From Mobula birostris (Eukaryota), in assembly GCF_030028105.1 (NCBI RefSeq), contig NC_092391.1, forward strand, positions 27,501,223 to 27,565,222: DNA of 64,000 bases. Reading direction: 5' to 3'. How positions within the stretch are numbered: the first letter of the stretch is position 1; every line of letters starts with the position of its first letter. The position numbers and the translations under genes were made by a program. Shown piece by piece: positions 1 to 64,000 of this stretch. A model generated the notes under the pieces. The model saw nothing but the letters and a program-made list of their open reading frames with translations, searched no databases and was not told the origin of the DNA.

Positions 1-65
1 AGTTTAGATGAGAAGATTAAGAAAGTCTTGCCATGAGAAGGTTTGGGGAGAGCACACCTTGAAAA

Positions 66-155
66 CTGATGAAGGGTCTCGGCCTGAAACGTCGACTGTT
101 TACTCTTTTCCATAGATGCTGCCCGATCTGCTGAGTTCCTTCAGCATCTTGTGAG
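66..155 (+). mobile_element. Short 3'-terminal fragment of Penelope-like element (PLE) beginning at a hammerhead core
   Basis: CTGATGA(66-72)-AGGGTCTCGGCCT-GAAACGTC(86-93)-GACTG followed by the PLE tail 'catagatgctgcc..ctgctgagttcct.cagca' that is also seen at 17254-17350. The 5' strand of stem I is missing. Confidence 0.8.
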
Positions 156-726
156 TGAGTATTACCTTGAAAACGCTGTAGATTTTGGCCTCCCAAGTCA
201 AGGAAGGATTTTTTTTTGCCTCAAAAGAGTGCAATGCAGGTTGACCAATTGAAAACAGAGGGCTGAGCAATGCGGAGCAATTGATGCGGTAACACTCCAC
301 TGAACGAACACTGCAGAATGTTCAGGGGATCTTTCTCTGCAACAAGTGAAAGGCAACACTAGAGACCATCATCCTTCATAATATGGACAGAATATAAAAC
401 ATGAGGAGTGCTGGAACAGGGAAGCAGATGATGTTTTTGTCTGAGCACAAGATGTGCTTCCTCTGTCTAGCAGACGCTTATTACCAACAAAGTACTGAGC
501 AAGTCACTAACTTAACCAGAGGTCTAAGTAGGAAGTGTGGCAACCAAGTTGTGCGCAGGCTCAACCTCCTTACTAACAAAAGCTGAAGGCAGACAACAGA
601 CACAAAAACTTGTGTTATCCTGCACTTTTTCCAAGGTCAGGACCCATTGAGCACATTGTAGTTGGGAGGAAGCTGAGGAGAAAATGGGGCAGACGGATAG
701 TTAACATTGGAAGAGAAGTTAGCCAG

Positions 727-1822
727 GACAGTGTGACACTCCCTCAGTACTGTCCCTCTGACAGTGTGACACTTCCTCAGTACTGTCCTCTGACAGTCTG
801 ACACTCCCTCGGTACTGTCCCTCTGACAGTCTGACACTCCCTCGGTACTGTCCCTCTGACAGTATGACACCCCCTCGGTACTGTCCCTCTGACAGTGCGA
901 CTCTCCCTCGGTACCGTCCCTCCGACAGTGCAACACCCCCTCGGTACTGTCCCTCTGGCAGTGCGACACTCCCTCGGTACCGTCCCTCTGATGGTGTGAC
1001 ACTCCCTCAGCACTGTCCCTCTGGCAGTGTGACACTCCCTCAGTACTTCCCCTCTGACAGTGTGACACTCCTTCAGTACTTCCCCTCTGACAGTGTGACA
1101 GTTCCTCAGTACTGTCCCTCCGACAGAGTGACACTCCCTCAGTACTGTCCCTCTGACAGTGTGACACTCCCTCAGTACTTCCCCTCTGACAGTGTGACAG
1201 TTCCTCAGTATTGTCCCTCTGACAGTGTGACACTCCCTCAGTACTGTCCCTCCGACAGTGTGACACTCCCTCAGTACAGTCCCTCTGACAGTGTGACACT
1301 CCCTCCGTACTGTCCCTCTGACAGTGTGACACTCCCTCAGTACTGTCCCTCTGACAGTGTGACACTCCCTCAGCACTGTCCCTCTGACAGTGCGACACTC
1401 CCTCAGTACTGTCCCTCTGACAGTGCGACACTCCCTCAGTACTGTCCCTCCGACAGTGCGACACTCCCTCAGTACTGTCCCTCTGACAGTGTGACACTCC
1501 CTCAGTACTTCCCCTCTGACAGTGTGACACTCCTTCAGTACTTCCCCTCTGACAGTGTGACAGTTCCTCAGTACTGTCCCTCCGACAGAGTGACACTCCC
1601 TCAGTACTGTCCCTCTGACAGTGTGACACTCCCTCAGTACTTCCCCTCTGACAGTGTGACACTCCCTCAGTACTGTCCCTCCGACAGTGTGACACTCCCT
1701 CAGTACAGTCCCTCTGACAGTGTGACACTCCCTCCGTACTGTCCCTCTGACAGTGTGACACTCCCTCAGTACTGTCCCTCTGACAGTGCGACACTCCCTA
1801 TGTACCATCCCTCTGACAGTGT
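727..1822 (+). repeat. 33-bp minisatellite array (~33 units), consensus CAGTACTGTCCCTCTGACAGTGTGACACTCCCT
   Basis: Direct tandem repeat. The 11-aa periodicity of ORFs 637..1794, 777..1853 and 864..1859 reflects the 33-bp period. Confidence 0.98.
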
Positions 1823-1922
1823 AGAGCTCTGTTGGTGCTTTGGAGAAGAACAATCATGATATGATATTTTGTTGGGTTGTGGAGTGAGCTAATTGAAAGT
1901 TAGGCTTTATACCTACACAGTA

Positions 1923-2050
1923 GAAGAGGGGTCTCAGCCTGAAATGTTGACTGTTTACTCTTTTCCACACATGCTGCCTGAGCTGTTGAGTTACTCCAGC
2001 ATTTTGTATGTGTTGGTTTGGATTTCTCGCACCTGCAGACTTTCTCATGT
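1923..2050 (+). mobile_element. PLE 3'-tail fragment with decayed hammerhead
   Basis: gaagaggggtctcagcctgaaatgttgactgt...atgctgcctgagctgttgagttactccagcattttg...cctgcagactttctc. Confidence 0.75.
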
Positions 2051-2271
2051 TTATTATAAACCTCTTCCTTGGATGCAATAGGATCTTTAATTTCTTCTGT
2101 CAGCCACTGATGAACTGTTTCTCTTTTTGAGCTTTGGTGGGTTCTTAACAGAATATATATTTTTCCACAATAGATGCATTGCTTATCCAAATATTTGCAG
2201 CTGTCTGTCCAGTGATGTAGCTTTTACAGTATTTTCCCAGACAACTACAGCCACAGCCAATGAGATACCTT

Positions 2272-2780
2272 CACAAACAGGAGAATTTCTGCAGATGCTG
2301 GAAATCCAAAGCATGAACACAAAATGCTGGAGGAACTCAGCAAGTCAGGCAGCGTCTGTGGAAAAGAGTAAACAGTCAACGTTTCAGGGCGAGACCTCGG
2401 GACTGAGAAGGAAGAGGGCAGACGCCAGAATAAAAAAGTGGGGGGAGGTAGCAAGGAGGATAGCTGGAAGGTGACGGGTGAAACCTGGTGAGTGGAAAAT
2501 GTCACAGATTGGACAGGATGAAATATGATAGGAGAGAGGAGTGGACCGCAGTAGAAAGGAACAGAGGAGGAGACCTCGGGGGAAGTAATCGGCTGCTGAC
2601 ACGAGGTAAAAGGTTAAAGTGGGGAATAGAAGAGGGGTAGAATTTGTTAACTGGCAAGAGAAATCGATATTCATGCCGTCAGGTTGGAAGCTATCCAGAT
2701 GGAATTTAAGATGTTGTTCCTCCACCCTGATGATGGCCTCATGGTGGCGCAAGAGGAGGCCATGAACCGACATGTTGGAG
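2272..2780 (-). mobile_element. PLE 3' fragment (GIY-YIG C-terminus, 3'UTR and decayed hammerhead)
   Basis: ORF 2384..2773 begins MSVHGLLLRHHEAIIRVEEQHLKFHLDSFQPDGMNIDFS, homologous to the GIY-YIG end at 16830-16959. Confidence 0.88.
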
Positions 2781-2931
2781 GTTTACAAACTTGTCAGAAA
2801 CAGAAACTGTGTCATTGGGTCTTAGAATTATACAGAACATACTTGGGGCCTTTTTGAATTGTCCAGAGGACTGGGAGGACTTTAGAACTCAGCAAAGGAT
2901 GACCAAGGTATCGATAGAGGCAACATTGAAT

Positions 2932-3063
2932 CCTGCCGATGGGCGTCAGCCCGAAACGTCGACAGTTCTTTTCTCCATAGAAGCTGCCTGACCTGCTGAG
3001 TTTCTCCACCATTTTGTGTGTGTTGCTCGGGTTTCCAGCTTCAGCAGATTTTCTCTTGTTTGT
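2932..3063 (+). mobile_element. PLE 3'-tail fragment inserted in CR1 remnant
   Basis: ccgatgggcgtcagcccGAAACGTCGACagt...gctgcctgacctgctgagtttctccacca...cagcagattttctc. Confidence 0.75.
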
Positions 3064-3371
3064 GATTGAATATAAGAGTAGCCTGACAAAAATATACAAA
3101 AACAGCCTTCTGTAAATACTGGCAAGAACAAAAGTGGAGTGCTTCTGGGCAGAAGTGTGAGAACATATACTGTAACAGGAAGCAAGGAAAGGACGAGAGG
3201 AATTAAACAACTATATTGTTTCTGTCTTTATGGCAGAAAAGTCAATAAAATGACCAAAAGTACCAGAGAACCTCAGGTATGAGGAATTGAAGAAAACAAG
3301 TATTGACTTCAAAAGTGTGCCAGAGAAATTAGTGAAATTGAAAATAAATCCAAAGGAGTTGATAATCTATT

Positions 3372-4130
3372 CAGTGGCTATTTTATTAGCTACCTCTCAC
3401 ACCTAATAGATTAGATTAGACTAGATTCAACTTTATTGTCATTGTGCCGAGTACAGATACAAAGCCAATGAAATACAATTAGCATCTGACCAGAAGTGCA
3501 AAAGAATAGTATTATTTACAAAATAACTGCGAATAAAAAGTAAGTGCTACAGCATACAAATATAGAAGTACTGAGACAGTTCAATCTGGGTGCAATAATG
3601 CTTGGCGCTGTGATGTGATGTTCAGCGGAGTCACAGCCTCAGGGAAGAAGGTGGACACTCAGTGTATGTCCGTGGTCTTCTGCTGCTGTAGCCCGTCCAC
3701 TTCAACGTTTGAAGTGCTGTGCATTCAGAGATGTTCTCCTGCACACTATTATAATGTGTGGCTATTTGAGTTACTGTCATCTTAATTCATTCTGGCCATT
3801 CTCCTCTGACCTTTCTCATTAATAAGGCATTTTTGTCCACAGAATTGCCTCTCACTGGAATTTTTTTTGCTTTTTACACCATTCTCTGTGAACTCTAGAG
3901 ACTGTTGTGCATGAAAATCCCAGTAGGCCAGCAGTTTCTGAGATACTCAAACCACCCTCTCTGGCGCCAACAATCATGCCATGGTCAAAGTCATTTAGAG
4001 CACATTTGTTCCCCATTCTGATGCTTGGTCGGAACAACAATTGAACCTCTTGACCATGTCTGCATGCTTTTACGCATTGAGTTGCTGCCACATGTTTGGA
4101 TGATTAGATACTTGCATTAACAAGCAGGTG
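3372..4130 (-). mobile_element. Internally deleted Tc1/mariner transposon (transposase N-terminal HTH remnant), interrupted at ~3409-3650 by a LINE 3' tail
   Basis: ORF 3852..4091 contains MGNKCALNDFDHGMIVGAREGGLSISETAGLLGFSCTTVSRVHREW, typical of a Tc1 paired-like HTH. TIR-like cagtggctattttattag at ~3372. A homologous copy lies at 41960-42802. Confidence 0.85.
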
Positions 4131-4134
4131 AATC

Positions 4135-4375
4135 AGTATCAGAATTGGGTTTGAAATCACTGACATATGCCATGAAATTTGTTGCTTTGCGGCAGCAGTA
4201 TATTGCAATGCATAATAATGAAAACGATACATTACAATAAGTATATGTTAAAAAGAAAATTAAATTTAAAACATAGTGCAAAAAGAGAGGGGGAAAATAC
4301 TGAGGTAGTGTTCATGGGTTCGTTGTCCATTCAGAAATCTGATGATGGAGGGGAAGAATATGTTCCTGAAACATC
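4135..4375 (-). mobile_element. Rex1/Babar LINE 3' end
   Basis: (ATCAGA)n-type tail plus 'gtgttcatgggttcgttgtccattcagaaatctgatg', the reverse of the SAIRFLNGQ* terminus seen at 30110-30140. Confidence 0.75.
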
Positions 4376-4399
4376 CTGTAAGGTGCAAGTTTACCTAAT

Positions 4400-5100
4400 G
4401 GCTGTTTAGTGAAGAAGTAGCTTTCGAGAGGCCGAAAAACTTGGTTATCATCTTCCAAGGTCTGGCAAATTCTGGAATTGGTTTTGTGAACTGGAGAACA
4501 GCCAATGTTATTTAACAATTTAAGAGAGAAAGAGAGAACTGTTGACCTGCTGTTAGTCTAATGTTGGCAGTAGGGAAAACACTGAAATCAATAAAGAATG
4601 TAAGAGAAGAACATATTGAAAGAATAGCAGTATTGACCACAGTCAACATGTATATATGAAAGGAAAATTACATTTGACTAATCTACCAGAGTTCTTTGAG
4701 GATCTGGGGATGGATAAGGGGGACCCAGAAGATGTGGTATATTTATATTTTCAAAAGGTTCACACAGGAGGTTAGAGCACACAGCATAGGGAGTGATATG
4801 CTGACATAGAATGGAAATTGGTTATCAGATATGAATCAGAGAGTGAGAATGAGCAGATCTCAAGCTGAAGGCTGTGACTTGTGGGGTGCTTGCAGGAATC
4901 TGTGCTTGGGCCCCAGGTATTCACAATCCATATCAGGGAGCTGGTTGAGGGAATCAATTTCTGAGTTAGCTGATGGCACTAAATCAGAAAGGATTGAGAG
5001 CGTAAAGGTGGGCTGTTGAGGTCTGAGAGGGGAAGAAATTGGTGAACTTTTGGAATTCATTGTTATGGATGTTCGGAGACTCCGTCATTGAATTCGCTCA
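4400..5100 (+). mobile_element. Degraded CR1 LINE RT fragments
   Basis: Remnants of LTNL.EFFE, DVVYLxFQK and G.xQESVLGP motifs with stops and deletions. Confidence 0.7.
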
Positions 5101-5109
5101 ATACAGAGC

Positions 5110-5891
5110 TCAAGAGATGGAAGAGCTGATTGTGGGCTTCAGGAAGGGTAAGATGAAGGAACACACACCAATCCTCACAGGGGGATCAGAAGTGGAGAGA
5201 GTGAGCAGTTTCAAGTTGCTGGGTGCCAAGATATCTGAGGACCTAACCTGGTCCCAACATATCGATGCAACTATAATGAAAGCAAGACAGCGGCTATAAT
5301 GCATTAGGAGTTTGAAGAGATTTGGTATGTCAACAAATACTCTCTATAGCTTCTATAGATGTACCGTGGACGGCATTCTGACAGGCTGTGTCATTGTCTG
5401 GTATGGAGGGGCTACTGCACAGGACCAAAAGAAACTGCAGAAGGTTGTAAATTTAGTCCGCTCCATCTTGGGTACTAGCCTACAAAGTACCCAGGATATC
5501 TTCAAGGAGCAGTGTTTCAGAAAGACAGCGTCCATTATTAAGGACCTCCAGCACCCAGAGCATGCCCTTTTCTCACTGTTACCATCAGGTAGGAGGTACA
5601 GAAGCCTGAAGGCACACACTCAGTGATTCAGAAACACCTTCTGCCTCTGCCATCTGATTCCTAAATGGACATCGGACCCGTGAACACTACCTCTTTCTTT
5701 AAAATATACAATTATTTCTGTTTTTGACATGATTTTAATCTATTCAATATACACACACTGTAAATCTATTTATTGATTTATTATTATTATTTTCTTCTTC
5801 CCTCTATATCATGTATTGTATTGAACCACTGCTGCTCAGTTAACAAATTTCATATCACATGTCGGTGATAATAAACCTGATTCTGATTCTG
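5110..5891 (+). mobile_element. Rex1/Babar LINE, 5'-truncated (RT C-terminus, 3'UTR and CTGATT tail)
   Basis: EELIVGFRK..VSSFKLLG..ISEDLTWSQHID..KARQRL / FGMSTNTLYSFYRCTVDGILTGCVIVWYG..HPEHALFSLLPSGRRYRSLK; ends aataaacctgattctgattctga. Confidence 0.92.
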
Positions 5892-7364
5892 AGAGTCTGG
5901 GATATTAAGGGACTCAGGGATGTGAGGTTAGTGCAAGAAGGGAACCGAGATGTCAGAGCACCCATGATTTAATGAATCTGAGCAGGTCCAATCTCCTGCT
6001 GCTCCTGATTCGAATGTTTTGCTCTTCCGATGGTGCAACCCTGAGCTGGGGGCATTTAGCTTTTTGACATGACGTCGCAGGAGGGGGCCTAGAATGTAGA
6101 ACCTCCTCACTCGTAGGCGAGTGCTGCGGTAAAGTCACCAAATTCTGCTCGCACAGGCAGTCTGTACTTGTATCTTCGTTCAGATCTGACCAGGTGCTCA
6201 TGGTTATTCGAGCAACGGTTGGCCCCTTCCTCTTGAACACTTCCGAGTCATAGGTGACCTCGGACAGCGCTGGAGGACTGCCACCACCTGTCCTCTAAAT
6301 CTCCTCCAAACTGGTCTTCGAGGTAGGTGAACCATTGCCGGCATCCTGTCCCAGCCGACGTTACCAACGTCAAGCCTGTGATCAAACGCTTGGGCTGAGT
6401 GAGCAACCTCAATCACACCAGACTCCTGAAGCAAGCACCCTACTCCAAGAGAGTGACGAAAATGGTCCGAGGGACTTCCCAATGCTCCTTGAGAAGGTGC
6501 TCGCTAGTTTATGGGGATCCCTGGCCTGCGACTTCTCAAGATGGCGAAGGAGCTTTTGGGAAGACACAGAGCCCTCCAAGTCTCAGTGGAGGCCTTGTAC
6601 ACATTGAAGGGATGGACAACACCATAACCCACACATCTCACCACCACCAGGTGATCCACTGCCTCAATGGTGGAACCTGTACAGAGCCCAGAGCATCACA
6701 GGAGCAGCGAGGAAGAGAGTCATTCTCAATTAATGAGAGACTGCCTGAGAAGAAGATGAAGAAACTTCTTCCACAGTGTTTCCCTCTTGAAATTCAGTTC
6801 AACACTTGGAGGCTGTTTGAAGAGCAGGTTCATTGAAGATCAAAGTCTCCTTCTCAAATGATGTGGACAAGGTCTCCTCCTCACCAACAGTCCTGGCATC
6901 CTGAATGCACCTCCCAGGATCACTTTGATCAGCCTGGGAAGTGCTCATTAAGGAACCTGCTTCCCTCTCTTCAGTAATCCAAACCGGTAGTGACGAGGAG
7001 GTCTCCTAATTGAAGAAGAAACAGCATGTATGTGGGGACAAGCAGAGTGGATCACTCCTTCTTCCAAACCTCGAGTCCCTCTGCTTTTGGAACGTTGCCC
7101 TTGTCAGGTTTCCCATCACAGGACGGGAGAGGAAAGACATTTAGAGTCTGGCTTAATATGTGGGCCCAGATTGTATGAAATTCCACAGTAAACAGGCAGG
7201 CAGCAGGAAACTACAGCTAATGAGCAATCGGCTGCGCAACCTGTCAGCAATCACCCAGAGGCCCCGCTCGGCTTTAATGAGCAACTTCGAATTTGTCAAC
7301 ACGGATTCTTCTTGACTTGACAGAATTCACTCCGCTACTGAGGAGAGCCAACTATCACTTGGAA

Positions 7365-8032
7365 CACACTGACCCTCACTGGAGATGGGTCACACACACA
7401 CTGACCCTCACTGGGGGACGGGTCCCACACACACTGACCCTCACTGGGGACAGGTCCCACACACACACTGACCCTCACTGGGGGACGGGTCCCACACACA
7501 CTGACCCTCACTAGGGACGGGTCCCACACACACACTGACCCTCACTGGGAGACAGGCCCCACACACACTGACCCTCACTGGGGGAACAGGTCACACACAC
7601 ACTGACCCTCACTGGGGGGACGGGTCCCACATACACTGACCCTCACTGGGGGACGGATCCCACATACACTGACCCTCACTGGGGATGGGTCCCACACACA
7701 CTGACCCTCACTGGGGGACAGATCCCACACACACTGACCCTCACTGGGGACGGGTCCCACACACACTGACCCTCACTGGGGGGACGAGTCCCACACACAC
7801 TGACCCTCACTGGGAGACGAGTCCCACACACACTGACCCTCACTGGCTGATCGGTCCCACACACACACTGACCCTCACTGGAGGACGGGTCCCACACACA
7901 CACTGACCCTCACTGGGGGACGGTTCCCAAACACACTGACCCTCACTGGGGGCTGGGTCCCCCACACACTGACCCTCACTGGACGATAGGTTGCACGCAC
8001 ACTGATCCCGACTGGGGACAGGTCTCACACAC
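7365..8032 (+). repeat. ~30-32-bp minisatellite (~21 units), consensus CACACTGACCCTCACTGGGGGACGGGTCCCA
   Basis: Direct tandem repeat. Unit length varies with the (CA)n and G-run lengths. Confidence 0.97.
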
Positions 8033-8039
8033 GCTGATT

Positions 8040-8145
8040 GGAGAGTCTGGATTATGCAATTAAACTACTGGAACGTATCTGAATGCTGAACTCCTGACAC
8101 AGAGGTGAGAGTCCTGCCCCGGGTGCGGTCTCTGAGAGCTGAGCC
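8040..8145 (-). mobile_element. Decayed head of a Deu-type (SacSINE1/AmnSINE1-like) SINE
   Basis: ctggattatgc..ctggaac..tgaa..ctcctgacacagaggtgagagtcctgccc..ctgagcc resembles the reverse complement of the SacSINE1 5' region as I recall it; needs a library check. Confidence 0.45.
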
Positions 8146-8742
8146 CTCATTCCCATTCATCTCATGGTTTTTGCTGGGAAGTGAACAGCCAAACACAGGA
8201 TCGGTAAAAGTGGAGAACTGGGCTTAGTGAGACTGGTTGTACCTTGTGTCTGAGTGAAGGATTTCTGTCTGAGTAAACGCGTGTAAAGTACACAAGGGGT
8301 GGACGACAGTCCGTGTCGGATCAAATCAGAAGGAAAAGGCATCGGATCGGGAGTGAGTGGAATGTTATCCAGACCAAGGTGCGTGACCCACAGCACAATC
8401 TGTCACTCTGAATGGGTGTCAGTGTTTGTCTGTGGAGGTGACGGTGGGTTCAGAGGCAGGATGATTAAATATTGATCAGTGAAGTTGTTGAAGGAGACTC
8501 ATTTTATTGATATACCAAATCACTGCCAGCAGTGGTTTTGTCACCTACAATCTATGTAAGCCCTCAGTGCTGGATACATAATCAGGCTGCTGATCCCCAG
8601 CTGTCAGGAACTCCTGTGCTCTTGGTGCGTCCGTGTACATGTATGTGTTAGACACGAGAGATTACGGACCTTCTCCATGTGCTTCGGTTGTCCTGGACCG
8701 AGTGAGGCAAGGTCTGAAATTACCCTCGGCCTAGGTGGAGTG

Positions 8743-9048
8743 TTGGCATGTGGCCAAGTGGTTAAGGCGTCTGTCTGGTGATCTGAAGGTCGCTAGTTCG
8801 AGCCTTGGCTGAGGCAGTGTGTTGTGTCCTTGAGCACGGCAACTTAACCACACATTGCTCTGCGACGACACCAGTGCCAAGCTGTACCGGCCCTAGTGCC
8901 CTTCCCCTGGACAACATCGGTGGCATAGAGAGGGGAGACTTGCAGCATGGGCAACTGCCGGTCTTCCATACAACCTTGCCCAGGCCTGCACCCTGGAAAC
9001 CTTCCAAGGCGCAAATCCATGGTCTCACGAGACGAACGGATGCCTGTA
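8743..9048 (+). mobile_element. tRNA-derived SINE with CORE-like segment and RTE-like tail
   Basis: A box TGGCCAAGTGG (8751-8761), B box AGTTCGAGCC (8795-8804), gtgtccttgagcacggcaacttaacc, TSD aggtggagtg (8733-42) / aggtagagtg (9049-58). Confidence 0.85.
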
Positions 9049-9579
9049 AGGTAGAGTGACTATTCACAGCCCAGGCAGCAACCTCATAGAGGGGGAGGTT
9101 CCATGGGTCTCAAAGGGTGGGTCGTTCCTCTGTGGCTCAGCCCTGGGTGTCCCCGTTTAGGGAACATTCAGTGACTCCTGGCTTGTTCTAGATGGGTACA
9201 TGTCACAGCTGCCAGACGCAAGCACAATATTTTCAATTTAAGTTTATCTTCCTCTTTATTGGTTTTGGTTTATTATTGTCACATGTACCAAGATACAGGG
9301 AAAAGCCTGTTTTGCATACCGTTCATACAAATCAAATCATTGAGCTGGAAGAAGGTAAAACAATAACAATGCAGAATAAAGTGTAAAAGCTCTCAAACAA
9401 TTCTGTGCAGGTAAACAATAAAGTACAAGATTATAATGAGGTAGACTAGAATCCATTTTTATCGCAGAAGACTCCGTTCAAACGTCTGAGAACAATGGGG
9501 TAGATTCTGTCCTTGAGCCTGGTAGTACGTGTCTTCTGCCTGATGGGAGCGAGGAGAGGGGTGGGCGTGTTGGTTTACA

Positions 9580-9798
9580 GCTGGTGTATCTCACAAGTCC
9601 TGGTGATGTGACCACTGATGCCAGGCAATCTCTGAGAGGATTGATCATGGCTGGGGTCACCCGTCTTGTAAAGACACTGCCCAGAAGAAGACAATGGCAA
9701 AATATCTACAGAAGAGTTCACCAAGAGCGATTATGGTCATGGATTATGATCGGCCACGCCATACGACACAGCACGTAACGACAATGATGATGATGATC
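9580..9798 (+). mobile_element. Retroposon 3' fragment ending in (GAT)n, RTE-related
   Basis: gaagaagacaatggcaaa...atggtcatgg...acgacacagcacgtaacgacaatgatgatgatgat. Confidence 0.55.
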
Positions 9799-10039
9799 CT
9801 TGAGTGGGGCAGTGAGAGGTGCAGACTGCGGAACTAAAATCATTTAAAAACAAAAAGGACAAAAGGATACTGACATAAACCTGGCTTAGTGACGGTCCTG
9901 AGGAGCTGAGCCGAGAATCTCGACTGGGTGTAGAACTGAGTGAATATTGCACCGTCAAAGGGGCACAGCTTCTGTGACTGAGACGACTTGCGGCAACCAC
10001 CCAAAGGCAACGTGACTCCTCTGGAAAACTTTCCAAATC

Positions 10040-10385
10040 AATCGGAAGGAAGTAGTCGGACCCAAGCTTGACAGTAGCCTCCTGAGACACACCATTCCAA
10101 TTTCGTTCCAGGGAGTGAGGAAGATATGCAAGGATGTTCTTGAAGCTTGCTGGTAGAAATGCAAACATCCCCGAGGATTCCTGGGAATCTCTGGCTAGCG
10201 ACTGCTGAAAGTTGGGAAGTACCACCCAGGATGTCCGTGTACTGGGACACACAGTGACCAGCCCAAGTGGTTGGATGGGATGTATCTCCTTCCAGACCAT
10301 TCACCCATTCGGCACCTCGGGCCACAGCTACATACACAGCCCCAGAACCCACAAATCAAAGTGGAAAAATATTCTCCTCCAGCTG
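10040..10385 (+). mobile_element. RTE-clade LINE 3' remnant
   Basis: Decayed RKICKDVLEA..NIPEDSWESLASDC*K and HSPRTHKSKWKNILL match RTE C-termini. Confidence 0.65.
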
Positions 10386-10389
10386 GGGG

Positions 10390-11568
10390 GCAGTGCTGAG
10401 AGAGTGCTGCACTGTTAGAGGGACAGTACTGAGGGAGTATCACACTGTCCGAGGGACAGTACTGAAGGAGTGTCACACTGTCAGAGGGACAGTACTGAGG
10501 GAGTGTCACACTGTCCGAGGGACAGTACTGAGGGAGTGTCACACTGTCCAAGGGACAGTACTGAGGGAGTGTCACACTGTCAGAGAGACAGTACTGAGGG
10601 AGTGTCACACTGTCAGAGGGACGGTACTGAGGGAGTGTCACACTGTCTGAGGGACAGTACTGAGGGAGTGTCACACTGTCAGAGGGACGGTACTGAGGGA
10701 GTGTCACACTGTCAGAGGGTCAGTACTGAGGGAGTGTCACACTGTCGGAGGGGCAGTACTGAGGGAGCGTCACACTGTCGGAGGGACAGTACTGAGGGAG
10801 TGTCACACTGTCAGAGGGACAGTACTGATGGGGTGTCACACTGCTGGAGGGACGGTACTGAGAGAGCGTCACACTGTCAGAGCATCAGTACTGAGGGAGT
10901 GTCACACTGTCAGAAGGACAGTACTGAGGAAGTGTCACACCGTCAGAGGGACAGTACTGAGGGAGTGTCACACTGTCAGAGGGACAGTACTGAGGGAGTG
11001 TCACACTGTCAGAGGGACAGTACTGAGGGAGTGTCAGACTGTTAGAGGGACAGTACTGAGGGAGTGTCACAGTGTCAGAGGGACAGTACTGAGGGAGCGT
11101 CACACTATCAGAGGGGCAGTACTGAGGGAGTGTCACAGTGTCAGAGGGACAGTACTGAGGGAGCGTCACACTATCAGAGGGGCAGTACTGAGGGAGTTTC
11201 ACACTGCCAGAGGGACAGTACTGAGGGAGTGTCACAGTGTCAGAGGGACAGTACTGAGGGAGCGTCACACTATCAGAGGGGCAGTACTGAGGGAGTGTCA
11301 CAGTGTCAGAGGGACAGTACTGAGGGAGCGTCACACTATCAGAGGGGCAGTACTGAGGGAGTTTCACACTGTCAGAGGGACAGTACTGAGGGAGTGTCAC
11401 ACTGTCAGAGGGGCAGTACTGTGGGAGCGTCACACTGTCAGAGGGGCAGTACTGAGGGAATGCCACACAGTCAGAGGGCAGAAATGAGGGAGTGTTGCAC
11501 TGTTGGAGGGACAGTACTGAAGCAGGGTTACAGTTTAAGAGGGACAATACTGAGGGATTGCTGCACTG
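10390..11568 (-). repeat. 33-bp minisatellite array (~35 units), same family as 727-1822 but opposite orientation
   Basis: Tandem AGGGAGTGTCACACTGTCAGAGGGACAGTACTG; the edge units read GAGTGCTGCACTG. Confidence 0.98.
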
Positions 11569-11614
11569 CCATATTTCAGTTCCAAGGAGATTGATAATCA
11601 AGGATCAAGCACTG

Positions 11615-12800
11615 AGATGGAATGGTGTGGGTGTCGCCAGCTAAGCCGGCATTTATTGGCCATCCTTAGCTGTCCATGAGAAGGTGGTGATGAGCTGCCT
11701 TCTTGAACGGCTGCGGTCCCTGAGGTGTAGGTTCACCCACAGTGCTGTTAGGGAGGGAATTCCATGATTTTAACCCAGCAACGGTGAAGGATTGGCAATA
11801 CGTTTCCAAGTCAGGATGGTGAGTGACTTGGAGGGGGATTTCCAAATGGTGGTGTTCCCAGGTGTCTGCTGTTCTCGTCCTTCTAGATGGTAGTGTTTGT
11901 GCGTCTGGAAGGTGCTGCCTTAGGAACTTTGGTGTGTTGTTGCAGTGCATCTTGTCGATCGTACATACTGCTGCAACTGCTCGTTGATGGTGGAGGGATT
12001 GGATGCTTGTGGAAGGGGTACCAATCAAGTGGGCTGACTTGTGTTGGATGGTGTCAAGTTTCTTGAGTGTTGATGGAGCTCCACTCACCCAGGCGAGTGG
12101 CAAGTATTCCATTACACTCCTGACCTGAGCCTTGTAGATTGCGGACAGCCTTTGGGGAGTCAGGAGGTGAGTCACGTTCCGCAGGATTCCTAGCCTTTAA
12201 CCTGCTCTGGTAGCCACTGTGTTTATATGGCTCGACCAGTTCGGTTTCCTGTCAATGGTAACCCCCAGGATGTTGATAGTGGGGGATTCGGTGATGGTGA
12301 TGCCACTGAATGTCAAGGGACGATGGTTAGAGCCTCTCTTGTTGAGATGATCATTGCCTGGCACTTGCATGGCTCGAGCGTTATGCGCCACTTGTCAGCC
12401 CCAGCCTGGATATTGCCCACATCCTGCTGCCTTGGGGTCTGAACTGCTTCACTATCTGAGGAGTCACAAATGGTGCAGAACATCCCCACTTTTGACTTTA
12501 TGGAGCAGCTGAGGAAGGTTGGTCCTAGGACACTTCCCTGAGGAACTCCTGCAGTGATGCCCTGAGGATGACATGATGGACCTCCAACCACAACAACCAC
12601 CTTCCTTTGTGTCAGCTATGATTCCAACCAGCAGAGGGTTTTCTCTCTAATTCCCATTGACTCCATTTTAGCTTGGGCACCTTGATACCATACTCGGTCA
12701 AATGCTGCCTTGATGTCGAGGGCTATCACTCTCACCTCACCTCTGGTATTCAGCTCTTTGGTCCATGTTTGGATCAAGGAGGTGATGAGGTCAGGAGCTT
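11615..12800 (-). mobile_element. CR1/L2-group LINE, 5'-truncated (RT core to 3' tail)
   Basis: GVPQGSVLGPT, ILGVTIDRKPNWSSHI, LTPQRLSAIYKAQVRSVMEY, SWNSLPNS; tail ggatggccaataaatgccggcttagctggcgacacccac. Confidence 0.9.
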
Positions 12801-15199
12801 GAAATTATGTTAATATAATTTTGATATTATGCTTTTGAATTTGGAAAATAAAATGTACGACTGACAAAAAAATAGTCGGCTACTATTACAAATTACTGTG
12901 AAAGCAATGCCTCAGAAATATTGCAGCAATACTGTGATTTCATTTTGTCGTGTCTGAGAAATTTAACACTCGTTCAATTCAAATGTCCACTGATATGCTG
13001 AACAACGTGCTTAGAAACAAGCTCCCACAAACAGTAACATGATGACTATGAATTTGACAATGCAGATTATGGGTTGACTATCATTCAGGACCCCAGGGAG
13101 AACCAACTAATTAGTCCTCATCTCCAAGAGGTCAGTGGAGCCATTAATGGACACAGTTGCTCGGAGCCTGAGTTCTGCCTCTGTCGTCACTTAGCTTCTG
13201 CTTGGCCATGTCATTGACTGATTTGTCGTGGATCTCAGCTTGATCTGTTCACCTCCTCTGCTGAGCATTCTCCGAGCTCAGTTGATATGTAGTCACACGT
13301 GGCCAAAAGCAAGTCCCCAGTGCAGCTGGCTGCACACATTGTGTGAATCTCAGAGGAAGCTCCACCAACTGCTCCCCGACCTCATCACAGCAAACACTGT
13401 CAGCCCCGGCGACCTCAGAAATATGCCGTTGTCCTCCAGTTAACAACACACTGACATCTGGCAGGAAGCCATTCCCAACTTCAAACTTCTGGCACAGATG
13501 GCTGAGCCGGATACATTCTACAAAATGTTCCATACCAATCCGACCGCCTGATGACACACCCAGTGTACTAGTCTGGAACAGAGAGGCAACTGATCAAATA
13601 TACCATCAAAGTTTAACACTTTCTGTTCTGGGTACGGTGTGGAGTTCCTCTGTACCATCGCACAATAACATAGATGGTTGGGCTGAGCCCAGATCCAATC
13701 CTGACCTCCGGTGCAGTCTGTGACCATGCAGGGTTTCTCAGGATGCTCTCGTTTCATAAGACCATAAGACACAGGAGCAGAATTAGGCCATTCAGCCCAT
13801 CAAGTCTGCTCTATCATTTCGGCATGTCTGATCCCAGATCCCACTCAACCCTATACACATGCCTTCTCGCCATATCCTTTGATGCTCTGACCAATCAGGA
13901 AACTATCAACTTCCACCTTAAATATACCAATGGAGTTGGCCTCCACTGCAGAGAGTAGATTCACTACTCTCTGGCAAAAAAAAATCCGCCTTACATCTGT
14001 TCTAAAAGATAGCCCCTCAATTTTGAGGCTGTACCCTCTAGTTCTGGATACCCCCACCAGAGGAAACATCCCCTCCACATCTAACCTATCTAGTCTTTCC
14101 AACATTAGGTTGGTTTCAATGAAATTCCAACCCCTGCCCCCCCCCACATTCTTCTAAATTCCAGTGAGTACAGGCCCAAAGCTGCCAAACACCCCTCATA
14201 TGTTAACCCCTTCATTCCTGGAATCATCCTTGTGAACCTCCTCTGGACTCGCTCCAATGACAGCACGTCCTTTCTGAGAAAAGGGCCCAAAACTGTTGAC
14301 AATACTCCAAATGCAGCCTGACTAGTGTCTTATAAAGTCCTAGCATTATCTCCTTGATTTTATATTCTATTCCCCTTGAAATAAATGCCAACATTGCATT
14401 TGCCTTCTTTACCACAGACTCAATGTGTAAATTAACCTTCTGAGAGTCTTGTGCAAGGATTCCCAAGTCCCTCTGCACCTCTGATGTTTGAATTTTCTAC
14501 CCAGTTAGATAATAGTCTGCACTATTGTTCCTTTTAACAAAATACATTATCACATATTTCTCAACACTATTCCATCTGCCACTTTTTTGCCCAGTCTTCC
14601 AATTTGTGTAAGTCCTGCTGCAATCGCAATGCTTCCTCAGCACTACCTACCCCTCCACCTAACTTTGTATCATCCGCAGACTTTGCCACAAAGCTATCAA
14701 TTCCATTATCCAAATCATTGACAAACAATGTGAAAAGTTGTGGTCCCAATACTGACCTCTAAGGAACACCACAAGTCACTGGCAGCCAACCAGAAAAGGC
14801 CCCTTTTATTCCCAGTTGCTGCCTCCTGCCTGTCACCCATTCCTCTGTCCATGCCAGTATCTTTTCTGTAATGTCATAGGATTTTATCTTGTTAAGCAGT
14901 CTCATGTGTGGCAGCTTATCACATGCCTTCTGAAAATCCAAGTAAATGTCAACACTGCCTCTCCTCTTCCACCTGCTTGTTACTTCCTCAAAGAGCTGTA
15001 ACAGATTTATCAGGCAAGATTTCTCTTTACCAGAAACCATGCTGACTGACTTATTTTAGCATTAGTCTCCAAGTAGCTCGAAACCTCATCCTTAATGGCG
15101 GAAACAACAGGAATTCTGCAGATGCTGGAAACTCAAGCAACACACATAAAAGTTGCTGGTGAACGCAGCAGGCCAGGCAGCATCTGTAGGAAGAGGTGC

Positions 15200-15235
15200 A
15201 GTCGACGTTTCAGGCCGAGACCCTTCGTCAGGACT
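15200..15235 (-). ncRNA. Minimal type-I hammerhead ribozyme, intact core (GUC cleavage triplet)
   Basis: Minus strand AGTC-CTGACGA-AGGGTCTCGGCCT-GAAAC-GTC-GACT. Stem I AGTC/GACT; stem III is only the ACGT palindrome. Confidence 0.8.
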
Positions 15236-15527
15236 AACTGAAGGAAGAGTGAGTAAGGGATTTGAAAGTTGGAGGGGGAGGGGGAGATCCAAAATGATAG
15301 GAGAAGACAGGAGGGGGAGGGATGGAGCCAAGAGCTGGACAGGTGATAGGCAAAAGGGATACGAGAGGATCATGGGACAGGAGGTCCAGGAAGAAAGACA
15401 AGGTGGGGGGGACACAGAGGATGGGCAAGAGGTATATTCAGAGGGACAGAGGGAGAAAAAGGAGAGTGAGAAAAAGAATGTGTGCAAAAAAATAAGTAAC
15501 AGATGGGCTACGAGGGGGAGGTGGGGC

Positions 15528-16085
15528 CTAGCGGAAGTTAGAGAAGTCGATGTTCATGTCATCAGGTTGGAGGCTACCCAGACGGAATATAAGGTGTTGT
15601 TCCTCCAACCTGAGTGTGGCTTCATCTTTACAGTAGAGGAGGCCGTGGATAGACATGTCAGAATGGGAATGGGATGTGGAATTAAAATGTGTGGCCACTG
15701 GGAGATCCTGCTTTCTCTGGCGGACAGAGCGTAGATGTTCAGCAAAGCGGTCTCCCAGTCTGCGTCGGGTCTCGCCAATATATAAAAGGCCACATCGGGA
15801 GCACCGGACGCAGTATATCACCCCAGTCGACTCACAGGTGAAGTGTTGCCTCACCTGGAAGGACTGTCTGGGGTCCTGAATGGTGGTAAGGGAGGAAGTG
15901 TAAGGGCATGTGTAGCACTTGTTCCGCTTACACGGATAAGTACCAGGAGGGAGATCAGTGGGGAGGGATGGGGGGGACGAATGGACAAGGGAGTTGTGTA
16001 GGGAGCGATCCCTGCGGAATGCAGAGAGAGGGGGGGAGGGAAAGATGTGCTTAGTGGTGGGATCCTGTTGGAGGTGGTGGAAATT
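15528..16085 (-). pseudogene. PLE ORF fragment: Cys-rich linker plus GIY-YIG endonuclease (5'-truncated, otherwise open)
   Basis: GTYPCKRNKCYTCPY linker, then GVIYCVRCSRCGLLYIGETRRRLGDRFAEH...HFNSTSH...EEQHLIFRLGSLQPDDMN. Confidence 0.92.
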
Positions 16086-16087
16086 AC

Positions 16088-16959
16088 GGACTCTCACAGC
16101 TATCTGGACTATTCCTCTTCTCACCCTGTCTCTTGCAAAAACGCTATCCCCTTCTTGCAATTCCTCCGCCTCCGCCGCATCTGCTCTCAGGATGAGGCTT
16201 TTCATTCTAGGACAAGGGAGATGTCGTCCTTTTTAAAGAAAGGGGCTTCCCTTCCTCCACTATCAACTCTGCTCTTAAACGCATCTCCCCCATTTCACGT
16301 ACGTCTGCTCTCACTCCATCCTCCCGCCACCCCACTAGGAATAGGGTTCCCCTGGTCCTCACCTACCACCCCACCAGCCTCCGGGTCCAACATATTATTC
16401 TCCGTAACTTCCGCCACCTCCAACGGGATCCCACCACTAAGCACATCTTTCCCTTCCCCGCCCCACATTCCGCAGGGATCGCTCCCTACGCAACTCCCTT
16501 GTCCATTCGTCCCCCCCATCCCTCCCCACTGATCTCCCTCCTGGTACTTATCCGTGTAAGCGGAACAAGTGCTACACATGCCCTTACACTTCCTCCCTTA
16601 CCACCATTCAGGGCCCCAAACAGTCCTTCCAGGTGAGGCAACACTTCACCTGTGAGTCGACTGGGGTGATATACTGCGTCCGGTGCTCCCGATGTGGCCT
16701 TTTATATATTGGCGAGACCCGACGCAGACTGGGAGACCGCTTTGCTGAACATCTACGCTCTGTCCGCCAGAGAAAGCAGGATCTCCCAGTGGCCACACAT
16801 TTTAATTCTACATCCCATTCCCATTCTGACATGTCTATCCACGGCCTCCTCTACTGTAAAGATGAAGCCACACTCAGGCTGGAGGAACAACACCTTATAT
16901 TCCGTCTGGGTAGCCTCCAACCTGATGGCATGAACATCGACTTCTCTAACTTCCGCTAA
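16088..16959 (+). pseudogene. PLE ORF fragment: RT thumb, linker and GIY-YIG, frameshifted
   Basis: TDSHSYLDYSSSHPVSCKNAIPFLQFLRLRRICS, frameshift near 16232, then GIY-YIG ORF 16633..16959. Confidence 0.92.
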
Positions 16960-17253
16960 GGCCCCACATCCCCTTCGTACCCCATCTGTTACTTATTTTT
17001 ATGCACACATTCTTTCTCTCACTCTCCTTTTTCTCCCTCTGTCCCTCTGAATATACCTCTTGCCCATCCTCTGGGTCCCCCCCACCTTGTCTTTCTTCCT
17101 GGACCTCCTGTCCCATGATCCTCTCATATCCCCTTTTGCCTATCACCTGTCCAGCTCTTGGCTCTATCCCTCCCCCTCCTGTCTTCTCCTATCATTTTGG
17201 ATCTCCCCCTCCCCCTCCAACTTTCAAATCCCTTACTCATTCTTCCTTCAGTT

Positions 17254-17289
17254 AGTCCTGACGAAGGGTCTCGGCCTGAAACGTTGACT
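17254..17289 (+). ncRNA. Minimal type-I hammerhead ribozyme, intact core (GUU triplet)
   Basis: AGTC(17254)-CTGACGA(17258-64)-AGGGTCTCGGCCT-GAAAC(17278-82)-GTT-GACT. Confidence 0.75.
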
Positions 17290-18384
17290 GCACCTCTTCC
17301 TACGGATGCTGCCTGGCCTGCTGCGTTCACCAGCAACTTTTATGTGTGTTCCTTAATGGCGGAGCAGACTGGATGGGCCGAATGGCTGACTTCTGCTCCT
17401 TTGACTTATGCTCTTAATAATAGACTCCCAACACTTTCCCAACCATTGAGTTTGGGCTAACTGGCCTATAATTTCCCTTCTTTTGCCTTCCTCACTTCTT
17501 AAAAAGTGCAGTGACATTTTCAATCTTCCAGTCCTCTGAGACCATGCCAGAATCAAGTGATTCTTGAAAGATCGGGACAAATACATCCGTGATCTTGTCA
17601 GCAACCTCTCTCAGGACTCTGGGATGTAGTCCATCTGGTTCAGGTGACTTATCCACTTGAAGACCTTTTAATTTGCCTAGCACTTTTTCCTTTGTAATAG
17701 CAATGGCACTCACTCCTGCTCCCTGACACTCACGGACCTCCGGCACACTGCTAGACCACTGGAAAATGATGCTGGTGAGGTAGTAATGGGGGACAAAGAA
17801 ATGGCAGATGAACTTAATGAGATTCCTACAGTAGTGCCAATTCTTTTGATTCTCCCTGCATTCCACTCAACTCCCACCAAAAGCTACCACTCACCTACAC
17901 GTTCGGGGTAATTTAACCCACCCACCCATCCAGAGGTCTAAATCAGCTCTCACCTCCCTTTTACTCTTAATAGAACTGAAAAAACCTTTCGTACCTTGCT
18001 TTTTATTATTGGCTAGTTTGTCCTCATATTTCATCTTTTCCCTTCTTATAGCCTTCTTTGTTGCCTTTGATGGATTTTAAAAGTTTCCCAATCATCGATC
18101 CTCCCACTCACATTTTCTGCCTTATATGCCCTTCCCGTGGCTTTTCCTCCCACATGCCAAAGACGAGCGGGTGGGTGGGTTAAGTTACCCCGAGTGGTAG
18201 CTTTTGGTGGGAGTTGAGTGGGATGCAGGGAGAATCAAAAGAATTGGCATTAGTGTTGGAGCGGTGAAAACAGGCGTTTGGTAGTTGGGACTGACACAGC
18301 AGGCCAAAGGCCTGTTCAGTAACACTGGGTTAATTAAAGTTAAACTCCCTCTTTCCTATCACTCCTACTCACCTACATGTATTG

Positions 18385-18970
18385 TCATAGAGTCATAAAA
18401 AATATGGTACAGAAACAGGCCCTTCAGCCCTTCTAGCCAGTTCTGAACCATTTAAATGGCCTACTCTGGATGACCTGCACTGGAACCACAGTTCTCCATA
18501 CCCCTACCATTCATTTACCTACCCAAATTTCTCTTCAATGTTGAAGTCGAGCTCACATGCACCACTTGCACTGGCAGCTAATTCCACACTCTCACCACCC
18601 TTTGAGTGAAGCAATTTCTGCTCATGTTCCCCTTAAACTTTTCTCCTTTCACCCTTACCCCATCTCCTTTCATTGTAGACCCACCCAACCTCACTGGAAA
18701 ATGCCTTCTTGCATTTATCCTCTTTATACCCTTCATAATTTTGTATACCTCTATCAAATCTCCCTTCAGTCTTCTACATCACAAGGAATTAAGTTCTAAC
18801 CTATTCAATCTTTCCTGATAACTCAGGTCCTCCAGTACTGGCAACATCCTTGTAAATTTTCTCTGTACTCTTTCAACCTTGTTTAGATCTTTCCTGTAAG
18901 TAGGTGATCAAAACTGCACACAGTACTCCAAATGAGGCCTCACCAACGTCTTAGACAACTTCAAAGTGAG
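18385..18970 (-). mobile_element. CR1 LINE 3' fragment
   Basis: Reverse of LVRPHLEYCVQF..LERVQRKFTRMLP and the gggccTGTTTCTGTACC tail. Confidence 0.85.
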
Positions 18971-20349
18971 CATTCAATTAACCCACACAACCTGCATATC
19001 AGAAGAAACTGAAGCATACTCTCCTGTCAAAACACCACAGGAGTCTTCAATCTGGGTTACACAGTGTAAATCTCTCTCCATGATATCCCACAGAAACACA
19101 TAAGGAGAGATGATTAGATTCTGAGAAAAGCTCCCTCCCACTGTCCCATCACACACCCCAGCACTGTGCTGTCTGGGTTAGATACTGAGTAAAGCTCTCT
19201 GTCAAACAATCTCTGTGCAAGTACAATGGGGACCAGGCATAGCAAAATCCTTTAGCCTTGGTTTAGAATTTATTGAGTAATTTTCTCTCATTCAAACCTC
19301 CTAACATAGAAAAACAGCCAAAATATGTTTATGGCTGACTGAGTTCAGGCAGTTTCAATGCTGGGGTCAGCTCTGGGTGGGGCAGAGGAGTGAGGGTGGA
19401 ATTATTGGGGCTGGGGAAATGGACTCACTCTGTAAAAGCCCTCTGTAGTGAAGAGGTGAAGGATTAGGCTGAGAGCCGGGAACAGCAGGAGCTTGATGCA
19501 CTTTAGCTGTTCCTGCAGCGGGAAGCGATGATGGAATCTAAACTTCCATTTCTTGCACAGTTCGAATAATCAACTTTCTGATTTGTGCCTCGGAGATTGG
19601 TTTAAGATTGATTATGCAGGCCGTGCAGTTATGAGGATTGATGTTCGAGGAGGTGGGTCTAACGCGGTGCTGCGTGGAGCCTGGGGAGAGGGCAGCAAAG
19701 CCTGATTCATTCCTGGCTTTAATAGGAACGATTTCTATCATTGACAAGCCAGTGAATTTAACAGCAGATTGATTTAGACTTGTAACAGAAGTAGCAACAC
19801 AATCATCTGGACTTGCTTAAGTGGAATATAAACAGGAGCAGCTAAATGGGAAAAGCACCATTAGCCAGCAGCAGTGTCCATGGTAACCAATAATGCTTGT
19901 CAGTGATATGCACTTTGGGAATGTAGCTCGGAAGATTTAACCCCATGAGGCAATAAAACCGAAGCAGGAATGGGCCGTCAGTCAATGGAAATGCTGGTGC
20001 GCTGCCAGATTTTTTCTTGCCTGTCCACGAAGGCCCGAAGCCTGACAGTAGTAGGAACAAAGGTTGAATGACCATGATGTGTTGAGCTCCCCAGTGCTGG
20101 GTTTTCAGCGTTCAGAGTCTCCCATTTCAAACCCGTCTTCACACACCGCAAGCGCATTCCGAAGCGCTTCGCAGCCCATGATTTTTTTCTTTTTCCTGAT
20201 AAAGCCATTTCTTTTATGTAGGAAATGCACATTCTGGTACACAGCAGGACTGAAGTCGCAATGCTAGAACAACCAGCTAATCAGCTTTGGGAGAAGTCGG
20301 TTGAGGGAATAATGGCCACCAGGAAAGAAATTTTCCAGTGGCTGTGGGA

Positions 20350-20870
20350 TCAGAATCAGAATCAGGTTTTATATCATCGGCATATGCTGTGAAATATGAT
20401 GACTTTGCAGCAGCAGTACAATGCAGTACATATAATAGGAAGGAAAAAAACAATGAAAAACAGCAAGTATATGATAGTTAAAGTAGTGCAAAAATGGAAA
20501 TAAAAACCAGTAGTGAGGTCGTGTTCATGGGGTCAATGTCCATTCAGAAATTGGATGGCAGAGGAGAAGAAGCTGTTCCTGATTATTGAGTGTGTGCCTT
20601 CAGGCTTCTATGATGGTAACAATGAGAACAAGGCATGTCCTGGACGATGAGGGTCCTTAATAATGGACACCTACCTTTTTGAGGCATCGCTCCTTGAAGA
20701 TGTCCTGGATACTACGGAGATTTGTGCCCATGATGGAGCTGACTAGGTGTAGAACTCTCTCCAGCTTGTTACGGTCCTGTGCAGTAGCAACACCACACCC
20801 CTCCACCAATACCAGATGGTGATGCAGCCAGTCCATAGTACATCAGTAGTAATTTAGGGGTGTTTTCAGA
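20350..20870 (-). mobile_element. Rex1/Babar LINE 3' fragment
   Basis: (ATCAGA)n tail, and the reverse of the IQDIFKERCLKK / TAQDRNKLERV motifs. Confidence 0.85.
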
Positions 20871-21254
20871 TCTTATGCTTTTGTTATGCTATCACATATA
20901 GGTTTAAACATTGAACAGTGAAGCACATTATTTGCTTTGAGGAATCAGCTTGTGGAGAGGGTCGGATCTCTTATGACGGGCTATGGATCACCACTTGGGC
21001 CGAGGGAAGAGAGGAGTACACCAGACATCAAGACAGAATTTGATCGAGTCTGGTGTCACCCAGAGCTCAGGCCAGAGGGAAAAGGGCTCCACTGGCTGGA
21101 GACGGATGTGATTGCCTTCCTTGTGAAGACCAGCTCCTATCGCCTCAAGGGAGCTGAGTGGGTCTGACAAGTTTCAGCTGTTGCCATCGGTCGTCCTCAC
21201 TCCATCGGAGGGCGGCATGTGGGGCTGCTTGCTGGTGGATCTCAACACCTTCAA

Positions 21255-21745
21255 GGGACGGCTGGTAGAGCCACTGCCTCACAGTGCCAGAGACTCCGCT
21301 TCAATCCTGACTTCAGATGCTTTCCGAGTGGAGTTCGCATGTTCTCACTGTGCCTGTGTGGGTTTTCCCGAGTGCTCTAGTTTCCTCCCATATCCAAACA
21401 CACATTGGTAATTGGCCATTGTAAATTGCCCCTAGAGCATAGGCGAGTGGTGGAATCTTGGGGGAGTTAATGAGAAAGCATCTATGGAAAAGAGTACAGT
21501 TGACGTTTCAGGCCAAGACCCTTCATCAGAACAAATCTTGCTGAAGGGTTTCAAACTGAAATGTCGACTGTACTCTTTTTCATGGATGCTGCCTGGTCTG
21601 CTGAAGTCCTCCAGCATTTTGTGTGTGTTAATTGGATTTCCAGCATCTGCAGATTTTCTCTTGTTTGGGAATTAATGAGAATGTGCAATGAATTAGTGTA
21701 AATGGGCAGAGTGATGGGCCGAAGAGCCTGTTTGTGTGCCATCTC
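21255..21745 (+). mobile_element. HE1/V-type tRNA SINE, split by a mini hammerhead insertion at 21477-21666
   Basis: V-domain-like gtggagttcgcatgttctc..gtgtgggttttcccgagtgctctagtttcctcccatatccaaa; CR1-like tail gatgggccgaagagcctgttt. Confidence 0.8.
21477..21666. mobile_element. 190-bp non-coding inverted PLE-tail insertion carrying two hammerhead motifs
   Basis: Minus-strand core CTGATGA(21523-29)/GAAACGTC(21502-09), plus a decayed plus-strand copy at 21540-21570. TSD gggagttaatgagaa (21462-76) / gggaattaatgagaa (21667-81). Confidence 0.85.
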
Positions 21746-21835
21746 TCTTTCAGGACCAAGTTTCTGGAACTCCTTCCCAAGACCTGGACCTCAGTGCCTC
21801 CCTCTGCCATGGATACTCCACTTCCTCGCGCGCAG

Positions 21836-23345
21836 ACCGCAGTCGTGAGGGATGATAACAACGTCTCCTCTCTAATCATCTACACAGGCTGCTTAGCTCC
21901 CTGCTCTGCTCTCTGCACACACATGACTATGTGGCTAAGCATGGCTCCAACGTCATCTTCAATAACACTACTGTTGTTGGAGAAATCATAGATGGTGGTA
22001 AGTCAGTGTACCAGAGTGAGATAGGTTGTCTGGTTGAGTGAAGCTGCAACGACAACCTCTCGCTCAAAGTCAGCAAAACTAAAGAGCTGATTGTAGACTT
22101 CAAGAGGGAAAAATATGCCAGTCTATCTTGGGAGAATGGTGGTAGTGAGAGTCAGCAGTTGTAAATTCCTGGGTGTTAACATAACGGATGTGTCAACAAA
22201 TAGTTAAAGTTCAAGTTTAATTGTCATTCAACAATAAATGAATACCCATGAATACAGCTAAACATAACAACATTCCTCCAGGGCCAAGGTACAAAACACA
22301 GTACCAACAGTCATACACAGCACAAAGCACATATAGCACATATATAAGACAGCAGTAACCATACAGTTCCTGAGTCCATGGATGTTGTTGGCAAGAACAA
22401 ATCCACAACAGTCTGCAGACAAATGCAATCCAGCTTGCCTTCTACTGAGCGAACACCGGAGGGCAGCACTGACACCAGCACGGACGCCGCGCCACGCCGC
22501 CTCTGGCGTCACCTCTCCTGGGTGGCTGTAACAGATGACACTGCAGCCTAACCCTAGTCTGTGCTTGAACTGAGGTCATGCACCTTCCCCACCGTGGGTC
22601 CCACCAAAAACACAGTGAACCGGACTTGCAGCATTCCACATTCTAATGTTTCACAGGGCCTTACGCTCACAAGAACAATAACTAGGATAATTGCGCGCCG
22701 TTAGACTCCCCACTACCTTCACACACCGACTCCGACCCCGCTGTCTGGCAGGGAGGAACACGGTCTGCACCAAGTCCAGCTCCTCTGCCGCTGATGGGGA
22801 AGACCTGCAAGACCTGAAGTTCTTAGTGTCCCACAGGGTCCTGTGATCGTAAAAAAGAGTGCTCGGCCATCTTACCGGAATTAACATAAAGGTGCAATCA
22901 TAAGGAGAGTGCATCAGTGCCTTTACTTTCTTAGGAAGTGAAGGAGGCTTGGCTTGTGATTGAACTCTACAGATGTACAGTTGAATGTATCCTGACTGGC
23001 TGCATCATGGTCTGGTGTGAAAATTCAAATGCATGGGAACGTAAGATGCTGCAGAGAGTAGTTGGGTCTGTCCAAAACATCACAGGCACGCCCCTCCTCA
23101 CCACGAGTAGTATCTATAGGAGGCACTTCCTCAAAAAGGCAATATCGATCATCAAAGATCCCCACCGTCCAGGGCATACCACCTTCTTGAAGCCACCATC
23201 AGGCAGAAGGTGCAGAGGTCTGAATTCCCACACCAGTCGATTCAAGAACAGCTACTTCAACCACTGTGAGCCAACGGGCAAACCCTAAACACTATAGTTC
23301 AGCAGCGTTGTTATGATTTCGACCACTTTTGCACTAAAATGGACT
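21836..23345 (+). mobile_element. Degraded Rex1/Babar LINE, interrupted at ~22205-22879
   Basis: KTKELIVDFKR..KFLGVNI; LYRCTVECILTGCIMVW..IIKDPHRPGH..PSGRRCR..TSRFKNSYF. Confidence 0.85.
22205..22879 (-). mobile_element. Non-autonomous non-coding retroposon, 5' TCCGGTAAGATGGCC head and TGACAATTAAACTTGAACT tail
   Basis: No credible ORF, GC-rich body, LINE-type tail; inserted inside a Rex1 copy. Confidence 0.65.
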
Positions 23346-23371
23346 TCAGTTGCACCTATTTGCCCATATAC

Positions 23372-24024
23372 GGGGGAGGAGAAGATGGCGGCGCGACGCA
23401 ACGTGCAGCCGCTCCGAATTGATACCGTATTTGTGAACTCGGATGCCGTGCACAATCCTGATTTGATGGAGACAGCCGTGAGAAGCACAGAGGAACATCT
23501 GGAGAAACTTCTGAAATGCCTGCTTCGCTGCTGCTGCTACTGTGCGATCAAGAATCTCTGGAGGGGAAGGCTCCAAATCCTCGGCTTTGCCTATTGCCTG
23601 TTGCCAGGGCTGGGGTCGAAGTGCTCGGCAGAGATGGTGCTCGGTGCTCGGTGTCGGAGAGCTGGTCGGAGGCTCGAGGTTTTCGGACTGTGGTTGGGGT
23701 GCTTCCAGGATGCTGCATCGGCAAATTTGCAGCACTGGAGGCTTTCTTCGACTGTCTGTGTGAGATGATGGGACTTCCGAGAGTCTTTGAGACTTCTTAC
23801 CGTGCCCATGGTCTGTTCTTCCATCAAATTATGGCATTGCTTGCACTGTTGTAACTATATGTTATAATTATGTGGTTTTTGTCAGTTTTTTAGTCTTGGT
23901 TTGTCTTGTGTTTCTGTGATATCATTCTGGAGGAACAATTTGTATCATTCCTTAATGCATGCATTACTAAATGACAATAAAAGAGGATTGCGTGTCCTCA
24001 TAATCTAATCTAATCTAATCTAAT
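23372..24024 (+). mobile_element. ~650-bp non-autonomous retroposon (GGAGAAGATGGCG head, AATAAA plus (AATCT)n tail)
   Basis: Homologous over its whole length to 45258-45916 (minus strand). Confidence 0.8.
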
Positions 24025-24329
24025 ATGACAGAAAGCTCCTCTTTGACGTTGAAAATGGGCAGTGGAGGTGGACTGAGATGGTTCAAGGAGTAGGCATGAC
24101 CAGTAATAATGAAGGGAATAACAAAGTTTACAAGGCTTGAACCTGCAGAGATAGTGAGGGAATGATTCCCTGAAGTGATCTGGAAACAGGAATGCAGTAG
24201 AGGGCTAAAGGTAAATGAGAATTATTGTGAGTCAGGACACTGTAGATCTTTGGCTGTGCTGAAGTTAACAGAGCATTACATTTTACAAACAGATCAGAAA
24301 AACAATAAGATGGTTAAATCTTGATGTAA

Positions 24330-24912
24330 ATAGGTTTCTCAAAGTTGCTGCGCACATTGATAGGGTGGATAAGAAGTCCTGTGGTGTGTTGATTTTCAAT
24401 TGTCGGGGGATTAACTTCAAGAACCACTAGGTAATATCGCAGCTCTAAAAAACTTCGGCTAGACCGCACTTGGACTATTGTGTTCAGTTCTGGTCGCCTC
24501 ATTGTGGAAGGATGTGGAAGATTTAGAGAAGGTGCAGAGGAGATTTACCAGGAATTTGCCCGGATTAGAGAGCGTGACTTGTGAGCAATGGTTGATCGAT
24601 CTGAGTGAAGGAGGATGAGTGGCCAACCAGCACTTTTGTCCCACTGTAGAAATTTTTAAAGTGATTGGAGAAAAGTACAGGGAGATGTCAGAGGTAGGTT
24701 TTTTACACAGTGTGGCATGGCCAGGGGTGGTGGTAGAAGCAGATCCATTCGGGACATTTAAGAAACTCCTGGAGATAAGCACATGAATGATAGAAAAATG
24801 GAGAGGTATGTGGGAGGGAAGGGTTAGATTGATCTTGGAGTAGGTTAAAAGGTCGGCACAACAACGTGGGCAGAAGAACCCGCACTGTGCTGTACAGTTC
24901 TATGTTCTATGT
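24330..24912 (+). mobile_element. CR1 LINE 3' fragment
   Basis: [31 protein letters not shown]; tail ctgtgctgtacagttctatgttctatgtt. Confidence 0.85.
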
Positions 24913-26927
24913 TGGGAAGGAATGGATAAATGTTTGTGTATCTGATGAACAGCAGCGGAGGTGGAAATGGGCAACGTTGTGGTTGTGAAATGGGATGTTC
25001 CTGTTGATGCAGCGGATGAGCACTCAGACGCTTAGCAGATATGACCAGTTTTATTCAGGTTTGCATCAGCCACATTGTGTCTAGGAATCAGTTTGCAAAT
25101 GGGATTGAAGACCAATGAATGGTGATCCCTAGTTAGAGGAAACTCCTTGACCATTGTCAGACGTAGGTCAATCTGTGGGCACGAGGAAATCATTAATGTG
25201 ACTTCATTTGATGTTGCTGATGGGCAAAACTATGATGAAAAATCGAAGGGGGCCGAGCTGCAACCTGGAGCAAACCACCACTGTAGGGAAGACTAGCATT
25301 TTACCATCTTGAAGCAGCTCAGGAACTTTACACCCAGTGAAGTATCTTTTAGAGTGTCATCACGGAATGGATGAAACACCAACTTAAGCCACAGCAAGCT
25401 CCCAGTTTAAATGACTTCCATATTATTTATGGTTGATAAATATGTGTTGACCGGGATATAGGCAGGTTTCCCCATGCTCAGTTGACTAGTACCTGAAGAT
25501 CTACTATTATAAATGTCCTACTCTCTTCAATGAACAATGCAATGATTCGATCTGTATACGCAAGACAAGGTATTCTTGGTACGTGTGACAATAATAAACC
25601 AATTCCAGTGCATTCGGGACTCTTAGTTAAGCACGTGAATGACAGAAAGATGGAGGGCTATGTAGGAAGGAAGGGTTAGATTGATCTTGGAGTAGGGTAA
25701 AAGGTCGGCACAACATTGTCAGCACAATACCAATACCACAGAATGTTGTTCACCCAGAGTTAGAAAGAACCTCAGCTGAACATCTGAAAAAATCGAGCTG
25801 AATTTATTTTCACGTGCACAAGTATGGTGAAGTACAGTTCAACAAAATATGTGCAGCAACATCACAGGCACATAGGTGTTGGCAACACGCAGAATATAAA
25901 TTGTACAAGGATCAAGGACCAACTTTATTTTCCATATACACTTACACACATTAGGGATTTGCTGTGGTGTGTTGGCATGACATGCAACAAAAAACAACAT
26001 TCAACAATTATAAGGAATAAAATTGTATTAAAATAATGTTAAAAATACAGATATCAAATAAAATGTGCACAAATACGTAAATGGCCGCAGGTATTTACAA
26101 TGTAAGCAACATTGTAAATACATTACAAATGCTGTTTGCAGTTAAAAAGACTGGGCAAAAGCAAGGTCTTTGTGAAAAGGAAGTAGCCAAGAGACAATCA
26201 AATGTCAATCTATGGAGTTCAAGAGGTTGTCCATTGCCAAGGAAGGGTAAGGGTTGTGCAGGCTGGCTCAAGAATTTGATGGTTGTAGGAAAGCAGTTTC
26301 TTCTGAACCTGCTGTGTGGGACGTCATTGGTGGGATAGTATTCTCTCAGACTTCTGCAGGATGTCGGCATAGATTTTATTTTCAAAGCTGAACCAGAGTT
26401 AGGAGTCGATGTGTTCCAGGCACCGGACTGAACTCTTCTCTGTAATGGATGGAGAAACGTGAAGCAATTCTGAGAGGGAGGGAGAGGGAAGCACAGAGGG
26501 TTACAGAAAGATAAGAACGTGGGGACAGACTGAACAAGAGACACAAACAGGCACTAAAAGAGATAGAGGGAGAGGGAAATTAATAGAAAGGGGATTGAAC
26601 TAGGTGGGACACTATTGGTGTAGAATATTTCAAAGTAGAGAATTTGTTCAGTTCAAGAGCTGGATTGCTATTTACTCATTTTAATAGGATCGATGGCTGA
26701 ATGGAATTTAAAAGGAATAAACAGGGAATTAGGGATTAAACCACGACAAATGAGATTTGGATGTTCGGAATTAAATTCAAAAGGATTAGGTTTCAGTCAG
26801 TGACAGTGAGATAATCTGTAAACACACACAGACAGAACCATGTTTTCTCTCTGGCTAAGGAGAGGATCTTCTGTGTTCTAATCTTCTGCCTTGTCCAGCA
26901 TTAAATGTGTGGAATCTTAGCTCAGTA

Positions 26928-27170
26928 ACAAACACAAAATGCTGGAGGAACTCTGCAGGCCAGCTAGCATCAATGGAGGGGAATGAACAGTCAATGTTTT
27001 GGGCCGTGACCCTTCATCAGGACTGGAAAGGAAGGGGGAAGGAGCCAGAATAAGAAGGGGGGGATAGGTAGGAATGCAAGTTGAAAGGAGATAGGTGAAG
27101 CCAGGTGAGGAAGAGGTAAGTAGGTGGTGGAGGAAGGAGGGAGAATGAAGTGTGAGAAAATGAATCTTGG
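26928..27170 (-). mobile_element. PLE 3'-tail fragment, hammerhead decayed (CAAAACATT in place of CGAAACGTC)
   Basis: acacaaaatgctggaggaactc...cagtcaatgttttgggccgtgacccttcatcaggactg. Confidence 0.75.
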
Positions 27171-27239
27171 GAATTTATGGTGGCATATACAGCATGTACT
27201 TTGATAATAAATTTATTTTGAACTTCCAAAGGAAGTGCT

Positions 27240-27556
27240 GGTATCAGAGAGGGTCCAGAGGGCGCGGCCTCTGAAGAAAAGGACGTCCGTTTAAATCAGA
27301 GATAGGGAGGAATTTATTTAGCCAGAAGATGGTGAAGCTGTGGAATTTATTGCTACAGAAGACTTTGGAAGCCAGGTCATTGGATGCATTTAACACAGAG
27401 ATTGATAGGTTCTTGATTGTAAAGGCCTCAGAGGTTTTGGGGAGAGGGCAGGAGAGTGGGGTTGAGAGGGAAAACAATTCAGCTGAAATTGAATGGTGGA
27501 ACAGACTTGATGGGCTGAATGGCCTAAAAATTCTGTTCCTATGTCTTATGGTCTAA
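27240..27556 (+). mobile_element. CR1 LINE 3' end
   Basis: GRPFKSEIGRNLFSQKMVKLWNLL; tail tcttatggtct. Confidence 0.8.
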
Positions 27557-29464
27557 CTGCATAGGCACCAGAGTGGAAATTGGTCAAAATCTACCCTGGA
27601 GGCTTCCCCGATCTCCCCCTTAGATCTACCCATACTGAGCACTCATTAATGGTGGAATCCCTCACCTCTCTCCTGAAATCTGCCTCCAATCCAATCTAAG
27701 AGCCCCCCCCATAGCTCCATTTTACCAGTCACATCTCCTGGAATATGGCCGTGGGCAGTTACCCACCATCAAACCCATTGTTGAATATTCCAGCAAACAG
27801 CCCATGGCAAGTGTGTAACACAGGAGACTGCATATGCTGGAATCTGAAGTAACACACGAAGGAGCTGGAGGAACTCGATGGGTCAGGCAGCATCAGTGGA
27901 GGGAGATGGATAGTGTGGCTTGAGACCCTTCATCTCCACTGTTAAGTGTGTGTTTTGTTTCAAGAAGCTATTCATTTCATTCTATTTTAATTTTCAACTC
28001 ACTTTCTCAACATTTTATGCCCTTCCAGTTTAATCCTAATCTGTTCACTCTATGTACCATTTAATATCACCCTTGGTTTAATCCCATTCTCCTATTCTCA
28101 GGAGAATCCTACCCAGCCCAAGTCCATTTCATGTTCATTACATATGGGCTTCAATATTCCTCCCAGTCCAATCCCACCCTGCAGCTCCCTCCAATTTTTC
28201 CCTGCAAGTCCATCATCCCTTTCCATTTTACTTGCTCACTGCTCATATAGTTCAGAGTTCAAATGTCAAAGTAAATTTATTATCATTTATTATACATGTA
28301 TACTCTTTCACAGAAGCTCTGATTCCCTTTAAAAAAACACTTTCAAACATTGCTTCTCCATCAAATTGTGATCAACAACCCTCGAGTTTTGCTCTGCATG
28401 AAGAAACCTTTCCTAAACTTCATGTTGATCCTTTCCCTGACCATCCTATGCTTGTTCATCTGGTTACTTCTCACTGTCCAGGGGAAGAGGTCCCAAAGTA
28501 CTTAGTCAATTCTTGAAGCTTTGCTCATTCCAGTGAAAAAATGCCCAAATTTATTTGTAAATTCTGTGCTTTTGGTCGACTTCAGGCAAGTCAAATGACT
28601 CGAGGCGGTTTAGATCTCAATGCACTCGGCCCCTGGGAGCTCAGAGCTTGACGGGAGTGTCAGTGGCTTGCTACCCTTGGCCTATCCCCCGATCTTTCCT
28701 CTTCTGCTGGGGTAATTTCCAATTGATTCCTTCGGGTTTTTCTTCCCCGTTAAACTCAGTGAATGTCGGCATTGTGCTGGGAAGAACCAATTAAAGCAAG
28801 AGATGGTGAGTGCTCCACTCAAGCAGTCTCATCATCTATTCCACAGTTCAGCATGAGGATGGAGAGCTTTCAACTATCAGACTAAGGGATCATCTCAAAA
28901 TTCCCTTGCAAATTTCAAGCTGACTGTACAGCCTCTTTGCTTCACACCACTCTGTCTGTAAATGAACTGCTTTGAAGTTCAGTGTGTTTGGAAGGCAATT
29001 AGCTTTTTTCACAGCAAGGTACCACACATGGCAAACGTGTTGGAAACAACTGAATTTTCGTTTAGTTGGGAAGGAATTATTGGGCAGGGGAGGGATGACA
29101 GAATACCCTGCTTTCCACCGAACCAGGTGCCTCAGACACCACAGCACCCTCTCCCCTCAGTACTGACTTGGACGAGGTGATGGAGTGCAGTCCTATAACT
29201 GGGGTTTGGAGCCGGCCTCAGCTCCTGACCCAAAGTATTGAGTCAGTTGTCAGGAACCCAATCTCTGACACCAGCATTCCATTAATCTTGACGCTTTCGC
29301 TGAATTCCCTATTGATGACACACCCACGTCTGGCTGATCTCCCTGCTCCCTGCTCATTCTGACTGAGACTGGCTGATGGCAGGTTCCTTAGACTTAACAC
29401 TATTCCCAAACAAATGCAGAAGAGGTACAGGTTAGTAATTAGGACATAACTATTGCTGGCAGAA

Positions 29465-30338
29465 TTTCAGATAGTGACGAGGAGGCGTACAGGTGCAAGA
29501 TAGATCAGCTGGTTGAGTGGAGTTGCAACAACAACCTTGTACTCAACGTCAGTCAGACCAAGAAATTGACTGCGGACTTCGGGAAGGGGAAGTTGAGGGA
29601 AGATGCAGCAGTATTCATTGAGGGAAGATGCATCAGTACTCATTGAGGGATCGTCAGTGGAAAGGGTAAGCAGTTTCAGGTTCCCGGATGTGAACATCCT
29701 AAAGACCTATCCTGGGCCCAGCATATTCATGCAATTACAAAGAAAGGCACGACAGGGCTATATTTCATTATGAGTTTGAGGAAACCTGGTATGTCACCAA
29801 AGACTGTCACAAATTTCTGCAAATGTATCGAGCAGAGCATTCTGACTGATTGCATCACTGTCTGGTATGGAGGGGCCACTGCACAGGATCGGAAACAAGC
29901 TGCAGAAAGTTACAAACAGACAGCTCCATCATGGGCACCAGCCTCCCCAGCATCGAGGACATCTTCAAAAGGCAATGCCACGAAAAGGTGACGCCCGTCA
30001 CTAAGGACCCCCGTCACCCAGCACATCCCTTCTTCTCATTGCTACCATCAAGGAGGAGGGACAGGGGCCTGAAGACTCATATTAAACATTTTCGGAACAG
30101 CGTATTTCCCTCTGCCATCAGATTTCTGAATGGACAATGAACCCATGTACACTACCTCGCTGTATTTTTCTTCTTTTTTTGCTCTCTTTTTGCACTATTT
30201 ATTTAATGTATATATATATTTCTTATTGTAATTCATAGTTTTTTTCCTAAATTATGTATTGCAATGTACTGCTGCCCACAGGACAGGTTACTTCATGACA
30301 GATGCGAGCAATATTAAACCTGATTCTGAATTCTGATT
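29465..30338 (+). mobile_element. Rex1/Babar LINE, 5'-truncated
   Basis: LVEWSCNNNLVLNVSQTKKL..TNFCKCIEQSILTDCITVWYG..HPAHPFFSLLPSRRR..FPSAIRFLNGQ*; CTGATT tail. Confidence 0.9.
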
Positions 30339-31284
30339 GTAGTCAAGTGAGAAATTGAGTTCCAACCAACTCCTCATTCCAGCTGAAGACAGTGATCCAA
30401 GTTTGTGAATTGAGATAGATGGTAGAATATAGAAACATGAGGAGGACACTTACCTCTAGCATTCAGTGGAATCCCAGACCTCAACTCCTTGGTCCATCTT
30501 CCCTTAAATTCACTAGAAGTCCTTCCCCATCAAGAGTTTTTGTTCTCAGGATTGGGACCTCCAGCAGTAAAGCTCAGGCACATGGTGACATTATGGACCA
30601 GAAATCCAGATACCCACACAGGCCTTACGTTTAGAAGGATTTCCTGACCTTACTCCTGATTTGATGGACTCCAGTTTGAAGACTCTGCCCCTTTATTCTA
30701 GATTCCCTCACCAAAATGAATTAGCTCCTCTATCTATCCTATTGAATTATTTAACCGTTTTGTATACATTTCCAATAGAGGACATGGGTTTAGGGCGAGA
30801 AGGAAAAGGGAACTGAGAGGCAACTTTTTCCACACACAGAATGCTGGGTGAATGGAACAAGCCACAAAGAATATTGTAGAGACAGGTACAATTACAATGT
30901 TTAAAATATGTCTATGGAAAGTTTTAGAGGAATATGGGCCAAGCTCTGGCAAATGGGACGAGCAGAGATGGACACCTTAGTTGGCATGGATCAGTTGAGG
31001 CTGTTTCCATGTTATTTAACTTTATGACTTGTACCTGTGTGCAGGATGTGGACATCACTGCAAGGACCAGCCACTACTGCCCTAATTTTCACCGGACTAA
31101 GAACATCTTGGGGATCTGTCCCATGACTGGGGTCTGGGGTTACATGTAGATCAGAATGTGTGCAGATGGCAAATTTCCTATCCTGAATAGCATGAGAGAA
31201 TCAGATGGACTTCGACATTCAAATAGGTGGTTGCATCTCACTGATAACGATGCTCATTTCAAATTTACTTGGAAGAGCATTTTA

Positions 31285-31680
31285 ATGGCTCCGTACACGC
31301 TGGAACTCAGAAGAATCAGGGTGACCTAATTGAAACTTACCGACTGTTGAAAGGAGAAGGAGAGAATGCCTCCTACGGTGGGGGAGTCTAAGACCAGAGG
31401 ACACATCCTCAGAATAGAGGAGTGTCATTTTAGGACAGAAATGAGGAGGAATTTCTTTAACCAGAGAGTGGTAAATCTGTGGAGTTCTTTGCCACAAGCG
31501 ACTGTGGAGGTCTAGTCATTGGGTATATTTAAGGCAGGTTTTATTAGATTCTTGATTAGTTAGGGCGTGAAGACAGGAGATAGTGGATGAGAGAGAAAAT
31601 GGATCAGCCATGATGAAATGGCGGAGCAGACCCGATGGGCCAGATAGCCTGATTCTGCACCTGTATCTTATGGTCTTATT
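31285..31680 (+). mobile_element. CR1 LINE 3' end
   Basis: GDLIETY..SKTRGHILRIEECHFRTEMRRNFFNQRVVNLW; tcttatggtctt tail. Confidence 0.85.
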
Positions 31681-33261
31681 TACTATAATTTAAGGGATTC
31701 AATTCTACGTCTCCAGATCAATAGCCCGGGCCTCTGATACCAATCTAGTAAATTAAGCACTGCGCTGCAGTGTCCCTGAGGAAATACACATACAGTGAAA
31801 TAGTGTCAGCTACACAGTTTAACACCTGTGAAACATTACATATAATTTACAGCCAGTAAACAGATCATTTGCTTCATTTGGTCTGAGCTGGTGTTAATGC
31901 TGCTGAGTAATGTTCTTCATCCATTCCTCATCTCAGCCCATCACCAAATCCTTCTGTTCATTCATCCTCTCTCATGTACTCTCAGCTCAGAGTTAAATCA
32001 ATTTATGCAAATCCATCCGACTCCTCCTTGTGATAAGATTTCCAACTTCCCAATACCTTCTAGTTATAATATTTATCTTCTGCTGTTTATAATGGTGACT
32101 ATCTAAGATTTATAAACTTCAGTTCTGATTTCCCCAAAGTGAAAACATTTTTATGTCTAGGTTTTTGCTCAGGGTTCTTAATGCCTTTATTAATTTTTGA
32201 ATTTTATATTTAGAATTTGTGGCCCTTCAACCATTTGCTTCCCCATGCAGACTAGGCAGTTTTTGCAAAGAACTCTAGTGCTTAGTTTTACTGCTAAATG
32301 GCATTACAGTATCTGTAGTAAAATTTACTTTTCAATCATGTACCCTTTTACAAATTCACCAACGTCTCTGGTACTTTCCTCATTGTTCGGGTCAGTGCTA
32401 CACTACCCTGATTTGGCCCAGTTGGTGAGTTTTGCAATTGCTCTTCTGATGCCTGCAACTAAATCATTGATGTGAATCGAGAGACTGCCCTAGTATTGCT
32501 TTCTGCGGAACATCATTCCCCGCCGTTTACTTGCCATTACTTCCCACACTCTATTGTCCATTTTGTGTCTAGCCTGCTGACCATTTAGACACTCGCTCCA
32601 AAATCTACATGTTCCATCTCAGTTACATTCCTAAGACTTTCCTGATCTAGATATATTACATCTGCAACGTTACCCTAATCAGCCCTTACAGTTACTTCTT
32701 AAATCCAATGAGTTTGGTCAAGTTTGATCTTTCCTTTTGAAATCTTTATTGTTACTATTTATTATACTTTTGATTTTTAAATGTTTTTTTTGTGATAACT
32801 TTTTCATTAAATTTAGCAATTTAGAATAAAACCGTGTTAACATCTTTGGAAGAAAAATTACAGAAAAAGCTTTTACTTTTTGCTAAAATATTTATATTCT
32901 TGAGTTAAAATTTTTGCACAGATTCAATGGATCACGAGCTGACAGTATCTCTGATAAATTATTAATAATTTTTTTTTGTTTGCTGTCTGCTCCAGTTCAT
33001 TTATAGTTTAGAAAAACCAATAAAATATTCAGTAAACAGTATTTATTTTTATCTTGATGACACGTAAGAACTGAAAGAGATAAGAAAAGATCTCTAGACA
33101 TATTGTTCATACCCCAGTCCCTTTACTCCCCCTCTGAAATTCAACCCTTTATTCTCCTAATTCTTGCACCAACATAATTCTTTCGAGTACACCAGCTCTT
33201 CAAGTGAAGCCCCTACATCTATACCCATCCTTCCTGACCAGCAACTCTGTGTACACCATCT

Positions 33262-33432
33262 GCCTTCACTATTAAATCTCTTACTAGCTCTTTCTTCAGT
33301 TAGTCCTGATGAAGGGTCTCGGCCTGAAACGTTGACTGTACCTCTTCCTAGAGATGCTGCCTGGCCTGCTGCATTCACCAGCAACTTTGATGTGTGTTGC
33401 TTGAATTCCCAGCATCAGCAGAATTCCTCGTA
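33262..33432 (+). mobile_element. PLE 3'-tail fragment with intact hammerhead
   Basis: Near-identical to 17225-17350 and to the tail at 15103-15260. Confidence 0.85.
33302..33337 (+). ncRNA. Minimal type-I hammerhead ribozyme, intact core (GUU triplet)
   Basis: AGTC-CTGATGA(33306-12)-AGGGTCTCGGCCT-GAAAC(33326-30)-GTT-GACT. Confidence 0.75.
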
Positions 33433-33759
33433 TCTGTCTTCACTAACTTCTTTCTATATCTTACTTCCCCTATTAATGTCCATCTCTCTAGTACTCCAAT
33501 TTCCCAAGGAAACCTTGTGCTCTAATTACTTGCTTTTGCATCAAAACCCCTTTGTTCAGTTAACTCTACCATCAATTGCTTTTTTTCTTGTTGCTTGGCT
33601 TTCCACCAATCTCCCAACCCTCAAGTCCCTCCACCAAACCCAACCTCCTAGCACCATAATTGATTCCAGTTCCCTGAATCTCTGAACTGCACTCACTGAT
33701 ACCTGTTCTTGTTCACTGACCCTAAACCTCCATTACATTAGCTCTACTGCTACAGTTTG

Positions 33760-34330
33760 TCCTTGAAAAGAATAGGATCAAACGGAATCAACATGGATTT
33801 ATGAAGGGAAGACCACCTTTGACTAATCTGTTGGAATTCTTTAAGGATGTGACTGGAAGAGGAGATTTAGGGAAGCATTTGGTTTTCAATAAAGTCAGGC
33901 ACAGGAAGTTGATTAATGTTAGAATACATGGGATTGGGAACGATACTCTGATGTGGATTGACAACTGCTTTTTGCATAGAAGGCAAGAAGCAAGAATCAA
34001 GAACCTTCTCAGGCTCGCATGCTGTGACTGGTGGAGAACCACAGCTTTGGTGCTTGAGCCCCAGTTGTTCACATTTTGTATCAACAAGGGAGTGAGGTGA
34101 CATATCTTTCAGTTTGCTGAGAATATTGAACTGATTGGGAATGTAAGTGTGGAAGAAGATAAACTGAGTAAGCAAACATGGATATGGCAGATGGGATATA
34201 ACGTGGAAAAATGTGAGGTCGTTCATACTGGTGAAAGCAATAAAAATGAGCGTGTTTATTAAATGGTCAAAGATTGGGTAATACTGATGTTCAGTGGTTG
34301 CAGGTATGCTTATACCAAAGGCAACTAAAG
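33760..34330 (+). mobile_element. Degraded CR1 RT fragment
   Basis: QHGFMKGRPPLTNLLEFFKDVT..FNKVRHRKLINVRIHGIG..LEPQLFTFCIN. Confidence 0.8.
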
Positions 34331-34684
34331 TCAACATGTGAGTACAGGGTAATTTGTACACAAACTCACAAACATATGCTCATATACAAACGTATATGTT
34401 CACTCCTATGCAAATGCACTTAAATATCCATGCACACAGACAGAATCTCATTTATATGCACATACAGCTATCTGCATGCACAGATACACATACTAACACA
34501 AGTCTGCACATTTGTATACAGGCATACTCAGACACACTTGGACGCATACACAGAAACATACAAACTCACAGTGATGCAAACGTACTCACACTCTTAAAAA
34601 CACTTATTTATTGACTCATACACAAACTAATCACACACACACTAACATATATACACATAAAAAGACAAATATAAATACACACAG

Positions 34685-35020
34685 CTTCCTGTGGTGAGGA
34701 AGTCTAAGATTAGGAGACACCGCCTCAGAATAGAGGGTCGTCCATTTAGAACCGAGATGAGGAGGAATTTCTTTAACCAGAGCATAGTGGATCTGTGGAA
34801 TTCATTGCTACAGGCAACTGTGGAAGCCAAGTCATTGGGTATATTTAAGGCAGAAGTTGATAGATTCTTGATTAGTCAGGGTATGAAGGGATACGGGAAA
34901 AAGGCAGGAGATTGGGCTGACAGGGAAAATGGATCAGTCATGATGAAATGCTGGAGCAGACTCGATGGGCCAAATGGCCTAATTCTGCTCCTATATCAAA
35001 TGGTCTTATGATCTATGGTC
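34685..35020 (+). mobile_element. CR1 LINE 3' end
   Basis: LRIEGRPFRTEMRRNFFNQSIVDLWNSL..IFKAEVDRFL. Confidence 0.85.
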
Positions 35021-36379
35021 TTTAGCAGGTTCAGACAAATACATGCATATTTACAGGATATACATATACTCACACTTAGATAAATTGACAAATACATAAT
35101 GTTTTACAAATACAAAACACTTGCTGCTAATTCCCCAATCTTTCTCTCCCTCAGACACAAGACACATGCATTGTTATCCCTCAGTCTCTCCAATTCATCA
35201 GGAGTCTTGCTCACAAAATTCTTTCACCCGATTCCAAATGATAATAAAGTAATAACTGTGTCGGTATTGTGTGATGTATAATTGATGTTGTGTTTGATCA
35301 CAAACAGGTTTGTGGGCGATGTCTGGTGAAGTATAATGAATTATTCAGCACTGCCACACAGCTTTCATCTGAATCAATTTTTAGTTCTAAACACATGGGA
35401 CAGAATCGGAAAGAAAAAGAAAAAAAAATTGTTCTCTGTAACATTACCTGACACGTTTATTTTATGTTGAACAAATAGGGGTCACAGCAGCGAGAGCAGA
35501 TCTGAAATACTTGGATTTGAACGCATCCTGACCAATCTCTCATTCAACCCCAGCATCAAAATAAGCGGTGCTGCCTGACAGCAAAGTCATTGGGTGCTGG
35601 TGATTTGTGGCTGTTGGATGATCTTGCCCGGTTTCATCTCTCAGCATCAATGATGGCGTGTCAGAAGGTGTTTAACGAGATGGCCTCTGTAATCTGTTTT
35701 CTGTGCATACGGGGTGCAGGACAGCGTGACTGTGAGTGAGGTAACCTTCGACTGCCTGCAGTAGCCGAGCAGAGCCCTAGGCTCAGACGCACTGGGGTGA
35801 AACAATGGATCAAACAATCTCACTTCATGGGGGTGGGGGGGGGGAGTGGCCATTCAGCCCATCAGGTCAGTTCCAACTCTTGGAAAGAGCTCTCCAATTA
35901 GTCTCGCTCCCTCCTGCTCTTTCCCTGTAGCTTTGCAAGTGCTCCTTTTCAATTATTTATCAAAATTCACTTTGAAAGTTACTATTGAATCTGTTTCCAC
36001 TGCCCTTCAGGCAGTACATTCCAGATCACAACTCTTTGCTGGGTAAAAAATTCTCCTTGACTCCTACTGGTTTTCAGCCAGTAAAAATGTGTCCTTTGAT
36101 CAATAATCTTCCTGCCACAGGAAATAGATTCTGTTCATTCACACATTTAAAAAACCTCATGTTTTTGAACACCTTTGCTAAATTTCCCCCTTGCATCCTG
36201 TGCTCCGGATAGAGACTTGAACATCATATTGTTCCATGTTTGGGCTGGGTCCTGGGTCCTGCTTCTTCTCGTTCTGCTGTGGTCTGTCTTTCTTGGTTTA
36301 CTTCCTTCCCTCTCATTGTTAATCCACCCCCCCCCCCCCACCGCCATATATGTGGCTCTCTTTATCCAACTAACATGCT

Positions 36380-37105
36380 TGATTGTTGTTTCTTTCCTTC
36401 TCTCTCTCTCTCTCTCTCTTTGTCCTTCCAGTTCCTTCTTGCTTCTCAGAGTCTCTCTCATCCCAAAATCTTCTTTCTCTTTCTACCTGTTTTATACAGG
36501 ATGCCCCTTTAGAACAGAGATGAGGAGCAATCTGTTTAACCAGAGGGTGGCGAATCTGTGGAATTCATTGCCGCAGGCAGTGGAGGAGGCCAAGCCATTG
36601 GGAATATTTAAAGTGGAACTTGATAGGTTCCTGATTAGTAAAGACATTGAAGATTACGGGAGGAGGCAGAAGACTGGCGATCAGAGAGATAATCTGCCAT
36701 GCTCGAATGGCAAAGCAGACTCTATGGCGTGTTTATCTTTGTTTTCCTGTGAATTTTTCTTGATATTATTTCTTTCTCTTTCCTTCTGTCATTGTCTATT
36801 TTTCTCTCTCCTTTTCTCTTTCTCCTTCCCTCATTCCTTCTTTCTGGCCTTCTCATTTACTCTATTTCTCAATGCCCTGATTCTTTCCCTTCATTTCTCT
36901 CTCTCGAACTCCCTGTTTAATTATCTTCCTTACATTCTGTCTGCCTAACCATCTTTTTCTCTCTGTCTCTCTCCACCTCAATCTTCAACCTGCGTCTTTC
37001 TTTTTCTAATATTTCTCTCTTTATGGTTTTGTTCTTTTACCTCTCCCTTCCCTCCTGTGCCCTTGCTTTTCTCTCTGTCCTCTGTTCTTTCTCCCCTTCC
37101 TTTTA
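36380..37105 (+). repeat. Pyrimidine-rich (CT) low-complexity tract, interrupted by a CR1 3' end (~36497-36725)
   Basis: Visible CT/CTT runs; ORF 36175..36948 is Leu/Ser/Phe low complexity with an embedded CR1 peptide. Confidence 0.9.
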
Positions 37106-37179
37106 GCCCAACAGGAACAAAACCTTCTGTGGGTTTGTACCTTGTCTCTTCTGAAAATTGATGGCTGTGAGGAGGCGGC

Positions 37180-37213
<34 letters not shown>

Positions 37214-38676
37214 GAGAGAATCAGAGAAAGAGTCGGGGAAGTGACAATGTAACAGCTGCCGTGAAACCGAGCTCTGTACCGGTGCCACATGAAATCTGCA
37301 CCAAGTCGAGTTGTGGGCGTGGGAGTGGGTGATCAACAGGGGAAGTCTTCCCAGGACGTGAAGAAGCAGCTGAGTTCATGAAGAAAAATAAACGAGAACC
37401 CCAGTAGGATCAAACTTGTAATCTATGTTGAAAATCAAAAGTTTTAATTGAGTAGTCGTTCTGCAGCTGGCTATCCACAAGACCATAACGCATAAGACTG
37501 AGAAGTAGAATTAGACTATTTGACTCATTGAGTCTGCTCCGCCATTTCATCATGGCTGATTTATTATCCGTCTCAGTCCCAATCTCCTGCTTTCTCCCCG
37601 CAACCTATAAGACCACAAGGGGAATATAGACTATCGATCAGGTGGGAGGAGAGGTCAGATCCCACATTGGGCAGTCTGAGAAATTGAATTCCTTTTAAAA
37701 TTCTAAAAGCAAATTAAAAGCTTGCCTCTTTACAACCGTGAGGCTATTGGTTGACTGTACAAACCCAACCAGTGGTCTAAAACAGTGGGATCCCACTGCC
37801 TGTGCCCATTCTGAGGATGCACACAGGCCTCAAGCATTGCAAACAGAGCATACGGGTTGATGGCACAATGAATATATTGAATGGCCGACACAAGGAACAA
37901 TGAAAGGCATATACGTACAGGTTGTAAGGTATAATTTTATATATATTTGTTCTTGAAATTTAAAAATCTGTGACTCTTTTGCAAGCCCACATGGGTAAAT
38001 TTTAACTACCTTGGAACTGGAGAGAGCATTCAGTTAATGGACCAGTCAGTAACAGCCCCGGTGAAGGGCTTCAGCCGAAAATGTCAGCTGTTGACTCTTT
38101 TCCACAGGTGCTGCCTGACCTGCTGAGTTCCTCCGGCATTTTGTGTGTGTGTTGCTCTGGATTTCCAGCATCTGCAAAATCTCTTGTGTTAGTGATGGCT
38201 CAAGATGGCTCCTGCCTCCTGCACATTGCGTCCAGGGAGAGTGATAAACGCCAACTGTGTCCGCATTGCAAGCATGAATATTTAATAAAGATCTGTGTCT
38301 AACTGGCACTGTCCCACCATCTTTAAATGACCAACTCTGCTTAATAGGAGATCAGCGGAGGATAGAAGGTCACTGATCCAGTGCAGAAGACACGGCCAAG
38401 TGGTGTCCCAGACCTTAATCCTTCCTTTTCCCCTGACACATGCGGCTGCCTCCTCAGTCAGGATGCAGGAAGATTAGAGATTTGAGGTCAGGGAGTTGGG
38501 AGCATCTGTCTGTGTGTAAAATTCTGGTGATTTAAAACTCCCGCACTGAGGTTTAAATTTTAATGTGGCTGGGTTTCTCCCCAAAGGATCAGGCAAGGAA
38601 ATGTTCATTCTGCAGCTGTCAAGGCAACTCGTTTCCATGGAGATGATTTGCATTCTGTCAGATTCTCCAGATAATG

Positions 38677-38805
38677 NNNNNNNNNNNNNNNNNNNNNNNN
38701 NNNNNNNNNNNNNNNNNNNNNNNNNNNNNNNNNNNNNNNNNNNNNNNNNNNNNNNNNNNNNNNNNNNNNNNNNNNNNNNNNNNNNNNNNNNNNNNNNNNN
38801 NNNNN
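38677..38805. other. Assembly gap (129 N)
   Basis: Run of N abutting a GA-rich tract. Confidence 1.
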
Positions 38806-39245
38806 GAGGAGAGAGGAGAGATGAGGGGGAGAGAGAGAGAGGGGAGAGAGAGGAGAGGAAGGGGGAGAGGAGAGAGAGGGGGGGAGGAGAAAGAGGAGAG
38901 GAGAGAGGCAAGAGAGGGAGAGAGAGATTAGCACATAGAAAGGAAAAGAGGAAGACTGCGGGAGATTCTGGATGAGAGAGAGAAGGAGAGAGGAAGAGAG
39001 AGAGATGGGTAAACAAAAACAGTGAGGAAGGAAGAAAAAGAAACAGAGGTAAAAAAGAAACAAAGAAGGAAATAGAAAGTAAGCGACAGTGACAGAGGGA
39101 AAAGAGGAGAGAGCAAGAGGGCGGGGAATAAAGACGCAAAGACAGAGAAACAGATGAAGACAGAGGGAGACAGAAAGAGACGTAGAGACAGAGAGAGAGA
39201 CAGAGAGAGAGGGGAGGGGGGGAGAGAGAGAGAGAGAGAGGGAGA
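38806..39245 (+). repeat. Purine-rich (GA) low-complexity/microsatellite tract
   Basis: GAGA/GGAGA runs. Confidence 0.95.
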
Positions 39246-39726
39246 ATAAGCTTCCACCTTGCCCAGTAACCAGGGGATTTGGGTCAGACATCCACTTCAA
39301 ACCCAATACATTCCTTTTGAGCCTGGTGAAGTGAAGCTAAAATTACCTGCAGGCTGTGGGTGAGATAAGAGGAGCAATGGAGAAAGGCAGAGGTAGAGGA
39401 AGAGAGGTGAACAAACTCTGCAAGGAGCTATGTAATCTGTTTGATTTCACCTGAGAGAGATCTGCAATGATAATTATTCAATTTTATTTTGCCAAATTAA
39501 AATGTGGAAGATTTTACAACAGTTAATGCATTCAGATAATGAGCATCCTAAATATAAGGTCTAGTATAATAGACTTTATTTGCATGCTAAAAACCCCATT
39601 GAATACCACAATAAACATGAAACAAGAAACAAAGGGAATGATTCACTTACGCTTATAACAATCATATTGGTTGTCTCACTTTTATCTTCTGCACGCAATA
39701 AACCAAGCAGTAGATAAAGGCAACAT

Positions 39727-41320
39727 AGAGATTCTGCAGATGCTGGAAATCCAAAGCAACTCATACAAAATGCTGGAGGAGCTCAGCAGGTCAGGCAGCA
39801 TCCATGGAAATGAATAAACAGTTGACGTTTCAGACTGCGACCTTTCATCAGGCCTGGAAAGGAAGGGGGAAGATGCCAGACTAAAGAGTTGGGGGGAGGG
39901 AAAGGAGGTTCGCTGGAAGGTGATAGGTGAAGCCAGGTGGGTGGGACAGGTCAAGAGCTGGAGATGAAGGAATCTGATAGGAGGGGAGTGTGGACCGTAG
40001 GAGAAAGGGAAAGAGGAAGGGAGCCAGGTGATAGGGAAGTGAGGAGAGAAAGTGAGTGGGGAATAGAAGAAGAGGGAAGGGGAAGGGGGAAAATTATTGG
40101 AAGGAGGAATAGATGTTCATGCTATCAGGTTGGAGGCTACCTAGATGGAATAAGAGGTGTTGCTCCTCCACCCTGAGAGTGGACTCATGGCGACACAAGA
40201 GGAGGTGGTGGACCAACATGACCCAACGGGAATGGGGATAGGACTTAAAATGGTTGGCCACTGGGAAATTCCGCCTTTGGCGGGTGGAGTGGAGGTGCTC
40301 AAGAAAGCAGTCCCCCAACTAATGTCGGGTCTCACCAGCATAGAGGAGGCCACATTGGTGGCATCGGACACAGTAGATGACCCCAGCAGATTTTCAGGTG
40401 AAGTGTTGCCCCACCTGGAAGGACTGCCTGCGGCCCTGAATGGAGGTGAATGGGCAGGTGTAACACTTTGGCTGCTTGCAGACATATATGCCAGCAGGGA
40501 GATTAGTGGGCAGGGACAAATGGACAAGGGAATCAGGGAGGGAGCGATCCCTATGGAAAGCGGAGAGTGAGGGAGGGGAGGTAAAGTTGTGTTTGTTGGT
40601 AATACCCTGTTGAAGATGGCAGAAGTTGTGGAGGATGATGTGATGGATGCGGAGGCTCACGGGGTGGTAGCTGAGGACATGAGGCAGCAGGAAGACGGGC
40701 TGAAAACAGATGTCCAGGAAATGGAGGAGATGTGGGTGAAGACAGTATCAATGGTGGAAGAAGAGAAGCCCCTGTCTTTGAAGAAAGAGGATGCCACTAA
40801 TATCCTGAAAAGGAAAGCCTTATCCTGGGAACACGTACGGTGGAGACGAAGGAACTGAAAGTAGGGAATAGCATTTCTACAGGCGACATGGTAGAAAGAA
40901 GTACAGTCAAGGTAGCCATAGGAATTGGGTAGGTTTATAAAAGATGCCGGTAGACAGTTTGCCTCCAGAAATGGAGACAGAGAGATCGAGAAAGGGGAGG
41001 GAGTTGTCAGAGAGGGACCAAATGAATTGAAGGGCAGGGTGGAAGATGGAAGCAAAGTTGATGAAATTGACGAGCTCAGCATGGGTGCATTAAGCAGTGC
41101 CAATGAAGTCATCAGTTGTTGTAAAGAGTAGGGGATCGTTACCGGGAAGGCTTGGAATATGGACTGTACCATGTAACCAATGAGAAAACGGGCACAGTTA
41201 GGGTCCATGGCTACCCTTTGAGTTTGGGGAAAGTGGGAGGAGCTGAAGGAGAAATTGTTGAGGGTGAAAGACCAATTCTGCCAGTGGAGGAGGGGAACTG
41301 GTGAGGCCATTTATTAAGAA
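39727..41320 (-). mobile_element. Older Penelope-like element: RT core, thumb, GIY-YIG and 3' tail with hammerhead core
   Basis: TLNNFSFSSSHF.QTQRVAM, YLDCTSFYHVACRNAIPYFQFLRLHRTCS, GDCFLEHL..PVANHF..EEQHLLFHLGSLQP. Minus-strand CTGATGA..GAAACGTC at ~39824-39851. Confidence 0.9.
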
Positions 41321-41959
41321 AGAAGTGGAAAACTTTTAAGTCCACCTTACTGACTGGAAGTATTTTATTTTTCCTGAATGGATCCTCAATATCTCACATA
41401 ACCAAGAGTCCTCATGCTTGCCAACCTTACCCTTCACTCTGACGAGAAAACGTTGGCCTGATCTCTTCTTATCTCACTTTTGAAAGCACTCATTTGCCAA
41501 GTGTCCTAGCAACTCCAATCAACTTTGAGAGCTCCTGCCTTTGAAACTAACCTTCCCTCAATTTAGGATTTTAAGTTGAGGACCTGTCCTATCTTTTCTA
41601 TGCCTGTATTGAAACTAATAGAATTATGGTTATTGTTCCTAGTGCTCTTATACTGACACATCAACTGCTTGCTCAGCCTCATTTCCTCAAGTGTAGCCTC
41701 TCCTCTAGTATCCACCTATATGTCGCTTAAGAAAACACATTTAACTAATTCTATTCCATCTAACCCCTTAACACTATGGCGGTCCCAGTCAATATTAGGG
41801 AAGTTAAAATCACCTACTATTGAAACTCTATTAGTCCTGCAACCACCTGGGATTTTCCTACATTATGTTTTGCTCATTTCTGTTCTCTGTTGGGGGGTGC
41901 TATAGTTTAATCTCATAAGAGTGATCATCCTTTATTTAGTTCTAAGTTCTACCCATATA

Positions 41960-42802
41960 TACACAGTGGCCACTTTATTAGGCACATAAGTACACCTTGT
42001 CATAAATGCAAACATCTTATCAGCCAATCATGTGCAGCTACTCAATGCATAAAAGCATGCAGGCATGGTCAAGAGATTCAGTTGTTGCTCAGATCAAACA
42101 TCAGAATGGGGGAAGAAATGTGACCTAAGTGACTTTGACTGTGGAATGATTGTTGGTGCCAGATGGGGTGGTTTGAGTATATCAGAAACTGCTGATCTGC
42201 CAGGTTTTTCATGCACAAAAGTCTCTAGAGTTGATACAGTGTGGTGTTGGTCCTTCTGGCCCTTTGAGTCATGCCGCCATGATATCCCCTGATTTAATTC
42301 TAATCTAATCATAGGACAATTTACCATGACAAACTAACCTACCAATCAGCTTTTCTTTGGACTGTGGGAGGAAGCTGGAGAACCTGGAGGAACCCCGCAC
42401 GGTTGTGGAGAACGTGCAAACTCCTTACAGGCAGTGATGGGGATTGATACCCGGGTCGCTGTACAGTAAAGCGTTGTATCAACCATTGAGTTACCGTGCC
42501 GCCCAACAGAGAACGGAGCGGAAAACAAAAGACATCCAGTGAGCGGCAGCTCTGTGGGCGAAAACGCCTCGTCAGTGAGAGAGGTCTGAGGAGAATTGCC
42601 ATTCCGGTTCAATCTGACAGAACCGGTCTATCGCTCAAATAACCACGCGTTACAGCAGCAGTGCGCAGATGAGCATCTCTGTACGCACAACACGTCAAAC
42701 CTTGAAGCGGATGGGCTGCAGCAGCAGAAGGCCATGAACATACACTTAATGACCACTTTATTAGGTACTGGAAAATCCGTGATAAAGTAGTCACTGAGTG
42801 TG
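41960..42802 (+). mobile_element. Internally deleted Tc1 transposon with nested V-SINE
   Basis: TIRs cagtggccactttattagg and ataaagtagtcactgagtg; MGKKCDLSDFDCGMIVGARWGGLSISETADL..KTSSERQLCGRKRLV. Confidence 0.88.
42241..42504 (-). mobile_element. HE1/V-type tRNA SINE
   Basis: ctttggactgtgggaggaagctggag..ggagaacgtgcaaactcc (reverse V domain); head gggcggcacggtaactcaatggtt. Confidence 0.8.
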
Positions 42803-44367
42803 CCCAGAATCCTCTCTCCAGTATTACGGTGATGTTCTTCATAATCAAGAGTGAGTCAAGATTCACAACCAATAGCACACGTGACTTGTGGCGAGGGCTG
42901 CATACCATCGCAGACTTCAGAGCCAAACGTTGTGATGCCGCCAACATCGCGGCTTCTCTCCGAGATGAGCTCAGTCGCGTTTACGTTCGGTTCGATGTCG
43001 CTAACTCTGAGCCTCCGAGGAAAGCCACTGCTACAACGTGCAACCTGGTTGTCTCTGAGGCTGAGGTACGCAGATGTTTCCAACGAGTGGACAGTCGCAA
43101 GGCTGCGGGACCGGACGGCATCCCAGGGCGAGTACTCAGGATGTAAGCAGCACTACTGGCAGGTGTATTTACAGTCATTTTTAATCTCTCCCTCTCCCAG
43201 TGTAGAGTGCCCTCCTGCTTCAAAACATCCACCATTGTCCCTGTACCAAGGTAACATGCCTGAACGACTGGAGTCCTGTCGCACTCACCTCAGTAATAAG
43301 CAAATGCTTTGAGAGGCTGGTCAAAGATTACATTTACAGCTTGCTACCACCCAAACTGGACCCACTACAATTCGCCTAACGACATAACTGATCGACAGAC
43401 GATGCAATAGCCACTGCTCTACATGCCGTCCTTACACATCTGGAGAAGGAAGATGCTTATTTGAGAATGCTGTTTTTGGACTACAGTTCAGCATTCAACA
43501 CCATAGTTCCATCCAGGCTCGACAAGAAGCTCAGAAAACTCAGCCTTGACCCTCTCCTGTGTAGATAGAACCTGAACTTCCCGTCCGATCGCCGGCAGGT
43601 GGTAAGAGTGGGCTCACCCCTCTGACTCTCAACACAGGAGCTCCTCTGGGCCGTGTACTAAGTCCCCTCCTTTACTCCCTGTATTCCCATGACTGTATCG
43701 CCACCCACAGCTCCAATCTGCTAATTAAATTTTATGACAACTCTGCATCGATTGGCCTTATCTCAAACAATAATGAGGTGGCCTACAGGGAAGAAGTCAT
43801 CTCTCTGACACAGTGGTGTCAAGAAAACAACCTCTCCCTCAATGTTGCAAACACAAAGGAGCTGGTTGTGGATTACAGGAGGAATGGAGACGGGCTCACC
43901 CCCATTGACATCAATGGATCTGGGGTTGAGAGGGTAAACAGCTTTGAGTTCCTCAGCATCCACATCACCGAGGACCTCACGTGATCTGTACACACCAGCT
44001 GTGTGGTGAAAACGGCATAACAACGCCTCTTTCACCTCAGATGATTGAGGAAGTTTGGTATGGACCCTCAAATCTCAGGAACTTTCTACAGAGACACAAC
44101 TGAGAGCATCCTGACTGGCTGCATCACAGCCTAGTATGGGAACTGTACCTCCCATAATCGCAGGATTCTGCAGAGAGTGGTGCGGACAGCTTAGCGTATC
44201 TGTAGATGTGAACTTCCCATGACCCAGGACATTTACAAGGACAGGTGTGTAAAAAGGGCCTGTAGGATCATTGGAGACCCGAGTCACCCCAACCACAATC
44301 TGCTACCATCCAGGAAACGGTACCATAGCATAAAAGCCAGGACCAGCCTGGTGGACAGCTCGTTCCA

Positions 44368-46842
44368 ACACACACAAAATGCTGGTGAACGCAGCGGGCC
44401 AGGCAGCATCTATAGGAAGAAATACAGTCGATGTTTCGGGTTGAGACCCTTCGTGAGGACTAACTGAAAGAAGAGCTAGTAAGAGATTTGAAAGTGGGAG
44501 GGAGGGGGGAGATCCGAAATGATAGGAGAGGACAGGAGGGGGAGGGATGAAGCCAAGAGCTGGGAAGTTGATTGGCAAAAGAGATACAAGGCTGGAGAAG
44601 GGCAAGTATCATAGGACGGAAAGCCTTGGAAGAAAGAAAGGAGAGGGGAGCACCAGAGGAAGATGGTGAACAGGCAAGGAGTTATTGTGAGAGGGAAAGA
44701 CAGGAAATAAATAAATAATAAATTAGGGATGGGGTAAGAAGGGGAGGAGGGGCATTAATGGAAGTTAGAGAAGTTAATGTTCATGCCATCAGGTTGGAGG
44801 CTACCCAGACAGAATATAAGGTGTTGTTCCTCCAACCTGAGTGTGGCTTCATCTTGACAGTAGAGGAGGCCATGGATAGACATATCGGAATGGGAATGGG
44901 ATGTGGAATTAAAATGTGTGGCCACTGGGAGATCCTGCTTTCTCTGGCGGACAGAGCGTAGGTGTTCAGCAAAGCGGTCTCCCAGTCTGCGCCGTGTCTC
45001 ACCAATACATAGAAGGCCACACTGGGAGCACCAGACACAGTATATCACACAGCCGACTCACAGGTGAAGTGTCGCCTCACCTGGAAGAACTGTCTGGGGC
45101 TCTGAATGGTGATGAGGGAGGAAGTGTAAGGGCATGTGTAGCAGTTGTCCTGCCTACAAGGATAAGTGCCAGGAGGGGGATCGGTGGGAGGGGATGGGTG
45201 GGGGGTGGAACGAATGGACAAGGGAGTTGCATAGGGAGTGAGCCCTGTGGAAAGTAGAGATTTAGATTATTTTTAGATTTAAATTAGATTATGAGGACAC
45301 TCAGTCCTCGTTTATTGTCATTTAGAAATGCATGCATTAAGAAATGATACAATGTTCCTCCAGAATGATATCACAAGAAACACAGGACAAACCAAGACTA
45401 AAACTGACAAATCCACATAATTATAACATATAGTTTCAACAGTGCAAAGCAATACCATAATTTGATAAAGAGCAGACCATGGGCACGGTAAAAAAAAGTC
45501 TCAAAGTCCCGATAGACTCATCATCTCACACAGGCGGCAGAAGGGAGAAACTCTCTCTGCCATGAAACTCCAAGCGCCGCAAACTTGCCCATGCAGCACC
45601 ATTGGAAGCACCCGACCGCAGCCGACTCTGAGTCCGTCTGAAAACTTCAAGCCTCCGACCAAGCACCATCCTCTGCCGAGTGCTTCGACCCTGCCCCGGC
45701 CGCTGAGCAACAAGCAAAGCCGAGGACTCGGGGCCTTCTCCTCCAGAGATTCTGGATCACACAGTAGCAGCAGCAGTGAAACAGGCATTTCAGAAATTTC
45801 ACCAGATGCTCCTCCGTGCTCTCACGTCCGTCTCCATCAGATCAGGATTGTGCACGACACCCTACTTGACAGATAACAGATATCACCACCGGAGTGGCAC
45901 CATCTTCTCCTCTCCTCCTGGGGGTGGGGTGGGGTGGGGGAGAGAAAGATGTGCTTGGTGGTGGGATCCCATTGGAGGTGGCGGAAGTTGCAGAGAATAA
46001 TATGTTGGACCCGGAGGCTGGTGGGGTGGTAGGTGAGGACAAGAGGAACCCTATTCCTGTGGGGTGGCAGGAGGATGGGGAGACAGTCCTTCCAGGTGAG
46101 GCGACACCTCACCTGTGAGTCGGCTGGGGTGATATACTGCGTCTGGTGCTCCCAATGCAGCCTCCTATATACTGGCGAGACCTGACGCAGACTGGGAGAT
46201 CGTTTCGCTGAACACCTACACTCTGTCTGCCAGAGGAAGCAGGATCTCCCACTGGCCACACATTTTAATTCCACGTCCCATTCCAATTCCAATATGTCAG
46301 TCCACAGCCTCCTCTGCTGCCGAGATGAAGCCACACTCAGGTTGGAGGAACAACACCTTATATTCCGTCTGGGTAGCCTCCAACCTGATGGCATGAACAT
46401 TGATTTCGCGAACTTCCGTTAATGCCCCTCCTCCCTTTCTTACCCCATCCTTTATTTATTTATTTATCTATCTATCTATCCTCTCTTTCCCTCTCACAAT
46501 AACTCCTTGCCTGTTCTTCATCTTCCTCTGGTGCTCTCCTCCTTTCTTTCTCCCAAGGCCTTCCATCCCGTGGTACTCCCCCTCCCCCAGCCTTTTGCCA
46601 ATCAACTTCCCAGCTCTTGGCTTCATCCCTCCCCGTCCTGACTTCTCCTATCATTTCGGGTCTCCTCTTCCCCCTCCCACTTTCAAATCTATTACTATCT
46701 CTTTTTTCTGTTAGTCCTGACGAAGGGTCTCGACCCAAAACATCGGCTGTACTTCTTCCTATAGATGCTGCCTGGCCTGCTGCATTCACCAGCATTTTGT
46801 GTGTGTTGCTTGAATTTCCAGCATCTGCAGATTTTCTCGTGT
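44368..46842. mobile_element. Inverted (head-to-head) PLE insertion with ~16-bp TSD and nested retroposon
   Basis: GIY-YIG on minus (44755..45048) and plus (~46085-46420) strands. TSD TGGACAGCTcgTTCCA (44352-67) / TGGACAGCTtcTTCCA (46843-58). Confidence 0.92.
45258..45916 (-). mobile_element. ~650-bp AAGATGG-headed non-autonomous retroposon (second copy)
   Basis: Reverse-complement homology to 23372-24024, including the head (catcttctcc 45901-10) and the (AGATT)n tail. Confidence 0.8.
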
Positions 46843-48091
46843 TGGACAGCTTCTTCCACCAGGTAATCTGGTTAACTCACACTGATTTGAGTATATTCTC
46901 TGTTACTTTGACATGTTCTATTTATTATAAATTATAAATTACTATGATTGCATATTGCACATTTAGACGGAGATATAACATAAATATTTTTACTCCTCAT
47001 GTTTGTGAGGGATGTAAGCAATAAATTCATTTCAATTCAATTCAGTAGTGCAAATTCCTGTCCTTTCTCCCCCTCTAGCTCTGCCATGCTGGAACATTGA
47101 ACTGCCATTCTTGCCCATAATAGTTATTATATTGCAATCCCCTGTGCCTATCCATGCTCAAACTCTGAATTCAGAAGGGAATATGAAAATATGAAACCTT
47201 ATCTTACCCTCGGTCAATTAATTCCTTCTTAATCCATGCTCATGGGAGTGTAAGATTAGTCAATGCCACTTTTAACCCTTTAGTTTAATCCTTTTAGGCT
47301 TGATAACATTCGGCTTAAAGTCATAAAATTCACAAAGCACTAAAGAAAATCTCTAAGTACTTCACGACAATTGAGAGTGAATTTCAAAGTAATCTCCAGT
47401 TGCTCAGGAGGCATCTCAACAATTAATTGTGAAGTGTGAGTGTGTTTGATAAGCTTTCAGCACTTAAAGGTTAATGAGCCGGTTTAAGTAATTGAAAATC
47501 AAATGTCCAAAATACATAGCTCCTCAAACTGGAAACCTCCTCGATTTTCAGGAGTGAAACTGGGCAAAGAGCCAGAGCCGAGGGTCTGCTGGGCAGAAGT
47601 TAGGAGCAGAGCCTCTGGGTGTAAGAAGCCGTTTCATCTCCCTTGTATGTTGTCACAGTCCATCAGCTCGTTTGTGGACAACGGCTCAGTTTTACTGCTT
47701 GAGTAAAGGTAAGGCCCTTTCTGTGAGCAATTACACAGTCTCAAGGTCCCAGCAGCCATCAGAACTGAAATCATATTTCAAAAGCAATGCTATGAAGCAA
47801 GCTTATTAACTTGTCACACTGATTTTTCTGGAGGTTGAGGTGATGGAATCTTTCATCCCTTCCTATCCAACGTCATAGTCAATTGGTCTCAGGCTGGTTT
47901 TAGAGAAAAAGATTAAAGATTAGCTTTATTTGTTGCATGTACGTTGAAACAGACAGCAAAGTGCGTCACTTGTGTCAACGACTGTCACGTTGCGTTTAGT
48001 GCCAACGCACTATGCCCCCAACTTACCAACCCTAACCCGGACATCTTTTCTTGTGTCCTGTGTTGTCTGGCTGAATATTGTGTGTGTGCTG

Positions 48092-48188
48092 TGCAACACA
48101 CACACAAAATGCTGGTGAAGGCAGCAGGCCAGGCAGCATCTCTAGGAAGAGGTACAGTTGACGTTTCGGGTCGAGACCCTTCGTCAGT
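48092..48188 (-). mobile_element. PLE 3'-tail fragment ending at the hammerhead core
   Basis: Minus strand CTGACGA-A-GGGTCTCGACCC-GAAACGTC-AACTG; stem II GGGT/ACCC is intact. Confidence 0.8.
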
Positions 48189-48763
48189 TTCCACGTGTTT
48201 GTGTATGTGCTGTGTTGGTGCCAGAAAGTGAGGCGACTCTTGCAGGCTGCCCCCAGCAGATCCTTAGGTGATGTTGGTCGTTAAGGCAAATGGCGCATTT
48301 TGCTTTCTGTTTTGATGTACCGTACAGTGCAAGCACCTTGGGCATGCACATGTGACTGGGGTGCCTCAGACCTCTTCACCGATCTGTATTTGTCAACATG
48401 GTGTGGAGAGCAAGCTGGTAACTCTGGCAGGAACAAAGGATGTTGGGAATGGTGAAGGGGGGGTAGCGCCACGGGAGGGGCGTGGCACAGGTGGCAGAGA
48501 AGGAGTGCCAGGGGTGCAGCCACACCCAGCTCTAAGACACCAGGCAAGGTTATTTGATTCTAAACAATTGGTTTATTGATCAATACAGAATGTCTCTCTG
48601 GTGCCTCCCCTCTCCCTTCCCCTTTTCCCAACCATGATTCCCCTCTCCCTGCCCCCCTTCCCACTCTCAGTCCACGATAGAATCAGGTTTTTCGTCACTC
48701 ACATATGTCAGGAAATTTGTTTTGTTTTGTGGCTGCAGTACAGTACAATATGTAAAATTACTA

Positions 48764-48862
48764 CAGTATTGTGCAAAACTCTAAGGACCCCAAGCTTGCT
48801 TTCTCTCTCTCTCTCTTTATATATGTGTGTGTGTGTGTGTCTAAGATTTTTGCACAGTACTG
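48764..48862. mobile_element. 99-bp Tc1/mariner-type MITE with microsatellite core
   Basis: TIRs CAGTATTGTGCAAAA / TTTTGCACAGTACTG, TA on the left flank; the centre is (CT)n(TA)n(TG)n. Confidence 0.7.
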
Positions 48863-49864
48863 CAAGTGTGGTAAATAAATGAATCTGGGTTCCTCCAGAA
48901 TCTTGTTTTTTGCTCTAAATTCCAGCGTCTGTAGTCTCTTGTAGTCCCATTTATCCTGATCTTCTGTACCAGCACTTGGTCGATAGCCTTATTGTGACTC
49001 AAGTGCTTGTAGAGAGACGCTTTCTGAAATACGAGAGGACCTGCCTTCAAACAATGCATCCCAGATTTCGAACCCCACCCTGGGCGAAAGAATTTTTCCT
49101 CGGATTCTCTGCGATCCTCTTTCTCCACATCTCTAATTTTAAACGTCTCGGTGTTGGGGAAAGGTTTCACACTCTCCCCCCATCTAGTTCCTTCATAATT
49201 CTGTTCACCTCTGTCACGTCACTTGTGGCATTCAAAAACCTAATTTATCGGAGGCTCTATGTAGACTTAATACAGACACTACAAACACTGCAGGGAGCAT
49301 CTGGCATGAGAAATGTGGCAGGTGCAAGCCATTTATCTTTGCCATTTAGAAATGGACGACTCTGAACTTATCCCACTCAATCTCCATATTCTATGGCTTT
49401 CTTAAAGATCAAAATGAGAACGATCTAATACTGGAGAACTCCCAGTGTCCAAGCATCTGGGGCCTTCCAGAGAAGGGAATTCCAAAGGTGAGCAAACTGA
49501 GGTCTGAACTGGAAGCTGATATGAGAGTTGTATTTATGAGACCTTTAGATAGGCACATGAATATGCAGAGAATGGAGAGCTCACGTATGGGCAATAGAGA
49601 TTTAGTTTAATTGGGTATCAGGTCCAGCATAGACATTGTGGGCTGAAGGGCCTTTTCCTGTGCTGTACTGTCCCTTGTTCTGTGTTCAGAAGTATTTCCA
49701 CTCATCTGTTTCAAGCAGAGGTCAGATTTCTAAATTTTTAAATTCCTCTAGTTTAGCACTTTACAAGCAGGGTAAACGTCCCCTCAGCAACCGCTCAGAA
49801 TTCCTCCCTGAATTTTTATACATTTTGATTAGATTATAATACCCTTTGTTATACATAATACGAG

Positions 49865-50800
49865 ATTTAAGATTCAGGATTCAAGTTTATTCGTCATGTA
49901 TACATCGAAATATATGGCGTGTATGTTAACAACCAACACACCCGTGGCTGTGCTAGGGGCAGCCCGCAAATGTTGCCACGCATTCCGGCACCAACAAAGT
50001 ATGCTCACAATTCTCAGTAGAACAAGGCAGAACACAACAAGCAATAAAACAACAACAGTAAAGGCAAGCCCTGTTCCTGCCTTCCACTCACACATATACA
50101 CAGTCCTTCAACCTCCAACAACCACCCCAGGACAGGTTTCCAGCCTCCAGTCTCCAGCAGACATGGACTTGGGCCTGCAGACTCCAGGCTTCGACACCCC
50201 CCAGTGAACTCAGGCCTGCAGACATCAGACTTTGACCACCCCAGTGAACTCGGGCCTGCAGACACCAGGCTTCGACCAGCCCAATGGACTCGCAGAATTT
50301 CACAGACTCAGTAACGGTCAACAGGTCTCAACTTGGGGACTTCCAATTTGACCCTCAAGCCTCAATCCTCAGCATCAATCCCAGGACATACCAGTCAGTG
50401 AACACTAGGCCTCAAACTCCAGACTTGCTGCTGATGGGACCCTGAAAACCAGGCCTTGAAGTATGATCTCAAAGATATGTGAATCCATGGGGTCATCGGA
50501 ACTCATTCTTCCTGCCTGCGTGAACTCTGCCTCCAGAACCCACCGATAACTTGCTGAACTTGGTGGGGGGGGGGGGTCCTCATCTGACATCTGACCATGG
50601 ACGTCCCATGTCTATGCCGCTGGTCTTCGAATGCAGAGCGGAGATTTAGACTCCAGCTCGACCCCTAAATTCCCCCACATCCCTGTTCCTAAACCCTAAT
50701 CTGACCTCTAGCTCCCCTCTCTGTTCCCAAAACCATCTTTACTAACCTAAAAAACTATTAAAAATTGAACAATTAACCAATGAAAGAAACAACTGAACAA
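49865..50800 (-). mobile_element. Non-coding retroposon with LINE-type tail and internal ~40-bp tandem repeats (~50170-50285)
   Basis: Tail tgacgaataaacttgaatcctgaatc; repeats gggcctgcagac..cgac.ccccagtgaactc; tail similar to 48190-48320. Confidence 0.55.
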
Positions 50801-50829
50801 TTATTGCAATTATAATGTGTTCGTCAATT

Positions 50830-51790
50830 TCACCACGGTCCAGGTGAAAGCAGTAGCTCAGGAACATGAGTGCAGGAGGGTTGAGACCACTTCAAAGGGC
50901 ACAATTGGCCTCACCAGGATCTGTCCACCTTGATCCATTGTTGGACACCAGAGGAAGTCCTGGGCCGGGAATCTTTTCTTCATAAGCATCAAACTGGTCC
51001 TCATGCAGGTCGGTTCGTAACTGCTTCTTGAGCTTTGGCGGGATCGTGTCTTTGGGATCCCACAGAATTCAGCCTGGATCACGTGCATCAAGGACAGGGT
51101 GCAGTGTTGAAACGTGGCCGGTCCGTCAGCGTTAAATCCATGACGCTTAGAAGGACAGGATCCTGTCTTGTTTCTGCAATGCTGCTTGCTGTCACAGGCA
51201 GATCTCCAGTTCACAATACTTGGGAGTATCGCTCCATGTCATCACGTCCTGAGTGATTTTTGTATGGGCCTGCTGCGCTCATTTTCGTGGTTATACTCAA
51301 CGAGGTTAACGTCCACCGGCGTGTTCTCACTGCTGCAGGGTCTACACTGTTGACTTTGGTCAAGAAGAGTTTGTGATCTGTCAAATGAATTTCTGGCCAT
51401 ACAAATATTTGTGCAGTTGAAAATATCTTTGACCCCGACTGCAATGCTCAGTGCTTCTTTAAGTGTAAGTTCTGGAAGGGAAAGTGATTGAGAGGCCCAC
51501 AGCTGAGGGCCAAACAGTAGGGATGATTGCACTGACTTCGTATGGGTGACACGTCACAAGCAAGCGTCGGAGGCTTCTCTGAGTTGTAATCTGCCAGCTG
51601 CTTGCTCTGCTTGCATTGCTGAGATGTACCTTCACGCCACGGAGGCCAAGTTGATCTGACCTCTGCTTGCACAGTTCATGAGGTGGCTGTGATGAGACTG
51701 ACAGGCTGGCAAGAAACGGCCCATTATAATTCAACCAATTCAGGAATGACCTGAGCTCTGCACCTTGCTCGATGCAGGTTTGTTGCAGTA
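50830..51790 (-). mobile_element. Highly decayed Gypsy LTR-retrotransposon internal fragments
   Basis: ELRSFLNWLNYNGPFL..PPHEL and LADYNSEKPPTLACDVSP/YEVSAII (RT connection/RNase H); ELTLKEALSIA (gag-like). Confidence 0.65.
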
Positions 51791-52091
51791 AGTTTTGTAT
51801 TTTATCTCTCTTTCTTTTAAACTTAAGGGCGTACGGGCCTGGTCTGTTTAATCTCTCCTCATTTGACAACCCCGGCATTCCTGGAATTATTGTATGATGA
51901 ACCTTTCCTGCACCCTTCTATGGCAAGTGTTTTCTTCCTTGGGCAGGGAGATCAGACGTACACAGTTTTCCTGATGGGGTCTCACCTGGGTCCAATATTA
52001 CACTCAACAAGACAAGACAAAGGTTCTCTACCAACATACCCACAATGCACCACAATGACTTTTGACATTAAAGTTTCAAGGTGAGAGCTGA

Positions 52092-52580
52092 ACAACATAA
52101 GAGCACAAGAAACAGGAGTAGGAGTTGACAACTCGGTCTGTTGAGCCTGCTCAGCCTTTCAATGAGATCATGGTTGATTTGGCCGTGGACTCAGTTCCAC
52201 CTACCTACACTTTTCCAATAACCCTTCATTTCCCTGTTATTCAAAAATCTATTCACAGCAACTGTGTCTTAAATGTATTTAATGAGTTAGCGTCTACTGC
52301 TTTGCAGCACAGAGAGTGACACAGATTCACGACTTGCTGGGAAAAGCAAATTCTCCTCATCTCTGTCCTAAATCTATTCCTACAAATCTTGAAACTATCA
52401 GTGGAATAAACTTTCCTGTCTCTGTCTAACCTATTCTTTCCATAATTTTATATGTTTCTATAAGATCTATTCTTCTGAATTCCAGTGACTTTGGTCCCAG
52501 GTGATTCAATCTCTCCTCATAGATTAACCCCCTCATCTCCGGAATCAACCTTGTGAACCTCCTCTGCGCCACTTCCAATT
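52092..52580 (-). mobile_element. CR1 LINE 3' fragment
   Basis: Reverse of AQRRFTRLIPEMRGL; tail tcttgtgctcttatgtt. Confidence 0.8.
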
Positions 52581-52629
52581 CCTGTATCTAGTCTTTTCAC
52601 ACACAGTGCTCCAGGTCAATGCTTCCTAG

Positions 52630-53270
52630 TAGTAACAGTGCAATCACTCGAGTCAAGTATGATGTTCTCCGAAAGGGTTGTCTGTTGGTGGGATCCACAT
52701 GTTCTGGTGCACTGTGGATGTGAGTAAGTGGTGGCTCTGGTTAGTGGTTGGGTCTTTTGGTTGTTCAGTCTCTCCTGTTGCAGCTGCCACTTGTTCTCTG
52801 TGGCATGACGGGGCTCTCTCTTCAACAGATTTACTCTAGGTGCATTTATTGAGGGCCATGTCTTCCCAGTTTTTAGATGTAATGTTGAATTCCTTCAGGC
52901 TGATTTTGATGTTTATCTTTGAAGTGTTTCTTTTGCCCACCAGGAGCCCGCTGACATTCCTTCAGCTGGGAGTAAAGGATCTGTTTGGGAAGACGTGAGA
53001 TGAGCATCTGGATGACCTGACCTATCTATCGGAGTTGATGTTGCTTCATCGTGGTGGAAATGCTCTTTATGTTGGCCACCTCCAGTATGCTGGTGTTAGT
53101 GTGTCTGTCCTTCCAGCTGATTCTCATAATCGTTCGTAAAGCTCTTTGGTGGTATTGTTCCAGGGCTTTCGGGTCTCTGCTGTAGGTGGTCCATGACTCA
53201 GCTCCATACAGGAGTGTAGGAAGGACAACAGCTCTACAGACTAAAGGTTTAGCTTGGACCTGTATGACAC
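52630..53270 (-). mobile_element. RTE-clade LINE 3' fragment
   Basis: AVVLPTLLYGAESWTTY..LEQYHQRALRTIMRISWKD..TNTSIL..QHQLR, then RLPKQILYSQL..PGGQKKHFKD. Confidence 0.9.
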
Positions 53271-53654
53271 GTTCACCTGTCATAGTGTTGGAAGAATCTC
53301 TCCTAGCAGCCATGCGATGTAGAGAGAGGCTGCACTCAGTGCTTCGTCCATGCAAGGACTATGTGGAGGTCACTCCTACCAACATAGTCACAAGCAGTCA
53401 ATATGTAACCTCAGCTCAGTCTAATCACGTAGAAGGAAGGCTCCCTGTCTATTGAATCAATGCCGGCTCTCAGAGCAATCCCAACAATCCCATTCCCTCA
53501 CATATTCTTTTTAACCTATTCCCCGTCTCTTGTCATTAAACACCCCCCCTCCCGTTGCCCACCTACACTAGGGGAAGTTAAAGTAACTTGTTAACTTACC
53601 CAACATCATGCCTTTGGGATATGAGAGGAGACTGGTTCACCTGGATGAAACACA

Positions 53655-54410
53655 TGAAACCCCTTTTTCTCGGGCGTCTTTAGCAATGCCCCTCACTAAC
53701 AGCCACCTGACTCAGTGGTGAGAAAACTCTGTTTCTCAGGCTCCGTACATCTAGGGTCGATATGACTTGGGTCCCACCAGAACCGGGAAGTTGGGATGTC
53801 TCGCCCACCCAACCCCCGATTTGTGTGAATATTGTGTAAGTGCTGGCCCCATGCAATTGCCCCGTCGACAAAAAGTAACAGATTGTACAACTGCATACAA
53901 TTATAAGGAAAGTATATTTATAAATGTTAACTTAACTAAACCATTATTAAAGAGGAAAGGAAAAAAAAAGAAAAGAAAGCAAAATGGCCCATCATAATTA
54001 AAACAGTGTGCACAGGCTGAAGCTTAAATATTCCAAAAGCCGATGTGTCCAATGTTCTCACGGTGCCAACTCATCTTCACCGATCACCAGTAGGATTTCC
54101 CTGTTGGACTCCATTGAGTCACACATTCCTGTTGGATAGAATCCTACAGCCGATTCTCTCGAGCCTCTTCTCTCTTCATCTCCTGCCAAAAAAGACCTTG
54201 ACCCATCTCAGTGTCCGTCACAAAACCTCTCTGCCCAGCGTTTTCTAGAACCTTCTCCCAATTCCACCATCCTGATTGGATGACACGACGTTCCTAAGCA
54301 TGAACTTCACAACCCCTTATCTTTACCAGCAGAACACACTGCTTCTACAGAAAGCCATTAAATGAAATACCCTACTATATTAGCAGTGAAATCTTAACCA
54401 GGGCGTTACA
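53655..54410. mobile_element. Solo LTR (756 bp) inserted in a V-SINE
   Basis: Termini TGAAACCCC ... GGGCGTTACA; 4-bp TSD CACA (53651-54, 54411-14); the flanks rejoin into a minus-strand V-SINE (~53560-54525). Confidence 0.75.
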
Positions 54411-54564
54411 CACACATGGTCACAGAAAGGACAATGGGGACTCCACGCAGACAGCACCAGAAGTCAGGATTGAAGTTGAGTCTCTGGAGCTCTAAGGCAG
54501 CAGCACTACCCACTGCTTCACTGTATTGTCTATTTGGTCATCTTCAGAATCATGTCCCTGTGAG

Positions 54565-54895
54565 AAGCGCACAAAGTGCTGGAGGAACTCAGCAGTTCAG
54601 GCAGTGTCTATGCAAGGGAATAAACAGTCAATGTTTTGTGCCAATATCCTTCATCAGGACTGGAAAGGAAGGGGGAAGAAGCCAGAATAAGAAGGTGGAA
54701 GGAAGAGAAGGAGTAGAAGCTTATCGGTAGATAGGTGAAGCTAGGTGAGGGAAAAAGTGGGTGGGATGAAGTGAGAAGCTGGGAGGTGATAGGTGAAAAA
54801 GATAAAGGGCTGAAGAAGAAGGAATCTGATAGGAGAGGAGAGTGGACCATGGGACGAAAGGAAGGAGGAGGTGCACCAGAGGGAGGTGATAGGTC
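54565..54895 (-). mobile_element. PLE 3'UTR/tail fragment with decayed hammerhead
   Basis: gtgctggaggaactcagcag..cagtcaatgttttgtgccaatatccttcatcaggactgg. Confidence 0.75.
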
Positions 54896-55814
54896 TCTAG
54901 GAACTTCCTGTGTGCAGATTTGTCATTGAGTTTCCTTCAATGCAAAAGTACTTAATCGGTTGTAAAAGATTTCGGAATGTCCTGAGATGGTCAGGATTTT
55001 TTTTATGAGAATTGAACTCTGACGATCAAGACAAGAATTCAGGACACCTCTTGATGGATTTAATCTCCCTAATGGTTTTACTTAGTTTTTGTAGTTTCAA
55101 AGAATTAAATGGATTCTTTGAAGACTTAATCTATTGCTGATTAAAGAGTACATTCACTTTCCAATAAACCCAAGCAATCAATGAACGGTTGACTATTCCA
55201 CTCTTAAGCAATCCGTCACTCAGTGCATGCTTGCTTTCTCACACTGATGTGCACATCGGTGCAGGACTTTGTTCAATATCTGACTATAATATTGGCTGCT
55301 ATTCCAATCAGATGCCTTGAAAACAACTTCAAACTGTTACAGTTTCTGCACTGGCTGCCACTGAGAGAAAATACAGGCGCTTGGGTATTGACCTTTAGTC
55401 AAGCTCAAACTTCAGTGTGCTACATTATTCTAAACCAAGCAAAGCTGACTGTCAAGTGGGCAGCCCATCTCCCGCCTTCAGCCTCCAATCACTTTGTTTT
55501 AAAACTCCTGCTCCATAATAAAGGTGCAGCCTCTTTGAAACAAAAACAGAAGATTCTGGAAGAACTCAGCCTCAGTGGAAAGACAAGTCGGTCAACATTT
55601 CAGGTTGGTGACCCTTCTTCAGAACTGGGTGGAAAGCAGAGGGGAACACAAGCCAAATGCTGGAGAAACTCAGACCAAAACCTCGACTGTACTTTTTTCC
55701 ATAGATTCTGCCTGGTCTGCTGAGTTCCTCCAGCATTTTGTGTGCGTTGCTTGGATTTCCAGCATCTGCAGATTTTCTCTTTGTGGAAAGTGGAGGGGGG
55801 AAAGTTATCAGTAA

Positions 55815-56603
55815 CACTGGACAACAATTATTTTCAAAAGTGTTGCTTCTTCAGAATTTTTTTGTTTATACTTGAAGCTGAACTCAAATATAATTTCAGA
55901 CTACTTGTATCATGTAGGAACTTGGAGAAACAAGAATTTATTGAACATAATGCATTTAATTGCATAGTGGCGCTGATGCTTTGCAATAGTTCAACTAAGC
56001 TAAGAATATTTTGCTGATGATTTTCATTTGTGCTCAGTATATGAGGCTTCTCTCTTAAGTATCCAATAATAATCAGCCAGATCTTTGATGGATTCCAGTT
56101 GCCCTGATACCATTTCTCCATGACCACAATGTCCTGATGAAACCTTTCACCATGCTCATCACTGATAGTGCCAAGATTTGCAGGGAAGAAGTCTAAATGG
56201 GAATGCAGAAAAGAAACCTTTAGTGACATGTTGCACTTCATGATTTTGTATGTTTGAATCATGTTGTCAACCATCTGCATGTAGATTGGTGCTCTATAGT
56301 TGCCAAGAAAAATTTCAACAACATCCTTAAATGTCTGCCATGTGATCTTCTCTGGTCCAAGTAGGGGTTTTTCGAATTGCCTGACATTGATGACCGTTTT
56401 GGTTTGTGGATCAACAAAAATGCCTTCCTTAATCTTGGCATCAATTATTCTGATCTGAATTATGAATTGAAATAATAAAGATAGGTGATTTTAAAAAATT
56501 GTGCATGATAGGGAAATTTCATGGTGATTTTCATGATCAGCAGTCCAAAATCCATAAGATACACCCAAAAGTATTCAGGAAACAAAATCTTTGTTTTCCA
56601 GTG
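55815..56603 (-). mobile_element. Internally deleted Chapaev3-like (CMC superfamily) DNA transposon
   Basis: TIRs CACTGGACAACAA / TTGTTTTCCAGTG with flanks TAA/TTA; transposase C-terminus DAKIKEGIFV..FLGNYRAP..CNMSLKVSFLHSHLDFFPANLGTISDEHGERFHQDI..YQGNW. Confidence 0.8.
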
Positions 56604-56829
56604 TTATCAAAGGCCTGCCGAATGGTCTCAGCCTGAAACACCGACTGTACTCTTTTCCATAGATGCTGCCTGGCTTACTGGGTCTCCAGCATTTTATGTT
56701 GCTTGGATTTCCAGCATCTTCAGATTTTCTTTTGTTTGTGATAGAAAACTATCCAGTAGTCCAGGGGTCCTTGATCCCTTGGTTAATGGTAAGGCTCCAT
56801 GGCATAAAAGAGGTTGGGAACCCCTGCTG

Positions 56830-56965
56830 TAGTCCTAATGAAGGATCTTGGCCCAAAACGTTGACTGCTCATTCCCTTCCATAGATGCTGCCTGACTGGC
56901 TGAGTTGCTCCAGCATTTTGTGTGAATTACTCAGGATTTACAGCATCTGCAGAATCTCTTGTGCT
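56830..56965 (+). mobile_element. PLE 3'-tail fragment with decayed hammerhead (another copy at ~56612-56740)
   Basis: agtcctaatgaaggatcttggcccaaaacgttgactg..gatgctgcctgactggctgagttgctccagca. Confidence 0.7.
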
Positions 56966-58384
56966 TCTGTAGTCTACCATGTCTCTAGTCCTCATGATTT
57001 TGTTCACCTCACTCATTTCCCACTTAACCTCCTCTACTCCAGGAGAATAGACTTAGCCCCTCCCATCCATCCTTATAATTAAACCACTCCAGCCCAGGCA
57101 ACAAAATGGCGAATCTGCCCCACATTCCTTCCCCTATCACAACGATCAGAACTGTACACAGTTCTGCAGCTGAGAAATATCCACAATGTTACGAACAAAC
57201 GTAACCTCCTAACTTCTGTACTCAGTGCCTTGATTCCATATGCCTTCCTAACTATGCTATCTACTGGTGTTGCACCTTTAGTGACCTACGAACCTGTACT
57301 CCAAAGTCCCTCTGTTCCTCAATACTCCCTCAGACCCAACCAAAGGGAGAAAAACATGGCACCTGTGTGGATCCACAGAGCATCTGGCAGCCCTGCCATC
57401 TCTGTCCTGGAGGGTGATGTCAGAATATCCTTCAAGGCAACAGACTGACCGTGTACCCGGACGGGTACTGAAAACCTGTGCCAATCAACAGGGTCAAGGA
57501 CGTCTTTGAACTCTCACGGCTGTGATCTGAGGCTTCCACTTGCTTCAAAGGGCAGCCATGATTCCAGTGGCCAAGAAGGGCAGGGTGATTATTGCCCAGT
57601 CGTATTCACATCATCTGTGATGAAATGCTTTGAGAGTTTGGTCTTGGCCAGAATTAACTCCTACCTGAGCAAGGACTTGAACCTATTGCAATTCATGGAG
57701 GAGGTACAGAAACCAGAAGACCCACACTAAATGATTAAGGAAATGCTTTCCCTCTGCCATCAGCTTTCTGAATGATCCACAAACCATGTCATTCCTTTTG
57801 TTTTTGCACAGCTCTTTTATTGTTACAATTTATAGATTTTTGTATTGTAATGACAAAACAACAACTTCATGTCATATATCAGCGATAATAAACCTGATTC
57901 AGATTCATGGTTGGTGTCCTTGCCTTATTAGTCCTCCCGAAATCACTTCGCAATTGTCCAGATTGAACTCCATCTGCCAGTTTGAGTTTTGCCAAGAGCC
58001 TGTATGACTAACATATTGATGTTCTCCTGCAACCTGAGGCTAGCTTCCACACGATCAACAACTCCAACAACCTCCAAGTCATCTGTAAGCTTACTGTTGT
58101 GGCCTCCCACATCCACATCCAGGGTCATACACACACACACGTTACAAACAGCAAGGATCCCAGCACCAGCCCTTGTGGGACATCATATGTCACAGGCATC
58201 CGATCGCACAAATAACTCTCTACCAGCACTCTCTGCCTCCTATTGCCAAGCCAATTGTGGATCTAGTTTGTCAACTGATACCGGATCCCATACCAATCTC
58301 TCATGTGGGACATTGTCAGAGGCTTTAGTAAATTCCATGTTTGTCACATCTAGAATCTTGCCCTCAAGGATACGCTTCAAAGAA

Positions 58385-61300
58385 ACAGAATCAGATTTAA
58401 TATCATTGGCATATGTCATGAAATTTGTTGTCCTTACAACAGCAGTACAATGCAATACATTATAATAAGAAAAAGAAAGGTGTATTACAGAAAAAAATAT
58501 AAAACAGTTAAATTAAGTAGGTAGAGCAAAAATAAAAACAAAAAACATTAGTGAGTCAGTGTTCATGGGTTCAATATCCATTCAAAAATTAGATGGCAGA
58601 GGGGAAGAAGCTGTTCCTGAGTTACTGAGTGTGAGCCTTAAGGCTTCTGTACCTCCTCCCTGATGGTAGCAATGAGAACAAAGCATGACCTGGGTGATGG
58701 GTGTCCGTAACAAGGGTGCCGACTTTTTGAGTCATCGCTCCTTGGAGATGTCCTGGATGCTATGGAGGCGAGTGCCCATGATGAACTTGACTAAGTTTAC
58801 AACTCTCTGCAGCTTATTTTGTTGCTGTGCAGTAGCAATCCCCTCCCCTACCCGCCAACCGTACCAGACGGTGATGCAGCCAGTTAGATTGCTCTCCACA
58901 TTACATCTGTGGAAATTTGCGAGTGTTTTAGGTGACATACCAAATCTCCTCAAACTCCTAATGAAATATAACTGCTGTTGTGCCTTCTTTTGTAGCTGCA
59001 TCGATATGTTGGGCCCAGACACCCATGAAACTTGAGATTGCTCATTCTTTCTGCTTCTGACCTCCACTGTCAGTTCTTTGGTCTTACTGATGTTGAGTGC
59101 CAGGTTGTTGCTGTGATACCATCAACTAATTGATATATTTCGCGCTGGTCCGCCCTCCTGTCACCATCTGAAATTCAGCCAACAATAGTTGTGTAGTCAG
59201 CATATTTATAGATGGCATTTGAGCTGTGCCTAGCCACACAGTCATGGGTGTAGAGAGAGTAGAGCAGTGGGCTAAGCACACATCTCTGTGGAGTGTCGGT
59301 GCTGAGGTGGAGATGCTATTTCCAATCCACACAGATTGTGGTCTTCTGATTAGGAAGTCGAGGATCCATTTGCAGAGGGAGGTACAGAGGCGCAGGCTTT
59401 GGAGTTTTTCGATCAGGACTGCAGGAATGATTGTGTTAAACACAGATCTGCAGTCAGTAAACAGCATCCTGACATAGGTATTAGTATTGTCCAGTGATCC
59501 AAGGCCTCATGAAGAACTAATGAGATCACATCTGCCGTATACCTATTGTGGTGAAAGGCAAATTGCAGTGGGTCCAGGTCCTTGCTGAGACAGGAGTTGA
59601 TTCTAGCCATAACCAACCTGTCAAAACACTGAATCACTGTAGATGTGAGTGCTACTGGATGATAGTGGTTAAAACAGCTCACCTTGCTCTTCTTGGGCAC
59701 TGGTATGACTGTTGCTCTTTTGAAGCAGTTGAGAACTTCTGAATGTAGTAATGAGAGATTGAAAACACACCTGCCAGTTGGTTGGCACAGGTTTTCAGAG
59801 CCCTACTAGATACTCCTTGATGCCTTGCGAGGGTTTACCCTCTTGAAAGACGGTCCAACATCAGCCTCAGACAGAGACCACAGGGCCATCGAATGCTGCA
59901 AGGATCCTCATACCTGTAGTTTTACTCTCAAAGCGAGCAGAAAGGGCGCTGAGCTTGTCTGGATGTGAAGCATCACAGCCATTCATGATGTTAGGTTTTG
60001 CCTTGCAGGAAGCAACGGCCTGTAAACCCTGCCAGAGTTGACGTGCACCTGATACCGCCTCCAACCTTGTTCAGAGTTGTTTCTTTGTTCTTGAGATAGC
60101 CCTCTGTAAGTCGTCTCTGGATTTCTGGCATAGTCAAGGGTGGCCAGAAATGAGTTTCACAGGTCTAGCCCACAGCAGACTTCAAGTGTCTTGGTTCATC
60201 CACGGCTTTTGATTTGGGTATGCACAGTGTGTTCTTGTAGGCACACACTCATCCACACAGGTTTTAATGAATTCAGTAACAGCTGGGGCTCAGCATCAGA
60301 ATCAGGTTTAATGTCACCGACATATGTTGTGAAATTTGTTGTCTTTGGGCTGCAGTACAGTGCAATAATAATCATAATCACAATAATACATAATAAAAAA
60401 AACTGTGAATAATGGTATATATATTAAATAGTTAAATTAAATAAGTAGTGCAAAAATGGAAATAAAAAAGTAGTGAGGTAGTGTTCATGGGTTCAATGTC
60501 CGTTCAGAAATCGGATGGCAGTGGGGAAGAAGCTGTTCCTAAAATTGTTCAGTGTGTACCTTCAGACTGCCACACCTGCTCCCCGATGGTAGCACTGAGA
60601 GCAAGGCATGTCATGGTGATGGGGTTCTTAATGATGGACGCCACCTTTTTGAGGCACCACTTCTTGAAGATGTCCTGGATGACACCTTCAAAGATGAATC
60701 CCTGAATACAACCCAGTCCACCGATTCAAAGCAGCCTTTAAGCACTCCCGCACCTCCCTTGCCCATATCTTCTTGGTCTTCATTGCTGATGCTAGCAGTC
60801 TTTAGTCTCTGCCTCTACTCAAGCAGTAGGAGTACAGCCAGGTGATCAGACTTCCTGAAGTGAGGGCTTGGAATAGCACGGGAGGCATTCTTGATGGCGG
60901 TGTAGCAATGGTCCAGTCTGTTGGTTCTCTGGTACTACAAGTGATTTGTTGGTAATAATTAGTTAGAGATGGTTTCAAGCTGGCCCGGTTAAAATCCCCC
61001 AACATGATGGGAAAGGCATCAGAGTGCGCTGTTTCATGCCTGTTGATTACATTGTCTAGTTCTTCTAGAGCCTTTTTTACATTGGTCTGTGTTGGGCACA
61101 TGGCCAAGTGGTTAAGGCGTTCATCTAGTGATCTGAAGGTTGATAGTTCGAGCCTCAGCTGTGGCAGTGTGTTTGTGTCCTTGAGCAAGGCACTTAACCA
61201 CACATTGCTCTAGTGTCTGTGCGAGGAGTGGCGCCCCACACAGACTTCCAATCTGCACCTTGTAAGGCATGAAAATGCCTGACGCAGGTTCCTCATGGTT

Positions 61301-61420
61301 TGAGTCGATGTTCCCTCCCTCCTGTGGTGGGACGTACACTGCCACCAGGATGATGGCTGAAATCTCCTGCAGCAGATAAAATGGATGGCACTTGATCGCG
61401 AGTCTTTCAAGTTGGATGAG
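58385..61420 (-). mobile_element. Rex1/Babar LINE spanning AP-endonuclease remnant to 3' tail, with nested Rex1 tail (~60295-60685) and SINE
   Basis: AVYVPPQ|TNVKKALEEL..IMLGDFNRASL (APE), YHPVALTSTVIQCFDRLV..LDPLQFAF, QQLYFIRSLRRFGMSPKTLANFHRC. Confidence 0.9.
61097..61321 (+). mobile_element. tRNA-derived SINE with CORE-like segment; same head as 8743-9048, different tail
   Basis: TGGCCAAGTGG (61101-11), AGTTCGAGCC, gtgtccttgagcaaggcacttaacc; TSD ctgtgttggg (61087-96) / ctgtggtggg (61322-31). Confidence 0.85.
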
Positions 61421-61519
61421 CAGAACTGGGACAGCACAGCAAAGAGTTGATCATAAAGCATACTCCACCTCCTCTGCCTTGAAAGATTCAGCTGCCCTTT
61501 CTTGACCAATAAAGTAGTT

Positions 61520-62137
61520 AAGGAGTCTTAAGGAATGCTTGCTTTTATTATTCAAGGCATTGAGTTCAAAAATCAGGAGGTTATGTTGCAACTTTATAAA
61601 ACTCTGGTTAGGCCACAGCTGGAGTATTGTATACAGTTCTGGTCAGGGTGTTGAGGCTTTGGAGAGGGTGCAGAAGAGGTTTACCAGGATGCTGTCTGGT
61701 TTGTGTGCTATCACGAGAGGCTGGACAAACTTGGGTTGTTTACTCTGGAGGGGAGATCTGATGGAGGTTTATAAGATTATGAGAGGCATAGACAGGGAGT
61801 ATCTGCTTCCCAGGGGTGAAATATCTAATTAATACCAGAGGGGATGCATTGAAGGTGAGAGGGAGTAGGTTCAAGGGGGATGTGAGGGTATGTTTTTTAC
61901 TCAGAGAGCTGTGTGTGCCTGGAATGCGCTGTCTGGTGTTGTGGTATGGGCAAATACATCCGAGGCTTTTAAGAGACATTTGGATAGACACATGGATATC
62001 AGGAGGATAGAGGGAGATGGACGTGGTGTAGGTAGAAGGGATTAGTATTTGGGCATTTTTGATTTGCTTGTTAGCTGGTTCAGCACAACATTGTGGGCCA
62101 AATGGCCTGTTCCTGTGCTGTATTCTTCTATGTTCTG
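61520..62137 (+). mobile_element. CR1 LINE 3' fragment
   Basis: LYKTLVRPQLEYCIQFWS..ALERVQKRFTRML..RGDLMEVYKIMRG; tail ttctatgttct. Confidence 0.88.
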
Positions 62138-62884
62138 TTTGGGAGGATGTATAAAGGCATGTTATTCCAAATAATTGCAAATAACTTCCTTAAGTTAGGT
62201 TCATAGGTCTATAGTTAAAAGGTTTTTTCCTGCTCCCTTCCTTGAATATGGGGACCAGGCTTACTGTCTTCCAGTCATCTGGTATCTTACTTGTGTCCAG
62301 TGAAGATCCCAGCCAGCAGCTTACCAATCTTTTAGTGTCAGCCGTAGAGCACTACAGCACAAAACAGGCCCTTCAGCTCATTTAATCGATTGTGAACTAT
62401 TCCATCAGCCTGCACCTGGATCACAGCCTTCCAATTTTAACAAATTTAACAAACCTATCCAAATTTCTTTTAAATATTGAAATTGAACCTGCATCCACCA
62501 CTTCCACTGGCACCTCGTTCAACACTCCCACCATCTAGAAATTCCCCCTCATGTTCCCCTTTAATATTTTCCCTCTCCTCCAGTAGCGGGCTGGGATAAA
62601 TCCCATCCTGTCCTAGTGAATTCTACCATTAAACTCACCAAGGGAGGGAGTACCTCCTCTTCATGTATATTGCACTTTCATCTCCCCCTTCACTAAACTC
62701 TCCAACCACCAAGTCTGATTTCTTTGTGAGTGCCAGTGAAAAATTATTCACTGAGGACCTCATCAAAGCTTCTGGCTCTATGCTCAGATTGCCCTTGTAA
62801 TCCATATTGGATCCTACTTTTACCCCGATTATTCTTTCCCCTTAGTTAGAGCCAGTTCATTCCCTCCCCGACTCTCCTAAATCA

Positions 62885-63203
62885 AACCTCACACCCGGGC
62901 CAGTCGTATGGGCATCGAACCTCCTCTGCCCTGGCTTTCCTCTCGGTGCCCAGAGCAATCCAACCTCACACCTGGGCCAGTTGTATGGGCATCGGAACTC
63001 CATCTGCAACGACTCTGCAACACACTATCCCGCCTCATCCTTGGAACTCGCCTCGCCATCACTCGCCTCTTCACTGCTTGTGAAGATAATTTAACACAGT
63101 TTACCTTGGAAAAGGTGTTTTTAGTGATGTTTTGAGTCGGATTTCTTAACTTTTTCACTTCCGGTGAGCCGACGCACACATTCAGTAGCACCATCTTACC
63201 TGG
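62885..63203 (-). mobile_element. GGTAAGATGG-headed non-coding retroposon 5' part with internal ~76-bp duplication
   Basis: ccatcttacc at 63191-63200; aacctcacacc.gggccagt.gtatgggcatcg occurs twice (~62885, ~62962). Confidence 0.5.
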
Positions 63204-63264
63204 ACGTTTAATTAAACTGATGGAATCATGATGAATGAAATATAATTTACACTAATGGAATTTA

Positions 63265-63478
63265 GGGGTGATGTGGCAGTATAGCGGTCAGTGTAATGCT
63301 AATATGGCCGCCAGTGGCCCAGGATCAATTCCGCCATTGTCTATAAGGAGTTTGTATGTTCTTCCCATGACCTCAGTGTGCTCCCACATTCCAAAGGCTT
63401 TCATTTTAGTTTCTTAATTGATGACGTGGGTGCAATTGGTTGGTATAGCCTCACTGGGCCGAAGGGCCTGGTACTCCA
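63265..63478 (+). mobile_element. Degraded HE1/V-type SINE
   Basis: gtggcagtatagcggtcag head, aggagtttgtatgttcttccc..ctcccacattccaaag, tail gggccgaagggcctg. Confidence 0.65.
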
Positions 63479-64000
63479 AATAAAAACAAGAAGTTGTCCA
63501 CTCTTTGAAATGTAATCTCACAGTTCCTTACACTCTGCATTGCTCAGTAAATTACATCCTTTAAGAATTCTCATGTCCGCCTGAGAAATTAGAGGAAAAA
63601 TGATATTGGTATGCGATCCAAGGAACATTAATCATGTTGATGCATACAATAAGGAGGATGAAATGGCAGCTCTTGTTTTATAGTGTTGGATCAGGAGAAC
63701 TCTCAGAGCCTTTGGCCTTGTTTGCGCTTCACTCCTGCACATTAAAAATTTCTAACGGAGTTCACAGGGCCAAATGAGACGATGTTCTGACAGGGCAGCG
63801 AGTGGAGGCAGGTTTGGGTAACGCTGATGTACGAGGTGCCACATCGTCTGTGCTGACAGAGGCACCAAGTCATGGGAACAACCTGGAGGGTGTTATGTTT
63901 TGTAATTTCACAACATTAAATTAATTCGGAGAAACTCACGGGAGTCCAAAACCGATGGAGTGGTTCGGTTTACTTTAAGTGAGGCAAGCATGTATTACAT

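Follow-up and report, generated by a model that had tools for sequence, protein, structure and literature searches.

The 64-kb window (the whole stretch of Mobula birostris DNA analysed, 64,000 nucleotides, within which all positions are counted) holds 21 copies of a hammerhead motif, detected with blastn and nhmmer. We think it probable that these represent the minimal hammerhead ribozyme (min-HHR) of Penelope-like element (PLE) ends, likely of the Neptune clade, and that they are mostly broken, 5'-truncated stubs, likely made from RNA uncut at the hammerhead. All 20 sites of a preliminary description, which had put the family at about 20, carry the motif or a decayed form, and one further copy lies at 55660-55781 (+). 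A profile search added three tail-only fragments (48885-48939, 55644-55673 and, weakly at E 0.14, 30831-30864). The features are as follows.

66..163 (+): stub beginning at C3, core intact, stem I lacking its 5' strand; flanked by an 11-bp target duplication (56-66 / 164-174)
1922..2052 (+): decayed stub whose start lies close to the core; lacks a significant target duplication
2275..2782 (-): older copy that retains the C-terminus of the endonuclease, the UTR, a hammerhead with a 5-nt core deletion and a long tail
2932..3061 (+): decayed stub beginning 1 nt before C3; 7-bp duplication, alone not above chance
15103..16090 (-): left arm of a young head-to-head insertion, with endonuclease region, pyrimidine-rich UTR, hammerhead and long tail (~+128)
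15199..15236 (-): intact min-HHR with its C3 at 15231 and a cut predicted at 15204/15203
16091..17349 (+): right arm of the same young insertion, with frameshifted RT-thumb/linker remnant, GIY-YIG endonuclease 16441-16959, UTR, hammerhead and short tail (~+92)
16960..17255 (+): pyrimidine-rich stretch from endonuclease stop to stem I, YAG end at -3; 3' UTR plus pseudo-LTR, candidate intron
17253..17290 (+): intact min-HHR with its C3 at 17258 and a cut predicted at 17285/17286
21477..21532 (-): shorter arm of two stubs joined head to head; keeps its core and could form a 3-bp stem I
21536..21666 (+): longer partner arm in that stub pair, beginning within the core; 15-bp target duplication flanks the pair
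26922..27155 (-): decayed copy with G12>A and a UTR of ~130 nt
27820..27936 (-): decayed stub belonging to a divergent subtype, beginning within the core; 8-bp duplication
33301..33338 (+): intact min-HHR, C3 at 33306, inside stub 33268-33431 with a 14-bp target duplication
38053..38189 (+): decayed stub beginning at the core
39726..41310 (-): older long copy with RT and endonuclease remnants 40076-41310, UTR, hammerhead with C3 at 39851 (core intact, stem I broken) and long tail
44364..46843 (both strands): second head-to-head insertion, both arms with endonuclease remnants; 22-bp degenerate duplication; hammerheads 44426-44461 (-) and 46713-46748 (+), core changes in both; interrupted at ~45256-45926
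48093..48187 (-): stub beginning at C3, core intact, stem I lacking its 5' strand; short tail, and a 16-bp duplication accompanied by 11 additional bases
48885..48939 (+): tail-only fragment without hammerhead; E 4.7e-6
54558..54890 (-): decayed copy with ~230 nt of UTR
55530..55673 (-): copy from a divergent subtype with its core intact and a stem I of 3 bp (C3 at 55622); tail fragment 55644-55673 precedes
55660..55781 (+): arm opposite to 55530..55673, beginning in stem II; the additional copy
56611..56737 (+): decayed stub beginning at stem I or core
56830..56963 (+): decayed stub with an 11-bp target duplication that shares bases with stem I on its 5' strand (microhomology)

The exact motif pattern matches three times in the window and the pattern with three mismatches eight times, against none in 100 shuffles, and a generic min-HHR descriptor matches five copies against none in 100 block shuffles. 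The anatomy is that of the published consensus, with a U-rich flank, short helix I, CUGANGA followed by one unpaired base, a G10.1 pair and GAAA-palindrome-UH, and on these letters the motif fits the published class of minimal type-I hammerheads of PLE pseudo-LTRs. In the stems, 85.9% of cells are paired versus 16-46% for slid pairings. The motif has no helix III with a loop of the canonical type-I kind; at positions 15.2/16.2, with no loop 3, CG or TG stands in 15 of the 20 copies with letters there, and CA or CC in the remainder. The original identification of a PLE-borne minimal type-I hammerhead in an elasmobranch, with a stem III of ACGU only, is supported by this anatomy and by the endonuclease linkage described below. 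Metazoan PLE min-HHRs are likewise type I, with short helix I, CUGANGA plus an unpaired base, the G10.1 pair, GAAA-CG-UH and no loop 3, and the Acropora Neptune motif agrees with the ray motif in its 4-bp stem II, its 4-nt loop and CGU-C (PMC4209133). The Schistosoma min-HHR differs in its stem II of 7-8 bp versus 4 bp, and chondrichthyans are absent among the motifs listed in that source (PMC4209133).

The seven cores first described as intact do keep every core nucleotide, and the core at 55622 (-), described as decayed, is an eighth; 8/21 copies thus retain all core positions in type-I order (CUGANGA, GAAA, UH). However, keeping the core does not by itself make a copy a whole ribozyme. Only 3/21 copies, 15231 (-), 17258 (+) and 33306 (+), combine the core with a 4-5-bp stem I, a 4-bp stem II and the ACGU palindrome, and 21529 (-) and 55622 (-) join them if a 3-bp stem I is allowed (5/21). 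The combination of a short helix I (3-5 bp), a helix II closed by the G10.1 pair and an unpaired base between 9 and 10.1 likewise occurs in 3/21 copies under strict and 5/21 under relaxed settings. In 66 and 48187 the 5' strand of stem I is missing, with host flank or target duplication in its place, while at 39851 an intact core is accompanied by a broken closing pair of stem I. The proposed density of about one copy per 3 kb therefore holds for remnants (one per 3.0 kb) but not for whole motifs (one per 13-21 kb), and an 'extremely abundant ribozyme family' finds little support where 16-18 of the 21 copies are broken or without stem I. Nor is abundance a novelty, since thousands of min-HHRs per genome are already published for coelacanth and Xenopus (Cervera 2014, PMC4209133). 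As in the ray, metazoan PLE min-HHRs are mostly single dispersed motifs from truncated PLEs, with close opposite-strand pairs and thousands per genome; the ray figure to set beside these is one remnant per 3 kb in one window (PMC4209133).

With four divergent copies left out, departures from the column majority at non-CpG cells number 9/148 in the core versus 44/201 in the adjacent linker (p 3e-5), and versus 62/594 (p 0.12) or 54/472 (p 0.06) in the rest of the tail, neither being significant. Purifying selection on the core is suggested by these counts. Covariation is weak (its score was matched by 10/500 shuffles, with three cells changed on both sides), and one-sided stem changes are mostly CpG transitions.

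The carrier is likely a Penelope-like retrotransposon with a GIY-YIG endonuclease, probably of the Neptune clade to judge by its linker, which Nematis shares in reduced form. GIY-YIG (Pfam PF01541) scores above cut-off at 16441-16956 (+) and 15531-16232 (-), and tblastn/blastn place endonuclease remnants in cis with the motif in 6/21 copies (2404, 15231, 17258, 39851, 44457 and 46717), the motif lying ~240-300 nt 3' of the endonuclease stop. The closest endonuclease homolog is a Mobula hypostoma protein, 95% identical, and other homologs are from Hypanus. The 16441-16959 frame contains a zinc linker CX4CX2C (CKRNKCYTC), within the CX2-5CxxC definition, and the endonuclease frame has CCHH, with CxxC in the interval from the GIY motif to the YIG motif and two H further on. 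Broken RT remnants at 40660-41310 and 16047-16453 are colinear with the RT-EN proteins P0011 and P0014; no full RT-EN ORF or full-length copy occurs within the 64-kb window. Traits of EN+ PLEs are present: 5' truncation, an inverted adjacent copy, a 30-40-bp tail at one end and target duplication. Neptune/Nematis-type EN+ PLEs share the C-terminal GIY-YIG, CCHH and CX2-5CxxC linker, as well as the truncation, inverted copy and tail (Craig et al. 2021, PMC8557442), whereas the ray insertions are seen outside microsatellites and the ray element is placed in its probable clade by linker, not RT phylogeny (PMC8557442).

Target duplications of 11-22 bp surround seven insertions (66, 33306, 48187, 56835 and three pairs), with scores of 8.5-14 against a null 99th percentile of 9. 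The young pair 15103-17349 has a 14-bp duplication at 15089-15102 and 17350-17363, and its two arms disagree in 24 of the 951 bases that align. The 3' ends fall into two classes ~35 nt apart, ~+92 to +99 or +125 to +133 from C3, and head-to-head pairs have one long and one shorter end. Short copies belong to different tail subtypes, use the same two 3' ends and carry their own target duplications; in this they look like shortened insertions made by the coding element rather than a family of their own, and the term 'non-coding derivatives' is poorly supported. Loose ends in public contigs coincide with both 3' ends, at 15102 (302 contigs, X1), 15137 (28, X9) and 17350 (45-60, X10-X12), with heterogeneous flanks. 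The commonest genome-wide 5' loose end is 15235 (465 contigs), mixed with a subfamily of different upstream sequence. Two raw-read runs, when searched, gave no matching read.

At the other end, 10/21 5' ends lie within 5 nt of C3, by boundaries judged by eye and with three of the ten (1921, 38058 and 56615) lacking a significant duplication. The cluster has P 4e-13 under a constant-hazard model, and P 1e-6 to 0.02 if only 5-6 copies are counted against laxer backgrounds. None of the 21 copies has its 5' end at the cleavage site. Because starts cluster near C3 and none lies at the cleavage site, the templates were likely RNA uncut at the hammerhead, or re-ligated. Copies spanning the cut site look the same whether they come from uncut RNA or from cut-and-religated circles. 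The clustering is absent from the account of Cervera and De la Pena (2014, PMC4209133), as far as the portions of that paper used here extend.

The front edge itself resembles a splice acceptor: in 10/10 copies with upstream sequence retained, a polypyrimidine-YAG stops 3 nt short of C3, making this a candidate intron placed as the intron end of Drosophila Penelope. In Drosophila virilis Penelope the intron spans 416-491, with the acceptor at the 5' end of helix I and C3 at 496 (PMC2377424, PMC4209133), so that acceptor and YAG share the 5' edge of helix I. The fly differs in that its splicing is shown, the ray acceptor being a candidate, and in the build of its hammerhead, where helix III is small and helix I has 2 bp.

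A mechanism for such copies can be proposed by analogy with the Poseidon PLE of Anolis carolinensis, in which RT begins at two internal sites to produce the tail, cutting and extension take place on both target strands, the chief substrate is RNA that has not been cut and none of the RNA reads terminates at the cut site (PMC11167929). Its likeness to the ray element includes a hammerhead at the pseudo-LTR end, copies spanning the uncut hammerhead and RT starts 30-40 nt apart; Poseidon lacks the zinc linker of the ray element, and its ORF starts in stem II, whereas the ray window holds no full-length copy showing an ORF start (PMC11167929). As in that biochemistry (Frangieh 2024, PMC11167929), the ray endonuclease would nick both target strands with a stagger, and RT would start at one of two internal RNA sites 3' of the hammerhead, giving the PLE 'tail'; in pairs, both nicks would prime cDNA and the two cDNAs would join head to head. 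Many cDNAs would end at the hammerhead front edge, where we would most likely place the 5' end of an RNA, set by transcription start or by processing. Judging from published min-HHRs, the active element may cut weakly after C17/U17, helped by its protein and/or a second copy, and the ribozyme would be dispensable for insertion.

An unlikely alternative, although proposed in print (Cervera 2014, PMC4209133), is that two pseudo-LTR hammerheads cut, the ends ligate to a circle and RT crosses the religated site. This is consistent with copies spanning the cut site and with the suggested selection on the core. However, a circle has no 5' end and would leave the front-edge cluster unexplained, 0/24 fragments begin at G1.1, no joint at the cut bond occurs among the public-contig matches listed, and the Anolis data favour unprocessed RNA (PMC11167929).

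We give rather little credence to the proposal that the dispersed copies form an abundant, obligately dimeric ribozyme family that cuts RNA through ACGU pairing in cis or trans; the obligate-dimer idea is itself Cervera's proposal in print (PMC4209133). The palindrome is present in 3/3 whole copies, and a nested double-hammerhead pairing can be drawn at -8.9 to -9.5 kcal/mol in a nearest-neighbour model, which has no tertiary or Mg term. In the same model, two inactive monomers (-13.2 to -20.0), each folded as a rod burying the core, and the inactive dimer (-21.5 to -28.3) are predicted to be more stable than the active dimer. Whole copies are few, and the window has no intact same-strand tandem: the nearest are 15231 and 21529, 6 kb apart, and 17258 and 33306, 16 kb apart, the young pair being on opposite strands. 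Published behaviour is mixed, with slight or weak cleavage by Schistosoma dimers and trimers and none by monomers (Cervera 2014, PMC4209133), no cleavage by 8/9 Xenopus dimer elements versus strong cleavage by one REP4 dimer (Li et al. 2026, 10.64898/2026.07.22.740005), and cleavage of the Anolis PLE hammerhead only with the element's protein (Frangieh 2024, PMC11167929). 'Obligate dimeric' is thus weakly founded, and cleavage of host RNA by the dispersed stubs is improbable.

It is improbable that the short copies descend from a master copy of their own that begins at the hammerhead, making up a distinct non-autonomous family of SINE- or retrozyme-like kind, as might be read from the common start in ten copies and from contigs of X10 and X12 that show the motif in a 52-nt tandem joint. 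Animal non-LTR retrozymes do consist of type-I hammerhead units derived from PLE pseudo-LTRs, and one chondrichthyan genome has them, but they are defined by tandem units (10.64898/2026.07.22.740005), whereas the window copies are dispersed or inverted. No tandem array (units of ~50-1000 bp, each with a whole hammerhead) occurs in the window, and 56611 and 56830 are separate decayed insertions. The stubs also span several tail subtypes found, by eye, in long coding copies, terminate at either 3' end used by long copies and form arms of inverted pairs.

That the motif is merely hammerhead-like, a structural or regulatory hairpin with no present catalytic role, is highly improbable: Rfam covariance models gave no hammerhead family at E<=1 in the window, the predicted monomer rod buries the core and core conservation is not clearly above most of the tail, but all 11 core positions, the diagnostic unpaired base and the palindrome agree with the published class and stand where they would be expected in a PLE, and related motifs cleave with an extended stem III (PMC4209133) or added protein (PMC11167929).

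On the preferred reading, of a min-HHR at PLE ends copied mostly into truncated stubs, the ray sequences belong to a class already described, of which the window copies are mostly ordinary members.

Searching the window with one copy of the motif and its downstream 100–130 nt as query recovered 21 copies on both strands, which include all 20 of the preliminary description and an addition at 55660–55781; a profile built from the 21 copies added three tail-only fragments. The repeat unit is therefore the motif plus its tail, not the 36-nt motif alone. The earlier motif pattern has three exact matches in the window and the core pattern, allowing up to three mismatches, has eight, compared with none for either in 100 shuffles, and hammerhead families in Rfam gave no match in the window at E ≤ 1. 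Copies are named here by the position and strand of C3, the first C of the CUGANGA core, from which offsets are counted. By alignment scoring, all core positions are retained in 8 of the 21 copies, namely the seven already called intact and 55622, which had been called decayed. The core, stem I, stem II and the ACGU palindrome occur together only in 15231-, 17258+ and 33306+ (3/21); 21529- and 55622- also qualify once a 3-bp stem I is allowed, and this relaxed descriptor had no match in 100 block shuffles. In copies 66 and 48187, host flank takes the place of the 5′ strand of stem I, in 39851 the closing pair is broken, and six copies carry a G12>A change, the expected CpG decay. Two divergent subtypes, at 55530–55673 (-) and 27820–27936 (-), differ in loop II and linker, which suggests further Penelope-like element (PLE) families that may have their own hammerhead variants. 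Pattern scans of metagenome, viral and genome contig collections gave no match for the motif. Seven of the 24 listed public runs were covered, and no matching read occurs in the two that consist of raw reads, X21 and X22.

The proposal that a PLE carries the motif is borne out by GIY-YIG endonuclease remnants in cis, 240–300 nt upstream of six copies (2404, 15231, 17258, 39851, 44457 and 46717). Pfam GIY-YIG scores above cut-off in the frames 16441–16959 (+) and 15531–16232 (-), and 40660–41310 is colinear with the reverse transcriptase (RT) of RT-EN proteins. The closest homolog is from Mobula hypostoma (95% identity), and the next from Hypanus sabinus, so that a myliobatiform ray is the probable host. 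In a single DNA run, 112,280 contigs matched a 600-base stretch; the family must be very common, although the figure is no copy number and contig depth was not equated with one. Ray gene models (P0016, P0018, P0020 and P0025) take parts of the element, in sense or antisense orientation, as exons of host genes, namely ABHD14A, STARD3NL and CoA synthase. Of the 277 frames of at least 70 aa in the window, 210 were compared with Pfam and none contained a host domain above cut-off; the others overlap known repeats.

The insertion at 15103–17349 is a young head-to-head pair (15231- and 17258+), whose arms differ at 24 of 951 aligned bases and which is flanked by a 14-bp target duplication. It appears to have inserted in the 3′ end of a LINE, which we take to be CR1/HER1-like.

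Other repeats in the window
727–1822 and 10387–11557, opposite strands: two arrays of a 33-bp minisatellite, 33 and 35 copies
7364–8037: a different 33-bp array
8746–8816, + strand: weak tRNA match, 25.4 bits, under the gathering score
11669–12196, 17495–17866, 43565–43981 and 58735–59802: remnants of LINE-like RT, matched weakly by RVT_1 and ALKBH8_N
~45256–45926 and 23298–23854: repeat interrupting the 44364–46843 pair, translation resembling 23346–23828
42738–42805: near-perfect inverted repeat with ~28 bp arms, matching miRNA models by chance
55837–56490, - strand: 218-aa frame containing the motifs HSHLDFFP and GERFHQD, no Pfam match

The tRNA match is likely a tRNA-derived SINE head, and the inverted repeat is probably what remains of a small DNA transposon or a fold-back element. 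The 218-aa frame resembles a Chapaev-type DNA transposase.

The head-to-head build of the young pair is shared by 44364–46843 and 21477–21666. Duplications of 11–16 bp surround 66, 33306, 48187 and 56835, those at 27936 (8 bp; 2.2% of random pairs match the score) and 2933 (7 bp; 6.8%) are marginal, and none above chance was found at 1921, 38058, 56615, 27020, 54657 or the 55622/55660 pair. Measured from C3, the 3′ ends fall in two ranges, near +92 to +99 and near +125 to +133, apart from that of 21529 at +52. Public contigs have loose heterogeneous flanks at both 3′ end positions, and three clear pairs have the long 3′ end on one arm and a shorter one on the other. By analogy, the two 3′ ends can be assigned to the PLE tail, which, in the available text on the Anolis PLE, is traced to two internal RT start sites, both target strands being cut and extended (Frangieh 2024, PMC11167929). 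The arms of the young pair show no scar of A-to-G editing confined to one strand (6 A/G versus 3 G/A among 24 mixed differences), and a conserved structure in the tail was rejected (z -0.98 to +0.38, no consensus pairs).

At the other end, 10 of the 21 copies begin no more than 5 nt from C3 (boundaries judged by eye), and the remainder start at +18, -25, -33, -135, -232 and farther upstream. This cluster has P 4e-13 under a constant-hazard model, and P from 1e-6 to 0.02 with stricter counts (6/20 or 5/17 copies) and backgrounds up to 10%; the ten clustered starts span several tail subtypes, as judged by eye. Contigs of the public run X10 add 23 loose ends at 17255 with AT-rich unrelated flank; at 15235 and 17254 the signals are bigger, and a subfamily of different upstream sequence contributes to them. 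Among the contig joints listed, none lies at the cut bond. No fragment (0/24) starts at G1.1, the first nucleotide 3′ of the predicted cut and the expected start of cut RNA; the templates therefore spanned the cut site, as uncut RNA or as religated circles. The latter were proposed as templates by Cervera, in the accessible part of PMC4209133. An RNA end at the front edge of the hammerhead explains the preferred stop there and a circle does not; we rate uncut templates as more likely. The Anolis PLE likewise uses uncut RNA as template. A second cluster of 5′ loose ends lies at 16891–16897 (3, 7 and 4 contigs in X10, X12 and X11), and contigs of X9 and X11 contain a tandem joint from the tail to 16897; this site is a candidate start of the pseudo-LTR or of transcription.

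One reading, which we regard as rather unlikely, places a 3′ splice site at the front edge, on the model of fly Penelope. The 300 pyrimidine-rich nucleotides from endonuclease stop to helix I would then be a pseudo-LTR intron, transcription would start within the endonuclease gene ~60 nt before this intron, splicing would rewrite the helix I 5′ strand and thus switch the ribozyme, and the splicing machinery or acceptor-cut RNA would halt RT there. All 10 copies retaining upstream sequence have a pyrimidine run and then YAG 3 nt 5′ of C3. These letters also match the initiator consensus YYANWYY. The D. virilis Penelope intron, in the available text of PMC2377424, spans 416–491, begins 46 nt past the start site and ends at helix I (C3 at 496), the same place as the YAG of the window copies. 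P0019, a Mobula birostris gene model, passes from host-like sequence to VSPDEG, an entry that would fit use of the upstream CAG as acceptor, and P0004 and P0022, two Hypanus isoforms, exit the endonuclease at its last codon into differing sequences; gene models may, however, be ab initio. Probable RNA runs contain contig joints 16954–17257, 16934–17254 and 15235–15540, where the sequence between is not known and may bridge diverged UTR, and the loose ends at 16891–16897 were also counted for splicing. Against splicing, the window copies are all unspliced (6/6) and GT is absent at the stop codon in five of the six, the young copies included. No spliced endonuclease-to-hammerhead protein was found among 175 proteins, and a search with the second reading frame gave no protein. 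Of 218 joints, the 15 listed include none that reaches the acceptor by canonical GT-AG splicing. Nor would an acceptor by itself account for cDNAs ending without first-exon sequence. If splicing were nevertheless true, the ray stubs (5′-truncated insertions) would document, as fossils in very large number, why PLEs retain introns and seldom use cut RNA.

The copies had further been described as obligate dimeric ribozymes. This is a published hypothesis, and the window holds no whole same-strand tandem of the motif, so such dimers are not achievable in cis here. In a nearest-neighbour model, whose energies exclude tertiary and Mg terms, each whole monomer folds as a rod with core UGAY paired to the cut-site GUYG (-6.6 to -10.0 versus -6.0 kcal/mol for the open form); the double hammerhead, at -8.9 to -9.5 kcal/mol, is less stable than either two monomers (-13.2 to -20.0) or an inactive dimer (-21.5 to -28.3). 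In the accessible texts, the Schistosoma minimal type-I hammerhead without loop 3 (min-HHR) is inactive as a monomer and cleaves weakly as a dimer (PMC4209133), one of nine Xenopus dimer elements was active in a published test, and the Anolis hammerhead, dispensable for insertion, cleaves only with the element's protein (PMC11167929). By analogy, help from the protein would be at least as likely as an obligate dimer. A second cleavage at the GUC directly 5′ of C3 was rejected on paper, since its surroundings allow neither stem I nor stem III. In contigs of X10 and X12, 17302 is joined to 17254 through three intervening letters, which makes a retrozyme-like 52-nt tandem of the motif; these contigs also contain a high-depth opposite-strand joint 17255/17297, which may reflect folding back at stem I or an artefact of the library.

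Conservation was counted as non-CpG differences from the column majority in 17 copies, the four divergent ones being excluded. Differences amount to 9/148 in the core, 7/101 in stem I and 15/119 in stem II, compared with 44/201 in the linker 3′ of stem I (p 3e-5 versus core) and 62/594 (p 0.12) and 54/472 (p 0.06) in the tail; the core is significantly more conserved than the linker but not than the tail. Stem pairing is 85.9%, versus 16–46% with slid partners, and the covariation score was matched by 10 of 500 shuffles. Among the variants listed in contig tables, the frequent ones within the motif are at H17 and at 11.1, where C and U both pair with G10.1; the core has no listed variant. These data are modest evidence of selection in active elements, and there is none of selection on dispersed copies.

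The motif is real, and, judged from sequence, the window copies belong to the published min-HHR class on all features testable here. As a ribozyme class, the gain is limited to a new host lineage, min-HHRs in PLEs having been published in 2014. Searches of the openly accessible literature turned up no paper devoted to this elasmobranch family; Li 2026 (10.64898/2026.07.22.740005) reports PLE-related hammerhead repeats in one chondrichthyan. The role of the PLE hammerhead is described in print as unclear. The three whole copies could be used directly in cleavage tests, with or without the element's protein. The size of the sample could matter more: the family is recently active and of very high copy number, and its insertion ends mark the points at which RT began and stopped. 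A genome census alone could therefore address cut versus uncut templates, priming from two sides and what kind of RNA end lies at helix I.
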